Part shown: positions 1 through 64,000 of the stretch, piece after piece
Position numbering within the stretch: position 1 is the stretch's first letter
How the letters are laid out: every line of letters begins with the position of its first letter
Source: a virus
Length of the DNA stretch: 64,000 nucleotides
Reading direction: 5' to 3' (one strand)
IMG/VR virus record: IMGVR_UViG_3300037225_000932
Location: 96,001 to 160,000 of that record
The notes under the pieces: generated by a model
Databases searched by the model: none
What the model was told of the DNA's origin: nothing
Seen by the model: the letters and a program-made list of their open reading frames with translations, nothing else
Program-made: the position numbers and the translations under genes

Positions 1-1
1 T

Positions 2-383
2 GAAACAGAAGATTATCCAGAGGAAAATTTTTCGCAAAAAATAAGATTATGGTTAGATGATGAACGTGATCCTAAGAATCCAGAAATACAAAGGTTATAT
101 GGAGCCGCAGGAAATGAAATATGGGTAAAAACTGCACCAGAAGCAATAAACTATTTAAACACTAAAAATGTAAAATATATTTCATTAGATCATGATTTGG
201 GTAATTTGCCAGGAGTAGGATCTGGATATGATGTGGCGAAATATATTGAAAAAAAATGCTTTCTTAAACGAAATATCACGATTAGAATGGAGAGTTCATA
301 GTCAAAATCCTAGTGGAGCAAGAAATATGATTTTGGCTTTACAGAATGCTAATAGATATTGGGACAAAAATGAACTGGTATAA
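2..383 (+). CDS. 5'-partial cyclic-phosphate-processing receiver-like domain protein, with a frameshift at the A8 run (249-256)
   Basis: Frame 2 reads IRLWLDDERDP...WVKT..EAI...ISLDHDLG...GYDVAKYIE. Frame 3 continues LEWRVHSQNPSGARNM to TAA at 383. Removing one A restores a continuous ORF. Confidence 0.7.
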
Positions 384-2790
384 ATTATATAGTGTAGAAT
401 ATTTTCTTAAATTAGCAGCAAAAATTGCTGACATAAACGAATTAAAAGCGTGGAACGACTCTTTCTCTCTATCTCCTAATGACAACAAGTTGATGCCACT
501 TAGAAATATTCTTGGTAATATAATAAAACACTTAAATGAAGCTTCTTATATTTTTAAGGTTGGAGTAAGAAGTCCTGATCCGACAATTTCTCAAAAAGCA
601 GCAGAAATCTTTCCTGATATAGCTAATATAGAAACTCTTCATAATACCATAAAAACTACACAGTCTTTATTAAATAGGTTAGAAAATAAAAACACTCCTA
701 TATTCCAAGTTATTTACAATATGCTCTATGCTATTTCTAATATGAATTTTAGTATAGAACAAAAAGAACAATTTAGACAAATTGCTTCTGGAAGTTCACA
801 ATCGGCCCCCGAGTTTGCTGATGAAGTAAATGCTGACAGAATGAATAGATTTTTACAATCTTCTATTTATTCCACAAGAGATGCTTCGGCAAGATCTCTA
901 AGGGTTATTAGAGAAGTTTTACAAAATTCAGCAGATGCCGTTATGAAACAAAGGGGATTAGATCCAACTAATCAGGTTAGAATTGACATATATACAGTTC
1001 CCAATCAAGATAATACTACTATGGATTTAGTAGTATCAGATAGTGGAACTGGTATGGACTGGAATACTCTTTCCAGAAAATTCTTTGTTTATTTTGAAAG
1101 TGGAAAACAAGAAGATGTAGAAGCCGCTGGTGGCTTTGGTATAGCTAAGGCTTTAATTCAAGAGGTTCCACAAGAAGGTTGGTCTATAGACACTAGTGGA
1201 ATACATTCAAGTAAATTTCATAAAAATATGTACATGGGAACACCTAAATCCGTTCAATACTCTGCTCCCCCTTCGATTGTTCAAAGCGGAAAAGGAACAA
1301 CCTTGACTCTCTATGCTATACCTTTTGTTTATAACTCTTCTATATTAGATTTAGCAAACAAATATGCTACAAATGGTATATTAAAAATATCAGTAAATAA
1401 AGAACCGGCTCAACCTACATTTTTATTAACTCAGCTAAAGCCTATAGGTGGAGGATTTAGTGGATTGTCTGATGAAATAAGCGAAACTCAATCAGAAAAA
1501 GATGTAGCAAATGGAGTTTTATTACTTAGTGAAGAAGGTTTACTACCAGAAAAAGGGAGATTAGATTTTAACGAAGAGGGGACAAAAACATCAGTTCAGT
1601 TCTTTTGTAAAAAAACTAGTTATTCTGGAAGATTTTATGTATTCTTAAATAATCAATATCAATTTGATAGAAACTATATTCCAAAAGCAAATATAATATG
1701 TAATATAATGACTAATACTCGTCCGGGAACTGAATTGTATCCAGTTGATCCTGGTAGAGAAAATCTTAGAGAACCATATAAAACTCAAATAGAAGAAATA
1801 GAAAACAAATTAGAAGAAACTTTAAAAAAAATATCTGAACATATGTTATTCAAAGACGGTTTAAATATTGTTATGTTAAATCAAAATGCCGTTCCAATGT
1901 CAACTGGAGAATCAGAACAGCACGAAGGAGAAGAAGGAACTGGTCTTCGTAAAGCAATAGAGGAAGCTCAACAAAGTGTTTTTGTTGAAGGTCTATTTGG
2001 ATCTCCTCAAGAACAAATATCTAAGATACTAAATAAATCATTAGAAAATATAGAATTAGAACCTGAGCAAACTCAAGTATTACAATCCATAATAGATACT
2101 ATACAATATGAAGATGACGAAAGAATAGATGTTAAAGATAAGATTGGAGAAATTATTGATGGATTAATAACTCCAGCCGCAATAACAGTTCAAAAAAACT
2201 TCGTATCTGCTGATATAGTTAGAGCAAGAGCTAATCTTACTTCTAATATGATGATATTATGGCAAAGAGTATTAAAGATAATAACAGCAAAGATATCTCA
2301 TAGTAGTTTTAAGAGATATGGAAGTAAAAAGTTTATTCCTGGCATTATTTTTTCAGATGAAGCTTTAGCTTTATATATGCCACCCAAAGAAGGACTTAAA
2401 CACCATGCTGTTATGGTAAATCCCATTGTGATGGCCTCTTTAATTGATCCTGATCTATTTAATAAAATCTTAGGAGACCAAGCTGGTTCGGGACAAAAAG
2501 CAATAAAAGAAAGTGGATCGTCAAACTATGCTAGTGAAACTCCAACAAATAAATTGACGGTTTTCTTGTTTCATATAGCCATTCACGAACTGGTTCATTT
2601 AATGTTTCCAGATAGTTATGGATATGATGAGTTTCATTCATATATATCAAAAATGGAAGCTATTTGTCATTTTGACTTTACGAAAGTAAGAGATGTGGTT
2701 AAAGATTTCATGCCAAGAGTAAAAAGAGATGCGCAAAAACTCATAAGAGCAATAGGTAAAGATAAGAGAAAACGATTAAAAAATCAGTAA
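370..2790 (+). CDS. GHKL (Hsp90/MORC-like) ATPase fused to a C-terminal HExxH zincin-like domain
   Basis: Motifs REVLQNSADA, VSDSGTGMD, GGFGIAK, GKGTTL and a C-terminal HIAIHELVH. Start placed at MNWYK (370), overlapping the end of the upstream gene. Confidence 0.75.
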   Translation: MNWYKLYSVEYFLKLAAKIADINELKAWNDSFSLSPNDNKLMPLRNILGNIIKHLNEASYIFKVGVRSPDPTISQKAAEIFPDIANIETLHNTIKTTQSLLNRLENKNTPIFQVIYNMLYAISNMNFSIEQKEQFRQIASGSSQSAPEFADEVNADRMNRFLQSSIYSTRDASARSLRVIREVLQNSADAVMKQRGLDPTNQVRIDIYTVPNQDNTTMDLVVSDSGTGMDWNTLSRKFFVYFESGKQEDVEAAGGFGIAKALIQEVPQEGWSIDTSGIHSSKFHKNMYMGTPKSVQYSAPPSIVQSGKGTTLTLYAIPFVYNSSILDLANKYATNGILKISVNKEPAQPTFLLTQLKPIGGGFSGLSDEISETQSEKDVANGVLLLSEEGLLPEKGRLDFNEEGTKTSVQFFCKKTSYSGRFYVFLNNQYQFDRNYIPKANIICNIMTNTRPGTELYPVDPGRENLREPYKTQIEEIENKLEETLKKISEHMLFKDGLNIVMLNQNAVPMSTGESEQHEGEEGTGLRKAIEEAQQSVFVEGLFGSPQEQISKILNKSLENIELEPEQTQVLQSIIDTIQYEDDERIDVKDKIGEIIDGLITPAAITVQKNFVSADIVRARANLTSNMMILWQRVLKIITAKISHSSFKRYGSKKFIPGIIFSDEALALYMPPKEGLKHHAVMVNPIVMASLIDPDLFNKILGDQAGSGQKAIKESGSSNYASETPTNKLTVFLFHIAIHELVHLMFPDSYGYDEFHSYISKMEAICHFDFTKVRDVVKDFMPRVKRDAQKLIRAIGKDKRKRLKNQ

Positions 2791-2895
2791 TAAAATTATC
2801 ATATCTAGTTTTTTTAAGTATTTAATTTTCATAAAAAAAAAGAGTCATAATCAAGATGATTATGACTCAATAAGTTATTTTTTAATATAATAGTA

Positions 2896-3393
2896 TTAAG
2901 TTCCTTTTGTTAGTGTTACTGAGTTACGATTTCCAAAGGTATCTACATTTGCTACTATTCTTGGAGTATTAACTCCTGCTCCATTTATAGTAACAGTATT
3001 TCCATTAGCTCCAGCTAAAGTCCCTAGCACTGCTGCTGAAATTAAACGTAATGCCTGTGCGGGTGTCAGTCCTGATTCAATTAGATCTGTTATATTCCAT
3101 ATATCATCTGTATAAATTATTATTGGATCAATAGAAACTCCAAGAGTTGTAGATGTAGAAGATACGGCTATGGCATTAGCATTAGTCTCTGCCGCTAAAA
3201 GATTATATACATATAATCCTTTTTGGTTTGTTGCATCTATTTCAGTAGGATGAGTTTGATTAGTTGGGCTTGAAGACCCCGCATCCAGGGTTATTTGTGA
3301 AGTTATATTAGCAGCATCTCCTGTTTTTGGAGAACCAGAAGCATCGGTTGCATATATTATTAGTTTTTGTGCTTTATTTTTGTAAAAAGACAT
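2896..3393 (-). CDS. Hypothetical protein, possibly virion-associated
   Basis: 165-aa Thr/Ala/Asn-rich ORF immediately downstream of the SGNH gene. Confidence 0.55.
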   Translation of the reverse strand: MSFYKNKAQKLIIYATDASGSPKTGDAANITSQITLDAGSSSPTNQTHPTEIDATNQKGLYVYNLLAAETNANAIAVSSTSTTLGVSIDPIIIYTDDIWNITDLIESGLTPAQALRLISAAVLGTLAGANGNTVTINGAGVNTPRIVANVDTFGNRNSVTLTKGT

Positions 3394-3394
3394 A

Positions 3395-5200
3395 TTATAC
3401 TCCTGAAGTTATAAGTTTTGTTTTAGGACGTAAATTATTTCCGCCTATAATGGCTCTTGCGATCAGCTTGGCGTTAAGCATCGAGCCGTATGGCGTCCAG
3501 TGCGTCCCGTCGATGGTGTGCACACCCCAAGAACGCCAGTAACGTGTAACACCCCCAGGAACGCCTACGTCTGATGGGGGTGCGTGACCGGTGGACGCCA
3601 CTTGGCATTGCCAGAGGTATGACATACCGAAGGGATTGAGTGGCGACTGGCAAATATCACCCACCGAATATGCAGTCCCGGCATTATACATCATGCTCGC
3701 CCAGTACGTCCCATTTGCGGGAGTTTTCCCCGCATCCGATGCGTGCTGGGAGATGCACTTGTAATAGATGCCATCCGTCCACAGAACAATATCAGGCACC
3801 TTGTACGGGATATATAGCGGGGATGTAGTGTAAGCCGGATCCCATGCACCACGCCGAATCCAGTTAGCCGTGTTATCTTCGCATGACGCGTTCCAACCCA
3901 GACGGTTTTGCATTGATCTTAGATTGATGAAGACGCCGCCTGTTGCAGCAGCAATTGTCTGGAGCACACCCGCATACTGCTTAGCATACCCATCATTAGT
4001 GGCATAGCCTGTCTCTTGCTGATTCGCTCGATACGAGACACCCACAAAAATTGGAAACGCATTGGGGCAGGCCCGGAGGATTTCTCCCGCCAACCCATAA
4101 ATATCTCTACCACCAACGCCGGTGTGCATACCGCTGGGATTCCACGTGTCAGTCATATACTTATCTGGTGTTCGGCCATCGTAAGCATCGTTTAACCCCA
4201 TCATAAAAATGATGATACGAGGGTTAAGCGTCTTAATAAACGGCTGACACTGGCCATTGAAGTACGCAGATGAATCGCCAGGAGAGCCAAACCAAGACCA
4301 TGTTCCATATCCACCAGCCGATATACAATAGGCACTCATACCCACCGGATTGGCGTTCAGGTAACGTCGTAAGGCAATTACGCTGTACTTGCCCATGTGT
4401 GTATTGCCGAGCGTGTCGAGGGTATAGGCGTGGTTACTAACCGCAGACTTAGGAAACGGGCCAAGGATGAGGTTCCGCTGCCAGTTGGGCGAACCTGGAA
4501 TATCCGTGCCAGAACAGTCAATGGGAAAGTCGGCCGACGCCAGGGTCACTCCAGTCACGTCGGTTGTATCATCACTATAGCTGACCGCCTCTCTCCAGAG
4601 TCGCAAACTCGTATCCCCTAGGGGTTGCTTAAGAATCATGACCTCCATATACCGACCATCGTCGGGGAAGATTCCTGAAGGCACACCCATCGGCCCACCA
4701 CCATAATTCTCCATATGCTGTTGGAGAATCGAATTCGGAAGCGAAAAACTTTCCCCACCTAAATTGTCACCTCCCTGACCGGGTGCATCTAGAGAGTATC
4801 TCAGAGTTGAGGCAATCTGACCGGTTACCCACGGTGGAATCTGGTTGGTGGTACCATTGCTCTGAACAATGTTGCCAGTCCCAGTCAAGCCCGCACTTAT
4901 GGGTGCATTTCGCCGCACCATGCAACTCTGATTTTCGGATCCGACGGTACAGAACCACGGCGTTGCTGGTAAGTTACCGAAGAACTCAGCCAATAACAAA
5001 TTTAAATAATGAATAAAAAATCTTCCACCACCACCAGTAGGAGTAGTTGTAGAATCTCCCACTATCATAATATCCATTTGGCCTTGACTTAAACTAGTTT
5101 TCGCCGCTGCTTCTCTGACTAGACCAGATAATTTTCTTCTAGGGACAGATCCTTCTTCCGGCCAAATATCAGGCAAAGTATCATATGTAGCATATGTCAA
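3395..5200 (-). CDS. SGNH/GDSL hydrolase with inserted CBM5/12-like repeats (possible virion esterase)
   Basis: Blocks GDSTT, GLNDA and DGTHW. Two Y.VGD/Y.VPD...Y.C...W repeats. Strong GGAGG RBS. Confidence 0.7.
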   Translation of the reverse strand: MTYATYDTLPDIWPEEGSVPRRKLSGLVREAAAKTSLSQGQMDIMIVGDSTTTPTGGGGRFFIHYLNLLLAEFFGNLPATPWFCTVGSENQSCMVRRNAPISAGLTGTGNIVQSNGTTNQIPPWVTGQIASTLRYSLDAPGQGGDNLGGESFSLPNSILQQHMENYGGGPMGVPSGIFPDDGRYMEVMILKQPLGDTSLRLWREAVSYSDDTTDVTGVTLASADFPIDCSGTDIPGSPNWQRNLILGPFPKSAVSNHAYTLDTLGNTHMGKYSVIALRRYLNANPVGMSAYCISAGGYGTWSWFGSPGDSSAYFNGQCQPFIKTLNPRIIIFMMGLNDAYDGRTPDKYMTDTWNPSGMHTGVGGRDIYGLAGEILRACPNAFPIFVGVSYRANQQETGYATNDGYAKQYAGVLQTIAAATGGVFINLRSMQNRLGWNASCEDNTANWIRRGAWDPAYTTSPLYIPYKVPDIVLWTDGIYYKCISQHASDAGKTPANGTYWASMMYNAGTAYSVGDICQSPLNPFGMSYLWQCQVASTGHAPPSDVGVPGGVTRYWRSWGVHTIDGTHWTPYGSMLNAKLIARAIIGGNNLRPKTKLITSGV

Positions 5201-5301
5201 GATATCACCTCCATATTAAAATATCTATAATAAGATTTCAAAATAATTAGATACTTCCCTTTTCAAATAAATAAATATTTTTATTTTTTATATAAAAAAT
5301 A

Positions 5302-5796
5302 TTAAACTACAAGATACCAATTTTTTCCATTTCTAACAACAGAAATAGGTATTCCATAACACGATATTTCTACAAAGTTACTAAATTGTGTTATTGTATT
5401 TTGGTGAGCTAATATTTCTCCATTAGAATTTATAGCTAAAGGAAGACCAGCAAAAATAGAAGAATAAGTTTTATTTGGAATAGCATTTCCGTTTCCTGTA
5501 GCGAAATTTATTTTATTTCTAGAGCTTTTTGTTAAGACGGAAAACCAATATCCATTAAAACTTAAAGCCTTTCCTTGATCTGTATATCCGCTTTCAGATA
5601 CAACTTCTAAACAGTAATAATAAGTTCCTGTTCTAGATACAGTTAAGGGTATTCCTCCTAAAAATAGTTTATCAGAACTTTGCGAAACCGAATTAACATA
5701 ATACAGGAATGGAGAATAAGTATCTTTATGTGAGCTGGTTTTTAAATTTGCTCTAATAAAATTATTGCCAAAAGGTATATTTCTATTAATTGTCAT
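5302..5796 (-). CDS. Hypothetical protein with internal GIP/GLP repeats
   Basis: ORF; start reassigned to MTINRN to avoid overlapping the divergent promoter region. Confidence 0.55.
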   Translation of the reverse strand: MTINRNIPFGNNFIRANLKTSSHKDTYSPFLYYVNSVSQSSDKLFLGGIPLTVSRTGTYYYCLEVVSESGYTDQGKALSFNGYWFSVLTKSSRNKINFATGNGNAIPNKTYSSIFAGLPLAINSNGEILAHQNTITQFSNFVEISCYGIPISVVRNGKNWYLVV

Positions 5797-5958
5797 AAAA
5801 TTCTTTCTAATAAAATATAATATTTTCCTCTTTATTTTTGCGCAAAAAATACAAAAGGTTTTTGACTTTTGCTCACTAATAGTATATAATATGTTGTCAA
5901 CCGTCTTTAATTTAACCAATAGGCTCTCAGACGGTGAGCCGTAAAAGGAGATCATGTC

Positions 5959-6825
5959 ATGGTATATTTAGAGAAATTTGTAACTGTAGTAGTTTCTAAA
6001 AATGGTAAATTCCTTAGAGAAATTAAGGATAACGGTTCAGATACCGTTCAATTGCCATTTGGCTCAGAATTCGCTTTAAAGTTTAAGAACCTCAATTCAA
6101 CTCGGGCTGCTATTTCTGTTGAAATTGATGGTCAAGATGTTCTTAATGGAACAAAATTAGTAATTTCACCTGGTGAAACTGGTGATCTTTTAGGTTTTAT
6201 GAAAGGTAATAATGTTACTAATGCTTTTAAATTTATTAAGAAAACACAAGAAATATCTGAACATAGAGGAGATCGAATTGATGATGGTATTATTCGTATA
6301 GAATATCAATTTGAAAAACCTCCAGTTGTAACTTATCCTCAACCAAGACCATATCCCGTTCCATACCCCGTTCCATACCCAGTTCCCTATCCTCGTATTC
6401 CCCCTATTTCTCCTTGGAGAAGAAGAGAGTGGGATGATGATTTTTATGATCAGCCTAAATATAAAAAAATTGAATTTTTCTGTCAATCCAATCAAGAAGG
6501 TATATCTTGTAGCACAAATAATATAAAATATACTTCTAATATAACAAGGTCTACTACTCCTCCAACCTCTTCGCTTCCTTCTTCACTTGAAGATGGAATA
6601 ACAGTTAAAGGATCTCAAACTAATCAAAACTTTTATTCTACTTATCTCGGAGAAATGGAAGAGGCAACACATGTAATTGTAATCAACCTAAAAGGATATA
6701 ACTCAAAACATGTTGAAGTTAAAAAGCCATTAATTACACATATGAAAATTAGATGCGATACTTGCGGAAGAGAATTTAAATCAGTAAATAAATTTTGTCC
6801 TAATTGTGGCACTTGTTTAGTTTGA
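5959..6825 (+). CDS. Hypothetical protein with a PYPV repeat linker and C-terminal zinc ribbon
   Basis: AAGGAG RBS; (PYPV)n tract; CDTC...CPNC at the C-terminus. Confidence 0.7.
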   Translation: MVYLEKFVTVVVSKNGKFLREIKDNGSDTVQLPFGSEFALKFKNLNSTRAAISVEIDGQDVLNGTKLVISPGETGDLLGFMKGNNVTNAFKFIKKTQEISEHRGDRIDDGIIRIEYQFEKPPVVTYPQPRPYPVPYPVPYPVPYPRIPPISPWRRREWDDDFYDQPKYKKIEFFCQSNQEGISCSTNNIKYTSNITRSTTPPTSSLPSSLEDGITVKGSQTNQNFYSTYLGEMEEATHVIVINLKGYNSKHVEVKKPLITHMKIRCDTCGREFKSVNKFCPNCGTCLV

Positions 6826-6848
6826 TTAAATTTTTTCGCAAAAATAAA

Positions 6849-6877
6849 AAAACCACTCTTTTTGGGGTGGTTTTTTT
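6849..6877 (+). terminator. Intrinsic terminator, probably bidirectional
   Basis: AAAACCACTC-TTTT-GGGGTGGTTTTTTT hairpin flanked by A and T runs. Confidence 0.7.
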
Positions 6878-6916
6878 ATTTTATTTTCTCGATATAATAT
6901 AAAAAGGAGAAAACAT

Positions 6917-7510
6917 ATGAGTGAACATAAAATTGCTAATCAAAAAGTAGAGACAACAACAGGTAGTGAACCAATTAATTTAGGACCAGGCACTCCTAAT
7001 TTAGAAAAAGATGTTAATGGACAATATAAAGATTATTGGATTCTTTCTAAAGAAGAAAGACTTAAAGGTTTCATACAGCCAGTAAGAACAAAATATATAC
7101 ATCTTAAATGTGGTTGTGTAACTGTAATGGGATTAAAACTTTCAGAAACATATGCTCGAAATCCCATATTTTATGGTGCAACATTTTGTTCTAACTGTGG
7201 CGAACATTATCCGGTTGGAGAAAATGGAGAATTTGTATGGATAGAGCCTGATGGAAGAGAAATAGGACAAAAAGTTGGAACTTTTGGAGACAAAAAAGTA
7301 AATATTAAAATAAATGAAGAACCATTTCAGTTAGATCCGGTTACGCGAGCTTTTTACTTAAAAGCACTAGCAGATTGTGATGGACAATATCAACTTGTTA
7401 AATTACATAATACAAATCCAGAAAAAGATGAATGGTTTAAGGATCAAGATTTTGTATATATCAATGAGGGAGATGCCTTTTTGACCGTTCCACCTGCTAA
7501 TTTTTCATAG
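6917..7510 (+). CDS. Zn-binding N-terminal domain plus probable C-terminal ubiquitin-like (multi-ubiquitin type) domain
   Basis: HLKC...CSNC motif. C-terminal IKINEE...YQLVK...EGDAFLTVPPANFS resembles beta-grasp multi-ubiquitin domains. Confidence 0.5.
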   Translation: MSEHKIANQKVETTTGSEPINLGPGTPNLEKDVNGQYKDYWILSKEERLKGFIQPVRTKYIHLKCGCVTVMGLKLSETYARNPIFYGATFCSNCGEHYPVGENGEFVWIEPDGREIGQKVGTFGDKKVNIKINEEPFQLDPVTRAFYLKALADCDGQYQLVKLHNTNPEKDEWFKDQDFVYINEGDAFLTVPPANFS

Positions 7511-7787
7511 ATCGGAAGTTATATCATCTTTGTATAATATAACTGGATCTGTATTTATATAAAATCTTATTAGATTTGGAGTTGAATTATTACTTCTAGC
7601 ATAGACTGTATAATATGCTCCATCTATAGTATTAAATCCTATTTTATGAATAGAAAATAAATTATAAGTTATACTACGAAGTATTTTTAATGTGCTTTTA
7701 TCTATTATGTCTGATACGTCGCCCATATAATATATATTCTATAGCACATAGACGAAACCTCCCAGATTTTTTTATTTTTTGCCCTTT

Positions 7788-8804
7788 TTAGATATCTAAA
7801 AATCTATTCCATACTCTTTTAGCCATTTTATTATATCTGTATAAAGAAATATTATTTAATTTGTATGTTTTAAAAGATTTTGTGCTATAAGCAAAATATA
7901 ATTTATCCACTATACTTTCGGTAGAATTTGGACTAGCATAAAATAATGGACAAACCCAATTAACTTCTGGAGAAACTACTATGGGAATATTATTATCTAC
8001 AAAGTCTGCCGCAACAATATTAAAACTCTCAGTCAAACTGACCTGTAACCCTAAATCCATACTTTTTACTAGTGAAATAAAGTCTTTAAAATTCGTCCAA
8101 TCATGTTCTACTAATTCATCTTTAGTCCCTTCAAATAATGCTTTTAGGTTATGATAAACTTGATCTCCATTTTGTTCTTTTCTGTTGCTGTTAATATGAA
8201 ATCTTAGTTTTTTATTTATTAAATTAGCAAACTCAATAGCAGCAACAGCTTGAATGAGTTGGTTTTTCATCGGCCTTATAGCTCCAAAGCAACCTATATC
8301 TATTATATTATTTAGTTTATTTATATCTTGAACGGTATCACTTTTATAAGTGGGAAAATATATGTTAGGAAGATATTCTGTTTGTATTCCTAATATTTTA
8401 CTTATATCATCAGTGAATTCACGAGTATTAGGAGATAAAGAAAAAAGATAATTATCTTTGAATAGTTTTCCATATTCTATGATCCATTTAAAAGCAATAC
8501 CTTCATTAGCTAAAAATGGAATCTTACTATGTATTCTAACATTCCATTGTCTTCCTTCATGCCTTTTTAGAGATATTATCTCATATAGTTTTTCTGGAGT
8601 AACCCATAATGCTTCTATAATTACGTGAGAAGGATTATATGAAGTTACTTCTTTATCTATACCATTACCATCTGTAACTAAAACTACTTTTGATTCTACT
8701 CCAATAGAATTTAAATAATTTGATACGAAAGTGGCTGAATTTACGAGACCAAAAGAAATACCGTAAATGTTGTTTCGGTTTTTACAAATAAATAAAATTT
8801 TCAT
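7788..8804 (-). CDS. Glycosyltransferase (GT-B, GT4-like)
   Basis: MKILFI start; FGAIRPMKNQ and SLTESFNIVAAD motifs. Confidence 0.75.
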   Translation of the reverse strand: MKILFICKNRNNIYGISFGLVNSATFVSNYLNSIGVESKVVLVTDGNGIDKEVTSYNPSHVIIEALWVTPEKLYEIISLKRHEGRQWNVRIHSKIPFLANEGIAFKWIIEYGKLFKDNYLFSLSPNTREFTDDISKILGIQTEYLPNIYFPTYKSDTVQDINKLNNIIDIGCFGAIRPMKNQLIQAVAAIEFANLINKKLRFHINSNRKEQNGDQVYHNLKALFEGTKDELVEHDWTNFKDFISLVKSMDLGLQVSLTESFNIVAADFVDNNIPIVVSPEVNWVCPLFYASPNSTESIVDKLYFAYSTKSFKTYKLNNISLYRYNKMAKRVWNRFLDI

Positions 8805-8926
8805 TTTTAGTGTCCTTGAAAATTTGACAACTATAATTAAATGGTATGATAACTTACAAATTCCCTTTGTTTATTTTGTGTTAATAACACTTATTTCTCT
8901 ATAAGGTCATAACTGAAGGGTTTTAT

Positions 8927-9700
8927 TTATATTTTTAAATTTATTCTTTTTTCTGATAATTTACAATAATTTTCTAATATATCACAACCAATAAAATTTC
9001 TATCTAAACTCAAAGATGCTACAGCAACAGTTCCTGATCCTAAAAAGGGATCAAGAACAACATCTCCTTTTTCTGTAGATATTTGTATTATCCATTCTAT
9101 AAATTCTTTTGATTTTATCGTGGGATGATATATTTCGTTTTTCTTTTGAAATACTGGATTTTCTGAAGACCAAGGATACTCTTCTCCAAACCAACAAGAA
9201 GGAAATCTTGTTTTAAATTCTGGAACAGGTTTTCTTCCTTTAGTGGGAATTACTCCTGCTTTTTTGTTTTTTAATAATTGTGTTTGTTTAAACTTAAATT
9301 TTCCTTTATGAGCAAAAATACACCAATCCGCATTGCTCTGAAAAGAACCATGTAAATCAGTTTTACCAGATGGTCTTTTTTGACAAATTAAAGGTTCTTT
9401 CATTGAAAATCCTGCTTTTTCTATTTCTTTAAAATGATGAGGATATTCGCTCCATCCTGTAAAAATAAATAAAGCAGAATTATCTTTAAGAACACGATAT
9501 GCTTCTTTTGCTAAAATATCATAGCTAAAACTTTTTTCGTCACCTACAATTTTATCATATATTTGTTTAGTATAGTTGTTTTGATAGTTTATTCCAAAAG
9601 GAGGATCAGTTATTAAAACATTTATTGAATTTGTTTCTATTTTTGATAATAACTCTAAATAATCACAATTATGAACTTTATTTAATATATTTTCGTTCAT
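8927..9700 (-). CDS. DNA N4-C/N6-A methyltransferase (beta class)
   Basis: TDPPF, HPTIK and VLDPFLGSGT motifs in beta order. Confidence 0.9.
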   Translation of the reverse strand: MNENILNKVHNCDYLELLSKIETNSINVLITDPPFGINYQNNYTKQIYDKIVGDEKSFSYDILAKEAYRVLKDNSALFIFTGWSEYPHHFKEIEKAGFSMKEPLICQKRPSGKTDLHGSFQSNADWCIFAHKGKFKFKQTQLLKNKKAGVIPTKGRKPVPEFKTRFPSCWFGEEYPWSSENPVFQKKNEIYHPTIKSKEFIEWIIQISTEKGDVVLDPFLGSGTVAVASLSLDRNFIGCDILENYCKLSEKRINLKI

Positions 9701-9702
9701 TT

Positions 9703-10173
9703 TTACTCCATAAAAATAATAAAGAAATTATTGCCTTGACCTATTTCATGTAGAGCAAATGGCTTACAAAAATCGTAAACCATATCTATTTCTTTTTTGC
9801 CCAAAAAAAAAGAATTGTCAATTATTACACAATTAGTTCGTAATCCCCTAAATTTTAAAAGATTATCCTTACTAATATTTTTACATTTTACATCTTTTAT
9901 ATTTTCTTTTTCACAAAGAGAGTTGAAAATATTACAAGATATTTTATTGGGATATAAAACAATAGTGTTAGGATTGTTTTTAACCATTTTTACTATAGCA
10001 CTTGTATGTCCTGAGTGTCTTGAGCAGCAAAGCTTTATAGTGCTAATCTCTTTTAAATAAGATTTAATGCCTAAATTCGGAAGAGAGTTAAATTGACGAG
10101 ATTTTAATTGAAGGAATTCTGAAATTTTAATTAAATTAGATAGAGACTGATATAACAAAATGCCATAATCCAT
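9703..10173 (-). CDS. Hypothetical protein, degenerate P-loop-like
   Basis: SRHSGHT and FRGL..CVIID resemble degenerate Walker A and B motifs. Confidence 0.45.
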   Translation of the reverse strand: MDYGILLYQSLSNLIKISEFLQLKSRQFNSLPNLGIKSYLKEISTIKLCCSRHSGHTSAIVKMVKNNPNTIVLYPNKISCNIFNSLCEKENIKDVKCKNISKDNLLKFRGLRTNCVIIDNSFFLGKKEIDMVYDFCKPFALHEIGQGNNFFIIFME

Positions 10174-10270
10174 AGGAACATCTCCTTTTTAAAGTTCTGA
10201 CTGGAACTAATTTATTATATCGGTAAGGTTCCGATAATACAATATTGAAATTCAAAAAAGGATATATAAA

Positions 10271-11251
10271 ATGAAAAAAGTTTTATGTTTAGACGGAGGA
10301 GGAACAAGAGGAATTATACTTTGTAATGTTCTTGATTATATTGAACAGAAAACTGGTAAACAAATACATGAATTATTTGATCTTATTGGCGGACCTTCTG
10401 TTGGAGGATTAGTTGCTGCTGGTATTACGTGTCCTGATCCAACTCAGCCTAGTCCAGCAAAACCTAGAAGCGCTAAAGATTTACAAGACCTTTTTATTAA
10501 AGAAAGTAGTAAAATATTTTCTACTTCTTTTTTTCATCGTATTAAAACTCTTTTTGGATTGACTGGATTATTATTTGATGGTATTGGAATGAAAGAAGTT
10601 TTAACTGAAACTTTTGGTAATATAAAACTTAGTGAAGTTCCTTCTAATTTAATGCTTCCTTCTTATGATGTAGATACAAATAATATAAATTTCTTTAAAA
10701 ATTTTCAAGCAAAACAAGATGATACTAAAGATTTTTTTATGAAAGATGTTGTTTCTTCTATTATAAGTATACCTGCTGTATTTTCTCCATCACGAATTAA
10801 GGATATAGCGCAGACTAGAGAATATCATTTAATAGATGGAGGAGTTATTACCTATAGTTTTAATATAGCATTATTATCAGAAGCTAAGAAATTGTTTCCT
10901 GGAGAAGAAATTTTGTTAGTTTCTATAGGAACTGGACAACCAATAATAAATGCTCCTTATTATAAATCAAGAAAATGGGGAATAATTAGATGGCTATTTC
11001 CTATAATGAAAATTATATTTTATAGTAACACATCAATTACTGATTATTATTTAAAATTACACATGCTACCACTTTCAATCGGTAAACCTTCTTATTATAG
11101 ATTACAAACAGTAACTCTGTCAAATGAAGAATCTTTTTCTTTATACGATTCAGGTGAAGCTGTTTTACTTGGCCTTGTTGCACGTTCTGATGCTTTTATT
11201 AAAGCAAATTCACAAAAAATAGATGAACTCTGCGAAATATTGAAGCTTTAA
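10271..11251 (+). CDS. Patatin-like phospholipase
   Basis: DGGGTRG, GPSVG (GxSxG) and LIDGG motifs. Confidence 0.9.
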   Translation: MKKVLCLDGGGTRGIILCNVLDYIEQKTGKQIHELFDLIGGPSVGGLVAAGITCPDPTQPSPAKPRSAKDLQDLFIKESSKIFSTSFFHRIKTLFGLTGLLFDGIGMKEVLTETFGNIKLSEVPSNLMLPSYDVDTNNINFFKNFQAKQDDTKDFFMKDVVSSIISIPAVFSPSRIKDIAQTREYHLIDGGVITYSFNIALLSEAKKLFPGEEILLVSIGTGQPIINAPYYKSRKWGIIRWLFPIMKIIFYSNTSITDYYLKLHMLPLSIGKPSYYRLQTVTLSNEESFSLYDSGEAVLLGLVARSDAFIKANSQKIDELCEILKL

Positions 11252-11269
11252 TTTTTTTGCGCGAAAAAA

Positions 11270-13015
11270 TTAAAGTAGTTTTTTTAGTAGGGATTTCGCT
11301 GTTTCTGGTATATGGGTTTGAGTTAAAGCCCAATTTATATAAGCACTATTGAAAATTAGATATTTAGTAGTCATACCTATATCTGAATATTCAAGATTTA
11401 TTGCTCCATCATATCCAATATTGTTTATTTTAGCATTTCCTAAAACGTTGCTAGGTATTTGGCTAAATAATAATTTCATTATTAATCCAGCTTTTAATCC
11501 TTTCATGGCTTTAAATCCAAGTTTTTCTGCCATTGAGGCTATATTTAAACTTACCAATCCCCATACTGGTTTACTTTCAGCTAGTAGCTCTTGTACTCCT
11601 TTAACTATTGATTTTGGATTTCCTGCTACTCCAACTAGTTTTAATAATCCTGATCTTTGAGGACGAACTGATACATATCCATTTTTATCACCATAAAAAA
11701 TCCAACCTGAAGCTTTGTCTAAAAACCTGTTTTTATCCCAAGCTTTCCCTGTTGCTTTTTCATATGAATTTCTAAATTGGTCATAAGCTTGATCTTGATC
11801 CATTTCTGAGAATTGTATAGCAGTAGCTAACTTTACTAATTGATACCAATTTAATGATATCTTAGGAGGACTTTGCTCTTGATAAATGTTATCTTGATAT
11901 CCATAAGGTTTTTTATCTTGTAATATATCACTTATATAAGAGGCTACATATGTAGATTGTTGTTTTATTCTATCTATTTGTTTGGTATGCTCTTGTAAGG
12001 AAATTAAACTTTGTGCTATTTTATAGATTATTGATCCCGGTAAAGAATTTATTATATATCCTGGAACAACATAAAAGAAATATCTTATGTCTAATGGATT
12101 ATTGCATTTTTCAAAGATCTCAGTTAATACGGCTAATGAGGATGGATTTATTGTTCTTAATACATTTGTATTGAAAGATATTGGATCTGATATTGTCGTT
12201 TGAACATATAGTTCTTTTATGATATTATGATAATGTTTTGTAAATTTATTTATTAAGCTCATAAAAACATATAGCATATTAACGTTTTCTGGTGCAAAAA
12301 AGTTTTTAGCTTGAGATTTTATATTTTCTATATTTTTATTTAATAATTCTTTAAGAAAAGGATCATTTGTGAAAAATGAATATATTTTCTCACCTATTTC
12401 AGTAGAAAAAGAAAAAATACTAGAAGTAATATATCTTTCACATTCTTTTTTTATCTTATTTATATTTTCTGGTGATAAATACGATTTTACTCTTTGTATA
12501 CAATCAAAAAATACGTCTTGTAAATAAATTATGCTGTTATTTTTATTTAATATTTCTTCATAAAAATTATTTATAAGAGATATTTTGGTTTTTTCATCTA
12601 AAAAAGAAAGTATATGTTCAAGGATGTTGCTTATTCTTGATAATTGTCTTATACTATCGTTCTCTTTTACAAGTTTTGTTAGCTTTTGTAAAATCTCTTC
12701 TTTAAAAGTATTGTCTTTAAATATATTTGATGTTTCATCTAAGTTTAATCTTCTTATGTGTTGAATGTCATAGTTAATAGCTCTTTTGTAGATTTGGAGT
12801 TTTTCTTCTTTTGATAGATTTAATCCACTTGGAAAACTAGAGTCTAAAGGAGTATAACTTTCATGGGTTACTATTTGATTAAAAATTATTTTCTTGTATT
12901 TTTCTATATACTCTGGAGGAACTTGATCTAATATTTCTTTTAAGAGATTTCCGTTAAAATAACGAAATAATTGATTAAAAAAAGTAGCCTCGGTGTCTTT
13001 TATGTTATCTATCAT
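11270..13015 (-). CDS. Large hypothetical protein, probably the C-terminal part of the upstream ART-like gene
   Basis: The frame stays open upstream of the ATG to about 13094, across a T7 run. Internal LNWYQLVKLA motif. Confidence 0.6.
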   Translation of the reverse strand: MIDNIKDTEATFFNQLFRYFNGNLLKEILDQVPPEYIEKYKKIIFNQIVTHESYTPLDSSFPSGLNLSKEEKLQIYKRAINYDIQHIRRLNLDETSNIFKDNTFKEEILQKLTKLVKENDSIRQLSRISNILEHILSFLDEKTKISLINNFYEEILNKNNSIIYLQDVFFDCIQRVKSYLSPENINKIKKECERYITSSIFSFSTEIGEKIYSFFTNDPFLKELLNKNIENIKSQAKNFFAPENVNMLYVFMSLINKFTKHYHNIIKELYVQTTISDPISFNTNVLRTINPSSLAVLTEIFEKCNNPLDIRYFFYVVPGYIINSLPGSIIYKIAQSLISLQEHTKQIDRIKQQSTYVASYISDILQDKKPYGYQDNIYQEQSPPKISLNWYQLVKLATAIQFSEMDQDQAYDQFRNSYEKATGKAWDKNRFLDKASGWIFYGDKNGYVSVRPQRSGLLKLVGVAGNPKSIVKGVQELLAESKPVWGLVSLNIASMAEKLGFKAMKGLKAGLIMKLLFSQIPSNVLGNAKINNIGYDGAINLEYSDIGMTTKYLIFNSAYINWALTQTHIPETAKSLLKKLL

Positions 13016-13050
13016 ATATTTTATTACATTTATTATAATATCCTGTTCAA

Positions 13051-14367
13051 CTATGTTAATAGCTGTAGGAGAAACAGTAAAAAAAGCATTATATCATTTT
13101 TAGATAACAATCTTAATTGCTGATTTATGATATCTTTTACTAATAAAAGATCGTTGGAAGGTATAACATTTATCCTGTATGCTACAGAATAGTTATAGTT
13201 TCCGTTTAATAAATATTTAGTCCATAAGTCTTTTCTTTCATCTTCACTTAAAAGATTTTCGTATAATAAATCGTATTTTTCTACTTCCATTTGATATGAA
13301 CTTTTTAATACTGTTTTTATTATGTTATCTTTAATGATAGGAAATATTTTTTCTGTTATTTCTTTTGCTATATCTGGTGGTAATTGCTTTGTGCAATTAA
13401 ATATTTTATTAAATATAAAGAAGGTTGGAATATTGGTTACAATATTGAAAAAGGCTTTAATAATAGCGGCTTTTGTAATTTCTTTATTGTAATTTAGTAA
13501 CTTATTTATTTCTTTTTTTCCTATAAGATCAGCAATGTATGTGATATCAACTGTTAAGTTCTCTATTGCTAATATTTTGGCTTCTAATAATATGTCTTTT
13601 ATCTTTTTCTCGTTTTTTCTTTTTTCTAATACTTCTGGATCTTTATAGGCAAGATTTTTTAGTATTGTTATATTATTAGTATCAGCAACTGTTTTAATAT
13701 CGTTCCAAGTTTCAAAGTGTTGTTCTTCTTCTGGATATTTTCCTTCTGGTAATGGTAAACTTATAACTTCTCTAATATATTTTGCATTTAATAATAAATA
13801 TGTTGTGTATTCATCATTTTGTGCAGAATTGTTTATAAAAGATATGATTTTGTCTATTTTTTCCAAATCACTAATATTTTTATTATCAATTAGGTTAGAA
13901 ATTGTATTTGTTAAGTGAAATTCATTGTATGTGCCTTTTACTCCAAGCAATACGTCTTTAACTTCTGTTAACATATATAGAGGAATTTGTAAAACTAAAA
14001 TGATAGGTAATGATTTTAATTGACTAGCACTTCGATTAGCATAGTAGTTGGCATATGAAGAACTTGTGGTATAAAAAATTTGGTCTAAACCTTGACTTCT
14101 TTCTTCTCTTATACCACTATCCATTCTTGGATGCCCTTTTGTTCCAGTAGCACTAATTATATATCCATTTGATAGAATTTTATCATAAAGAGATTGACAG
14201 GTGCCATGAAATAAAGTCATTTTAACATCAAGGCTTTTTATGTAATTGTAAAATCTTATACCTGATTTTTTACGTTCTACATTAGTATATTTTCCCTGAC
14301 CAGGATTTTTTATGTATCTTTGGGGTTTCGCTATAGGAAAATCAGCTATTTTAGTATACCAATTCAT
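13051..14367 (-). CDS. MNWY-start protein with an ADP-ribosyltransferase-like domain
   Basis: TLFHGT...IFYTTSSSYANYYA...DEY pattern (H-Y-E ART-like), followed by helical repeats. Confidence 0.55.
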   Translation of the reverse strand: MNWYTKIADFPIAKPQRYIKNPGQGKYTNVERKKSGIRFYNYIKSLDVKMTLFHGTCQSLYDKILSNGYIISATGTKGHPRMDSGIREERSQGLDQIFYTTSSSYANYYANRSASQLKSLPIILVLQIPLYMLTEVKDVLLGVKGTYNEFHLTNTISNLIDNKNISDLEKIDKIISFINNSAQNDEYTTYLLLNAKYIREVISLPLPEGKYPEEEQHFETWNDIKTVADTNNITILKNLAYKDPEVLEKRKNEKKIKDILLEAKILAIENLTVDITYIADLIGKKEINKLLNYNKEITKAAIIKAFFNIVTNIPTFFIFNKIFNCTKQLPPDIAKEITEKIFPIIKDNIIKTVLKSSYQMEVEKYDLLYENLLSEDERKDLWTKYLLNGNYNYSVAYRINVIPSNDLLLVKDIINQQLRLLSKNDIMLFLLFLLQLLT

Positions 14368-14808
14368 TTACATGTATATTCCAAAAATACTAGCTAAATT
14401 TCCATTAAGATAGAATATCGGACTAGCAACAAATTTTGCACTATACACACTTCCGTCTTTTTTGTAATTTTCAACTATGCCTATATATAACTTTCCTTTT
14501 CCTATTGTTTCTTTTAACTTTTTTGAATTGTTGATATCGTTATTTTTATGTCCTAATATTCTTACCTCCTGTCCAAGTAATTCTTCAGATGAATATCCTG
14601 ACATATCACATAATGCTTTATTTGCGAAAATTATTTTGGGATCATCTAAATCTGCTGATGTTATTACTATAGCATTTTCTGATTTCTCCATTTCTTGCTT
14701 GAGAAATTTTAAATAACTTGAAAATGCTTGAAAATTCAAAAATAAATTATTACTATATTCTTTATTATTTTCTTTTGAAAATAATTTCTTTAGTGTGTCC
14801 AATATCAT
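14368..14808 (-). CDS. Stand-alone PAS domain protein (LOV-like fold without the photoactive Cys)
   Basis: AIVITSAD..DPKIIFANKALCDMSGYSSEELLGQEVRIL and NYKKDGSVY. Confidence 0.8.
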   Translation of the reverse strand: MILDTLKKLFSKENNKEYSNNLFLNFQAFSSYLKFLKQEMEKSENAIVITSADLDDPKIIFANKALCDMSGYSSEELLGQEVRILGHKNNDINNSKKLKETIGKGKLYIGIVENYKKDGSVYSAKFVASPIFYLNGNLASIFGIYM

Positions 14809-14827
14809 AATACTTTTTCTCCATTTT

Positions 14828-15064
14828 TTAATAAAGCGATTTGCCAAAATGTTCATCTAAAATTTTTTCTAAAACTGATAAGATTAGTTGCTTGCTTGCT
14901 TTTTGAGATAATAACTTTTTTTTACCATTTACTTCTATATCTGCTGGAACACTTAAATCTTCTCCTGGCTTCTGAAATGTCCCTAATAATCTTATTTTTA
15001 TATCCGTCACACTTGTTGGTCCCGCTTTTTTAATTAATGACTTTAATGAGAAAATTTCTTTCAT
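14828..15064 (-). CDS. Hypothetical protein
   Basis: 78-aa ORF with AAGGT RBS. Confidence 0.5.
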   Translation of the reverse strand: MKEIFSLKSLIKKAGPTSVTDIKIRLLGTFQKPGEDLSVPADIEVNGKKKLLSQKASKQLILSVLEKILDEHFGKSLY

Positions 15065-15241
15065 TACCTTTTACTCCAGTTATATCCTTTTATTATTTAA
15101 CTATTTTGATGTTAATCCTTCTGCTTAGAATAAATATATTCCTATATTTTTTGTAATGGAAAAGCTTATAAGGTACCTCTTTTTAAGAAAAAATTTTATT
15201 ATGATAGAAAAAGTTTATAAGGTATCCCTTTTCTGTCGATA

Positions 15242-15799
15242 ATGTCTGATATGAGCTTAATAACTGATTTTTATATAAATAACGGAGAAGATAATAAAGG
15301 ACGGACTTTGAAGTCTATACTTGAAAAAAGTGATATTTATTTAGAAACATCACACGATATAATTCAATGGTTATTTCCTTTACACGAAAAATCATACCAT
15401 TCTATAAATAGCCCAGTTTTAACTAAAGAAGATGTGGAAATCCTTCAATCTTCTTTAATAGCAAAAGAAAATATGATATTATCACTTAGAAGATTTTGTA
15501 AATTTCTTGGTTTACTTCCTTATGACCAAAATAAAATAAGAGTATGGTGTAATAATGGAAATCATAATCTTCTTCGTATTACTCGTATAATTAGAAGTTT
15601 GAGGTTATTTGGAATAAATGATAAAACTATAATCTTTTACGAAGCTATTTCTAAATTGGCCAAAGAAAAAGGTATCTCAAATAATACTTTAGAATATTGG
15701 GAAAAAGCATATTTCGATGATGTTTGGAATTCAATGACAGACAAATTCCTTGAAGAAAAAGAAATAAAAATATTTTCTGTAGAATATTTTCAAAAATAA
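15242..15799 (+). CDS. Opioid growth factor receptor (OGFr) conserved-domain protein
   Basis: LETSHDIIQWLFP and NHNLLRITRIIRSL signature motifs. Confidence 0.85.
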   Translation: MSDMSLITDFYINNGEDNKGRTLKSILEKSDIYLETSHDIIQWLFPLHEKSYHSINSPVLTKEDVEILQSSLIAKENMILSLRRFCKFLGLLPYDQNKIRVWCNNGNHNLLRITRIIRSLRLFGINDKTIIFYEAISKLAKEKGISNNTLEYWEKAYFDDVWNSMTDKFLEEKEIKIFSVEYFQK

Positions 15800-15946
15800 C
15801 TAAAAGATATCTCTTTTTGCGAAAAATTTTATTATGGAGCAAGAAGCCTTTAGGGTACCCTCTTTTTAAGAAAAAATATATTATAGGGAGAAATGTCTTA
15901 GGGTACCTCTTATAAAAGTGATTGTTAAAAATGGTAAAATATAAAA

Positions 15947-16489
15947 ATGACTGCTGGAAGAAACATAAAAAGTTTAAGTTCAGATTGGGGAACACCTTTA
16001 GAATATATCAATATTGTAAAAAATATATTTAATGGGAAAATATTTTTAGATCCCTGTTCAAATAAGTATTCTATCGTAAATGCTAAAGTGAGTTATTCTT
16101 TACCATTAAATGATGGATTAAAAGAAAATTGGAATTATCCAACTATCTATGTAAATCCTCCTTATGGTAGAGATTATGAAAGAAAAACTACTATTAAGGA
16201 TTGGTTAAATAAATGCACGAAAACACATCTTGAGTATAAATCAGAAATTATTGCTTTAATACCGGTTGCCACTAATACTAAACATTGGCAAAATAATATA
16301 TTTCTGTTTGCTATAAGTATATGCTTTTTAAAAGTGTCTAGATTAAAATTTCTACAAAATGGTAATCCTAACAATCAAGGTGCCCCAATGTCATGTGCTT
16401 TAATATATTGGGGAACTAGTCCTGAAAAATTTGAAGAAAATACTAAAAATGTTGGTAAGGTTTTTCATATAAATAAAAATATATTATAG
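15947..16489 (+). CDS. Phage-type DNA N6-adenine methyltransferase
   Basis: DWGTP, LDPC, NPPYG and RLKF motifs. Confidence 0.85.
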   Translation: MTAGRNIKSLSSDWGTPLEYINIVKNIFNGKIFLDPCSNKYSIVNAKVSYSLPLNDGLKENWNYPTIYVNPPYGRDYERKTTIKDWLNKCTKTHLEYKSEIIALIPVATNTKHWQNNIFLFAISICFLKVSRLKFLQNGNPNNQGAPMSCALIYWGTSPEKFEENTKNVGKVFHINKNIL

Positions 16490-17060
16490 GGGAAAATCTC
16501 TTTAGGGTACCCCCTTAAACTATAAATCTATAATTAAATTGATATAAAAAGAGAGGTTGGAGATTAAAAAGGTCTAGGCTACCAGTATAAAGAGCGTTTT
16601 TGTATAGATAAGCATGGTAGGCGTATGGGGTGGCACATTACCCTGATTTTTTTAATAAATATGTAGCGCATATACCCTAGTCGAAATAAAGTGCCCCCAT
16701 CTCTCTCTTGATAGTGGGAGGTGGAGGACTTATGTATCTTGACTATTTCTTTTTAATTAAAGAGTAAGTGTTAGGAAGTTACATCCCAACCAAGCCTATA
16801 TCGAGAAGCTCTTACTCACCCCCGGAAGCCCGCGTCCCCCGATCTCAGCGTATGTTTCTTCTCATTCTCGGAAGCCCGCGTTTCTCATACTCTTTTAGAA
16901 CTTTATGCTCATTTTCGGGGAAAAACTCGACTATCAAACCTAAGCGTTTGATTTTAACCTCTCCGCATCGCTTTGACCGATTATCTCAGTCGCTTCCTTT
17001 GAGGAGTTGAGTTTTCTTTTACTCTCATTTAGAACTTATTTGTTCTTTTCAGGGAAAGTA

Positions 17061-17249
17061 TTACTTGCCTGCCGCCAAGACATTCTTGTCATGAATAGCG
17101 CCATAAAGCTCATCCCAAGCTTCATGAAGCGAATTTGCTTCGCCGCAGAAGATACCTCCATCGCCATATACATATTTGCTACCTTGTTTGTCGATCCAGA
17201 AATTGTTCTCTCTGGCGTAGGATTGAACTTGAGTAAAAGTAAGACGCAT
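17061..17249 (-). CDS. Small hypothetical protein
   Basis: Motif promoter plus AAGGAG RBS. Confidence 0.65.
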   Translation of the reverse strand: MRLTFTQVQSYARENNFWIDKQGSKYVYGDGGIFCGEANSLHEAWDELYGAIHDKNVLAAGK

Positions 17250-17336
17250 TTTTTTATTCTCCTTGGTATTATACCAGAACTTTATGACACTTTTCGGGGG
17301 AATTACTTTTGCGCAAAAAAATCCCCTTTTGGGGGA

Positions 17337-17687
17337 TTATACTGCGATGGCCAAACCCGCGGCCTGGAGGCGTTCTAAGCGGGGGGGCAGGTGGCAGGGG
17401 GCCGCATGGCGGATTGTATCCAAGGATGCCCCAGGATGCTTAGCAATGGTCGCTAGAATGGCGTTCTTGGTTTTCTGGCTGATGCCGTTCTTGCGGCCGG
17501 TAGGAACCTTGATATTGAAATGGCATTCATGCCTGGTGAAAACGGTTTCCAGGCATTTTGCCACCATCATCTGTCCCATCCTATCGTATTTTCCCCCATT
17601 CAGTTTGAGCCTGGTCCAGACCTTTCGGGCATCGAGAAGTTCATCAAGGCAGGTGTTGATCATCCTGATATCTTTGCTCGTAAGCAT
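17337..17687 (-). CDS. Hypothetical protein with a possible C-terminal HTH
   Basis: Motif promoter, RBS and downstream terminator. ILATIAKHPGASLDTIR resembles a wHTH start. Confidence 0.6.
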   Translation of the reverse strand: MLTSKDIRMINTCLDELLDARKVWTRLKLNGGKYDRMGQMMVAKCLETVFTRHECHFNIKVPTGRKNGISQKTKNAILATIAKHPGASLDTIRHAAPCHLPPRLERLQAAGLAIAV

Positions 17688-17756
17688 CGTTATGCCCTTT
17701 TATTGGAGTAATCTTTTAGAACTTATTCTTTTTTATCAGGGCAAAAATAAATAGAT

Positions 17757-17916
17757 AAAAAAAAGGAGGCCGACTGAGTTAGTTTAAGGCTAAGGAGTTA
17801 GCTAAGCTCGTTGGCGGTTACTACTAGTCGGCCTGCTCGTCCGCTATATCTCGGCAGAAGTTTTAGGATACGCTACTCAGCGGAGGGTTTCGCGTAAACT
17901 TTTACTTCTGTTGCAC
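17757..17916 (-). ncRNA. Pseudoknotted small RNA, family B member 1
   Basis: Own promoter and terminator, no ORF. Stems CAGAAGU/ACUUCUG and UACGC/GCGUA; pseudoknot UCCGCU/AGCGGA. Confidence 0.6.
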
Positions 17917-17963
17917 ATTCATTTAGAACTTTATTGAGATTTTCGGGGCATTTATTTTTGCGC

Positions 17964-18052
17964 AAAAAAAACCCTTGAAGTTGGCATACGTTTTGTGCCA
18001 TTTCAAGGGGTGAACAATGCTTCCAAGTCTGGAAGCGACAGAAAGCCGCAAC
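17964..18052 (-). ncRNA. ~85-nt small RNA cassette
   Basis: Promoter, then a GCUUCCA/UGGAAGC hairpin, then a CCCUUGAA/UUCAAGGG-U8 terminator. Confidence 0.5.
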
Positions 18053-18115
18053 ATTTATTTAGAACTTATTTGTTTTTTTCGGGGCATTTATTTTTGCGCA
18101 AAAGAAAGAGGGGAT

Positions 18116-18316
18116 TTAACCCTCATCCATATCAGCTTCCCAATTGTCTAGGGAATGATCGTCATCATCCCCGTCGTCGATAGTATCTTCAATAAAATCC
18201 TCTAAAATTTCGTAATCTTCGTAATCCTCATCTTCGAGATTTGGCCCATCGTAGAGCGGGGCGACATTATCGCAACCTTGGCAGTCGGGATTTTCGCAAT
18301 GATCGCAGGGGTGCAT
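18116..18316 (-). CDS. Small Cys4, very acidic protein
   Basis: CDHC..CQGC followed by a D/E-rich tail; AAGGA RBS. Confidence 0.65.
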   Translation of the reverse strand: MHPCDHCENPDCQGCDNVAPLYDGPNLEDEDYEDYEILEDFIEDTIDDGDDDDHSLDNWEADMDEG

Positions 18317-18461
18317 TTTGCGGTCCTTTTCTTTGACTGAGGATTTAGAACTTTATTGAATTTATCAGGGCATTTGTTTTTGCGCAAAAAAAAAAGAGAA
18401 TTGCCAGGAAACGGATTATCAGTCCGGTCCTAGGTTCTCTTTAATTTATGTCGTTTTTTTT

Positions 18462-18656
18462 TCAGGCTTCCACTTCAGCGGGCATTCCAACCAGTTCTAA
18501 GATCTCATGGTAAAGGCACTGTAAGTCATCGCAGAGACAAAGCTCGGTTCCCTCTTCTGAGAGCAAAACGTAACTGGACCCTTCCCGTAAAATGCTCATG
18601 TCATTGTTGGCGGCCAGGTGTTTCAGGTAGGAAAGGGTAATCAGCATGGCATTCAT
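18462..18656 (-). CDS. Small hypothetical protein
   Basis: Motif promoter and RBS. Confidence 0.55.
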   Translation of the reverse strand: MNAMLITLSYLKHLAANNDMSILREGSSYVLLSEEGTELCLCDDLQCLYHEILELVGMPAEVEA

Positions 18657-18692
18657 CCTTGTTTGTTGACAAGGGTTTAGAACTTTATAGAT

Positions 18693-18950
18693 TTAATCAG
18701 GGAAAAGATAGCCATGTCGCCGGTCGATATTCCCAGCCTCATGAGCGGCCATCAAAAGAGCAGCATCGACATCTTCAGGTTGAGAAATTAACGCTTTTAT
18801 CCAAACTAACTGAGAAACTTTTGTTCGGGGCCAGGGTTGCTCTAAAGAACTTCGGGTAACATAACAGCTAGTAAATAACTTGCCTTTGTCATTAACAAAC
18901 TGAATCTCAATGCGAAAAGCGTTATTTTCATGAACTTGACGGGTAATCAT
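18693..18950 (-). CDS. Small hypothetical protein
   Basis: Motif promoter and GAGGA RBS; the stop lies inside the next promoter. Confidence 0.6.
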   Translation of the reverse strand: MITRQVHENNAFRIEIQFVNDKGKLFTSCYVTRSSLEQPWPRTKVSQLVWIKALISQPEDVDAALLMAAHEAGNIDRRHGYLFPD

Positions 18951-19047
18951 GATATTTCCTCTCTTCTGAGGATTTAGAACTTTATAGATTTAATCGGGGA
19001 AAAATATACCTGATATTTCTATTTAATATGTAAATTGTTTTTTGCGC

Positions 19048-19203
19048 AAAAAAGAGACTTTAGGGAACAAGTCCCTAAAAGTCTCTGTATTCAAGTTTGA
19101 TTAAACTTTCCTACTTCAACGCGATTACACTCCATAGGATCGTTTACTTGAATACTGGCGAGCATAGTCAGACGCAGTTCGTCACCAGTCCGTCCATGTT
19201 TAC
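19048..19203 (-). ncRNA. Structured small RNA cassette
   Basis: Promoter; stems ACUGGUGA/UCGCCAGU and GUAUUCAAGU/ACUUGAAUAC; terminator GAGACUUU/AAAGUCUC-U. Only a 9-codon ORF. Confidence 0.5.
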
Positions 19204-19242
19204 TTTCTTTTAGAACTTTATTCTCTTTTTTCAGGGCGAAAA

Positions 19243-19404
19243 TTATTCATCGCCCATATTTCGCAGTTCTTTCTTATTTTGTTTTCGATCCTTACGGGCA
19301 TCGGGCTTGCCTCCCCAAGTTGTTGACCGAACGAACTGCCCTTCTTTTCGGGCTTCAATGACCGCGAGCATGACAGGGCTTCGATATTTCTGGTTGCGTT
19401 TCAT
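19243..19404 (-). CDS. 53-aa basic leaderless protein (not in the ORF track)
   Basis: MKRNQKYRSPVMLAVIEARKEG...; ATG 6 nt after TTCTAA. Confidence 0.6.
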   Translation of the reverse strand: MKRNQKYRSPVMLAVIEARKEGQFVRSTTWGGKPDARKDRKQNKKELRNMGDE

Positions 19405-19450
19405 GATGATTTAGAACTTATTAGGAGAAATTCAGGGAATTCCTCTATTT

Positions 19451-19660
19451 TTAGGATAAAGCCTTTTCGATGGCTTTCCTTCCCTTCTCAGTCACAATGT
19501 ATCCATGTTGATTGATGAGAAAATTCTCAGAAAGATTAAGAAAGCCATTAGCGAGCATGTCTTGGAAGAGTTGAGACCCTAATCGGTAAGAAGGATCGGC
19601 GATAAAAGCACTCAATTCTTCTGCTTCATATTCCGTTATGTCGTTTCTGGTGTTCTTCAT
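19451..19660 (-). CDS. Small leaderless protein, paralog of 20775-20987
   Basis: Shared R.D.T..EA.EL......P.Y.L.S...F...VTE.GK/R.A pattern. Confidence 0.7.
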   Translation of the reverse strand: MKNTRNDITEYEAEELSAFIADPSYRLGSQLFQDMLANGFLNLSENFLINQHGYIVTEKGRKAIEKALS

Positions 19661-19681
19661 GATGATTTAGAACTTATTAGA

Positions 19682-20302
19682 TTATTTCAGGGTAATTTCG
19701 ACCGTTACGAAACCGACATTATCTCCAAGACTACCATCGCTATCATTCCCTCTTAGTTCTAAAAGACCATCCTTTTCGACTGTCAAAAGATATTCCTTGC
19801 CGATTACAAAATGTTCTCCACCGGCAACCCTTCCAATTAAAGGAAAACCATCTGGCCCAGTCATTTTATCAGGACCGGCTGAAGACCATCTCCCAGTAGC
19901 TGAAAAATGAAGTTTTTGCCCTTTTCGTACCAGTCCGACCTTTTGCCATGCCTTATTCGCCTCTACTCTAAAAGTTATATGTCTGTTTGGCCCGTCATCC
20001 AAAAGAGAGATTTCTATCTCAAGTTGCTGTTTAAGAGTTGAGAGTTTTGTTATCTCAGTTGTATCTGCCGTTTTGGCAGCTTCAGTAATACCAGCATCTA
20101 TAGCAATCAAGAGTTGTCGTTTAGCAGCGAGACAACTTTGCCGGTAGGCTTTCTCTGCCGCGTCGATGGCTTTCTGGGCCGTTTGGAGAGAAGCCTTGAT
20201 TCTGGAGGACTTCGGGGCGTCCGATGCGTCTGGGGTAATCGTAGAGGCACTGGAGACAACTGCGAAAACGAGCAAAATTGCGAGTAAAATGGAAGTGCGC
20301 AT
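19682..20302 (-). CDS. Secreted protein with coiled coil and C-terminal LecA/PA-IL-like beta-sandwich
   Basis: Signal peptide; V.AN..WQ..G...GQ.L.FSATGRW...LIGRV...DN.G motif. Confidence 0.65.
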   Translation of the reverse strand: MRTSILLAILLVFAVVSSASTITPDASDAPKSSRIKASLQTAQKAIDAAEKAYRQSCLAAKRQLLIAIDAGITEAAKTADTTEITKLSTLKQQLEIEISLLDDGPNRHITFRVEANKAWQKVGLVRKGQKLHFSATGRWSSAGPDKMTGPDGFPLIGRVAGGEHFVIGKEYLLTVEKDGLLELRGNDSDGSLGDNVGFVTVEITLK

Positions 20303-20404
20303 AGATAAACTCCTTAGTATAAGACAGGAGTTTAGAACTTTATAGTCAAAAATCAGGGCAAAAAAAAGAAAAAAGGGGATAACCGACTATAAGCCGGTTG
20401 GAAA

Positions 20405-20695
20405 TCACTCACAGGGAACAGAGACCTTACCCTCTGTTGAATGATACCAACGGGCCGCAAAGATACGCATAGCGAGCATTAAAGATCCTTCCCCATATTT
20501 CTCTTCAATTTCCTTCTGAATTGCCTTATAGTCGCCATTACTGGCGGCGAAATGACGCCCAATGAGATTATTGATATCCCACGCTTCTCGATAGGTAATC
20601 ATTGAACGACGAGCAGAGCCAGGAAAACGTTGCCGGGGATTTTCTCCCGTATCCGAGCCGGCGGGGTCCGTAATTTTTCTTGTATCTATAAACAT
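20405..20695 (-). CDS. Hypothetical protein
   Basis: Motif promoter and AAGGA RBS. Confidence 0.6.
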   Translation of the reverse strand: MFIDTRKITDPAGSDTGENPRQRFPGSARRSMITYREAWDINNLIGRHFAASNGDYKAIQKEIEEKYGEGSLMLAMRIFAARWYHSTEGKVSVPCE

Positions 20696-20774
20696 AGCTC
20701 GTTTTCCTTTCAAGAAATTAGAACTTTATTTGATTTATCAGGGTATTTATTTTTTGCGCAAAAAAAATCGCTTT

Positions 20775-20987
20775 TTAAGCGATTGCGATAGCCATAGCGA
20801 TTTTTCCAAGTTCTGTGACGAATGGGACTTGGAATGGAACTTGACCATTAAAGCCAATGTAGTCCCTCGCCGCGAAGAAGTTAGTCATCGAACTACTCAA
20901 AATATACTTAGGATTTTTCAGAAGCTCCTTTAGTTCGCTGGCCTCACAACTCGTTAAATCTTCGCGGCTGTTTTGATTTTCTGTCAT
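20775..20987 (-). CDS. Small leaderless protein, paralog of 19451-19660
   Basis: Sequence similarity; ATG 6 nt after TTCTAA. Confidence 0.7.
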   Translation of the reverse strand: MTENQNSREDLTSCEASELKELLKNPKYILSSSMTNFFAARDYIGFNGQVPFQVPFVTELGKIAMAIAIA

Positions 20988-21034
20988 ACTTTTTTAGAAC
21001 TTTATTCGATTTATCAGGGAGTTTATTTTTGCAC

Positions 21035-21208
21035 AAAAAAAACCCGCCGTCAGGTTCGCATCCTGAGCCAGGCGGGACACCGGACTCTCAATAGTTTCGG
21101 AAGGGCGTGTTGCCGGTAAACAACCGTTCCTACTGCCTTGACATTCTTGGCGGAAGACCCTTACGATAAAAGGCAGACTCTCGCGGGTTGGCCTCTTCCG
21201 TGCTTTCA
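21035..21208 (-). ncRNA. Pseudoknotted small RNA, family B member 2
   Basis: Promoter and terminator. Stems CGGAAG/CUUCCG and ACCC/GGGU; pseudoknot CUGCCUU/AAGGCAG; conserved CUUCYGCCRAGA. Confidence 0.6.
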
Positions 21209-21495
21209 ATCCTTTAGAACTTTTTTGTAGATTTCGGGGAGATTATTTTTTGCGCAAAAAAAACCCCGCAAAACAGCGGGGCCTTTTCATAATTTCCCAA
21301 TGAATCAGAATATTAAACCCGGAATGTATTTTTGTTTGGGGGGGGAACTACGGCCAATCCATGCCTTGCTCCTTTTATATTCATTCTACAGTTAGCCTTT
21401 TCTTTTCAATTAGCTTTCTTCTGAAATGGGGGGTTTTAGTTCTTAATAGGGCACCTCACTTTCATTACATTATCTATATTACTCTTGTTTAGAAC

Positions 21496-21696
21496 TTATT
21501 GAGTTTTTTCAGGGAGATTTCGCTTCTTTTCTTCCGACTCCAGAAATGCGACAACGAAAGCCTCATTTGCTAGATTATGACGGAAACCATTTGGCATAAC
21601 AACTACAATTACGCCATTAGCTTCCGGAAAACAAGGCACTGGCTTACCCGTTTTGCGGGCAATCTTAAAGGCGTGATCTTCATTTGTGAATTCCAT
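21496..21696 (-). CDS. Small leaderless hypothetical protein
   Basis: ATG 6 nt after TTCTAA. Confidence 0.6.
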   Translation of the reverse strand: MEFTNEDHAFKIARKTGKPVPCFPEANGVIVVVMPNGFRHNLANEAFVVAFLESEEKKRNLPEKTQ

Positions 21697-21738
21697 GATA
21701 TTTTAGAACTTTATTAAAATTATCAGGGACGAATTTAA

Positions 21739-21978
21739 TTACAATCTAGATGCCTCTTCTTTAGTAATCCCCATATCCGCCGTGATCCTGCGAAACAAAT
21801 TACAAACAGTAACAAGGAAAGAAGTATTATCACCAGCCACCAAACGAACCTCGACCGTGCCCTTATGATGAACGGACAAAACCTCAACTAATACCCACAA
21901 CACTCCAAGGTTATATCCAACCTCCAAGAAGTAATGTCCACCAGGGATAACCCTAGTTTGATGAATGTAATTGACCAT
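21739..21978 (-). CDS. Small hypothetical protein
   Basis: Motif promoter and AAGGA RBS. Confidence 0.55.
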   Translation of the reverse strand: MVNYIHQTRVIPGGHYFLEVGYNLGVLWVLVEVLSVHHKGTVEVRLVAGDNTSFLVTVCNLFRRITADMGITKEEASRL

Positions 21979-22427
21979 TTTTGTTCCTTTTTCGTTATTC
22001 GTTTAGAACTTTATTAAAATTATCAGGGGAAACGAAATCCCCAATAATATGCCAATAAAGCCATAAGAGAAAAAACGAGAGCAAGAAGAATGAATTGACG
22101 AGAAATGTAAGTCCTCATAGAGAGTGTAGAACTTTATGAAAAAAATCAGGGAGATTATTTTTGCGCAAAAAAAATAAAGAAGAGACATCAACTGTCTCTT
22201 CTTTATAAGAAAAAGACTTTTTATCTAAATACCGGGCAAACGATAAATGATAAAAGTTTTGCCCAGTCAGGAGGCTGGAATACTTCCAGGTCTGACTGCC
22301 TTTTTCTTTACAATCGTTTAGAACTTTATTTATTTTATCAGGGAGAATAATTTTGGCCAATAAAATACTCTCCCTTGCTATCAGGAGAGTATCTTCTCTT
22401 TTCTTTAGTTTTCCTCAGTTTTGCTTC

Positions 22428-22925
22428 TTAGTCAGCGTTGAAAATCTCTTCGCCCTGGGCCAGCGTGCCGGCCAGGTCGGCTTCCGTAGCATCAGAGACG
22501 CCCGCGTCCGCTTCCGTCATCGCCGGGCTCGGAGCCGGAGCGATAGTCGGGGCCAAAGGCTCGACCGTTCCGACATTCGCAGTCGCCGGAGCAGTCGCCG
22601 GAGTCTCCGTCTTGGGCTTGGGGATAGGCTTGGCGTTCAGCATCGAAGCTAAGGCGGTGAGCTCTTCAGTGCTGAGAGCGAGGGTGGCCAGCTTAGCCTT
22701 GACGTTCGCCTGGGTCTCGGCAGCCTTGAACTGGGGCAGATCGGCCGTGCCGTTCAGAATGCCGACTTCGCGGCAAATCCAGGTAACGCCGGCTTCTGCC
22801 ATCTTCGCCATATCGGCGATGATGCCGCCGGCCTTATCCTTATCATCGACGATACCCTGGAAAGTCTCGATATCCCGATGCCCGCGACCAACCGAAATCT
22901 TGCTCTGCGTAAAAATCCCAAACAT
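22428..22925 (-). CDS. GRG-motif family protein with an Ala/Pro/Thr-rich tail (paralog 1)
   Basis: VGRGHRDIETFQGIVDD; leader nearly identical to that of 29078-29476; GC-rich codons. Confidence 0.7.
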   Translation of the reverse strand: MFGIFTQSKISVGRGHRDIETFQGIVDDKDKAGGIIADMAKMAEAGVTWICREVGILNGTADLPQFKAAETQANVKAKLATLALSTEELTALASMLNAKPIPKPKTETPATAPATANVGTVEPLAPTIAPAPSPAMTEADAGVSDATEADLAGTLAQGEEIFNAD

Positions 22926-23000
22926 TTTCGTATCCTTTCCTAAAAGTGGTTTATCGTTACAGTAGTTTAGAACTTTATGGCTGATTTTCGGGGAGAATTA

Positions 23001-23225
23001 CTATCTGTCTTTTTTCAAGATACTAGCAGCGTATGACCTTGGAATATTATGTAATTCCATGCCAAAATCACAAAAAGACAAACGAGAATGAGTAAAAACA
23101 GAAATCCTATCGCCTATCGAGGTTCGATATTCCTTAAACAAAAGAATACCGTTTCGATAGATTTTCGTTACATTCTGTCCTTTTACGGAAGAAAAACCCA
23201 TCGGCATTTCTACAGTTCTGTTCAT
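23001..23225 (-). CDS. Small leaderless hypothetical protein
   Basis: ATG 6 nt after TTCTAA. Confidence 0.6.
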   Translation of the reverse strand: MNRTVEMPMGFSSVKGQNVTKIYRNGILLFKEYRTSIGDRISVFTHSRLSFCDFGMELHNIPRSYAASILKKDR

Positions 23226-23310
23226 AATGATTTAGAACTTTATTAGATTTATCAGGGAAGAAAAATTGCCCTGATATTTCCATTTAATATGTAAAGCAGT
23301 ATTTACCCAA

Positions 23311-23520
23311 TTAACTTGGATAAAATCCAGTTGCCTTGTTAAAACAAAATCCATCAGCAACACATTTTGTAAACTTATAAACAATAATCTCTTGGCCTGT
23401 TGGAGAAAAATAACCAATTTGATATCCATTTCTCCAATCTGAATAGATTTTGCCCTTCATTCCCAAAATCTTATCCAGATATGCTTTTGCCTCTTCTAAT
23501 GTATCAAAGTCCTCTTTCAT
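23311..23520 (-). CDS. Small leaderless hypothetical protein
   Basis: ATG 6 nt after the TTCTGA variant. Confidence 0.6.
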   Translation of the reverse strand: MKEDFDTLEEAKAYLDKILGMKGKIYSDWRNGYQIGYFSPTGQEIIVYKFTKCVADGFCFNKATGFYPS

Positions 23521-23567
23521 ATAATATCAGAACTTTATTAGATTTATCAGGGAAATAATTTTTTCGC

Positions 23568-23722
23568 AAAAAAAAGAGAGCCCCTTACTCGTTTCCTGAA
23601 GCAACAGGAAACTTTTAGAGGCTTGCTTCATCCCTAAAAATCGCAGCACATTCGCCAGCTTAATCAGGGAAGTCTCTTTATAGTCCTAGAGTATCTAAAC
23701 TGTTCGGACTATCATTTGTCTG
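23568..23722 (-). ncRNA. Structured small RNA cassette
   Basis: Promoter; AUAGUCC/GGACUAU and GUUUCCUG/CAGGAAAC stems; U-run end; no credible ORF. Confidence 0.45.
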
Positions 23723-23759
23723 AAATATTTAGAACTTATTGGAAAAATTCAGGGAGAAC

Positions 23760-23960
23760 TTAGTGGCTTTCTCCCCTATACTTGCGGATTTTCTTTGGCC
23801 GATTGATCATCTTTGGGCGAGTGTGCGAACCTGTCCGGTCCTTTGACATTCGCTTACCTAAAAGCCTCAAATCGTAAGCTTCCTGGGCTTTTGGAGAAAT
23901 AAGACCAGAAAAAGGAGAAAGAATTGACAAATAGCCAGAAGTCTTATCGAGTGTTTTCAT
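23760..23960 (-). CDS. Small basic leaderless protein
   Basis: ATG 6 nt after TTCTAA. Confidence 0.55.
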   Translation of the reverse strand: MKTLDKTSGYLSILSPFSGLISPKAQEAYDLRLLGKRMSKDRTGSHTRPKMINRPKKIRKYRGESH

Positions 23961-24087
23961 ATTGGTTTAGAACTTATTAGAGATTTTCAGGGAGAAAAAT
24001 TATGAACAAAAAAAATCTCACAAACCGTCGTTTGTGAGAGAGGACATCTTATAGTCCTCAGTAGTATATTTAGTTTTTTTGAGGATT

Positions 24088-24255
24088 TTAATCCTCATTC
24101 GTCACAATTTGTTCCTTCTTAACGATACGAAGGCTAGTGCCGTCCGACTTCTCGACAGCCACTTCCTTGCCCTTCGGGTCTCGCCAACCGCAAACCCGCA
24201 TCGGAGCCGACAACGTTCCGTTACCCTCATTCACTCGAACCAAAGTCTCAGCCAT
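24088..24255 (-). CDS. 55-aa hypothetical protein (not in the ORF track)
   Basis: MAETLVRVNEGNG...; AAGGA RBS, promoter and terminator. Confidence 0.6.
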   Translation of the reverse strand: MAETLVRVNEGNGTLSAPMRVCGWRDPKGKEVAVEKSDGTSLRIVKKEQIVTNED

Positions 24256-24319
24256 TTTCGTATCCTTTCCTTGTTGGTGTTGCTGTTTTAGAACTTTTTA
24301 GTTTTCTTCAGGGAAAAGT

Positions 24320-24536
24320 AAATAGGTGTGCTATTACGCCAAAGGGAGGGGTTAAACCAGCAATTTCACCCTACGGGTCTTGCCCGCCTTGTCATCTTCC
24401 AAGCACCCTTTGCGAATTGTCGGCAACTACTGGTGAGTTTATGCCCATATTCGCATTGCTACAAAGGCTTGGAGACTACCCACTCATTAAAGATGGCTGC
24501 TTCTAAGCCTACTTCCTATTTTTCATTTTCCTTAAC
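24320..24536 (-). ncRNA. 23S rRNA GTPase-associated-centre (H43/H44, uL11-binding) mimic RNA with a ~140-nt insertion
   Basis: Minus strand reads AUAGGAAGUAGGCUUAGAAGCAGCCAUCUUUAAUGAGU...GCGUAAUAGCACACCUAU, matching 23S nt ~1051-1108. Closing helix AAAUAGG/CCUAUUU; own promoter. Confidence 0.8.
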
Positions 24537-24552
24537 ATTCTTTTAGAACTTC

Positions 24553-25735
24553 TTAGTTTTCTTCAGGGGGATAACAAGATGTATTTGCGTTTTCCTTCCA
24601 TTCTTGCGCATTATTGGCAATAATGATGGGGACTTGCCTAGACGCCCAAATATGTCCATCAACTCCAATTCCAAACCACCGACGACCAATCCCAAAACCT
24701 TGATACTTAGTATAAATACCAATTTTGCTTTTTTCGTTCAAACAGACGCAACCAACCGGAATCTTATTTTCTTCATCACAATTAAAGGCTGACATTTTTA
24801 GTTTTCCTTTGTTGCTGTTTTAGAACTTTTTAGTTTTCTTCAGGGGGAAAGATTTACTTATCAAAGTCAAAATAACTTGACTATCACTTTATCCCCAACC
24901 TTGAGATCTTTCCACCCGTTTTCTGACATGCTAAGATAAAGATAATATTCCTCAATTTCATCGTCAAGCTGGAGACAAACCGAATCAGGATCACCAAGTC
25001 CATCTCCGTGAATACCAACTTTAATTACCCTTGCGGTCATTTCTTTTACTGCGGGAGCCTGAAATGGATGATAACGTTTCATTGTTTTATCCTTTATTAC
25101 TTTAGAACTTTATCTCTTTTTTCAGGGAAATATTTTTTATAATAAAAACACTCTCTTTAACCCTACGACTCTCAAATATGGAGAGGAGGATCAAAGAGAA
25201 GTTTATCTAATAAGGGAGTCTGTTATACTTGTCGCTCATTATATCAGACTCAGCCCTTTATTTTTGTTATGACCTATTTTTTACAAATTCGGTGAGATAT
25301 TATTTTTAATCCAAGCATTCATCCCCTCAAGAACGGTATCCCGATTACCCGTAAACCCAAATTCTCGCTTAGCAATCGAATAAACTGACTCACCCTTGCG
25401 CCGCAAACCCCGTATTTCAAGCTTCAGTGCGGCCCGGAGAATAAGAATACGTGCATTCTTAACCTGTCGTTCGCCGCTGATTACGATCGCTTTACTTTCC
25501 ATTTTCTTTCCCTTTCAAGGATTATTGATTTAGAACTTTATAAAAAATTTCAGGGATTTTTATCTTCCCACTCAAATTTGTCCTTACCTTCATAAAGAAA
25601 ATCACCAATGTCACAAACAGATTGAATTTGTTCTTTCAATTGGTGAAATTCATTACGTAGTTTATACGTTCCTTCGCTTCCCCAGCAATAGTTATACAAC
25701 ATTTCAACAATTCGACGTGCAGCTTGTTTTTCCAT
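24553..25735 (-). other. Four single-gene cassettes (24553-24795, 24867-25082, 25281-25502, 25550-25735), small hypothetical proteins
   Basis: Each has a motif promoter and AAGG/AGGA RBS. Confidence 0.6.
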
Positions 25736-25790
25736 TTTTCTTTCCCTTTCAGTGATTTAGAACTTTGTTTAATTTTTCAGGGTAAACATA

Positions 25791-25999
25791 TCTATAAACA
25801 GAGACACCCTCATATATTTTCTTCTAATCTCTTTCCCAAGAAAAAAAGAAGAAAATGAGGGTGATGGGAAATAGAGACTTTTTAATTGACCGTAGGAGAC
25901 TCGAACTCCTATATCCACCTTAATATTCGGTGGCGTCTTACCAAGTTTAAACGAACGATCTGGTCTCTACTCTCTGTGCCTTACGGCATTCATTAGTAT
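25791..25999 (-). ncRNA. Three-way-junction RNA family A member 1, containing a tRNA-Glu-like domain (25886-25961)
   Basis: P1 ACAGAGA/UCUCUGU, P2 UAGAGAC/GUCUCUA, P3 CACCCUCA/UGAGGGUG, linker-loop UUUCCCA/UGGGAAA. T-arm AGGAG-UUCGAGU-CUCCU; 9-nt anticodon loop. Confidence 0.7.
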
Positions 26000-26018
26000 A
26001 CTGCTTTAGAACTTTCTT

Positions 26019-26844
26019 TTAAATTTCAGGGAGAAATTGTTGATCTCTATTATATCGAATATTTAACCACTCTATAAGATGAAAAGCCTCAAAAAGAGTA
26101 AACCAATGAAGAGGAAAAGAGTGCGTCCAAGCATTATCTGAAGATAAAGTTTGATCAGTAGCTTTTGCCCTGATGATTATAACCATACCATCAGTATTAT
26201 CTTCATAAAATCCTGGACCACAAATGTATACTCTTTCTCCGCAAAGAGTATATTTATACACAAGACCGACTGTAGTAGTTTTCATCTTTTATCCTACTTT
26301 CAAGATTTTAGAACTTTATCTATTTTATCAGGGTATTTTTTGCGCAAAAAAATATCCTCAAGGTGGTGGCACCATCCTCAAGGATATATTTTGTTTTTCT
26401 CGGGGCCTTACTTTAGGCTCTCGGGGTTAAGTAGGACACCCTGAGCAGCCATGTCAGCCCTGAATGCCTCCCGATTGACCGGCGGATTAAGGTGCTGAGC
26501 CAGCTTCTTCGGCTTCTCAGGGATGATATACCCAACTCCGCTCGTAAGAACCCGAACACCCTTACCCTGCCGATGGCCAAATTCTGTCATCATTTTCGTA
26601 TCCCTTTTCTGTTAGTGGTGCTATTTTAGAACTTTTAGTTGTTTTTTCAGGGAGAAATCGGTTGAACCATATTAAAAGTTAAATATTGGTTCAAAGCAGG
26701 ATTGTCTTTATCATTAACGGGATCACCGTTTTCATCTTCATAATCAACTTGATCGCCAGCCACAAACTCCTGATTAACCCAATTTCCAACTTCAGAGTTA
26801 AATGTCTGAACAACGAAACCAGTTGTGATTTTCCTGATCTTCAT
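26019..26844 (-). other. Three single-gene cassettes (26019-26285, 26408-26593, 26647-26844)
   Basis: Motif promoters and RBSs. Confidence 0.6.
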
Positions 26845-26901
26845 ATTAGTATCCTCTTTCGGTGCTGTTTTAGAACTTTATGAAGCTTTTCAGGGAGCAA
26901 C

Positions 26902-27384
26902 TTACCATTTCGCTCCCATCTCTTTAGCCTCATCAAAAGCATTCCAGAACTTAAACTCTTTATTAGTAAGAATGCTAATGGCTTTCTCAGCATCCCTCTC
27001 AGTAAATCCAACATCCTTATTAGTTTGGACAAAATGCCTTAAAACTAAATCTTTCTTAATAGTATCATCCTTGGGATTAAAATCATCTAAAGGCCAATCA
27101 TCAAGAACAACCCAGTTCTCAGGTTTATTTTGCTCAACCCAAAACAAAATCTCATCTAACCGATTACCGTTATCAGAAGTTATTCCAACAAAAGGAATAT
27201 CAAAAACCTTAAAAACATCTTTTACCTGTTGAAGTGCGTTTGGCAGTGTTCGCCAAGTTGAAGAAAGAACTACAGAAGCATTCCCCTTTGAACAAACATT
27301 TTTAAGTAATCCTAAACGAATAGGATCAAGAGTTTGCCCATCTAGGCATAATACTCCATCAATGTCACAAAATATAACATTCAT
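26902..27384 (-). CDS. HAD-superfamily phosphatase of the Swiss-Army-Knife RNA-repair type
   Basis: FCDIDGVL, VLSSTWR and WVVLDD motifs; leaderless start at 27384. Confidence 0.8.
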   Translation of the reverse strand: MNVIFCDIDGVLCLDGQTLDPIRLGLLKNVCSKGNASVVLSSTWRTLPNALQQVKDVFKVFDIPFVGITSDNGNRLDEILFWVEQNKPENWVVLDDWPLDDFNPKDDTIKKDLVLRHFVQTNKDVGFTERDAEKAISILTNKEFKFWNAFDEAKEMGAKW

Positions 27385-27425
27385 ATTCATTTAGAACTGT
27401 ATTTAATTTTTCAGGGTAAATGAAT

Positions 27426-28133
27426 TTAAGTTTGTGGTAAAACAACATTAGGCCAAAACAAAATGATAAAATAAGTATCATCTTTAGTATCAGCATAATG
27501 CCATTTCCCATCAGAAATAGTTTCTAAATATTTTTCTTTTATCACTTCTTTTCCATCAATTGTTAAAAACTTAAAATCAGAAAGATAGGAAGAAAGATAA
27601 GAACCAGAAAAAATACCAACCGGAATATGATCTTCGTGATTTGTTCCTTCTTTGGTGATAAGAAACATTTTATTCACCTTTCAAATCAGGCAAAAGATAT
27701 CTCTCAATAATCTTAGCATCTTGCTCTTTACGGGAATAAATACCAAGAATAGCACTTTCACCAAAACAAGTAATAGAAGGAGATTTAGTGGGATTAGTTT
27801 TATCCCAACAAACATCAACCTTTCCAGCCCCAAGAACCATCTTTCCGTAAGACAGGTTGGCAATATCTTTATGATTTAGATCGCCAGGAAAAATGATAGG
27901 GATATCACCTTCAAGAATAATGTATTTTGGAAACATAATTATTGTCCACGAAGAGTTTTTACATAATCAACAATTTCTTGTTTTTCTTTTTCGTATTTTT
28001 CTCTTGGTGTTCCCAAAAAGGCCCAGCCTTTTTGTATCCAACTTGCTATTCTTTCTGGAGACCATTTACCTTTATACAAACCGCCTTTGTTTGTCACAAT
28101 GTCTTTTATGAATTGTCGAGTGTTATCGTTCAT
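27426..28133 (-). other. Operon of three small hypothetical genes (27939-28133, 27670-27936, 27426-27677)
   Basis: Abutting or overlapping ORFs after a leaderless promoter. 27426 resembles 31639-31869 (PIG.Y/F...IDG......DGKWH). Confidence 0.6.
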
Positions 28134-28172
28134 ACTGATTTAGAACTTTATTTAGATTTTCAGGGCAAAAAA

Positions 28173-28523
28173 CTATTTTCTAAGCAAATAAAAACAAGGA
28201 GATTCAGGTGTTCCTCCTGCTGGAATCCATTCCTGCCATCCTAGCCTGCGAAAGAAATTCGCAAATCTTGGGGTTTGAACGTTTTCCACAAACAGGTTTC
28301 CCGGATAAACATCTTGAACAAATGACAAAAAACGAGTAAATCGTCCTTTACCTTGTTTCTTCACAGATATAGTGGCGATATCTAAAATGTCAATCATCTT
28401 AGGAGGATATCCTAAATATCGCCTACTCTTACGAATGTAGACATCAACATCTTTATCGTGTAACCAAGAATTACGCTTTTGAATATTTAGAAAATCAACC
28501 AATTGTTCTTCTACTAATTTCAT
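28173..28523 (-). CDS. GNAT-like acetyltransferase
   Basis: LDIATISV..QGKGRFT...FVENV...F..FF..LGW. Confidence 0.6.
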   Translation of the reverse strand: MKLVEEQLVDFLNIQKRNSWLHDKDVDVYIRKSRRYLGYPPKMIDILDIATISVKKQGKGRFTRFLSFVQDVYPGNLFVENVQTPRFANFFRRLGWQEWIPAGGTPESPCFYLLRK

Positions 28524-28829
28524 GATCTTTTAGAACTTTCTATTAAAAATCAGTGATTTTCTTATTATTTCTTGCTTATTTCAATAATGGTATCAGTTAT
28601 CTCTTTATCAAGAGATTGAAACGTAACAAGATCACTTTCAACATCAGAGATCCTATCCCTAATTCGATTAAGAAATAAAATAACCGAACTTACAGGAACC
28701 GCATCAATAGGACCACCAGTTGACCAATAAGTGTGTTTTTCTAAAATATCTTTAGTAAGCATCTTGTTTTCCTTTTCAGTGATAGATTAGAACTTTATTT
28801 CTTTTTTCAGGGCTTTTATTTTTGCGCAA

Positions 28830-28969
28830 AAAATAGTATCCGCCAGATATCGTGACGGATACTCTCAAGATTAGCAGTGTTTACTGGCGGAAGCTTAGTC
28901 TCACGGTTAGTCCCATTTCAGGATTCCCAGTAACTTAACTGCTTTATTTAGGAGCCAATAATTTGCTCC
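28830..28969 (-). ncRNA. Structured small RNA cassette
   Basis: Hairpin GGAGC/GCUCC starts at the predicted +1; stems AGCAGU/ACUGCU and UUACUGG/CCAGUAA; terminator GUAUCCG/CGGAUAC. Confidence 0.5.
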
Positions 28970-29077
28970 AATTCCTTAGAATTTTCTATTAAAAATCAGG
29001 GCATTTATTTTTGCGCAAAAAAGAAATCACCCCCAATTGAGGGTGATTTCTTTTACTTTTGAACGATTTAATCGCTT

Positions 29078-29476
29078 TTAGGCGACAACCGTTTCATTCG
29101 TCGCCTCGACGGCGGGGGGAACTGCGGGAGTCTCAGCCGTCTTATTCTTCTCCTTCAACATCTTCGCAAGAACTGCCAACTGGTCAGGAGTCAAATTGAG
29201 ATCATCCAACTTCTTCTGAAGAGCCAACTTGTCCTGCTCAGCCTTATAAGCCGGCAAATCGGTGACTTCAGCAAAAACCGGCAACGGCTCAACAACATAA
29301 ACCCGACCATCAACCGGCTTTGAATTGAGATGATTCACCATTTCAATTCCAACCTCCTTACTCTCGACCATCCCAAGAACCGTGCGAACCACCTTCATAT
29401 TGCTACCCCGACCAGGTGCCTTAGTCGTGTGCTTCTCGAAAACCGCCAAAACCGTCTTGCTCGACGCCGTGTCCAT
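29078..29476 (-). CDS. GRG-motif family protein (paralog 2)
   Basis: Closely similar to 47097-47534 (GRGS...RTV.GMV...HLNSK...VEPL..F.E.TDLPAYK.EQ). Confidence 0.75.
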   Translation of the reverse strand: MDTASSKTVLAVFEKHTTKAPGRGSNMKVVRTVLGMVESKEVGIEMVNHLNSKPVDGRVYVVEPLPVFAEVTDLPAYKAEQDKLALQKKLDDLNLTPDQLAVLAKMLKEKNKTAETPAVPPAVEATNETVVA

Positions 29477-29715
29477 CGTCGTATCCTTTCCTAAAAGGGG
29501 TTTATCGTTACACCCTTTTAGAACTTTAGCCCCACTTTTCAGGGAGATTTTTTTTCGCGCAAAAAAAAATACCCTCAAAGACAACAGTGGTGGTGTCGTC
29601 CTCAAGAGTATTATTGTTTTTTTAATATAATAAATTGCTAACGCAATTTATTATATTAAACTTTTTATGTTTTGTCAATATACTTTGTTCTATTTTGTTA
29701 AAAATAGTTTAAGTT

Positions 29716-30123
29716 TTACCAATTGCTACTATTTTCAACAAACTCTTTCGCTTCAATTAAACTAAGATTTGTCCAATAACGAAGAACCTTAATGGCCTCA
29801 ACTTGAACTTGTCGATTTTGGTTTCGTAAACTACAAATTGACTGAAAAGCCTTCAAGGGAATATTATACCAAGTATTTTGAGAAATAACCGTAACAACCG
29901 GAACCCCATCCTTTATACTCACATTATGACCATGAAAAACAGTAGGAACTTCATTCCGTTTCTTCTCTTCAGCAAGCTTCTCCTGTAAATCATTACTTAA
30001 AGCCTTAATCTCTTCCTGATAAGCCTCTTCAAGAATTCTTAAAGCAGTTTTCTTATACTTATTCTCAAGAACACTTGAAACAATAACAACACGACACATT
30101 TCTTTCTTGTTCTCAATATCCAT
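29716..30123 (-). CDS. Protein with a C-terminal ribosomal bL12 (L7/L12) CTD-like motif
   Basis: VEAIKVLRYWTNLSLIEAKEFVE matches the K.AIK.VR..TGLGLKEAK..VE signature. Confidence 0.65.
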   Translation of the reverse strand: MDIENKKEMCRVVIVSSVLENKYKKTALRILEEAYQEEIKALSNDLQEKLAEEKKRNEVPTVFHGHNVSIKDGVPVVTVISQNTWYNIPLKAFQSICSLRNQNRQVQVEAIKVLRYWTNLSLIEAKEFVENSSNW

Positions 30124-30206
30124 CTTGCCTTTTCCTTTATGTTATACTCTTAGAACTTTAGTTCCCACTTTTCAGGGAGATTTTTTTTCGCGCAAAAAAA
30201 AATAGT

Positions 30207-31869
30207 TCACAAATAACTTTTATTCAACTCTATATCATAAGGTTCATCATAATATAGATAAGGATTATCCTTAATATGCGAATTTACTTCTTCTAAAGAA
30301 GTAAAAATGCCAATAATACAATGATCAGTAGAACGTGTTGCCCCTAAAACCCAAACTTTAGTGATAACTTTATCCATCTTTTTTACTCTAAAAAAGTTTT
30401 TGCTCACTTTCAAAACTCATTTTTTCTACATTTTTATCTAAGTCCCTTGTTTCTCAACCACTTATGTTATTTTTTCGCAAGAAATAAAAAACTTTTCCAC
30501 ACGGGTAAAAAAAAGTTTTATCTACTTCTCTTTAGGACCAATCTTATACTCAGAAGGAACAAATTTATGCCATAGATTACCAGCCTGCTTAAAGATAGTA
30601 ACCCTCTTTGGAGACTTAATAATAAATAAAGTCTCATCTTCATTCGCTTTTACATCAAAATCAGCAATTTGCGCAACAGAATATCCAGCATTCTGATACA
30701 TCGTGATAATTACACACGGAATACCTGCCGGATCAACTCGATGATTTTTCATGTTTTTTACCTAACCTCTTGGAAAATAAACCACTTAGGTAATTTTTTT
30801 CGCAAGATTAAAAAACTTTCTCCCGACGTAAAAAGATATCTTTAGAAACCAACAATGTCAGCCAAACTAACAGCAAAAAGCTCCTTAGCGGTCCACCCCT
30901 CTATAGCAAAATCACTATTATTGACTGTAATATCGCTTAAAACAACGATATCATGGTCCGGACCACCCATAAACTCGAAAATACCTTCCCTGCCAGACCA
31001 AAACGGATGACCACTCTTAACCTTATACTTCTCACCTTTAACCAGCTTCATGATAATCTCCTTAAATTCTTTATTTTATAGGAACTTAGATTAAAAAATC
31101 AGGGAAAGAATAAAAACTTTTCCACACGGGTAAAAAAAGTTTTATGCTGCTACAGAAATACCAGTTTCAACCGTTTGGTGGATAACAATGGTGCCACCCT
31201 TATACCGATAAGGCACATTCGCCTTCAAAGTCTCAGCTAAACCAACCAAACCATACTTCCCAAGCCACCAATTAACATATTCGGCAGCTTCAGTAAGGTC
31301 CAAACAAACCGGACTCACCACTTCACCATTCTCGTAAACCTTAAACATCTTAATTTCCTTCCTTTTCTTTGTTAGTGTTACTTCTTTAGAACTTTATTTC
31401 CCCTTTCAGGGAAAACTTCAAAGAAGTTTTACCTTCAGTTAGGGAAAACTTTAATCTTCTTGACTAATAATGTAATAAATAAATAATGAAACTAAGAACA
31501 TAACAACTAAAAAAACTTGAGGCTCTTGAGTTTCCATAACCTTTTTCTCTATTTTTATCTAACTCCAGTAATTTCAGTGGCTTACGTTAATTTTTTCGCA
31601 AGAATAAAAAAACTTTCTCTCGACGAGAAAAGACATCTTTAACCCTTACGAATTTCTAAATTTAAGTTGATCCTAATAACCCAATACTCCACTCCCTCTT
31701 TCATTACATAAATACCATGCCACTTACCATCTAAAATCAATTCTTTTGACTGTTGAGACCGAGATCCCCAATCACGCCCATCTATACTAGCAAATGGATA
31801 CTTTTCACATAAAACTTCATAATCGTAAACCCCAATAGGCATATTATTCTCAAACGTTACTAAAAACAT
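30207..31869 (-). other. Small hypothetical genes (30207-30377, 30522-30752, 30842-31051, 31142-31348, 31639-31869)
   Basis: ORFs separated by the second repeat family. Confidence 0.55.
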
Positions 31870-31972
31870 GATAGTCTTGTCCTTTTCTTCGTTAAGTGCT
31901 TTATTTCTCAAGAACTTAGATAAGATTTTCAGGGAGAGAATAAAAACTTTTCCACACGGGCAAAAAAAGTTT
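30421..31972. repeat. Second intergenic repeat family
   Basis: AAAAACTTTTCCACACGGG(T/C)AAAAAAAGTTTT x3 (~30486, 31112, 31941); AAAAACTTTCTC(C/T)CGACG..AAAGA(T/C)ATCTTT x2 (~30810, 31608); CTAA-N~20-CTTA...TTTTTTCGCAAGA x3 (~30438, 30762, 31559). Confidence 0.7.
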
Positions 31973-32039
31973 TATCTCTTCAGTAAGTTAGATAATTAAA
32001 ATAGATATCAGGGAGAAATTAAACCAATAATGAAAAAAC

Positions 32040-32420
32040 TAAGTTTGAAACGAAACGGCGAGAAAAAAAATGGTGGGAGGGGGAAAAATGAGGAAGAGGA
32101 CAGAGATTAGAGAAAAATGGAGAGGAGAATAAAGATGAGAGGACACCTGAGCTTTTTTAGGGACACAGTGGGTAAAATACCTACACCTAAGCTTTTTTAC
32201 TAACACAATGGGTAAAATGAGGACGTAATAGGCTTTTATTTAAGCTTTTTTATGGACATTCAGTGTCATTTATACCCAGGTTAGGACATCTTAGGACATT
32301 TATTCTCATCTTTAGACATCTTAAATAACATTTTATTTCAATTATTATTAAAATATAGAAAAGTGGGGCAGAGTGGGGAAAAATGTATTTACAGGGATTT
32401 AGAGCATTTACAAAGACGGA
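32040..32420. repeat. Non-coding purine-skewed tract with short iterated repeats
   Basis: AGCTTTTTTA x3, (G)GACA(C/T) about 7 times, TGGGTAAAAT x2, AGTGGGG x2; no ORF. Confidence 0.55.
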
Positions 32421-32421
32421 T

Positions 32422-32883
32422 TTAGTGGATATTCTTGAGGGGAATTATAGGAACAATTATTTCTTTATCTTGTAATTCATCCCAATCTTTCCAATGAAGA
32501 ATGACATCTAATGGATATACTTTAGGTTTATTATAGTATCCATTTTGAGGTCCAGGTGGATGATTTTTAACATATTGTTGTAGTTTTTCTAAAGAAGTAA
32601 ATACTCCAAGGATATCATAGTCATCATATTGACCAACGGTTAAGACATAAACTTTTTGAATTTCTTTTTCTTCTTTAATTACGACATAACAACCAAAAGT
32701 AGGATAATAGACAAAAGGAACATTTAACATCCAAACATAATCAAGTGGAACGACATGACCCAACCATTTCTTAGCATATTTAATTGCTTTCTTAAAAGTA
32801 TTAAACTTATGGGTTTTCCAACGACTATCAATACTAGCTGGTTTGATAGCAACAACATCGCTTCCGGTATAAACACAGAACAT
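32422..32883 (-). CDS. Hypothetical protein; C-terminus resembles 30207-30377
   Basis: KVYVL......ILGVFTSLE motif shared. Confidence 0.6.
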   Translation of the reverse strand: MFCVYTGSDVVAIKPASIDSRWKTHKFNTFKKAIKYAKKWLGHVVPLDYVWMLNVPFVYYPTFGCYVVIKEEKEIQKVYVLTVGQYDDYDILGVFTSLEKLQQYVKNHPPGPQNGYYNKPKVYPLDVILHWKDWDELQDKEIIVPIIPLKNIH

Positions 32884-33032
32884 TGTTTTATTCCTTATTA
32901 TTTATATTTATCAGTCATATTTCTAGTGAAAGCACCACAAAAAACAAATACGACAATTCCTACAGAAAGGACTAAACAAAATACATTTATGATATTCCAG
33001 ATTATTTCATCTGACATTGTTGTTATTCCTTA

Positions 33033-33311
33033 TTAAGTGGAAGATTTTTTATTTGCGAAAAAAAAAATTAGTTTAACGGCCATAAACATTTGTTGTGTAT
33101 TACAATCAATATACAATCTTCGGTGGGCTGGATAATTATAATTTCCAACTGGTCCTGTATAGTGTAAAATATGTTCTTGATTTTCTCCAACTGCTTTATA
33201 CATTGCTTTATCATAACTAGAAGCAGAGACATCTTTAGAGAAAATAGACCATTGTATTTCTTTATTTAGATCAAATCTCCAAGCACTAAAAATATTATAT
33301 GTATTATTCAT
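33033..33311 (-). CDS. Small leaderless hypothetical protein
   Basis: ATG 6 nt after the promoter. Confidence 0.55.
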   Translation of the reverse strand: MNNTYNIFSAWRFDLNKEIQWSIFSKDVSASSYDKAMYKAVGENQEHILHYTGPVGNYNYPAHRRLYIDCNTQQMFMAVKLIFFFANKKSST

Positions 33312-33353
33312 AATAATATAGAACTTTATTTAAGAGATCAGGGGAGAGAAAGA

Positions 33354-33764
33354 TTATACTTGCCAATTACCTCTATCTTCAAGGCATTTTTCAATATCAA
33401 CATTAGGAAGTTTAGTCCAAATCTTCAAAAGATCAATAGCAGAATAAATCTGTTTAGAAGCCAGCTTATCATGAACAAGATTATAGACTACAACTGGAAT
33501 TTCGGGATAGAAAGTATTCCACTCATCATGTTTAGCTTTTAACTGAACGCACCAAACTCCATCCTTCTTAAATGGAGCCTTATAAGAATTACGAGATTGA
33601 GGAACTTCTTCTATAATACTCTTCTTTGCTTTTTCAATTTCTTCTTTCAGGTGTTGTGAATAAATTAGTTCAAGGTTTTCAAGTGCTGCCAAACGATCAT
33701 TAGCAGTTGCAGCACTATTCAAAACAATAAGGCGAGCAATACGTTGAGCTTGTTCGAGTGTCAT
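33354..33764 (-). CDS. Paralog of 29716-30123 with a degenerate bL12-CTD-like end
   Basis: Shared KDGV..V...IP and SAIDLLKIWTKL...NW. Confidence 0.55.
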   Translation of the reverse strand: MTLEQAQRIARLIVLNSAATANDRLAALENLELIYSQHLKEEIEKAKKSIIEEVPQSRNSYKAPFKKDGVWCVQLKAKHDEWNTFYPEIPVVVYNLVHDKLASKQIYSAIDLLKIWTKLPNVDIEKCLEDRGNWQV

Positions 33765-33812
33765 TTTTATATCTCTTTATTTGTAATAGAGTTATATTTT
33801 TCGGGCAAAAAA

Positions 33813-34862
33813 TTATTTAGCAATTAGTGGGACAGTTGTGATTTTGTATTTAGAAAACTCAAAGGAATTATAGAATGGACTAATGTTAAAATCTTTATAG
33901 ATAAAACCATATTTATTAATTTGTGCAGCATAATGAGAATTAAAGTGGCAAATGAGGAAACTTTCAAAAGCATTATACCATTTTCTGCCTGTTTCTTCAT
34001 TTTCTTCATTTATTTGTTTACAAGACAATTTCCAAGGATCAATATTTTCTTTAATATGATCTGGATGAGATTGTCCGGGCTTCATTTTTGGTTTTAGTGG
34101 TAATTCTTTACAGGGATCAGGATTATTTTGCTTCCATCTTTTTGCTTCTTCTTTTAGACCATTAAAAATTAGACTTACTACTTTATCTTTTTCTAAAAGA
34201 AAAGCAAGATGATCATTTGCTTCTTGTTCGGTGAGACAAGCAGCAATAGGGTCTGAAGTAATATAATAATCTTCATCACTGAGCCGACAAACTAAATAAA
34301 CATTAGACATAGTTAATAAATCCTTTTAAGCCGCTTCAATATCAATTGAATTAGCGGCATTAGGGCGAACAACAATTCTATTATTAGCAGAGATAGAGAT
34401 TGTATTATCTTTCTTAAAAGTCAAAGAAATATCAAGGTATTTTCCGTTGGGGAAAAGGATCTCAATATGGCCGGAGAAAACATTAAGTTCTTTGCCTTGA
34501 CCGGGATAGTGAGAATTATCAAAAACCTTAATTTGTCCTGATTTATCTTCCATTTCAATTATCCTTTCTATTACATTAGAACTTTAATTTAAATCTCAGG
34601 GAAGTGAGCATTCAGAGATATTTTCGATACAAAACTTATTAGGGCAAACATTAGAAGAAAGTAAAGAACCGCAAGACGGGCATTCATTGTCGAAAGAAAC
34701 TCCGCAAGGAAAATCCAAGAAAGTAGTAAAGAAATCTTTCAATGAATTTCTTATATCTTTTCTATCTTGTTCATCTGAAGGTTCAGGAAGTCCGTCAATA
34801 GTAATAGTTTGAGAGCGGATTCCAGCAGCAAGTTCGGCAGGAGTTGTAATAAAGGCTTTCAT
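33813..34862 (-). other. Hypothetical genes 33813-34310, 34326-34553 and 34596-34862 (zinc ribbon)
   Basis: ORFs with RBS or promoter; CPSC..CPNKFC in the last. Confidence 0.6.
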
Positions 34863-34901
34863 AATATAGACTTAGAACTTTATTTAATTTTTCTGGGCAA
34901 A

Positions 34902-35102
34902 TAAAAATACCTTCAAAGGCGATCACTTAGTTCGTCCTCAAGGGTATGATCGGAGCCGCTCTATTTGCTCTATCTTTTTATTAAAATTAGAAGTCAGCGA
35001 AACCTTTATGGTTCATCTGTTGCCCACCTAGGTTTGGCAGAGCAGGGTGCCCATAACTATTTCAGGTTTTAGGTTATGCTCGGTTGCCCAGCACTTGACT
35101 CC
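34902..35102 (-). ncRNA. ~200-nt multibranch small RNA
   Basis: The predicted +1 GGAGUCA pairs with UGACUUC; internal stems CAUAAC/GUUAUG and GAACC/GGUUU; terminator; no ORF. Confidence 0.5.
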
Positions 35103-35121
35103 GATGCTTTAGAACTTTATT

Positions 35122-35463
35122 TTAGATTTCAGGGGGCTTATTGGGATGTTCTAATAATTCAATTCGGTGACCGAGATAAGGAAAAAGTGTAAAGGTTAAA
35201 ATAATACCAAGTAATAGTTGTAATAAATATGGTAGCATATTAACAACAAAAAATACCAATACAATAATTAAATAGCCACCTAATATCCATATTGGCACTA
35301 CTATTGTCAAACCTAAGAGATTTTGTAGCCATTTTCTTTTTACTTTATCAATACAATTAACCATACATTTTGGCAAGAAAAAAGGCCAAAGATAAAAACA
35401 AATACAAGGAAAAAGCCAAGTTATTTGTATGAGTGGGTCGCTGATATCTATGTTTTTATACAT
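35122..35463 (-). CDS. Membrane protein
   Basis: Three hydrophobic segments; AAGGAG RBS. Confidence 0.6.
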   Translation of the reverse strand: MYKNIDISDPLIQITWLFPCICFYLWPFFLPKCMVNCIDKVKRKWLQNLLGLTIVVPIWILGGYLIIVLVFFVVNMLPYLLQLLLGIILTFTLFPYLGHRIELLEHPNKPPEI

Positions 35464-35841
35464 AATTTCTCCTTTTTATTTTTGCGCAAAAAAAGTCCCA
35501 CCCGTTCTGGTCTCAGGTGGGACACTTCAGGAGGCGATCAACAAGTCGCCGTTGCGTAATTAACCCTGTATCTCGTAATTCTTTACTCCAAGTTCTCTAA
35601 GGTGTTGTCGCAAAATGGCTTCTGTAAGAAAGTCTAATTTACCAAAATAAAACAATTGATCTAAAGTGTCTTCTATTTGTCTTATTTCAGTTTTTAATTG
35701 GTTTTCTTGTTTCACGTTCATAATATTCTATTAGAACTTTATTATTTTTATCAGGGCTTTTATTTTTACGCAAAAAAAATCCCCCTACTCGTCTGGCGAA
35801 TAGGGGGACGAAAGGAGGTTCGCTAAGGAGCCTCATGAACA

Positions 35842-36441
35842 TCAATCAATAATCTGGAAAGTTTCGCCATTCATCGTAATTTGCTGAATACTTTCCAAAC
35901 CATAAGTCAAGAAGATAATTGGATCATCAGTGCCCTGATTAGCATAATCCGACTTCTCAGGAATAAACTTCTCAATATCCTTAAAGTCAATCGGAGTGCC
36001 ATCATTCTGCCGATATTCGCTTTCAATTGCGCCCTTCAACATAAAGCGAAGATAAAACTTACCATTCGTCTTATGCTTACAGAAAGGCGTCAACTTATTA
36101 TCAACCATTACCGGCTCATGCCAAGAACTTCCTTGCTTAAACTCATCAGCCGATTTCCCTTCTTTCTCCAAACGCTTCAAAACCGCCTTGTCATAATGAA
36201 AGTTCAAAATGCCGTTCACCTTTGCCCACTTCCAAACATTTCCAACAAAAGGATTGCCAGTCTTTCGCATCTTTGGCTCGGTCTTAGCAACAAAAGTAAT
36301 AATCGTTGCACCCTTCAAAACCGACAACATATCAAACAAACGCTCCCGGGTAATTGACTGAACAACCCGAGTATCCAACGGAACCGTAACGAAAGTCGGA
36401 AGCCTGGTGACGGGAGTAGTAGAAATAATCGCAGTAGCCAT
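35842..36441 (-). CDS. Conserved-looking phage hypothetical protein
   Basis: 199 aa with promoter, RBS and terminator. Confidence 0.7.
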   Translation of the reverse strand: MATAIISTTPVTRLPTFVTVPLDTRVVQSITRERLFDMLSVLKGATIITFVAKTEPKMRKTGNPFVGNVWKWAKVNGILNFHYDKAVLKRLEKEGKSADEFKQGSSWHEPVMVDNKLTPFCKHKTNGKFYLRFMLKGAIESEYRQNDGTPIDFKDIEKFIPEKSDYANQGTDDPIIFLTYGLESIQQITMNGETFQIID

Positions 36442-36465
36442 CTTCGTTTTTCCTTTATTAGTGTT

Positions 36466-37658
36466 AAACGATTAGAACTTTTTATTATTTTTCAGGGCAA
36501 AGTAATTGATCTTCATAAACTACAGGGCCATAAAGACCATGCCCCTTCGCCTCAGTATCAACTAATACAGAAGTTCCATCAGTAAAATGAAAAATCCAAC
36601 AATTCGCAGAAGAAGTATCAATTGACTTAACAGTCTTACCAACAAAAGCCAGATTAACGATCTTCTTTTTTTGAGCAGTCATTTTCGTTTTCCTTTTAGT
36701 TAGTTTTTCTTTTCTTAACTCAAACATACAAGCTTTATTTACACCATAAACAATGCCGCAATTAAAACATTTTCGATCATTACGAATTTCTTCAGGATCG
36801 CCATCCCTAGACTTTATTTGTCTAGTCGGTTTATTACAATGACGACAGAGAAGATGATTAGGTTGTCTTGCCATTTAAGCGTTTATCTCTCTAATTCGCC
36901 GTAATTCTCGAACCTTTAGTGAAAGTTTGCCGGCTCGTTCCATCATAGGATTAACCTGATGAGTAGACCATTCCAACATATTTCAGATTATCACCAAACT
37001 CTTTATTGTATAGAAATTCTATTTCCTTATTATCCATCTTCATAATAATCCTAAACATACGTTCATTCATTTCTTCACGCGTCTGAGTAGCCATCTTAAT
37101 TTTTCCTTTATAAATGTTAAACGATTAGAACTTTAATCTAAGTCTCAGGGAAGAGATTATTTTTGCGCGAAAAATAAAATATTTACTTTTAAACTATAGA
37201 TAAACTACAGGGCCATAAAAACCATAACCTTTTGCTTCAACATCAAGAATTACAGAAGTTTCATCCGTAAAATGAAATGTCCAACAATTCACATAAGAAG
37301 TGTCAATTGACTTAATAGTCTTACCAACAAAAGCCAGATTAACAACCTTCTTTTTTTCTTGAGCAGTCATTTTCATTTTCCTTTCGATTTAGTGTATTTT
37401 CTTAGTTTAAACATATCAGATTTAGACATTCCATAAACAATATGACATTTTGGACAATGACGATCATTACGGATATCTTCAGGATCGCCATCGTGACTAC
37501 TTAAAGAATAAGTGGGTCCATTACAATGTTGACAGCGAAGATGATCAGGTTGTCTTGCCATTTAAGCGTTTATCTCCCTAATTCGCCGTAATTCTCGAAC
37601 CTTTAGTGAAAGTTTGCCGGCTCGTTCCATCATAGGATTAACCTGATGAGTAGACCAT
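36466..37658. repeat. Imperfect tandem duplication of a ~0.5-kb cassette
   Basis: 36862-36971 is nearly identical to 37549-37658. ORF 36485-36874 corresponds to a fusion of 37373-37561 and 37194-37376. Confidence 0.85.
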
Positions 37659-37819
37659 CCCCCAGTTTTACTCTCTTCAACCCAAGAATAAAGTTGCTGG
37701 ATCTCATCCTCAAGAGCACGAATAGCCTCACCAAGAGCATCATAAATACTTTTCATTTTTATTACTCCTTCTTTGTTAAAATCTTTTATCTTTATTTAAT
37801 TTTTCTGGGCGAAAAAATA

Positions 37820-38335
37820 TTACTTCTTTTCCGTCTGATACAAGACTTCTTGAGCGAAAGCAAGTGCAGCGGAAGCAGAAGTGGAATAACCACAAAGAAA
37901 ATGTTGAGGAGCAGAAGATTTTGCCCCAGTAGTAGGCATCCCTGTCTTTTCATCAACATAACAAACATAATAGTTGGTCAAACCACTTTCGAGAATACGG
38001 AGAATACAACCAGACATAAATCGCTGTTCTAAACAAACTCGATAATTACAAACTGGTGTATTATTCTTTTTTTCTTTTGCCTCATTTAAACTATCAATCG
38101 TTGAATAACCATATAAAGCAGTCAATGCTTCATCTAAAGTTTTAAACCAATGAGCCCAAGATCTCCATTTGTTTTCGGGATGAAAATAAGAAAACACATC
38201 GAAATTACTTTTCTTCATAATATAATACTGAAAATTCACGCAATCATTAAGATTGTATGCCTTCTTCGGCCCGGAAATAGTGACGTTTTCTCCACCAAAT
38301 TTAAATTCCATCTTAAATCCAACAGAGCTGTTCAT
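37820..38335 (-). CDS. Hypothetical protein, paralog of 43551-44255
   Basis: Shared SSVGF..F.G..V.I.G, AHWF, CNYR.C and ILRILE. Confidence 0.7.
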   Translation of the reverse strand: MNSSVGFKMEFKFGGENVTISGPKKAYNLNDCVNFQYYIMKKSNFDVFSYFHPENKWRSWAHWFKTLDEALTALYGYSTIDSLNEAKEKKNNTPVCNYRVCLEQRFMSGCILRILESGLTNYYVCYVDEKTGMPTTGAKSSAPQHFLCGYSTSASAALAFAQEVLYQTEKK

Positions 38336-38396
38336 TGTAAATTTCCTTTGTGAATTATAGATTTACATTTTTATTTAAGTTTTCAGGGTAAATATA

Positions 38397-38657
38397 TCTA
38401 TAAACAGAGACACCCTTAAATATTTCATCTTCCTACCAGAAGATTACTTATTAAGGGTGTGGTAGTAGAAAATCCTTTTTCGAGCATCATGGGGGACTCG
38501 AACCTACCCATTACCCGGTTTAAACCCGGGTCTCCGACCATTAGAGGAACGATACCAAAAAGATTTTCTATCTCTGTGCCTAAGATTACTTTGTTGTCCC
38601 ATCATATTTTCGGGATCATAAACATTTCATCATCGGCTATTCTAATACTAGTTTAAC
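38397..38657 (-). ncRNA. Three-way-junction RNA family A member 2, containing a tRNA-like domain (38483-38556; anticodon position UUA)
   Basis: P1 ACAGAGA/UCUCUGU, P2 UAGAAAAUC/GAUUUUCUA, P3 CACCCUUAA/UUAAGGGUG, linker-loop CUACCA/UGGUAG; cloverleaf with a bulged T-stem. Confidence 0.7.
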
Positions 38658-38672
38658 AATCTCTTAGAACTT

Positions 38673-38987
38673 TTAACTATTTTTCGGGGCAGATTTTTCC
38701 ATTTCCCTAATTTTATCGTAAAGACACTGAAAAAAATTCATAACACTAACGTGGGTTTCACCTTCCTTTATATGTCTTTCAATCCTAATCATACCAAAGC
38801 TAGAAGCATAATCGACAAACTCTAAAAAGAAAAGATCATCTTCCTTTCTTAGATAAAGAGTATATCCATAAAGATCATGGTTATCATCTGTGTCTCTAAA
38901 GTTCTTAAAATATACTCCATCAAATCTCTGATCAAAGCCATCCCCCTTAGCAGTTTCAAGAGAAAATGAAACAAAATCAGCGATCAT
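38673..38987 (-). CDS. Hypothetical protein
   Basis: AAGGA RBS. Confidence 0.6.
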   Translation of the reverse strand: MIADFVSFSLETAKGDGFDQRFDGVYFKNFRDTDDNHDLYGYTLYLRKEDDLFFLEFVDYASSFGMIRIERHIKEGETHVSVMNFFQCLYDKIREMEKSAPKNS

Positions 38988-39002
38988 TTTAATTGTCCTT
39001 TT

Positions 39003-39380
39003 TTAGTGCTCGCTTGGCAGAAGCAAAACATACCGATCGCCCGACCCCTCAACATACAACTTGATACTATTCAAAGGAAAATCAGAATATTCAATTTCCT
39101 GCGAAACAACAGGAGTTTCACCAGTATCAGCCCGACAAGTCAATAACCAAGTATTATTAGGCTGCTTGGTCAACTCCCAAAGTTGAAACCAATCTAACTT
39201 CTTTTGAGCGGTCTTTTGGTGACTGGCAATCGCGTCAATTAGCCAATATGCCCCAGCATTTTCGGCTAAAACCTTAATGCCATCAGTGTAAACAAAATTA
39301 CGACAAAAAGAATGACGATAATAATGTTCAGTGCAATTACAGTAGGCTAAAAGATTTTGAAGTTCAGTAGCAGAAATCAT
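39003..39380 (-). CDS. DUF6876-like protein
   Basis: YTDG...LAE.AGAYWLIDAIASHQ...FQ.W.L...Q.IEYSDFP...LLLPSE. Confidence 0.7.
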   Translation of the reverse strand: MISATELQNLLAYCNCTEHYYRHSFCRNFVYTDGIKVLAENAGAYWLIDAIASHQKTAQKKLDWFQLWELTKQPNNTWLLTCRADTGETPVVSQEIEYSDFPLNSIKLYVEGSGDRYVLLLPSEH

Positions 39381-39701
39381 TTGAGTGTCCTTTTAGTAAT
39401 GCTCTTTTAGAAATTTAATTTATCTATCAGGGAGAAATGTGGAATAAACGATTTTCAATTTTCTTATCTAAAAACAACCAAAGTATTCCACCAGGCTCGC
39501 CATCAGAATTAGGCTCAAATTGAGCCTTGACAATTCTACTATCATAGGTATTAACATCTTGAATACAAACAGCCGTTATAATGTCAGTATTAGGAACAAC
39601 AGAGTTAATATCATTAATAGTTAATCCGCGTTTCTTACTAATAGTGAACTTGTTTTTCTTAATAATAGATCTCATTTTTTTACTTTCAAGAAAAAAATAA
39701 A

Positions 39702-39775
39702 TTGGCCCGGCTGGATTCAAACCAGCGACCCGACCGCTATAAACGATCCGCTCTGATCAACTGAGCTACGGGCCA
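39702..39775 (-). tRNA. tRNA-Ile(UAU)
   Basis: UGGCCCG/CGGGCCA acceptor; anticodon loop UUUAUAG; T-loop UUUGAAU; no encoded CCA. Confidence 0.8.
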
Positions 39776-39840
39776 GTAAACATTATTATATTACAACTTT
39801 CTATTACTTTTCAGGGCAAAAATATCCGATATACTACAAC

Positions 39841-40368
39841 ATGAAAATTATTAAATGTTTACAATGTTCAAAAGAGTTTAATGTGGAAAATTATTGTAAT
39901 CGTAAGTTCTGCTCAATGTCGTGTGCTGGACAATATAATAATTTAGGACGTAATAAAAAAACAATTAAATGTAAAAATTGTGACACTTTAATTATTTCAG
40001 GAAGAACTTATTGTCCAAATTGTATTAAACAATATAAACATATTACAAATCGTATAGATAGTGATAGAACTCTTGCTGAGATGTGTAGCTATAAAAAAAT
40101 GGACGCTAATAGATTTAATTCTATCAGAGAACACGCATCAAGAATTCTTAAAAGTAAAGGAAAACCATGTGAAAGATGCGGATATTCCATACACGTTCAA
40201 GTTTGTCATATAAAACCTATAAGTCAATTTCCAAAAACCGCATTATTATCAGAAATAAACGCCTTATCTAATTTAATTTTATTATGCCCTAATTGCCATT
40301 GGGAATTTGATCATGGTATTATTACTTTAGAACAAATTAGAAAATCATTAACAGACGATCTTCTTTAA
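39841..40368 (+). CDS. HNH endonuclease (free-standing homing type)
   Basis: Cys-rich zinc modules plus CERCG...VCHIKP...NLILLCPNCHWEFD; the only credible plus-strand gene in the array. Confidence 0.85.
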   Translation: MKIIKCLQCSKEFNVENYCNRKFCSMSCAGQYNNLGRNKKTIKCKNCDTLIISGRTYCPNCIKQYKHITNRIDSDRTLAEMCSYKKMDANRFNSIREHASRILKSKGKPCERCGYSIHVQVCHIKPISQFPKTALLSEINALSNLILLCPNCHWEFDHGIITLEQIRKSLTDDLL

Positions 40369-40372
40369 CCCT

Positions 40373-40633
40373 TTAATGAGAGGGAATAAACGGGGCTTCA
40401 ACGCCACAAAGCCTCAAAATCCAACAAACTAGAGCGCAGGGAATTGCGAATTGACCCAGAAATAGACCGCAAATAGCATCAGCATACCAAGGGATTTCTT
40501 TACCTAAAATTGAGAATAAACTATAAGCGAAACAAAGACCGCCAATAGTCACATTCAAAATCAAAATCATAACGAAACAACCGCAATAACCAAAACAAGC
40601 ACTGGCCGCTTCTGAACCATTTAATTTACTCAT
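40373..40633 (-). CDS. Small membrane protein
   Basis: Hydrophobic; AAGGA RBS. Confidence 0.6.
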   Translation of the reverse strand: MSKLNGSEAASACFGYCGCFVMILILNVTIGGLCFAYSLFSILGKEIPWYADAICGLFLGQFAIPCALVCWILRLCGVEAPFIPSH

Positions 40634-40734
40634 TTTTATTTCGTCCTTTATATTATTAAGTGTTTAGATTAGTAAATTATTTTTTTAGGAGAGAAGTTAG
40701 TAATTGGTATTATATTTCTTATTTACTTTATCTA

Positions 40735-40905
40735 CTATATTTTTGTCTTTTTTTCTTGCTATTTCATTTTCTACTTCGCCATAACAATTCATACATAAAA
40801 GATCACATTTTGCCCACTCTTTTTCTATTTCTTCTAAACTTCTTGACCATAATTGGTCTAAAGATAAACCGAATAATTTTTTATCTTTTTCTCTAAGATA
40901 AAAAC
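40735..40905 (-). pseudogene. Remnant of an HNH endonuclease C-terminus
   Basis: Reads ..KDKKLFGLSLDQLWSRSLEEIEKEWAKCDLLCMNCYGE with no upstream start, directly 3' of tRNA-Lys. Confidence 0.5.
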
Positions 40906-40910
40906 TTTAA

Positions 40911-40983
40911 TGGGACCGGAGGGAGTCGAACCCTCGACCAATAGCTTAAAAGGCTACTGCTCTACCTACTGAGCTACAGTCCC
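40911..40983 (-). tRNA. tRNA-Lys(UUU)
   Basis: GGGACUG/CGGUCCC acceptor; anticodon loop CUUUUAA; canonical T-arm. Confidence 0.9.
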
Positions 40984-40987
40984 AAAG

Positions 40988-41098
40988 CGCTTACCTGTAA
41001 GATGATTTTACGCTCAACTATTGCAAATCATTGAGGATATTGTAGATTGCTATTTCTACACTTTTCGTCAAATCATTTAGGCTCTCCTTGGGTAAGCT
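40988..41098 (-). ncRNA. ~110-nt structured RNA co-transcribed 5' of tRNA-Lys
   Basis: Closing helix GCUUACC/GGUAAGC starts at the predicted +1; stems AUGAUUU/AAAUCAU, UGUAGA/UCUACA and CUCAA/UUGAG. Confidence 0.55.
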
Positions 41099-41583
41099 AT
41101 TCTCTTAGAACTTTATTTACTTTTTCAGGGGTTTAACTACATCAATCTTAGACCAATTCATTTTCTCTTTCATTTTTACCACTTTATAGAAGTCAAGAGG
41201 TGAAAGTTTCTCAGTGATAAATAACTTTTCATTTTCCGTTTTCATTTTAACGTTTTCCATTTTTGTTATTTTCCTTACATTCTCTTAGAACTTTATTTAC
41301 TTTTTCAGGGAAAAGTTGTTTTCTTATTGATCTGGAGCTTTCTTAAAATCATCAGGCAAACCGGCATCTCTTAATTCTTGACGAATTAATTGGTCAATAT
41401 CTATAGTTATCGCTTTTTCTTCCCAATGGCTTATATCACACAAGCCTAAAACATTCTTTACTATTTTTTAGTCAATTTCTCAACAAAATCTTCTTCCATA
41501 AATCACCTTTTTGCGAAAAAAAAGAAAAAGTCTAGCAGATTGGGTTCCTATCGAGCCGATAAACGGCACCAGACTATTTCTTA

Positions 41584-43108
41584 TTAACTTAGAACTTTCT
41601 TAAAATGTTCAGGGAGGCCAGCATTTTTTAATTCTTCTCGTATTGTTCGAGCCATATCTTCTCGCATTTGACAATATCCTCTCCAACTAAAATCAAGACC
41701 ATGATCCTGAAGTTTATGTCTAACTACATTATCGCAAAGACATTCAGATAAAGCCTCAGCGAAATCTTTATCTTCCATTTTATTTATCCTCTTTCTCAAG
41801 GTTTTCTTTCAGTTTCATATTATCAGCTTTATTTTTTAGATTATACAAGCAATTTTTAGTGCCATTAACAAATCGGCCCTTTTTGCCTCCATGTAATTTA
41901 GAAGGTCTATTTCTATCTCTTTCTTGGTGTTTAAGGCTTTTTACTTTTTGTTTTTCAGGTCTACTCTCATTCCACTTATCAAAGGTTGGATTACCGAGTG
42001 TCCAACCCTTTTCTTTATCAACGTGTCTACGGGTATCACTCATGTTTTTTATTATCCAATTTAATAGCAAAAAATACCTTTTTCTATTTCTCTTAGAGCT
42101 TTATCCATTCCGTCTCTAAGATAAGTAAGAGTGTCACACAGGGCGTCACGATCATCGCCTGGAATATTATCATGATAATTATTAAAAAATGATAAGTTTA
42201 CTTTAGCTAATTCTATTTGTTTTTCAACAGCAGAAATAGCATTACGACAATGTTTTTCAACCTCCGACGATAACATTTTACCTATCCTTTATTTGTTGCT
42301 TCAATTTCTTTTTGTTGTTTTTCAGTAGGAATACGATAATCAGTGACAACAGAATTAACTAATCCGCACTTATTACATCGCCTATGTTGAACCTTATCGC
42401 AAAAGGCGAAAGGTTCAGGAGTTGACCATTTTGACCAATTATGGAAAAACCAACATTTCATTTTATTATTCCTTAAAGGGAAACAGGAACCTTTCCCAGC
42501 AAATCGACCAGCATATTGATAAAATCAATTTCGTAAGTTTCCTTGCTATACATATCCCAGAGGCCAGATTGATATCTACGATAAGACAAGATGCCTCCCT
42601 TGACGCACCAATAGCCAATACCTGTCTTGCCTCCTGGGGGTCCACCTTCATCGGCGGGAGCGGGGATAAACTTATGGGGAGGATGAGCATCTAATTTAGC
42701 ACTAAATTCTTCTTGCTTCTTATGACGATCATCGGCCATCTTATTAATTACATCGCACCAACCCATATAATCGCTCATAGTCTTATCAGGATCAGGATAC
42801 TTGTCTGGAACGTCCTTTTCAATCTTCTTAGCCATTTTTTTTGTTCCTTTTGTTGCTATTTTAGAACTTTATTATATTTATCAGGGCAAAATAATTTCAA
42901 TTTCATCTACAGCAACGAAAATATGACCAGCTAAATGGGCGGCATCAAGATTAATTCTAATAGGAGTATGATATCCTTCTGAACAAACATCATCAATCTT
43001 GCCAGTTTCGCCGATAAATTCTTGTCCTAAATCGGTTAGATGACCTCTCTTTATCCTAATCCTATCTCCGATTTCAAGTAAAACTCCTTTTCCATCAATA
43101 ATCTTCAT
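41584..43108 (-). other. Small hypothetical genes (41584-41778, 41780-42043, 42061-42276, 42473-42835, 42881-43108)
   Basis: Co-oriented ORFs with RBSs. Confidence 0.55.
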
Positions 43109-43550
43109 ATATTTATTCCTTTTGTTTTATTGTTTTGAGATATCCAATTGGTTCTAATTATTCACCATTAGCAGCATCAATCCAACCATCGTTCCATTGC
43201 CTCCACTCTTCAGTTTCCTTTTGATAAGGATTTTGAGTTCGTCGCTTATCCTCACCAAAAGCATTATAGCCTTGTTCATACGCATTGTCCATTACTACTT
43301 ACTCCAAAAAAATGTTAAAAATCTCTTTTCTTACTATCTTTAGAACTTTATATTTTCTTCGCAGGGAGGAAATTACTTATATTTCTCGTTTAGGTTTTTC
43401 TCCAACCTTAATCATAATAACACTCCAAAGAAGCCAAATATACCAGGGAGACCCAAACCAATAATAATCGCCAACACAACAAGAGAAATAATCATTTTAT
43501 TTTTCCTTTATGTTAGATTTTTTTTCGCAAAAAAAATTAAAGTCCTTTTC

Positions 43551-44255
43551 TTACCGTTCTAATGCTATTTTAATGAAAGCAGCACAGGCAATTAAGAAAC
43601 TATCGTGAAAATTGCTTTCATTAGAAGTAAGAGGATATCCATCTGCTCCATCTACATATCCAGCATAATACTTTGTTGGACTTACTTCTAATATTCGAAG
43701 AATAGTGGAAGCCGTTTGATGCTCCCCACAAATCCGATAATTACAAGCATACTTAATTGGCTTCTTTGCCTTTTGGATTTTTTCATTTTCCTTATTAATA
43801 ACTTCTCTTGCCTGCTCAAAACTATCAAAGTAATAAATGTCTTTCGTCCACTTTCCATCCTTATTCATAAACTCCATCTTATAAGGATCTCGATAAACGT
43901 GAACCTGATAGTTAAGGAAAGTATTTTCTCTTCCATGAAACCTTCCCACCGAACCAGAGAGAAAAACAAGCTTTCCGTCTAATGCAACATTATATTCTTT
44001 TTGAACGGTCTCATTATGACCAAAAAGAGCCCTACAAACTTCATTTACAGAATTAAACCAGTGAGCCCCGGCTGGCTGCCATTTTCCGTTAAAAGTAAGA
44101 TAGTAAATATAGCCATCTATTTTCTTCCAACCATAATACTTGTAATTATTCTCTTCAGAAGCATATTCAAAGGGAGTGTCAATACCGGCAATATGAACCG
44201 TTTGACCATCAAATTCAAAAGACACATCAAATCCGACAGAGCTTTCACGTGTCAT
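43551..44255 (-). CDS. Hypothetical protein, paralog of 37820-38335 with an extra internal repeat
   Basis: See paralog. Confidence 0.7.
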   Translation of the reverse strand: MTRESSVGFDVSFEFDGQTVHIAGIDTPFEYASEENNYKYYGWKKIDGYIYYLTFNGKWQPAGAHWFNSVNEVCRALFGHNETVQKEYNVALDGKLVFLSGSVGRFHGRENTFLNYQVHVYRDPYKMEFMNKDGKWTKDIYYFDSFEQAREVINKENEKIQKAKKPIKYACNYRICGEHQTASTILRILEVSPTKYYAGYVDGADGYPLTSNESNFHDSFLIACAAFIKIALER

Positions 44256-44320
44256 TTTAGTATTCCTTATGTTTAATATCTTAGAACTTTTATGCTTTTC
44301 TCAGGGGAAAATTATTAGTT

Positions 44321-45091
44321 TTATTTCCATATCATATCAAATACTTTTACTAATAAATCAGTTGCTTCTTTATCATCAACTCTATCCGGCAAAACAGAAG
44401 TGTCTAAAACTTCTTTAAGTCTTTCTAATCCTTTACCAATATCATCTACGCACTTTTGTGTATCATTCTTATCATAAGTAATACCATTTCTAATATTCAA
44501 AAGATTTTGAATATCTGGCCGTGGAAAAGTAATTTTGCCAGTTTTTAACAATTCTAAACCTTGAGCCGCAATTCTAAAGGCGTGCATTGCGAACTTCGTA
44601 TCAAAACCCTTTTCTTCAGTAATGTATCGTCGTCCAGTTTTATTACTCTGTTTAATTAAAAGTTTATTCATTTGAGAATGTGAAAATCCGTCAAAAGAAA
44701 AATAAACTTTACGACTTAAAAGTTTTAATCCTCTTTCTCTTAACAAATTCCACAAAACATTTTGAAAAACAATACAATTATCTGGAACAAAAAGAGTTTC
44801 AATGACATTAGGATTACAGCCATAAATGAGTTTAACCCATTTTCTAACATCATAGAAATTGACTTCTGAATTAAATTGTTCAAATCGTTTTTGCCAACAA
44901 TCAGGAATCTCACCAGTTATCCATTTGGAGCGTGGTGAATAATAAATTAAAACATAATCATGATCACTTGTCGGAAGTGAAGTTCCATACATTTGAGAAC
45001 CAGAAGTATGAAAAAGAAGAATATTATTTAATATCCATTCTTGTCCATCAGAAATTAGTCTATCAGTTAGACTTTTAATAGTTAGAGGCAT
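44321..45091 (-). CDS. Pol-beta superfamily nucleotidyltransferase (RlaP/YcgL-like)
   Basis: SGSQMYGT..PTSDHDY, CNPNVIETLF, KFAMHAFR and LLNIRNG motifs. Confidence 0.8.
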   Translation of the reverse strand: MPLTIKSLTDRLISDGQEWILNNILLFHTSGSQMYGTSLPTSDHDYVLIYYSPRSKWITGEIPDCWQKRFEQFNSEVNFYDVRKWVKLIYGCNPNVIETLFVPDNCIVFQNVLWNLLRERGLKLLSRKVYFSFDGFSHSQMNKLLIKQSNKTGRRYITEEKGFDTKFAMHAFRIAAQGLELLKTGKITFPRPDIQNLLNIRNGITYDKNDTQKCVDDIGKGLERLKEVLDTSVLPDRVDDKEATDLLVKVFDMIWK

Positions 45092-45418
45092 TTTTACATT
45101 TCACTTTTAATGCGAAATATTTTTTTCGCAAAATAAAAATCTAATTTACGCTGCATAAAATGGAAGCTTTTTATCGCTTTTTGAAAATCGACAAGGTTTC
45201 CAGCTTTGATCGGCTCCCTCAATGAAAAAGCGATTACTACTATCTCTTCCGGTAATAAGTAGTGCCTTATTCTTTCTGCCGTTAGGATCTCTAATGACAA
45301 CAATATAACAATTGGCATAAGACTGTAATGGAAGCGGGCTATAAACACCAGGAAGTTCCATTATTTTTTTCCAAGTAAGAGTTGTTTGTTCAGAAGGTGT
45401 CATAATTTACTCTAAAAG

Positions 45419-45490
45419 TATCCCGTAGGAGGCTCGAACTCCTGTTTTCGGCGTGAAGGGCCAATATCCTAGCCACTAGATGAACGGGAC
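45419..45490 (-). tRNA. tRNA-Glu(UUC) with C33
   Basis: GUCCCGU/ACGGGAU acceptor; anticodon loop CCUUCAC; T-arm AGGAG-UUCGAGC-CUCCU. Confidence 0.8.
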
Positions 45491-45547
45491 TTTTCTATTG
45501 TCTTTATATCTTTAAGTAAAAATTCGGGGCAAAAATAAAAACTCTTT

Positions 45548-46428
45548 TTACACATTCGATCCAACGCAAAACATTGGACTATCAGCAAATTCGTTATTTT
45601 CATAACTCTTTAGTGCTTCTAATCGAACAGAATGAGGAATACAAGCCCAACGAATAAGCTTGCCATCTGGATTGATTTTAACTGAACCTACTTTACGGGC
45701 AGAATTAGTGCCGACCATAAGCATAATAGTTCCGGTAATTGAACAGTCTCTTTGTTCTTGGCCTACTTCAAAGAAATATTCATTACCCTTATATTTCCAA
45801 GCATTAGATGATCCATTAGGATCGGTGATAGCTTTTAAGATTTTATCTTGACAACGAGAAGCAGCACAAGTGCATGAGTAACCCATTTTATTATCCTTTA
45901 TATTTTTTAGATTTAATTAAAGACCAACTATCTATTCCAATCTCTCTTTTATTCAACCATAAAAAAGAACATAACAAATATCATTCAAGGTTTTAGTTAG
46001 TCCGTTTTTCCAAATGCCTAGAAATGCTTTGCCCATCATAATACAAATCAAAAAACATAGAACTAAACTCAGAAACAAAAGTAAAAAAATAGCAAAATAA
46101 TAAAAGAGCCATCCAACAGAAACGAGTAGTGCAAGAGAAAATATTCCCACAAGAAACTCTTTTGACGTATTAGTGAAATTTTTCGCAATATTCATTTTAT
46201 TATCCTTTATCATTCAGAAGGTAATTCAAAAGGTAATTCTTTTTCAATAAGAAAACATTGTGTTTTAAGATCTTCAATTCGCCGAAGGAAATCTTTCATT
46301 TCAGGATTATCGGATAGTCCCTCATAATTAGCAAGATTAAATCTGGCAAGGTTAATAAGTTTTCTTGCCTCAAAAAGAGTATGTCTGGTTGAAATTTTAA
46401 GGTCTTTAAGGTATTCAAGGTCTTTCAT
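45548..46428 (-). other. Hypothetical genes 45548-45886, 45953-46213 (membrane) and 46210-46428
   Basis: Co-oriented ORFs with RBSs. Confidence 0.55.
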
Positions 46429-46491
46429 TTTACTTACTCTTTTTAGTAATATAGATTTATATCTTTATTATTACTTTTCAGGGCGAAAAAA

Positions 46492-46995
46492 TTATAGAAG
46501 TTCAAGTTCATCAGGGCTAAAATGAATATGCCAACGAGTAGAAGTAAGTTCTATCTCAATCGTTTTAGTTTTATTAAAACCATTATTGAGACTAACTACT
46601 TTGCCAGTCTTATTGTTCCAATAATCATTAGTGTGAGCTTTAACTTTATCTCCAACTTTAAAATCTCCAACTTTAAAAGTCTTACTAACAATCTCAGAAT
46701 TATCATTATTTAAGATGCCTGCTTCTAAAAGAGCATAATAGCAGGACTTAGGGATTTCTAGTGTCTTATATTGAAAGTCAAGAGAAGTAATTTCTATTTC
46801 GCTAAAATAAAAATAATGTCCATTAATATCAACTTTAAAACTATAAGACTTATTAGGATCAATTTTGATAACCGTCCCAAAAGTCCCCCATTTCTTATCA
46901 TTATCAGGAAAAGTCCATTTTGCTTGAACTTTAGTTCCCACAATAATCTTTGAGGTTTTAACGCTTTTGACTTTAATGACGAGTTTCATAGTCAT
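46492..46995 (-). CDS. Tandem SH3/KOW-like domain protein, paralog of 49028-49525
   Basis: Two VG.KV...G.V...F...EL modules. Confidence 0.6.
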   Translation of the reverse strand: MTMKLVIKVKSVKTSKIIVGTKVQAKWTFPDNDKKWGTFGTVIKIDPNKSYSFKVDINGHYFYFSEIEITSLDFQYKTLEIPKSCYYALLEAGILNNDNSEIVSKTFKVGDFKVGDKVKAHTNDYWNNKTGKVVSLNNGFNKTKTIEIELTSTRWHIHFSPDELELL

Positions 46996-47096
46996 GTCCC
47001 TTATGTTTTATTTTACATCTTTATGATTATTTTCTGGCAATAAGAAATCGTCCCGTTAAGGGCGATTTCTTTAACTTTTGAAGGTTTTAACCGCAA

Positions 47097-47534
47097 TTAG
47101 GCGGTAAAAGCTTCCTCAGTAGCGGGGGCAGTAGTTGCCTCTGGAGCCGGATTAGTTGCCGGAGTTTCAGTCGCGGGAGTGGAAGTTTCGGCCTTGGCTT
47201 CCTTCTTTTCCGCAGCCTTCTTTTCCTTCAGAAGATTGGCCAAAGCAGCCAATTCCTCAGCAGTAAAGTTAGCAATCTTCTCCGCCACGGCCGCTTTAGT
47301 CTGCTCATCCTTATAAGCAGGCAGGTCGGTAATTTCCTCGAAAATAGACAGAGGTTCAACCGCATAAGTCTGTCCCTCTGTCGCCTTAGAATTAAGATGT
47401 GCAACCAGCTTAGTTCCGGTTTCATCATCCTTGACCATCCCGATTACAGTTCGAATGGTCTCACTTCCTCGCCCGACCTTACGAGTTCGCCGTGCCGCAA
47501 TCACCTTAACCGTCTTCTCAGTCTGCGTGTCCAT
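47097..47534 (-). CDS. GRG-motif family protein (paralog 3)
   Basis: Similar to 29078-29476, including the terminator region. Confidence 0.75.
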   Translation of the reverse strand: MDTQTEKTVKVIAARRTRKVGRGSETIRTVIGMVKDDETGTKLVAHLNSKATEGQTYAVEPLSIFEEITDLPAYKDEQTKAAVAEKIANFTAEELAALANLLKEKKAAEKKEAKAETSTPATETPATNPAPEATTAPATEEAFTA

Positions 47535-47632
47535 TTCTCATTTTCCTTTATGTTAGAGGTTTTGGACGACGCTTTCTTAGAACTTTATGGTCAAATTTCG
47601 GGGAAGAGAGGTCTCTTCTCTACCGTCTAACA

Positions 47633-48139
47633 CTATGCGGCTGTTAAGACAGGTAGGTTATAGGCATATTCCCGACTAACTGCTTGAATTTTATTGTTAT
47701 CAAATTTCAAAAACTCATTTCTATCTTTTGCCCACCAAGGCTCAACTGCTTCTTTTATAACTTCAATTTCAGAACCAGGGTATCTATTAGACAATCCTAT
47801 AACTGTAGCAGCAACACATTGATCAAGAAACATTCCACAAACAATAAAGTTTTGAGGTAAATCTAAGGATATAATAATTTTTTGAATTTCAGGACTTCCG
47901 TCTCTAATTGATTTTGTAGCGGAATATAGATAGGGATAGTTTCTGAAAGTTTTTCTTAAAAGAAGATGAGTAGGACCATAATTTTCATATTCCAAAACAA
48001 TAATAGGAATACTATTTATGATCGCATAAGAAGCTAATTTTGCACATTCTATAATACATCTGGTAAAACGTTTTTTAATTTTAGAAGGAAAAAACTTAGA
48101 CTGAACATCTATTATAATAAGAGTTTTATCAGGGCTCAT
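47633..48139 (-). CDS. Isochorismatase-like cysteine hydrolase
   Basis: TLIIIDVQ..F and VCGMFLDQCVAAT motifs. Confidence 0.75.
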   Translation of the reverse strand: MSPDKTLIIIDVQSKFFPSKIKKRFTRCIIECAKLASYAIINSIPIIVLEYENYGPTHLLLRKTFRNYPYLYSATKSIRDGSPEIQKIIISLDLPQNFIVCGMFLDQCVAATVIGLSNRYPGSEIEVIKEAVEPWWAKDRNEFLKFDNNKIQAVSREYAYNLPVLTAA

Positions 48140-48262
48140 ATCTCGTCTCTTTATTAAATAAAAAATCCAGGGAGAATAAAGAAAGATATAGAAACTCTGG
48201 CGAGTTTACACGGTGATCCGGTGACCGATTTTTGTCTTTCTGCTTATTCTACCTGGAAATTA

Positions 48263-48777
48263 TTAGAGTTCAACGATTAACTTACCGAAATCTTCTTTAA
48301 CAACAACATTCCTAAATCCACCAGAGCCAAACAATTCACGATTATAGCAAGTTGTGATACTCCTTATAGGGCTAGACGCTTTAATACAAACAAGATATCC
48401 ATACGCTCGATACCAAATATCTCCCATAGTATCAGAAAAAACATTACCAATCTCAATCTGTTCTGCTGTCTCAGGTTTCTTACTGTTCTTCAGAAAAAGC
48501 TTCATTTTATTGTTCCTTTATTTAGTGCGAAAAAAAATTATTCTTCAACAACAAGCTTACCTAAAACCCTAGAAGCAATAATAGAATAAAAAAGACTACT
48601 ATTGTCCCCTAAAATGGGTTGTAATAGGTTAATGCCATTATCACCATCTTTAAGAGGAATAAGACAATAATCTCCTCTAATAAAAACATTTCCATCTGGA
48701 GTTTCAAAAACATCTCCAACATCTAAACTAGAAGCGTAAATGATACTTTCTGGGTCTTGTTGAATTTTAATATTCAT
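48263..48777 (-). other. Tandem paralog pair 48263-48505 and 48538-48777
   Basis: Shared A..I/L.IG/VG.VF....G..W/F.R...GKL.VE. Confidence 0.6.
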
Positions 48778-48843
48778 TTTATCGTTTCCTTTCTTATCTA
48801 GTGTTAGATTTTGTTTATATTTTTCAGGGAAAAATATTCTGTT

Positions 48844-49000
48844 TCTATAAACAGAAGAACCACCGATTTATCTTTTCCAGGATCAGTGGAAAAGCCGGTG
48901 GTCGATCCTTGTTAGAGAGTTACTATCTTCATTATTTAGCAAATCTCTAAACTCTTCTGTCCCAGCTTTGCGACCATTTCTGGTATCTGGGATACGTTCT
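48844..49000 (-). ncRNA. Three-way-junction RNA family A member 3 (no tRNA insert)
   Basis: P1 ACAGAAGA/UCUUCUGU, P2 UUAGAGA/UCUCUAA, P3 ACCACCG/CGGUGGU, linker-loop AGGAUCG/UGAUCCU, tail UUUAUAGA. Confidence 0.65.
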
Positions 49001-49027
49001 ATGGATTTCTTTTATAGTAATAAAATC

Positions 49028-49525
49028 TTATTTAATAAATTCAAGTTCTTGTTCGAGGAAAGGAAAATCTCTAAATCTATCACTAGATACATAAATAAAA
49101 CTACCACACTTACTAAATCTGGTTATCTTTCCAGAACTTCCGTAAAAATTACCAAAACTGGTTGTTTTAACACGAACTAGATCACTAATTTCAGGCTTAG
49201 AAGTCACAATCTTACAATCTTCTTTATTTAGAATGCCAAGGCTCATTAAATTATCATAAAAATCAAGAGACATAACCTTGATTTCATAACGATACCCAAC
49301 AACTTGAGGAACAGCAGAGATCTGCTTCCGATTAAAATAAGAACAAAATTTGCCTCTTTTGCCTCTAATGTTTACATAAAAAAGACCTTCGCTATTGTAT
49401 ATTGAAATAATAATTCCTTTTTGAAGATCATTTTTAGACATTTTATCATCTACAAAAACTTTAGTTCCAATAGTAATTTCTGGAGTTTCAATAATTGGAA
49501 TACGAAATTCAACGGTAAGTTTCAT
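49028..49525 (-). CDS. Tandem SH3/KOW-like domain protein
   Basis: Paralog of 46492-46995. Confidence 0.6.
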   Translation of the reverse strand: MKLTVEFRIPIIETPEITIGTKVFVDDKMSKNDLQKGIIISIYNSEGLFYVNIRGKRGKFCSYFNRKQISAVPQVVGYRYEIKVMSLDFYDNLMSLGILNKEDCKIVTSKPEISDLVRVKTTSFGNFYGSSGKITRFSKCGSFIYVSSDRFRDFPFLEQELEFIK

Positions 49526-49570
49526 AGTGTTTAATCCTTATTCTAATCCCTTAGAACTTTATATTATTTT

Positions 49571-49984
49571 TCAGGGCACATTATTTATTGGTTTAGGTGG
49601 GGCAGTAACTGCTAATACGATTGAAAAACTAAATCTCTTCATTACTGAAGGAAAATATTCTTTAGCTAATTTTAACATTTCTTCAAAACTAAAATATCCA
49701 GGAGCTAAAAAACAACTATTACTTTTATGACGATGATCCACAGAACGATCCCAAAAAGCCAAAGCGGTCCAGCCATCTTTGTAATGTAGCATTGCCAAGC
49801 CTTCAATCTCGTATTGACCAGACATATCCGGTGGACACAAATTGCCATCTACTTTATATCTCCAAGGAATAATTGTATCTAATAAACTATAATCCTTCCA
49901 ACCATTAGAAGAATATAAATAATGTCCTGCTTCTCTAATACACCCAAAATAGTAAATCGGGTCTAAAGGCTTATCATTTTTCAT
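49571..49984 (-). CDS. Conserved phage hypothetical protein
   Basis: YFGC...AGHY...GWTALAFWDRSVD.R..SNS.F motif. Confidence 0.65.
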   Translation of the reverse strand: MKNDKPLDPIYYFGCIREAGHYLYSSNGWKDYSLLDTIIPWRYKVDGNLCPPDMSGQYEIEGLAMLHYKDGWTALAFWDRSVDHRHKSNSCFLAPGYFSFEEMLKLAKEYFPSVMKRFSFSIVLAVTAPPKPINNVP

Positions 49985-49988
49985 TTTA

Positions 49989-50465
49989 TTATCCTTTACT
50001 CTGTAAAATGCTATTAAATCTTGTATCTTTCCATTCCAATTTACCATTTAGCTTGCCACACTTTTTACAATACCAATTATTAAGTCTTTTAGGCTTTCGG
50101 TGTAAACTATATTCTTTATGGCAAGACGGACAAATAGATTTCCAATGTCCATCTACGATAGTGGCAGTATGATTTAACCTATCAGGAATTGCACCAATTT
50201 CTAAGCATTTCATTTTCCAAACATAATCGTGTTTATGACTTGTTCCAACTAAAGCATGAGCAATTTCGTGAAAAATAGTATTTCTTATCTCATCTTCATT
50301 GTTCAATTTAACAAACATCCAAGATAAAAAAATAATCTTAATTGATCCTTTACAGGTGCCAAGAAAAGTTTTACTCCGGCTAAATCGAAAAGTCCAACCA
50401 TTAATAATTAGACCGTGTTTAGTCATTAACTCATTGACTAATTTTTGACAAACAACAAGGTCCAT
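49989..50465 (-). CDS. SprT-like zinc metalloprotease
   Basis: HEIAHAL...H...W plus C-terminal CPSC/CKKC. Confidence 0.85.
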   Translation of the reverse strand: MDLVVCQKLVNELMTKHGLIINGWTFRFSRSKTFLGTCKGSIKIIFLSWMFVKLNNEDEIRNTIFHEIAHALVGTSHKHDYVWKMKCLEIGAIPDRLNHTATIVDGHWKSICPSCHKEYSLHRKPKRLNNWYCKKCGKLNGKLEWKDTRFNSILQSKG

Positions 50466-50525
50466 CGGTGATATCCTATTTTAGATATGTTTTTAGAAAA
50501 TTATATTATTTTTTCAGGGCAAATA

Positions 50526-50672
50526 TCAATCATCATCTTCACTTTCATCGTGGTATTTTTCATCTTCCCAAAAATTATCTTCAGTATAATCATCTTCATC
50601 GTGATATCCAAAAACATCATCATCTTCTTCATCAAACGGGTAATCGTCTTCAAAATAAATATCTATTTCCAT
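50526..50672 (-). CDS. 48-aa hyper-acidic protein (not in the ORF track)
   Basis: MEIDIYFEDDYPFDEEDDD...; 26 of 48 residues are D/E. Confidence 0.55.
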   Translation of the reverse strand: MEIDIYFEDDYPFDEEDDDVFGYHDEDDYTEDNFWEDEKYHDESEDDD

Positions 50673-53246
50673 TTCATATCTCTCCAATTTTCAAAAACAA
50701 CTTCAACAATAAAAGGCCAACCAAAAAGAAAGAGAATAAAGATAATAAACTGAAGAGCTAACATTCCAAAAAAAGCTAATAAACTATCTGCGTGAAAACT
50801 CTCATCCTTAAACTCAACAATAAAAAGCATTAAACCCATACCACAATACAAACCAACTAAACCAATAACGAGTAAAAGCAACATATTATTCCTTTCTTTT
50901 AAGCGATTTCTGTTTTCCCTGTAGTTTCTTTTGAAACTTTCTTTGGAGTTTCAGGAAAAATGACTGGTTCTGCTATTTCTACAATTTTATCTTCTTTAGA
51001 AACCTCTCCGCTTCCTAATATTTCAAATTCAAAACAATCACAAGGAACTCCTAATTTGTCATTTTCAGATAAATAAGTGCAAGAAATACACCAAGTTCGC
51101 ACGTGATTACAGATATAAATAGTTTCACCAACTGTAACTTTTTTCAAAATCTTATGTAATTCAGGAATCCAAAATTTTGGGATACGTAAAGTTGTCATAG
51201 GTTTTTCCAGTCTTCAGTAGGATCATTATCGTCAGGGTCAGGATAATATTCGTCTTTAACTTTTTCTTTAATCTCTTCTTCGACTTCAACGTTAATGATA
51301 TCCAAATACCAAGCACAAACTTTCTTTATGAAAATCTCAGTATCAGCCAAACTTAAAAATTTTATCTTACGATTACCGATAATAGGAGCAAGAAGGGCTG
51401 TTCTCGTAAGAATAATTCTTTGCCTTTGTTCTTGAGTGAAAGACATATCGTTAAATCCAAGTTTGTGACAAATAAGTGCAAAAGTTGTTTCATCAACATT
51501 AGCGCAAGAAAGATTTTGTTTCTGAGTATTATCCATCACTCATTCTCCTTAGTGTTAAACTTTTACATTTTTATTATTTTTTTTCAGGGAGAATTATTTT
51601 TCTCTCAAAAAAGAAAACTCTCCAACCATCTGGAGAATTTCTGCTTATTCCCTAAGATAATTTTATCAAAGATTTACGATCTTGTCATAATTTGGATCGT
51701 TGAAATTCGTACTGACAATTACATTAGTTCGGAAATATCGCATACACCTATCTTTGAAATTGGTATGTTTTAGAGCTCGAATAATAGTTTCCGGGATATT
51801 AAGATTACCATATCCATCAGCCAAAGTATTAATCTGAAGGTTAGCATAATAAAATGCACTATTTTTGGTAAACTTATCTCCCTTCTTACAGAGAGACCAA
51901 CCAACATAAACAGTGCCATTAAGTTTCTTTGCCATCAAAAGACCCCGCAACTGTCCAAGATGAAAACGATATCCACCCTTATGAAGATACTGAAGAAGAG
52001 TATCATTCAAAACCTTCTTCTTAGTTTGCTTCTGAACTGACTTTCGAGCAACCTTCTTTACAAATCGACCATTCTTCGGATTGCGAGCAACATTAGTCAT
52101 CATTTTCTTTTTCCTTTAACAAAAGTGTTATATGTTTAGAACTTTATACTTTATTTCGGGGCAAACGGTGGCAAATTACAGAACCAAAGAATAAATAAAA
52201 CTGCACAAAACAGACAAAATAAGGACCACATAACATCAGAAAACTGTTCAGCCCAATCTTTCTTGTCTTCTGAATCCTGCTTGTTATCATCCATTTTTAT
52301 TTCCCTTTCCTCCAATTTCTTTAGGAGCACAATTTTTTCTTTCTTCCATAGTCCAATAATAATGATTGTTGGCACTATTGTCTTTGAGATCTCTATATTT
52401 TTCTTGTAGCTTTTTCCACCCCTTTTTGTCTTGTTTAGGTGGAACTTTATCACTAATAATTTTCATTTTTTCATGACAATCTGAACAAATAGGCTTAGGA
52501 ATAAGCCAGCTATTTCTTGTGACAGATTTTTTACAATCAAAACAAACATAACAATAAGTGCGTGGCATGATTAAGTTTTCTTTGCTTTTCTGTCTCTATA
52601 AAGTAATCCGTCAATTTCTTTAATCGCGTCAAAAGAAGAGTGTAAACTTACCGGCTTCCTTTTTTTTGCTCTTGTTACAAGTCCTTTAAGATGAGCAATC
52701 CTTAATAGATTAAGGGCATCAATATCTCTTTGACTAAAGTTGCCAACTTTTTTTTGACATTCTGGAAATAGCATTTATAGTTGTCCTTTTCGAGTGTTAT
52801 GCCTTTAGATTTTTTTATTTCTTTTCGGGGGAAAAGTTTTTCTGCCATTCTTGAATAACATTCATATATTTCAAATAAATGAATCCAGTGGCACAATAAA
52901 AGATAGGATTATTATCTTCATGAAATTGAAGTGATCCTAAAAAGACTTTATCATCAAAAACATTAAAACATTTATCGTCTGTTGTTTTTCTAAATTCAAT
53001 CATTAAATGTCCTCAGAAATACCGGTGAAAGACAAAGCTTTTCTAATTGCTTACTAAAAAGCCTAATCGTTCAGTTAAATTGGGACAATCTTCAAGAAAA
53101 TAAAGCATTTTATCTACTTCCGTTCCTTTTGGAAACATTATTTCAGCAGTAGCTTTATCATATAATTTTTCATCATTATCACCGGTCATAAATACTTCCA
53201 TTGCTACTTGTCTAATCTTTTCAATTTGTGCTGGTGTAAATCTCAT
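50663..53246 (-). other. Run of small hypothetical genes (50663, 50899, 51195, 51666, 52151-52294, 52287, 52571, 52815, 53043)
   Basis: Co-oriented, tightly packed ORFs. Confidence 0.55.
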
Positions 53247-53250
53247 AATT

Positions 53251-54324
53251 TTACTTCTTTCTTCGTAGTAATAGTATTATTATGCCAATTCCCATTAAGC
53301 AACTATTAGGTTCAGGTGTTTCTGTGTCAGAGACATAAGAAGTAGTGCCATCTCCATAAATATTTCCACACCACACATTGGCACCAGAACTAATTTCTAA
53401 ATTACCATCACAATAAATATCAACTAAATTAGTATGCGTAATATTACTAAATGGATTATATGGGCCTGTAACTAATACGGTCGCACACGCCTCAATCCAA
53501 AGTTGAACATTTTTTCCAATATAATATGGATTGCCAGTTAAATTAAAAGTCACCTGTCCTTGAACTACATCAAAAATTGAGTTATCATTGAGATCTAAAT
53601 CTGAAATTATTAAAGTTCCAGAACCAGTTTTAGAACCTTCGTCTATAATTGTTTGTCTGGCCTCTTGAAAAGTAGGAGCGGTAATCTCAATTTGTCCCCA
53701 ATGACTTAATTGAGTATCCTTAACATTATATCCAGTATTAGATTTTATATTAATAATACCATCATTAGCTACAACGGTATGAACATTTAATATACCATTA
53801 TGTATGTATTGACCGGATACTTGAAAACTACTAGTTGTAATTGTTCCATTCGTATTGTTTAATAAAGAATTAGAACCTATAGTAGTTTGGCTGTCAGTTA
53901 AAGTCCCACCTGTCAATGTATAAGACCCATTTCCGGCAAAAGGAGGATAAGAAGGATACGACGGAAAACCAATTTCTAATATATTAAAATTAGCTTTTGA
54001 TCCTGTTTGTTGAGTTATATATCCTCCATATCCATTCAAATCAGGAATACCGCTAATACGCAAATCATAAGCAGTAGCATCTGAAACTGAAGAAATAATA
54101 GGCCAAATAGTCGTTTTTAATCCGGTAAAAGGACTAGTAGTTGAAATATAAGCAATATCAGTAGATTGAGGAACAGAATGATAACCAGAGCCATTTACCC
54201 AATTTGTAGGAGACCCCCATAATGTATTATATGATCCCGTCCATCCTTGTCCGGTACCATTCATAATAGAAGCTTTTGAAGAAGACGCAATAATAAAACA
54301 CAATATAAAAAATAATTTTCTCAT
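53251..54324 (-). CDS. PEP-CTERM sorting-domain surface protein
   Basis: Signal peptide MRKLFFILCFIIASSSKA; G/T/S/N-rich beta repeats; C-terminal TPEPNSCLMGIGIIILLLRRKK. Confidence 0.8.
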   Translation of the reverse strand: MRKLFFILCFIIASSSKASIMNGTGQGWTGSYNTLWGSPTNWVNGSGYHSVPQSTDIAYISTTSPFTGLKTTIWPIISSVSDATAYDLRISGIPDLNGYGGYITQQTGSKANFNILEIGFPSYPSYPPFAGNGSYTLTGGTLTDSQTTIGSNSLLNNTNGTITTSSFQVSGQYIHNGILNVHTVVANDGIINIKSNTGYNVKDTQLSHWGQIEITAPTFQEARQTIIDEGSKTGSGTLIISDLDLNDNSIFDVVQGQVTFNLTGNPYYIGKNVQLWIEACATVLVTGPYNPFSNITHTNLVDIYCDGNLEISSGANVWCGNIYGDGTTSYVSDTETPEPNSCLMGIGIIILLLRRKK

Positions 54325-54626
54325 ATTATTCTTTTTCGGCAAAATTGATAATATTTCTAGCAGTATCAATACGAAAACGAGCAAGTTGAGTAGCATTCAT
54401 ATCTGAAGCACTTGGACTTTTTGTTACTTCAGTAGCAATAGCAATTAAATCACCACTTACTATATCTAAATCCCAAAAATATAAAACTACCTTTAGAAGA
54501 TTTAATTTTCCACAACCAAGACCAAGGCAACCAGAAAAAAGAAACTTGCCAATTATTTGCTGTAATATAAGTTCCGCCTTTATGCCAAAGTTCAATTTTC
54601 ATATTAAAATATTTCTACCTGTTTTC

Positions 54627-56204
54627 TTACGCTTCAAATCCAACTTTTCGTTCCCTCAATAAACAATTATTATGAGAACTTCCAACCTTGGTGGCACGAT
54701 ATGAATGTTTGCTTCCTGAAATTCGCTTTCCCATTACACTTGGTAACGCATCCCGAATTACTCTCCTTGCTACTCCTTCATTCTCAGCTTCTTGATCAAA
54801 TTTGTCCCAACAATAATTCGGAGCCTTTTCTTTCGTTGCCATTTGTCTTTATCTCCTTGTTTATGCTGTAATTAGAACTTTATTTACTTTTTCAGGGAAG
54901 AATTATTATTGTAAAAACAAAGAAACATATAAGCAAATAAACATAAAGTAATGTTCATTACAACATTAAAAGCAGTAAATGGCTTTTCTTTATAAGATAT
55001 ATCTATTAAAGTATAAACACAAAAAAAGAAAACACAATAAACAACTTGAAACGATTTGTTTTGAAACATAATATTTTCCTTTACTTTTTAGAGATCGGAT
55101 AAGCAGAATACCAATCTATAGAAACAATAATTAAAAATGATAAACATCCACAAGCTAAAGCAACAATCCAATGAAATAGTTCTATGTTTCCACTATTATA
55201 CCATAATAAAGATGCCAAACTAACAAGAAAAATAAAAATACTATAAGCAATTTGAAATAAGATTTTAGGCATAATATTTATCTCAACATTAAACGGGTTA
55301 TTTCGTCATTGGATTGAATTACTTCGTCAAAAGATTTTTCTAAAGCAGTAAATGATAAATTCACTTTAGAAAAAACATCACTATCTTTAATTTTAAGAAT
55401 AGCATGGCCTACTTTAGCCCTTTTATTCTCTAAATCATTCATTTTGTGAAAACGTAAATGAAGTGCCATAACTACATCAGGATAACCTAATATTTTAATC
55501 ATAGGACTTAAATCCATACCACATTCTGAACATATATTATTATTTGCCATTTCTTTGCCTTTCCATAAATTATAGGACCATTTTAGGCTAAATAGGTGGC
55601 TTAGGACGCTTTTTTCTACAAGTCAAAAATTAAACTAAAACTCTTCTTTATCACCACGACCGTATTTAGTGTCATCTGGATATTCTTCTTACGGATAATC
55701 AACATCATCTTGTTCTAAACCTACTTCATCAGCATTATCGAAACAAAGATCATAAATCTTATCATATTCTTCATCTGTCAATTTAAAAAGTTTTCCATCA
55801 CAAGTGACAAGAGTAATTTCTATTTCAGGAGGATCGCCGGGATAGCCGGGGTCTCCATTAGGAAGATACCAGACATCTGGAGTCCCTGGAGAATAAGAAT
55901 ACTCGATATAAAGTTCTATTTCTTCGTTGTTTCGTTCAATAGTAGTATAGAAATTAGATGAAAGATTTTTCATATTTTATTTCTCGATTTTAACTTCTGC
56001 GGGAATAAACTTTTTAGTTTTTTGGTTTTTAATGTGCATACTACCAAACAAGACTTGAGTTGTTGGATTTCTTAGAGAAATTGGAGGTTCACATTTAATC
56101 TGTTGAGCATAAACAGAGAATAGTTCTCTTAAACTTTCAGTAGTAAGATTAGCTAAATCTAAATCTTTGATTGTAAGAGTAAGTTTCATAATAGCTTTAG
56201 ACAT
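54627..56204 (-). other. Small hypothetical genes, including membrane proteins (54884, 55081) and acidic 55689-55973
   Basis: Co-oriented ORFs. Confidence 0.5.
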
Positions 56205-56244
56205 TTATATTATTTATCAGGGAAGAATTATTTTTGCGCGAAAA

Positions 56245-59200
56245 TTAAATAGCATCCATTAGATTAGCCGCATCTTTAGCGGTCGGAATAATACCTTCGC
56301 ACTCAACAAAAGATAGATAATCTTCATACAATTTAACTTTAATTTCGTTAATAAGATTATCAGGAACTTTACCTCCAAAAAGATGCTTAGCTTTTTCAAG
56401 TTCAGCAATCTTCTGCTTTGCCTTAAAAATAAGTCCTGTCAACTTGTCTTCTTTATAGGTGGTTCGAGTGTTAATCTTAATTTTATAATAGGCAGACATA
56501 GCCTCTAAAACTTTATTAATATCAAGGAACCAATAAGGCCCGGTCGCCCAAGGCTTACCGTGAGGCATAAGATACTGATGCGTTCCACAGTTATCATCAC
56601 AAACACAAAAACAATTAAGAGATTTGTCTTTAGCAACAATTTCAACATCTGCCTCTCCGGCAATAGCATTCGCTAGTGCTAATTTTGCGTCTTCAATAAT
56701 GTCAAGATAATGAATAAAAAACTTGTCTTTATTTTCTCTTATAAAGTTAAATTTTCCAGCTTTACTGAGAACATAAATGGTTTTGGAAAAACCTGGATCG
56801 TTTTTTTCTACGTGAAAAGTTTTCTTTCCAGTATCTTTAGCGTTTTCACAAACAATAGTATAAGTCGTTGTCATATTATATCCTCTTTTTGATTTAAAAG
56901 ATAATTTCTTATTCAAAATCAACTAACGATAAAACTTTTTTGGCATCATCTTGTGTTGCCTGTCCAGTAGAAATAAGAACAAGAACTTCCATTTGCGCAT
57001 CTTTAAGTATCTGATTACGAGCAGCCAACTTCGCTGTTTTGCTAATTTTCGTAAGACTAACTTCGTAAAGGTCTTCTTTGGCCTTAAATATAAGTCCGTC
57101 AACCTGAGAAACTTCTGTCTTACCAAGATTAATCTTATTACAGCCTCGCTTAAGGAACCAAGATCCCTTCTGATTAAAAGCCTCTAAAAGCGAAACATAA
57201 GTATCAAAGCAGAAACGATCAAAATATAAGTTAGATTGGCCGTCGTCCTGCTTAGTAAAATTTCCCGTTAATTTGTTAAAATAAACAATATCATTATTTG
57301 GCTCTTGAAAAAGAAAATTTGGCTCTTGAAAAAGAAAAAACCTTTTATCAGAAAAATTATATCCAATATTAAATCCGAAATAAAATCCAAAATACTCTAT
57401 GAGTGCTTTTGCGGCATCTTCTTGTGAATAAAACTTAAAAATAGGCTTATTGCTACTGAAAATCCAACCCTTACCGTCATGAGCGAGATGAGAAAGATAA
57501 CCATCACTAAGGGTTGCCGTTAAAACAAAAGAACCATCGCATTCAGAAAGCTTAATAGAAAAAGTCGTTATCATAGCATTTTGTCCTTTATTTTTCAGGT
57601 CTCAATATTTTCTTAGTTTTTTATTATTTTTTTTCGGGGGAGAATTAAAGAACATTTAACTTTAGCATTTTCTTGGTATCTTCTTTTTTAACAATACCAT
57701 TATCTAAAAGATGAAGATAATCTTGAAATGCTTGAAGTTTAATTCCCATAATGATATTGTCTTTATCTTTATAGAAATCGTGTTTCCTATGCCTAATTTT
57801 TACGCTTCTAATATTTTCAATATCAGACTTTGCCTGGTTAAAAAGTTTTTCAACAGGATTTTCTTTTTCGGTAAACTTAACTTCAAGCTTAAAGCCATAA
57901 AGTAAAGATAGTGCCTCAAGGATTTGAAGGTAGGTATAAAAATAACCACGGAGGTCATCATTTACACTGGCTATTTTTTCCCATTTTCCATATTTAAAAA
58001 GATGATTTCTATCACAAGTATCTTTAGCAACAACATACATCACTTTCTTGTCGCCCGGAATAAACCATACCCCATTAGGACCGTAAACACAAAAATTATA
58101 TTCACGTTTTAGAATATCAAGTAAGGCTTTCGCAGCCTCTTCTTGAGTGCTATAACTTTCTTTCGCACCCATAATAGGAGTGCAATTATTACAACTTAAA
58201 ATAAAAGTTTTACCAGTATGACAGCTAATAGCGAAAGTATTCATTTTTTATCCTTTATTTTAAGGGGTTTTAAAAAATAGCTCGTAAAATCAAAAATAAT
58301 TGACTAAGAACAATCAAAGCAATAAGAGAAGTAAACAAAAAGCAAAAATACCTGAAATGTAATATTTAACTTTCATGGTATTTAATTTATATTTTTATAT
58401 TTTTTCTCAGGGCGAAATTTCACCAATGGTAAACAATATAAATCATATAAATATTGTTTGACAAAACAAAACTTAAAGCGTCAATATGAGCATATTCGTG
58501 TTCCTGTTTCCATGCTTCAAGATTTTGATTAGGTATCCATTCAATGAACTGTCCACTTTTCATTGAATAGTGATTGTCATACTTAGCAATTTCTTGAGCC
58601 TGAAGGTCTCTCTTTTTGTCTTCAAGAGAAATAAGCATTAAAAAAACAAAAATAATACACACACAATAAAGCAAAAACATTCCAAAAGACTTGTTCATTT
58701 TATTTTCCTTGAATGTAAAAAGAAACAACATAAAAACCATCTTTACTCACGGACTTCTCAATAGTATAAGTTTTCATTTTTTAGTTATATTTTTCCATTT
58801 TCTTCAAAACGTTAGCAGCAATCTTATTACCATCTTCAGCTAGAACGGAAAGAGTTTTTTCATATACATTAAGCATTAAAGCATCTTTTTCAACCTGTCG
58901 CCCTGTTGAAGTAAGAAGAACATTATCTAATGCTTCAAACTCTCTAACTTCTTTATCTACAATTTCATCTACCTTATCCTGTAAAAAAACCTTCTTCTCA
59001 ACAAGAACCAATTCATCTTCATATACAACATATTGGCTTTTGCTTTTGCTATCCTCAACAGAACTAACATAATAATTATATTCACCATCTCTTATTTGTG
59101 TGACAATAAAAATACCAGATAAACTATTTGCACTACTCAAATAATAAGAGTTTCTAATGTTAACTATCCTCACGATATCTCCAACCTTAAACTTCTTGTT

Positions 59201-62200
59201 CTTTGTCTTTTTTACTTCCGCTTTTTCTTCTTCTTTAATTTCAGGGTAAGTAATAGTAAAATTATAGTATTTTGCTAAAGCAGCAAGGATCTCTTTATTG
59301 TCCTTAAAGAAACTACTAACAGAATTATCATGGTGTCCAAAATGATCATTCGTTTTGCCATCTTGCCACAAAAGAGTTAATTGGCATGAATTTGTAAACC
59401 GAACAGTCTTTCGCCCACTCCAACTATTCACTCCAATAGAAAGATTATAATCTTTAGTGAGTTGTTTAACGAGGGCCTCTTCTAATTCTGTAATGCTGCT
59501 GAAATTATATTGAGACCAATCGGGTCCGTCATTGCTCCAAAGACCCTTTTTTGAAAGACTAGTTACACTAAATTCAGTTATTATGTTTAGATAATAACTA
59601 ACAACTCCGGTTGCGAAATTTTTCCGTGTGCCAATGTAATACTCGGTAGACATTTTTTATTCTCCTTTTTATTAAATCGCATTAATTTCGTCAAGAGCTT
59701 CTTTAGCCAAATTGTTTCCATTATCAGCTAAAATACGAATAATTTCCCTATATGCTTTTGCTGATAAATAGTCTTTTTCAACATAACGAGCAACAGAATT
59801 GATCTTTACTTCTTCCAGAACTTTCATTTTACTAGCGAGATTTTTCACAATTTCTTCGATTTTAACTTTAATTGGGTCTTTGGGAACAATAACTTCTCTA
59901 TCACAATCAAAGCCAAAATTAAAATATTTTGCTAAAGCCAAAAAAATTAACTATTACTTTTTCTTTTTCTTTTTGTTTTATTACAGGAACATAACCGGTA
60001 AAAATTCTCCACGCTTCTTCTAAGGAAGTTGTATAAAAAAGACCATTATGCTCAATCATCTTGTCTCTGTTTTTATTTTCAGAAATAATTTCTTGTGCTT
60101 CTTCTTCACTATTTACTTCTTTAACTAATTGAGGAATACTATTTCTTTCAGCACGATATACTTTCATTTATATTATCCTTCTAAATAAACAATCTCCCGT
60201 CAAGGGAGACTGTTTAATCTTAAAAGTTAAGCAACTTCTTCTATTTCACTAGCATCTTCTTCAATCTTAGCCTTAACATCATCCAAGCTGAGCCCTGCCG
60301 CTTTAATCTTTTCTAAAACAGAAGCCAGAGCATTTTGCTTTACCTGATTAGCTTGCTGCTGAGCCTTCCATTCACCATAGGTTAAAATGGTAGGAGCAAT
60401 ATGCTCTCTAACAATAACCTCAACTCCACCTTTAACTTCCTTACTTAAATCTTCCTTGACCTTTTCAGCATCTTCTTTAGTAGCAATTACTACCTGGATG
60501 ATACCTGGCCCCGCGTGACCCTTGCGAGCGCAGACTTCAAACGAGTTTGCCATTTTAATTCCCTTTCCTACTTCTTTCTCAAGAGTAATTTCCTGAGAGG
60601 ATTTTGCTTCAACAGGCACAAAAAAGACAAGACTTCCGTTCTCAGGTCCATCACCAAACATATTAGCAGTAAACACTTCAGCGTTCATAACCCTTTCCTT
60701 ATAGTGAACTTCTTATTGTTAGTCCACTACTTTAGAACTTTATACTATTTTTCAGGGCAGAAAATTATAAGTCTTTTATCAACTTCTTAACTTCGTCAAT
60801 AACCCTAGTAGCTTTTTTATTACCCTTGTTTGACAAATTCTGTAAGACCCGTTCAAAAGCTGAAGAGATTAAGAGTGCGCGATCTATGTGTCTTTCATAA
60901 TTGGTAATTAGTTTCGACTTTTTGATCTCTTCCCATTTCATTTTTAGGTCTTTAATAATAACGTCAATCTCTTCTTTCTTGTCTTGAATTGTGATTGTCT
61001 TTTCGGCAATCTTTTCAATTTTAATGATTAGCTTAAAATCAAAAAAATCAGCAAGAGCAACTAACATTTCTCTGTTATTATTAAAATGACCCTCATTTTG
61101 AGCCTTTTTGTTTACATCAAATACGGTCTTGTTTAGTGTCCCATTCTTCCATAAATATCGTTCATTAGGAACCTGAGAGCAAGAAATATATTTTTTACTA
61201 AAAATACTACCAATTCTAAAATGGCCTAATTCTATAAAACAGTTTAATAAAGCATTTTCGGCTTCTTTATATGTGTCAAAATAATAATGATCAATAATAC
61301 TAGTAGTATGTGAAAAATATCCTGAACTTTTATTTAAGAATAGAGTATAAAAGTCGTTTTTAATATTAAGTGAAACAGAGTATTGTTTTCTCCAATTATC
61401 AAAAGCAATTTTATATGTTTTCATCTTATATTCTCCTTTTTTAGTGTTATATTTTCAGGGTAAAAATTACCTTATTAGTTTCACCATTTCTTCAATAACT
61501 TTAGCAGCCTTTTTATTTCCTTCATCTGCTAAAAGTTGTAAAACTTGTGCATAAGTGTTTGCTAGAATATAATTTTTGTTGCCCCAAGAAAAACATGAGC
61601 CATTATTATTTGCTGTAAAAGCATTTTTCCATTCCACTTTGGCCTGTTCAATAATCCTATCTATTTTATCAGTTTCTTTGGTTGAATTATCACAACCTTC
61701 AAACTTAATCTCAAACTTACCATATTTCGCAAGAGCAAAAAGGATCTCAGTCTTACTCTTAAACCATCCATCTTTTTTATCATAAAAAGTCTGACCGTGA
61801 AGTTCTCCATTTTTCCACAGAAAAATATTTCTCGTATTAGGCCGAATATCATAAACATAATATCCTTTTACGGAAGAAACATTAACGAAGCTAACTTTTA
61901 AATCCTTACAGAGAGTTTCTAACAAACACTTTTCTGCTTCTTCGTAAGTTCCAAAATACCCACCAAGTCCCCAATCTCCATTGAAATATAAATAATCCCA
62001 GTCTTGACCTTGTTTCCTCTTTTCAACCTCCCACTTTTTGTAGTTGACAGAAACCGAACGCTGGTTTTGACGAAAAACATAACAAATTGTGTTTTCAGTT
62101 TCTTTCTTTGGTTCTGAAACGGGAACTACATTAAGAGTAAACGAATGTCTTTTAGATAAAGCTTCAAGAACTTCCAAATCATCATTAAAAAGTCCATTAC

Positions 62201-62516
62201 GACTGACACCAAAAACCAATTCAACACTATTTTGACGAGACCCGTCTTTCCATAAATATTGCTTAAGACTTTCATAATGAATATAACGTTCATTTCCCCA
62301 GCCCGAATAACCTACCTTAAAACGATCGGTAATAGAGAAGTTTTTCACTAAAGAATTAGCTGCACTTTCGGCAGTCTCAAAATAAGAATTAGGGTAATCA
62401 TACCAGGTGCTTCCACTAACTGTCAAATAAAAAACAGAATGTCCATTAGTCCCTTCTATATACCATTTTCCATAATTCGGCAGTTTAGTGTCTTGTTTAA
62501 TAGTATAAGTTTCCAT
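56245..62516 (-). other. Cluster of 6-7 paralogous 200-350 aa proteins (56245-56874, 56909-57574, 57645-58244, 58781-59653, 59672-59941, 60765-61424, 61467-62516)
   Basis: Shared Y.T.EEA..AL, YLW(K/Q)(D/N)G...F....E(I/V)L.AL..Y/F.F and a C-terminal helical L...GNK.A motif. Confidence 0.7.
60227..60688 (-). CDS. Distant member of the GRG-motif family (paralog 4, tentative)
   Basis: Similar size, C-terminal helical and acidic tail, and similar terminator; weak similarity. Confidence 0.5.
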   Translation of the reverse strand: MNAEVFTANMFGDGPENGSLVFFVPVEAKSSQEITLEKEVGKGIKMANSFEVCARKGHAGPGIIQVVIATKEDAEKVKEDLSKEVKGGVEVIVREHIAPTILTYGEWKAQQQANQVKQNALASVLEKIKAAGLSLDDVKAKIEEDASEIEEVA

Positions 62517-62563
62517 ATCTTCATATCCTTTCTTTATTTTTATTAGAAAATTAAATTATTTTT

Positions 62564-62917
62564 TCAGGGCAAAAAATTAGCACATGGGCCGTAAACCGAG
62601 ATTAGTATATCACAAAACTCTTTATCTTGATAGTCAAGCTGATTATACCACTTTATAGCAGTCGTTATTTTATCTTGTCTTTTTTGTTCTTCTTTTTCTT
62701 GTTCTGAATATATAATTTTAGCATCAGAAAAAAGAGACATAACAAGAACAAAATGATACGCTTCTTGATCTTCATAAACTAATATAGTGGGATATTTATT
62801 GCTAATAATACTATCTATGAATGCTGCCGCTTTTAATAGTGACATATTTAACTTATTTTTCGCAGCAGAAATAGCTTGTTTGCGATTATTTATTGACGAA
62901 ATAAGAATACTTCTCAT
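62564..62917 (-). CDS. Hypothetical protein with an N-terminal bL12-CTD-like segment (weak)
   Basis: NRKQAISAAKNKLNMSLLKAAAFID. Confidence 0.4.
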   Translation of the reverse strand: MRSILISSINNRKQAISAAKNKLNMSLLKAAAFIDSIISNKYPTILVYEDQEAYHFVLVMSLFSDAKIIYSEQEKEEQKRQDKITTAIKWYNQLDYQDKEFCDILISVYGPCANFLP

Positions 62918-63333
62918 TCTATATCCCTTTTAGTAGGTTTTTCACCAAAGAAATAAGAACATAAAACAAAAATACCACTACAAATAAAACACAAAACAAA
63001 CTCATTAAACTTATTTCCACCAGCAAAATCTTCACCAGCCTTAAAAACTCCCCAAACACCAAAAAGACAAGCAACAAAAGCGTATAAGACACTTAAAATT
63101 GAATGTGCTGATTTCATTTCTTATTCCTCATTTTTTTCTTTTTCTTTTTCTTTAGTGTCACAATAATCGACAAGCATGAGGGCTAAACCATAAATACCAA
63201 TTCCAAGACAGATAGCGACTGCTTCCATAGCATTATACATGCTTTTTTCTGGACTTTCAAAATTAGGCAGCAAGAGCTACGAAAGCAATAAAAACCAGAT
63301 AAACAATAGATAAAACAACAATAGTCCAAAGTT

Positions 63334-63771
63334 TCATTTTAATTCTTCTCTAATTTTCATAAGTAATTTGCCAAGCAAATTTTTGCCTTTAGGATTACCT
63401 GTCGGACAACATCCCCAAGTATTATCATCCCAATCATTTCCTTCTTCCAAATACGCATCTCTGGTATCTAAGAGTTTTTTCTTTAATACTGGATCTTTAA
63501 ACTTTTCTCTTAAAAGAACTTCCATTACAATTTCTTTAATTAGTTCCCAGTCAGGTCGGCATTGTCCTAAAATCTTTCCATAAAACTTTGCTTTTCCGCA
63601 AGTTTTAGCAGTTCTAATCTTTTCTTTTAGTGTTGGATCATCGAATTTCGCTGACTGATAAGCATGTTCAGTGGAAGGATATTCAAGTCCATCATAAATA
63701 ACAGAGTGCATATAGAAATTAGAAAGAAATCTATATGGTCCGTTAAAAGAGTTAATTGGGCTACCTTTCAT
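63334..63771 (-). CDS. NADAR (YbiA-like) family protein
   Basis: FLSNFY, STEHAYQSAKF, W...K..VM...L..KF, D..WG and G.NLLGKLLM.IR motifs. Confidence 0.9.
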   Translation of the reverse strand: MKGSPINSFNGPYRFLSNFYMHSVIYDGLEYPSTEHAYQSAKFDDPTLKEKIRTAKTCGKAKFYGKILGQCRPDWELIKEIVMEVLLREKFKDPVLKKKLLDTRDAYLEEGNDWDDNTWGCCPTGNPKGKNLLGKLLMKIREELK

Positions 63772-64000
63772 TGCTTTTTTCTTTCATATCTAAAAGAATA
63801 GCAAGACAATTAATGTCTTGATATTCTTCTGTGTCTTTAATTTCTGCTAATTTTTTACAAAAAAGTACTACAGCAGGAAGACCCCACATTCTTAATTGAG
63901 CAGCAACCTTAATACGATTACCATTTAACCAACTTTCAATAAGAACATCAAGCTTTTTATCGAAAACTTCTTTAGTCGCTTTGGTAAAATTGTAATCCAT
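63761..64000 (-). CDS. Hypothetical protein (may extend beyond the window)
   Basis: ORF overlapping the NADAR start. Confidence 0.5.
   Translation of the reverse strand: MDYNFTKATKEVFDKKLDVLIESWLNGNRIKVAAQLRMWGLPAVVLFCKKLAEIKDTEEYQDINCLAILLDMKEKSNER

Follow-up and report, generated by a model that had tools for sequence, protein, structure and literature searches.

Imitation of rRNA is, to our knowledge, known only as the loose, cis-acting imitation seen in the mRNA leaders of r-proteins, and we know of no class of free-standing RNAs that reproduces a functional centre of the ribosome. One such centre is the GTPase-associated centre (GAC) of bacterial 23S rRNA, which is formed by the top of H42, H43 and H44 (E. 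coli 1051-1108). A conserved 58-nt domain of this rRNA is the binding site for the C-terminal domain of L11, and the nucleotides at the interface are 1058-1060, 1062-1065, 1075-1083 and 1088 (PMC1802607). The terminal base pairs of the 58-nt domain are replaceable, and the U1061A change stabilises its fold (PMC1802607). The GAC is attacked in bacterial conflicts, as the example of the toxin Tre23 indicates (PMC8661411).

The stretch of DNA that was analysed, referred to as the window, is 64,000 nt (64 kb) long and belongs to the IMG/VR virus record of a large uncultured phage; the record comprises 173 kb, is estimated to be 88% complete and contains one copy of the RNA described here. The minus strand of the window carries H43 and H44 of the GAC at 24320-24521. 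The rRNA-like sequence that the first-pass annotation had quoted for this strand is borne out by direct reading of the letters. The RNA begins with AAAUAGG, which is followed by AAGUA GGCUUAGAAGCAGCC AUCUU (the H43 copy), the junction UUAAUGAGU and a 138-nt insert. The insert, which splits H44 between 1090 and 1091, is followed by a UUUG linker, GC GUAAUA GC (the H44 hairpin copy), ACA and CCUAUUU. When a true bacterial 23S stretch (L005) is used as the reference for both rRNA-like segments, 33 of 37 positions agree in the 5' segment GGAAGUAGGCUUAGAAGCAGCCAUCUUUAAUGAGUG and 13 of 14 in the 3' segment GCGUAAUAGCACAC. Position 1061 reads A, as had been claimed. The GAC copy is closed by a 7-bp helix that is not of rRNA sequence, AAAUAGG (24515-24521) with CCUAUUU (24320-24326); it had been described as re-sequenced and still pairing, and all seven of its pairs covary in the family to which the RNA belongs. 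The features of the cassette, all on the minus strand, are as follows.

24541..24567, minus strand: promoter-like box CCTGAAGAAAACTAAGAAGTTCTAAAA, with the core AAGTTCTAA at 24543-24551; a repeated motif with a putative promoter function.
24522..24536, minus strand: predicted short 5' leader; the start probably lies about 6-7 nt past TTCTAA, as judged from the distance between other boxes and the ATG that follows them.
24320..24521, minus strand: structured RNA of 202 nt, a member of the GAC-mimic family (match to covariance model R1).
24515..24521, minus strand: 5' strand of the closing helix, AAAUAGG, which replaces the top of H42 and pairs with 24320-24326.
24491..24513, minus strand: H43 copy (1057-1081), the GGCUUAGAAGCAGCC hairpin with A1067; its lower stem is shorter by the pair 1058:1080.
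24482..24490, minus strand: junction UUAAUGAGU (1082-1090), which includes A1088 (from the sequence and the alignment to model R1).
24344..24481, minus strand: lineage-specific insert of 138 nt between 1090 and 1091, with GGG/CCC closure; the closing stem covaries across the family.
24340..24343, minus strand: UUUG linker, which leads from the insert back to H44; a hallmark of the family according to the family counts.
24327..24339, minus strand: H44 copy GC-GUAAUA-GC (1091-1100, with A1095), followed by A1101, C1102 and A1103 (from the sequence and model R1).
24320..24326, minus strand: 3' strand of the closing helix, CCUAUUU, followed by a U-rich tail (from the sequence and covariation).
24286..24312, minus strand: next promoter-like box, which bounds the cassette; it precedes a 55-aa ORF (24088-24255) and probably drives that ORF.

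The window RNA is not part of an rRNA gene. At the Rfam gathering thresholds, no match is obtained at the position of the RNA. In the E-value mode of Rfam, this stretch gives the only LSU-like match in the 64 kb, covering model positions 1097-1144 with 16.5-21.5 bits, which is below the gathering score of 50 for bacterial LSU rRNA (RF02541). The RNA does not qualify as a bacterial 23S rRNA (RF02541), and the neighbouring rRNA helices are absent across the whole 64 kb. This single sub-threshold match agrees with the earlier statement that no other rRNA sequence flanks the RNA. The RNA matches no catalogued family either; the family to which it belongs is absent from Rfam 15, which offers only the sub-threshold LSU fragment. 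In contrast, the RNA is recognised along the full length of model R1, at 24320-24521 of the minus strand, with 83.3 bits and an E-value of 6.9e-25. This model was built from 20 short members from 20 other viral contigs, the window being left out, and it gives 116 matches in 100 sources. The H43 hairpin GGCUUAGAAGCAGCC and the H44 hairpin GC-GUAAUA-GC with a covarying closing helix are features of the family and are present in the window RNA, as are the GGG...CCC closure of the insert, the UUUG that follows it and then GCGUAAUAGC. These results indicate that the non-coding RNA encoded on the minus strand at 24320-24521 of the window is a member of a large family specific to phages.

The family consists of more than 130 copies in viral contigs, cultured phages included. 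The same two-part architecture is found by blastn of phage records in unannotated gaps of Pseudomonas phages pf16 and UNO-G1W1 and Aeromonas phage 4_4572, and also in Cronobacter phage GAP32 and Pectobacterium phage CBB. A second query gives further carriers, which are Milchi, Astolliot, XacN1, RSP15, ME3, a Vibrio phage and the Erwinia/Serratia Rak2-like group. A scan of viral contigs with the 3' motif gives at least 120 loci, and the H43 motif is present 87-392 nt upstream in 102 of 126 3'-motif matches, among the matches listed. A scan with a 5' motif, which was designed to exclude true rRNA and is independent of the 3'-motif scan, gives 71 loci, and YUUURGCGUANNAGCACAY is present 21-300 nt downstream in 73 of 75 5'-motif matches, the two exceptions being matches that run off their contigs. 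Whichever end is used to gather the loci, both the UUUR linker and the copy of H44 turn up, which indicates that they are conserved. In prokaryotic genomes totalling 596 Gb, the 3' motif occurs at 93 places; about 20 of them represent true members, most of which lie on MAG contigs with a size typical of phages. Some phages, such as that of L079, contain two copies whose inserts differ. A plain hairpin serves as the insert of the smallest member (L144:655-744), which has a length of 90 nt. A description of the family was not found in the full-text literature outside subscription journals. The cassette, which had been presented as singular, is therefore one member among more than 130 phage RNAs, which are normally located in tRNA arrays.

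Covariation was computed for the 20 pairs of the model on an alignment of 116 rows. Standard pairs occupy 93.9% of the cells, as compared to 74.0% in shuffles, and changes on both sides are observed in 16 of the 20 pairs. The covariation score is 0.46, whereas it is 0.13 for shuffles, none of 500 of which reaches 0.46, and 0.05-0.12 for slid controls. The covarying pairs include all seven pairs of the closing helix, the H43 pair 1058:1080 (GC in 43, UA in 33 and AU in 22 copies) and two pairs of the insert stem. The lone pair 1082:1086 covaries as well, although it lies outside the model structure (UA in 53, CG in 27 and AU in 12; n=109), and position 1056 tracks it, being G with U:A and A with C:G.

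The nucleotides U1060, A1088, G1071 and C1072 and the pairs G1091-C1100 and C1092-G1099, which we take to be those of the GAC tertiary contacts in the 1999 crystal structures, are almost invariant in the family. U1060 is U in all of 104 copies, and A1088, its tertiary partner, is A in 111 of 114. G1071 is conserved in 102 of 102 copies, C1072 in 101 of 102, and G1091, C1092, G1099 and C1100 in 91-92 of 92-93 each. All of these nucleotides, together with the GAC secondary structure, are present in the window copy. The loop 1093-1098 is near invariant (G1093 in 92 of 92, U1094 in 91 of 91, A1095 in 87 of 91 and A1098 in 92 of 92 copies). The exposed loop adenines A1067 and A1095 are held less tightly than the tertiary-contact nucleotides; A1067, which is A in 88 of 104 copies (85%) and G in 12, is looser than in ribosomes. 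Positions 1061 and 1097, which are variable among real rRNAs, also vary freely in the family. The four positions of the UUUG linker are U in 99 of 101, U in 96 of 97, U in 90 of 93 and G in 84 of 92 copies. The GAC fold of the family is under selection. The view of the first-pass annotation that this is a selected, stand-alone RNA copying the uL11/thiostrepton domain is thus upheld, because the homologues covary and keep both loops and the tertiary-contact nucleotides.

An insert is present between 1090 and 1091 in every member and consists of at least a hairpin and the UUUG linker, its length ranging from 21 to about 390 nt. The inserts are not conserved family-wide. A module GCACCCCG-NNNN-YGGUAAGGC is common to the inserts of the sub-family of pf16, UNO-G1W1, 4_4572 and L083. 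An SRL-like string AGUAGAGAGG in the pf16 insert was considered and rejected, since its closing C is missing and it is not conserved in the sub-family. Relatives of the window insert were not found by blastn within the family, by an exact-junction scan of viral contigs, by a scan of metagenome contigs or by a search with the neighbouring 80-aa ORF. These searches returned a subgroup that shares a 1-bp deletion with the window copy, but with other inserts only. The insert had been described as structured. Two of the proposed helices, UCCAAGC/GCUUGGA and GCGAAU/AUUCGC, are present in the predicted minimum free energy fold of the insert, which has two arms. The proposed 9-bp loop-loop pairing, ACCAGUAGU(U)/(A)AUUGCUGGU, which is 10 bp here, is the longest complementarity in the insert, yet it is matched or exceeded in 62 of 300 shuffled inserts (21%), and this contact is discarded as evidence because it does not rise above chance. 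Single-sequence folding of the whole window RNA is uninformative (z of -0.99), and the minimum free energy structure breaks the core.

The window copy differs from rRNA and from most members in that the pair 1058:1080 of the H43 lower stem is missing. It also has U.U at 1082:1086, which is a Watson-Crick, covarying pair in the family. These two properties define a subgroup consisting of the window copy, L075, L169-L172 and L270-L273. The claim that both the H43 and the H44 loop are intact holds, and one base pair is lost from the lower stem of H43. The rest of the L11 interface is intact. Because the loss of 1058:1080 and the U.U lie in or beside the L11 interface, binding of uL11 by the window copy is less certain than binding by the family.

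The RNA is located in an early-gene region on the strand of the tRNA genes, and it is not in the tRNA array, the nearest tRNA being 14 kb off. In the 64-kb window, the minus strand contains 57 copies of a bipartite box tttNCCCTGAaAaa...aAtAAAGTTCTAAA and the plus strand none; the counts for the core AAGTTCTAA, which has a conserved CCCTGA upstream, are likewise 57 and 0. The full 27-mer occurs in three copies, at 24286, 24541 and 24818. The copies of the box are densest at 16.9-29 kb of the window, where they precede small ORFs. One box lies upstream of the RNA with a gap of 21 nt to the closing helix, and the next box starts 8 nt past the RNA. The RNA thus has a gene slot of its own, because boxes flank it closely on both sides. 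As for the promoter that had been assigned to the cassette, the box at 24541-24567 does belong to a repeated motif, which is a putative promoter. Megablast of the 10-kb surroundings against phage records gives no match, the neighbouring ORFs have no family matches, and almost all proteins of the source phage are unnamed by PHROGs, indicating an orphan lineage. Reading of TAA as sense, linked to a tRNA with UUA anticodon, was considered as well and rejected, because the 64-kb window shows no sign of recoding.

Members of the family are closely associated with tRNA genes. Within 3 kb of 135 copies, 598 tRNA genes are present, all on the same strand as the copy and none on the opposite strand. 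A tRNA gene lies within 15 nt of 49 copies, which implies co-transcription with the tRNA and release by tRNA processing. A tmRNA gene sometimes adjoins the family copy, as at L040. All-against-all clustering of 4000 ORFs gives no recurring protein neighbour, the best cluster covering 12 of about 165 loci. In five carrier genomes, neither a phage uL11 nor a RelA/SpoT domain is found, and the source genome has no uL11 gene either. The ligand of the RNA is probably a host molecule, because the family has neither a conserved protein neighbour nor a phage uL11 or RelA/SpoT.

The site of the insert, between 1090 and 1091, lies outside the published L11 interface (PMC1802607). The H42 kink-turn and the uL10 site are missing from the family RNAs. 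Since the L11 interface is kept and the uL10 site and the kink-turn are gone, uL11 would be the one ribosomal protein whose complete site the family RNA keeps. The 5' and 3' ends of the RNA jointly form an autonomous copy of the 58-nt GAC with H43, H44 and the tertiary contacts, closed by an arbitrary helix where H42 would otherwise go on. The variable domain, of 138 nt here, projects from H44 between 1090 and 1091 and returns via the conserved UUUG linker. The window RNA is probably transcribed from its own copy of the repeated early promoter-like motif of the phage. It is neither coding nor cis-regulatory, because the length of the insert is variable (21 to about 390 nt) and the next promoter box follows at once, and it may work in trans, off the ribosome, by imitating the GAC as a molecule. 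The direct ligand of the RNA would most likely be host uL11, through the C-terminal domain that recognises this fold, and either the free RNA or its complex with uL11 may intercept something that otherwise acts at the ribosomal GAC.

As judged from sequence, the best explanation is probably that of a trans-acting GAC mimic that binds host uL11 and intercepts a GAC-directed agent, a reading to which somewhat more than even confidence is given. Against the uL11 part of this reading, a sponge that acts in trans would face tens of thousands of competing ribosomes. The deviations of the window copy from the family, its distance from the tRNA array, the looser A1067 and the unremarkable single-sequence folding also count against the reading. 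Simple mimicry also leaves the obligatory insert and the UUUG linker unaccounted for, so that the insert may be the working part. The proposal that the RNA is a GAC replica in a phage toolkit, beside tRNAs and tmRNA, which captures uL11 or decoys GAC-directed effectors, such that translation is kept running or reprogrammed, is tentative and is held with slightly less than even confidence. The effectors meant in this proposal are toxins, the activation of alarmone synthetase, and release or elongation factors. Sequence cannot separate sequestration of uL11, damping of the stringent response and decoy roles, any of which the RNA might have. With respect to what the mimicry achieves, a decoy for GAC effectors is ranked first, a core that serves as a handle for the insert second, and interference with RelA, release factors or GTPases third.

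That the free copy, which would be abundant, is not a sponge for uL11, but soaks up enzymes or toxins of host defence or of competitors that modify or cut H43/H44 and thereby spares the ribosomes, much as phage tRNAs replace host tRNAs or shield them from anticodon nucleases, is possible, even if unlikely. We know of no anti-phage system that targets the GAC. Tre23 ADP-ribosylates H44 of 23S rRNA at 1095-1098 and blocks the GTPase activity of EF-G (PMC8661411), and the family hardly varies in the 1093-1098 loop, but Tre23 is a T6SS interbacterial toxin. The location of the RNAs in tRNA arrays, sometimes beside a tmRNA gene, fits a toolkit that keeps translation running. Clustering of the ORFs at the loci reveals no dedicated phage protein partner, which is in line with a decoy. 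This alternative assumes that such enzymes would also act on the domain alone, apart from the ribosome and uL11, and the obligatory insert is not accounted for here either.

It is quite unlikely that the GAC copy is a handle, which recruits uL11 or docks near the stalk, and that the variable insert is the functional part. In such an arrangement, the GAC copy would stabilise or localise a lineage-specific RNA domain whose activity is a different one. The obligatory presence of an insert at the same site, with a length of 21 nt to about 390 nt, the elaborate modules within sub-families (pf16, UNO-G1W1, 4_4572, L083) and the phages with two copies that differ in their inserts point in this direction. 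However, it is the GAC core that selection holds constant; no insert is conserved family-wide, the insert of the minimal member L144 is a plain hairpin, and that of the window copy has no detectable relative.

Still less likely is it that the RNA binds uL11 or factors that dock on the L11 stalk, namely RelA with A-site tRNA, RF1 and EF-G, with the outcome of lower (p)ppGpp synthesis or altered termination during infection. It is established knowledge, which is partly covered by PMC1802607, that activation of RelA requires uL11 and the GAC, and that both are involved in steps dependent on RF1 and EF-G. The family conserves the loops that contact the factors, and suppressor tRNAs are encoded by several carrier phages, source phage included. 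The stoichiometry is unfavourable, however, since uL11 is already bound to the ribosome, and binding of the factors needs the sarcin-ricin loop and the stalk proteins, both of which the RNA lacks. The SRL-like string of the pf16 insert is not conserved in the sub-family, and the window has no sign of recoding with TAA as sense.

It is very improbable that the RNA is a cis-regulatory mimic of rRNA, which controls the downstream ORF through binding of uL11 in the manner of r-protein operon leaders. Mimicry of rRNA by mRNA leaders is, as is well established, a known means of r-protein autoregulation. However, a full promoter box lies between the RNA and the next ORF, most members are located between tRNA genes with no ORF downstream, no r-protein gene is found nearby, and no leader family of Rfam matches. 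The RNA is not classed as an r-protein leader, because of the intervening box and because the genome has no uL11 gene. That the locus is an artefact, consisting of a host 23S fragment misassembled into the contig or of a decaying, functionless piece of captured rRNA, is hardly conceivable, even if true rRNA contaminates some 'phage' records (L005 and several short Staphylococcus and Listeria records), because the rRNA likeness is confined to two short segments in 64 kb, which have a family-specific insert and linker between them and a covarying closing helix of non-rRNA sequence, because the same architecture is present in complete genomes of cultured phages, and because phages of gamma-proteobacteria carry GAGUG at 1087-1091 like the rest of the family, whereas E. 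coli 23S rRNA has GAAAG, suggesting one old family and not repeated capture from hosts. Contamination and artefact are thus excluded by the R1 score, the covariation and the family-wide architecture, and so is a chance match.

The GAC-mimic RNAs represent a new kind of phage RNA. This conclusion, as far as structure and distribution are concerned, is drawn with high confidence, and the function proposed for these RNAs with moderate to low confidence. The finding means that a faithful copy of the uL11/thiostrepton/GTPase-docking domain, down to the tertiary contacts, is spread among hundreds of unrelated large phages, and the carriers include cultured, genetically tractable ones. If the RNA is a toolkit replica of the GAC, it would be the first trans-acting mimic of an rRNA domain, and the GAC would be a battleground of phages and bacterial defence. 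Should the RNA bind uL11 or act as a decoy for GAC-directed factors, it would represent a new viral way to manipulate or protect host translation, and undiscovered bacterial defences that target the GAC would be predicted. The family also provides natural, stably folding GAC variants, the 90-nt minimal form included, for structural and antibiotic-binding work, and an annotation for gaps of phage tRNA arrays that are now empty or filled with spurious ORFs.

Several known systems resemble the phage RNA in part. The leaders of r-protein operons (L10, L1) likewise imitate the rRNA site of an r-protein off the ribosome. They are, however, cis-acting 5' UTRs of cellular operons with a loose likeness to rRNA, whereas the phage RNA is an almost base-for-base copy, is found by itself or within tRNA arrays, and lacks an r-protein gene in its neighbourhood. 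The rnaC and rnaD RNAs of T4 (species 1 and 2 RNAs) are, like the members of the family, small stable RNAs that are located in a phage tRNA cluster and co-oriented with it. They are not members of the family, since T4 and T5 have none; the best match of model R1 in T4 has an E-value of 0.07 and lies inside segB, and T5 gives no match. The pseudo-ToxI of PhiTE is a phage RNA that neutralises a host function by imitating a host RNA (PMC3475682), as may be the case here. Phage tRNAs that escape anticodon nucleases share the tRNA-array location with the GAC-mimic family. The phage RNA differs from pseudo-ToxI and phage tRNAs in that the imitated molecule is an rRNA domain and the target is only putative. 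Tre23, an Rhs/T6SS ADP-ribosyltransferase of Photorhabdus, targets 1095-1098 in the loop that the phage RNA keeps (PMC8661411); it is a toxin and not an RNA, and any link of it to phages or to the phage RNA would be conjectural.

The closest known system is the GAC of 23S rRNA itself. The H43 and H44 loops are near-identical in the two, and the secondary structure and the tertiary-contact nucleotides U1060, A1088, G1071 and C1072 are the same; the lone pair 1082:1086 covaries, and 1061 and 1097 vary freely in both. In contrast to the GAC of 23S rRNA, the phage RNA is a free-standing gene outside rRNA, in which H42 is replaced by a generic helix of 7 bp, such that the uL10 site and kink-turn 42 are gone. 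It has the obligatory insert and the UUUG linker between 1090 and 1091, its position 1101 is A, which pairs with U1090, and its window copy lacks the pair 1058:1080. In having arbitrary closing pairs, and in the window copy also 1061A, the phage RNA resembles the laboratory 58-60-mers of the GAC (PMC1802607).

Every copy of the GAC-mimic RNA family has an insert separating positions 1090 and 1091 (rRNA numbering), and in a number of copies this insert contains a recurrent module, ...AGUR...GCACCCCG-(GNRA-like)-YGGUAAGGC..., which is accompanied by NNNNCGAAGYAC at the insert start. This module is carried by the collected records L001 (at about 1620-1660), L002, L006, L015, L016, L028, L038, L051, L060 and L083. 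Judged from their sequences, the GCACCCCG-(GNRA-like)-YGGUAAGGC module and NNNNCGAAGYAC mark out a large insert class. Two or more family copies are arranged in tandem in a single phage at L079:3848-4334, and also in L116 and L077, and the inserts of these copies differ from one another. The RNAs of one sub-family (L010, L062, L080, L099 and L125) contain a second insertion, an additional hairpin in H43 immediately after A1077 (columns 38-61 of A1, the alignment of family members). In one viral contig, L040, the GAC-mimic RNA belongs to a 12-tRNA array and precedes a phage tmRNA gene by approximately 200 nt (L040:8512-9131).

The 'hypothetical protein' CDS0126 of UNO-G1W1 overlaps the family RNA on the opposite strand (L006:1573-1680), and a CDS of phage Milchi with the same annotation likewise overlaps it (blastn match H15). 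These CDSs are probably spurious calls over the RNA gene. The window has an ORF of this kind at 24328-24546, which is antisense to the GAC-mimic RNA and has no family match. Genuine contiguous 23S rRNA sequence is present in Paenibacillus phage Pd_22F (L005, 82472-85513) and in short Staphylococcus, Listeria, Escherichia and Salmonella 'phage' records, and most likely represents host contamination.

Other features of the window, on the minus strand, are as follows.

24818-24853, minus: promoter box (a copy of a repeated bipartite promoter-like motif) before an 80-aa ORF
24277-24312, minus: promoter box before a 55-aa ORF
38482-38555, minus: ochre suppressor-type tRNA (anticodon UUA), with its own promoter box upstream
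44321-45091, minus: nucleotidyltransferase (phrog_388, E 4e-51), adjoining tRNA-Glu
About 41597, 41113, 35117, 26014, 21222, 18067 and 17931, minus: stretches directly 3' of promoter boxes, with neither start codon nor ORF

The boxes at 24818-24853 and 24277-24312 have about 36 identical bases in common, a stretch that extends into the 5' UTR (…AAGTTCTAAAACAGCAACA), and the pair of the 80-aa ORF and the GAC-mimic RNA is therefore flanked by direct repeats. These repeats may have been left behind by the insertion or duplication of a cassette. The window shows no sign of stop-codon recoding, and reading TAA as sense merely lengthens ORFs into spacers. The nucleotidyltransferase, which is among the very few window proteins with any family match, is possibly a CCA-adding or RNA-repair enzyme.

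The ORF-less stretches look like candidates for additional promoter-driven non-coding RNAs, and an Rfam scan in E-value mode detects no rRNA resemblance in them. The promoter-like motif itself, tttNCCCTGAaAaa and aAtAAAGTTCTAAA separated by about 10 nt, occurs in 57 copies at 16895-60743, only on the minus strand, and these copies are most crowded at 16.9-29 kb, upstream of very small ORFs. Because this motif matches neither the sigma-70 nor the Bacteroidota consensus, it may be used by a phage-specific polymerase or sigma factor.

Follow-up and report, generated by a model that had tools for sequence, protein, structure and literature searches.

Architecture of the three loci

The window analysed here, a 64,000-nt stretch of an uncultured 173-kb peat phage (a record estimated to be 88% complete), contains three loci of a small folded RNA on the minus strand, at 25791-25988 (c1), 38397-38637 (c2), and 48844-48992 (c3). 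The order of elements is common to all of them: a 5' hairpin or domain (P0), the helix P1, the arm P2, a linker, the bulged arm P3, and the invariant tail UUUAUAGA. The core, of 117-187 nt, has a single junction whose strands are 0-1 nt, 6-9 nt (variable in sequence), and 0 nt long. The initial annotation had proposed three loci with a common architecture, and all of them were found in place on the minus strand. Minimum free energy (MFE) folding of each copy alone recovered P1, P2, and P3 in all three, with shuffle z-scores of -4.3 (c1), -3.3 (c2), and -4.3 (c3), and none of 200 shuffles folded as well as the real copies. In the covariance-model search that the initial annotation had suggested, a model built from c1 alone retrieved the other two copies at full length, c2 with 66.3 bits and c3 with 32.5 bits (E 1.6e-6); the next-best matches were ordinary tRNAs, through the tRNA part only. 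The small folded RNAs thus form a real family of three members built around a three-way junction.

P1, together with the end of P0 and the single-stranded tail, forms a handle that is nearly identical in all copies. P1 is ACAGAGA/UCUCUGU in c1 and c2 and ACAGAAGA/UCUUCUGU in c3, which differs by one whole base pair inserted on both strands. Its 5' strand was mapped by MFE folding to 25971-25977 (c1), 38571-38577 (c2), and 48953-48960 (c3), in agreement with the alignment for c1 and c2, and its 3' strand together with the tail to 25791-25804, 38397-38410, and 48844-48858, respectively. The common P1 and the tail, which is the same in all three copies, were as first described; conservation of the tail and 3' end of c1 and c2 might, however, reflect only a duplication that included the downstream promoter region. 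A shared 5' hairpin had also been proposed; the element is present in each copy, but its form differs. According to the MFE folds, it is a 4-bp GNRA hairpin (UGCC-GUAA-GGCA) adjoining P1 in c1 (25977-25988), a domain of approximately 60 nt with a weak GCC/GGC closure adjoining P1 in c2 (38578-38637), and a nested hairpin (UCCCAG...CUGGGA, inner ACCA-GAAA-UGGU) in c3 (48960-48992).

Covariation and the loop-linker pairing

The ends of c1 and c2 are 87-100% identical, whereas their interiors have diverged with pairing retained. In the three-way alignment, which was model-fitted, is biased towards structure, and contains only three sequences, 25 of 53 pairs were altered on both sides, compared with 10.1 +/- 2.5 in shuffles and 1-4 with the partners slid; the share of cells that paired was 98.5%, compared with 82.5% and 44-50%, respectively. 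The compensatory changes were spread across P2 and P3, consistent with the original proposal that the sequences of these arms vary while their pairing is kept, and several helices contain G-U pairs that are functional on one strand only.

The P3 arm of c1 (25805-25863, minus strand, as are all features below) consists of a 9-bp lower stem, a 3-4-nt A/U bulge on the 3' strand, an upper stem of 8-9 bp, and a 21-nt loop. That of c2 (38411-38459) has a lower stem of 9 bp, a 6x7 internal loop, an upper stem of 6 bp, and a 6-nt loop, and that of c3 (48859-48902) has a lower stem of 7 bp, a 1x6 internal loop, an upper stem of 8 bp, and a 7-nt loop. In each copy the linker is complementary to the P3 loop over 6-7 Watson-Crick pairs, with a different sequence every time: UUUCCCA (25865-25871, the 5' half of the pairing) with UGGGAAA (25832-25838, the 3' half) in c1; CUACCA (38460-38465) with UGGUAG (38433-38438), the entire loop, in c2; and AGGAUCG (48903-48909) with UGAUCCU (48879-48885), six Watson-Crick pairs and one G-U pair, in c3. 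Compared with random linkers of equal length, the Watson-Crick runs gave p = 0.004 (c1), 0.00035 (c2), and 0.003 (c3), and non-cognate combinations of linker and loop produced runs of only 2-4. The calculated duplex energies were -8.7 to -9.7 kcal/mol for cognate and -2.3 to -5.7 kcal/mol for non-cognate combinations. The copy-specific complementarity noted in the initial annotation was thus confirmed (per-copy p of 0.0004-0.004), and the covarying loop-linker pairing is far beyond chance.

These data bear directly on whether the loci are features of DNA, such as remnants of miniature inverted-repeat elements, or fortuitous hairpins. P1 does resemble terminal inverted repeats of 7-8 bp, and the family is limited to one genome; however, the compensatory changes through P2 and P3, G-U pairs that fit one strand only, and an interior that has diverged yet still pairs all argue against such an origin, as does a joint chance of the loop-linker match of approximately 1e-8 before correction for site choice. 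This explanation, already disfavoured, is scarcely credible.

Whether the loop pairs with its own linker or with that of another molecule is a separate matter. The initial annotation had preferred oligomers of the phi29 pRNA type purely from geometry, and the choice it posed between a hinge and an oligomer seems fair. The P3 bulge lies in the middle of the arm in all three copies, with lower and upper halves of 9/9, 9/6, and 7/8 bp. A central bulge with halves about equal in length is what folding back in cis would require, so that an intramolecular pairing appears at least as likely, and a P3 fold-back is geometrically plausible. A turn of nearly 180 degrees at a bulge of 3-7 nt would nevertheless be demanding, especially in c3 with its 1x6 loop.

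In the alternative arrangement, the loop of one molecule would pair with the linker of the next to build dimers, rings, or chains of a single RNA species, in the manner of phi29 pRNA or of the ROOL and GOLLD cages; sequences specific to each copy would keep the three assemblies orthogonal, and the tRNA-like domains described below would be displayed or enclosed. In c2 and c3, where the pairing segments flank a P3 of 15-17 bp, the linker runs directly into P3 and the loop segment directly into its stem; the cis form would therefore be strained. The pairing sequences of c1 and c2 have diverged completely while their ends remain 87-100% identical, and the cognate and non-cognate duplex energies are cleanly apart. 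This divergence fits selection for orthogonality, although it would be expected from pairing in cis or in trans alike. Against oligomers, the central bulge present in all copies, which cis pairing explains, has no evident role in trans, a single contact of 6-7 bp per interface is weak for a stable assembly, and the scaffold matches no pRNA, ROOL, or GOLLD model in Rfam. On balance, we consider this arrangement somewhat unlikely and retain pairing in cis as the preferred reading.

tRNA-like domains in the P2 arm

P2 had been described as a pairing arm, which it is; a plain hairpin, however, was found only in c3. The P2 of c1 and c2 consists of a long leader-trailer helix with a tRNA cloverleaf at its tip, such that these arms hold an embedded, degenerate, Glu-like tRNA. 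In c1, the base helix GUAGAGAC/GUCUCUAU (arm at 25871-25970; MFE fold and Rfam) surrounds a tRNA-like domain at 25886-25961 that scored 31 bits with the Rfam tRNA model (RF00005). This domain has U8, A14, G18G19, and the T-loop UUCGAGU, together with an A1-A72 mismatch and a 9-nt anticodon loop, GAAUAUUAA, or alternatively a 7-nt loop with G.A closure that lacks U33 and R37; ARAGORN called it only at the 80% threshold, with a non-canonical loop. In c2, a 14-bp leader-trailer helix (arm at 38466-38570) leads via a 3-nt bulge into the acceptor stem of a tRNA at 38482-38555 with the anticodon UUA (ochre-suppressor type), which was called by ARAGORN at the default threshold and scored 36.1 bits with RF00005. 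It has a 7-nt loop, GUUUAAA (U33, A37), two mismatches in the T stem, and no encoded CCA. Both scores exceed the gathering score of 29, whereas c3, the P2 of which (48912-48950) is a plain bulged hairpin with an 11-nt loop, did not match the model. The domains of c1 and c2 are closest to each other (0.66) and next to the phage tRNA-Glu(UUC) (0.61), and the 5' and 3' ends of both are held in the P2 helix.

We considered whether the scaffold is simply the leader and trailer of two odd tRNA genes, serving in processing or stability, with c3 as a decaying copy that has lost its tRNA. Both c1 and c2 are promoter-to-tRNA units, and in c1 the nucleotide at -1 is unpaired and the 8-nt trailer is A/U-rich, which resembles a normal precursor. 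The tRNA domains themselves are degenerate, however, both in the 9-nt loop of c1, which lacks U33 and R37, and in the two T stem mismatches of c2, and the phage's remaining tRNAs do without a context of this sort; none of the three ordinary tRNAs in the window lies within a scaffold of this kind. Moreover, c3 retains a perfect P1, P2, and P3, the loop-linker complementarity, and the tail, and this intact scaffold argues against decay. A mere precursor is therefore improbable. Since P1, P3, the tail, and the loop-linker pairing are all present in c3, the scaffold works without a tRNA, and the tip of P2 tolerates cargo, a degenerate tRNA in c1 and c2 and a plain loop in c3. General suppression by a free c2 tRNA(UUA) is not expected, since among 165 ORFs with 100 aa or more, 108 terminate in TAA and the long ORFs are already intact under the standard code.

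Genomic context and transcription signals

A promoter-like motif, CCCTGAAA-N-AAGTTCTAA, occurs in 35 copies, all on the minus strand, and both c1 (26006-26031) and c2 (38664-38689) have their own copy upstream. The orientation of the tRNAs agrees with the minus-strand reading of c1 and c2. No such motif of its own was found for c3, which starts 36 nt past the stop codon of the ORF at 49028-49525. Further copies of the motif follow each locus, starting 8 nt downstream of the tail of c1 (25757-25782), 8 nt downstream of c2 in a degenerate form (38363-38388), and 14 nt downstream of c3 (48804-48829). The genes flanking the RNAs are orphans in which no Pfam domains were found. The phage also carries many stand-alone non-coding cassettes, a tmRNA, and an amber-suppressor tRNA, as well as a weak match to the GTPase-centre region of 23S rRNA.

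The proximity of each copy to the next promoter motif (8-14 nt), the position of c3 within the 3' UTR of its upstream gene, and the absence of a canonical intrinsic terminator after c1 or c2 raise the possibility of a cis-acting element at the transcript end, that is, a terminator, insulator, or 3'-end protector just ahead of the next promoter. Other cassettes of the phage already use ordinary terminators of a hairpin and a U-tract, however; the helix beside the short U run here is the weak, AU-rich 7-bp P1, and termination requires neither a covarying tertiary pairing nor a tRNA-shaped arm. We therefore regard this function as very improbable.

Comparison with known RNAs

No homologues were detected elsewhere in the genome, among 20 distant relatives, or by pattern scans across IMG/VR and JGI metagenomes, and no population variants of the three RNAs were found; the sample consists of three paralogues in a single genome. 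An Rfam scan returned no family that fits the scaffold of c1, c2, or c3, in keeping with the initial annotation, which had recognised none. The Phage_pRNA model matched none of the three loci at the gathering score or at E values up to 10 or 5. The fold is well supported, and the type of RNA is previously undescribed. Several other classes were also searched for. The CUGANGA, GAAA, and UH core of a hammerhead or other three-way-junction ribozyme was absent, with no ribozyme family in the Rfam scans; the reverse transcriptase domain of retrons (PF00078) is absent from the record; and no motif is shared with the 3' region of the phage's own TnpB element (L234:700-1300, minus strand), as a TnpB omega/reRNA would require.

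The phi29 pRNA has a bulge loop and a hairpin loop that pair via 4 nt; it is a single gene of the approximately 20-kb phi29-like phages and docks on the portal. In 1998-era work, Guo and Zhang reportedly found that its covarying complementarity between two loops of one sequence actually pairs between molecules. The present RNAs share with it a three-way-junction core, a helix formed from the 5' and 3' ends, and covarying complementarity, but they pair a junction linker with a hairpin loop over 6-7 nt and occur as three orthogonal paralogues in a 173-kb phage, two of which bear a tRNA-like arm. The covarying kissing loop of ROOL, first interpreted as tertiary, turned out to be quaternary, a precedent for pairing in trans, and such phage RNAs adjoin or contain tRNAs; phage tRNAs are sometimes located within the GOLLD linker (bioRxiv 10.1101/2024.12.08.627333). 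Like the present RNAs, GOLLD and ROOL, which are large, ornate RNAs of phages and prophages, are phage-encoded, lie among tRNA genes, sometimes embed tRNAs (in the variable region of GOLLD), and have an architecture held by covarying loop pairings. Unlike them, GOLLD and ROOL are proven RNA-only cages of 500-800 nt or more with dozens of helices, whereas the cores of the present RNAs, at 117-187 nt, have one junction, fall short of the 500 nt exceeded by that class, and gave no match to its Rfam models.

Bacterial and phage Y RNAs mimic tRNA (PMC4201824; bioRxiv 10.1101/312249), and in YrlA and other Y RNAs, which are often present as several paralogues, a terminal stem accompanies the tRNA-mimicking module (PMC4201824). 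A comparable ribonucleoprotein, in which the terminal stem and tail serve as the binding site for a Ro60-like protein or another ring protein while the tRNA-like arm tethers an effector, would account for the similar layout, in which a conserved stem joins the 5' and 3' ends and is combined with a variable module and a mimic of tRNA. The topology differs, however: YrlA has a closed acceptor end and extends towards its Ro60 site through the anticodon stem, whereas in the present RNAs it is the acceptor stem that runs on into P2 and connects the tRNA-like module to the scaffold, with the anticodon loop left free. Furthermore, YrlA (RF02553) did not match any of the three loci even at E values up to 5-10, no TROVE/Ro60 domain (PF05731) was found in the 173-kb record, although control genomes matched, and the record contains no RtcB gene. 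A Y-RNA-like particle is accordingly highly improbable.

For pairing in cis, the SAM-I riboswitch provides a structural analogy only. As reportedly described by Montange and Batey in 2006, one of its helices bends sharply at an internal motif, bringing its terminal loop into pairing with a junction strand, which locks the multi-helix junction. In SAM-I, the bend is a canonical kink-turn and the RNA serves as a cis-regulatory 5' leader, whereas the bulges of the present RNAs miss the kink-turn consensus and the element precedes no regulated ORF within its transcript unit. The T4 species 1 and 2 RNAs (rnaC and rnaD), small stable phage RNAs of unknown function encoded beside phage tRNAs, share the small size and tRNA neighbourhood but no kinship in sequence or structure, and they are not known to carry a tRNA embedded in a junction arm.

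A possible role for the RNAs

Taken together, c1, c2, and c3 are probably paralogues encoding a small, stable non-coding RNA specific to the phage. We tentatively favour, as a quite possible reading, a scaffold RNA with a cis-locked P3 and tRNA-like cargo that would act in trans as a carrier early in infection. In this model, P3 would bend back at its central A/U-rich bulge, and its loop would reach the linker at the foot of the arm within one molecule, locking the junction as a compact bundle. The handle could then serve all copies as the site at which a protein or nuclease recognises or processes them. The carrier might display its aberrant tRNA-shaped domains as a decoy for a host factor that binds tRNA; alternatively, these domains may be released by RNase P and 3' nucleases, after which the scaffold halves would stay joined by P1 and P2 as a two-piece equivalent of c3.

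It is unlikely, although conceivable, that the family instead represents a minimal (approximately 120-190 nt) natural self-assembling RNA, each paralogue forming its own homo-oligomer through a programmable loop-linker address of 6-7 bp. If so, a single phage would produce three orthogonal RNA assemblies, two of them displaying or sequestering tRNA-shaped domains, resembling in miniature the ROOL and GOLLD cages and the pRNA ring. The presence of embedded tRNA-like domains in two of the three P2 arms alters the probable role of the RNA.

A family of three structured RNAs

Three minus-strand loci of the phage (c1, 25791-25988; c2, 38397-38637; and c3, 48844-48992) share the order of elements described in the initial annotation: a 5' hairpin or domain (P0), a helix formed by both ends (P1), a junction arm (P2), a single-stranded linker, a second, long and bulged junction arm (P3), the 3' strand of P1, and a 3' tail (UUUAUAGA). 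When each copy was folded separately, its minimum-energy structure had this same architecture, with z-scores of -4.3, -3.3, and -4.3 for c1, c2, and c3, respectively, relative to dinucleotide shuffles. P1 of c3 contains one base pair more than that of c1 and c2, with one nucleotide added to each strand. With c1 as its only input, a covariance model (R2) recovered both other copies over their full length, c2 with a score of 66.3 bits and c3 with 32.5 bits (E 1.6e-6); its next-best matches were two plain tRNAs, found via the tRNA part. A single-sequence model of c3 lacked the power to detect c2.

The pairing of P2 and P3 was also found to be kept despite sequence change, as had been claimed. In a model-fitted, three-row alignment, 98.5% of the cells paired and both sides had changed in 25 of the 53 pairs, a count that excludes the loop-linker pairing and treats the loops as unaligned insert columns; column shuffles gave 10.1 +/- 2.5 such changes and slid partners 1-4. 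MAFFT alignments were left out as structurally wrong. Covariation in this alignment provides good but not overwhelming support for the predicted fold.

The ends of c1 and c2 are identical at 10/10 positions across the P0 end and the P1 5' strand taken together, and 87% identical over the last 45 nt (the 3' strand of P1, the tail, and the start of the next promoter), versus 44-50% in the linker, upper P3, and loop and 64% in the tRNA. Conserved ends around a diverged interior imply constraint on or homogenisation of the ends, fast diversification of a pairing 'address', or both. Pairing of the tail with the 5' leader was rejected, as a 7-bp match was present in c3 only.

That the RNAs belong to no known family was upheld: at gathering thresholds, Rfam found three tRNAs only in the window, and permissive scans of the three loci added only two embedded tRNAs. 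The Rfam scans gave no match to pRNA, GOLLD, ROOL, YrlA, or any ribozyme, riboswitch, or rRNA, and the phage record contains no gene for TROVE (Ro60), RtcB, or a reverse transcriptase. Hammerhead, twister, and pistol ribozymes were rejected because the conserved core is absent, and a canonical kink-turn in the P3 bulges because the tandem G.A consensus is absent. A MITE or IS remnant, a retron, a TnpB guide RNA, and an rRNA mimic were dropped as well; the three loci had no rRNA match. The loci constitute a real, previously uncatalogued family of small phage RNAs with a tRNA-bearing arm, comprising three paralogues in one genome.

Copy-specific loop-linker pairing

As originally proposed, the linker, which lies between P2 and P3, complements the apical loop of P3 in every copy, through seven Watson-Crick pairs in c1, six in c2, and six plus one G-U pair in c3; the pairing sequences of the three copies are mutually unrelated. 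Among random linkers matched in length and composition, the Watson-Crick run was attained with p = 0.004, 0.00035, and 0.003. All six non-cognate combinations gave runs of only 2-4, and duplex energies were -8.7 to -9.7 kcal/mol for cognate and -2.3 to -5.7 kcal/mol for non-cognate pairs. An unbiased scan showed that other 6-8-nt complementarities, mostly A/U-rich with G-U pairs, arise by chance in these RNAs; thus, the argument rests on one pair of sites being complementary in three of three copies, for which the joint chance is below approximately 1e-7 when some 15 alternative site pairs are allowed for. The predicted copy-specific pairing, tertiary or quaternary, is statistically solid. A role of the linker as an anti-Shine-Dalgarno sequence was rejected, since c1 is the only copy in which it partly complements the ribosome-binding site downstream.

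The strand order (linker, 5' strand of P3, loop, 3' strand of P3) has the topology of an H-type pseudoknot, with zero spacers in c2 and c3, and without spacers such pairing is impossible on a straight P3 of 15-17 bp. Within one molecule (in cis), the internal bulge could serve as a hinge on which P3 folds back. Riboswitch junctions provide known examples of such fold-back pseudoknots. Folding back needs two halves of P3 that are roughly equal in length, as is seen in every copy: the lower and upper halves measure 9 and 9 bp in c1, 9 and 6 bp plus a 6x7 loop in c2, and 7 and 8 bp in c3, and the crossing consists of 0-6 nt on the 5' strand and a 3-7-nt A/U-rich bulge on the 3' strand. Alternatively, loop and linker might pair hand in hand between molecules (in trans) by analogy with pRNA, and in ROOL a covarying kissing loop regarded as 'tertiary' turned out to be quaternary. 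We rate pairing in cis somewhat above pairing in trans because it would explain the central bulge of P3. With three naturally occurring 'specificity variants' of a single tertiary pairing, the family provides a ready-made test of cis versus trans.

tRNA-like domains in the P2 arm

The P2 arm of the earlier fold was retained, but its reading as a simple helix failed for c1 and c2, in which embedded tRNA domains had been overlooked. P2 of c2 encloses a tRNA with the anticodon UUA (ARAGORN; 36.1 bits with the Rfam tRNA model) and two T-stem mismatches, whose leader pairs with its trailer over 14 bp; a 3-nt bulge connects this helix to the acceptor stem, with which it is continuous. P2 of c1 encloses a tRNA-shaped domain (31 bits with the same model) in which the tertiary-contact nucleotides are all present; it has an A1-A72 mismatch and an anticodon loop of 9 nt, or of 7 nt closed by a G.A mismatch, without U33 and purine 37, and ARAGORN called it at a lowered threshold only. 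Here, an 8-bp helix is followed by a 1x8 asymmetric loop before the acceptor stem. c3 has a plain hairpin at the P2 position. The two domains are most similar to each other (identity of 0.66), followed by the phage tRNA-Glu(UUC) (0.61). No such scaffold surrounds the ordinary tRNA-Ile, tRNA-Lys, and tRNA-Glu of the window.

Both 'anticodon' loops contain 6 self-complementary nt, UUUAAA in c2 (38520-38526, minus strand) and AAUAUU in c1 (25919-25927, minus strand). The former follows from U33 plus UUA plus A37A38, and the latter recalls dimerisation loops; both could be due to chance in A/U-rich loops.

Genomic context

The window covers bases 96001-160000 of the phage record in IMG/VR. This 173,351-bp record is estimated to be 88% complete, has a G+C content of approximately 35%, and leaves long ORFs intact under the standard code. 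According to a listing of sequencing runs, peat metagenomes contain the phage and freshwater runs account for small shares; none of the listed runs is of RNA. One peat-run contig passes directly from 36890 to 37578 and lacks the intervening 687 bases, an indication that the phage population includes a deletion variant.

Small minus-strand units are arrayed from position 16.9 kb of the window onward and continue beyond its end. At the head of each is a two-block promoter-like motif, CCCYGAAA-N(8-12)-AAGTTCTAA, which is not sigma-70-like and is present in 35 strict copies of a single orientation (16895-62569 and beyond, minus strand), each in front of either a small ORF or a cassette that is non-coding; looser variants (CCCTGATAA...) occur too. 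Many units have no ORF, yet have good predicted folds. Strong structures were predicted for the ORF-free cassettes at 34863-35121, 31349-31638, 28763-29077, 23521-23759, and 22189-22427 (minus strand), none of which matched R3, the covariance model used for homologue searches. The cassette at about 34.9-35.1 kb (minus strand) forms a predicted multi-branch RNA with the closing helix AUCGGAGUC/GGCUCCGAU. Canonical hairpin-plus-U-tract terminators lie upstream of several promoters at 17.9-30.2 kb (e.g., 17949-17975, 21240-21270, and 29545-29570) and continue into a palindromic, conserved TTTTTTGCGC(G)AAAAAA element directly before the promoter motif. A stand-alone non-coding cassette at 24470-24515 (minus strand) weakly matched positions 1097-1144 of the bacterial LSU rRNA model (16.5 bits, E 0.005), the region of the GTPase-associated centre.

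Outside the window, ARAGORN identified a tmRNA with the tag ANTELALAA (record C1:25567-25940, plus strand) and a tRNA with the amber-suppressor-type anticodon CUA (record C1:45284-45358, plus strand); TAG is the stop codon of just 16 of the 165 long phage ORFs. An ORF with an RlaP domain (RNA-repair-pathway nucleotidyltransferase, PF10127, E 2e-15) is located at 44321-45091 (minus strand), between tRNA-Glu and the other tRNAs. Genes for a patatin-like phospholipase (10271-11251, plus strand, E 6.5e-20) and a GDSL lipase domain protein (3395-5200, minus strand) lie within the lower-G+C part of the window (0.25-0.28).

Search for relatives

In IMG/VR, the tail alone gave only chance matches among the matches listed, the tail plus promoter pattern an unrelated coding repeat plus chance matches, and the promoter motif 12 single matches, all by chance; a pattern of P1 and tail separated by 140-170 nt and a c3-type pattern gave none. 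The gapped P1-tail pattern had 30 matches in JGI metagenomes, none with the tRNA, P3, or promoter. Among 20 mostly megaphage-sized records with a related portal protein (40-66% identity), the tail motif occurred at control frequency and R3 found ordinary tRNAs only. On the phage's own genome, R3 found the three copies plus tRNA-Glu via its tRNA part, and no fourth copy. The flanking ORFs contained no Pfam domain, and neither the 171-aa protein downstream of c2 nor the isochorismatase-like protein downstream of c3 had relatives among 5.8 billion proteins. Four metagenome runs over 24250-44249, a stretch that holds c1 and c2, revealed no element variants; c1 was identical and c2 thinly covered. 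Comparative evidence is therefore confined at present to the three paralogues.

Proposed function

TAA ends 108 of the 165 long phage ORFs, with no evident TAA recoding, so an efficient free ochre suppressor would hit the phage's own genes. This, together with the degenerate tRNA features and the sequestered ends, argues against ordinary decoding and favours a tRNA-shaped domain that is carried or displayed. If displayed, the domain might be a decoy for a tRNA-binding host factor; alternatively, it could be cargo whose release is controlled. The scaffold would have a role of its own, since c3 keeps it without a tRNA. We further infer that the nearly invariant handle of P0, P1, and tail may have one common partner or processing enzyme, as its conservation suggests.

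Structured phage RNAs near tRNA genes, such as GOLLD, ROOL, and the small RNAs of T4 and T5, are a long-standing puzzle. All of the present evidence comes from three paralogues of one uncultured peat phage; the size of these RNAs suits mutagenesis, chemical probing, and structure determination. The degenerate embedded tRNAs, including one of the ochre type in a genome with TAA as the stop codon of two thirds of its genes, point to RNA-level manipulation of the host tRNA-handling or translation machinery rather than to ordinary decoding.
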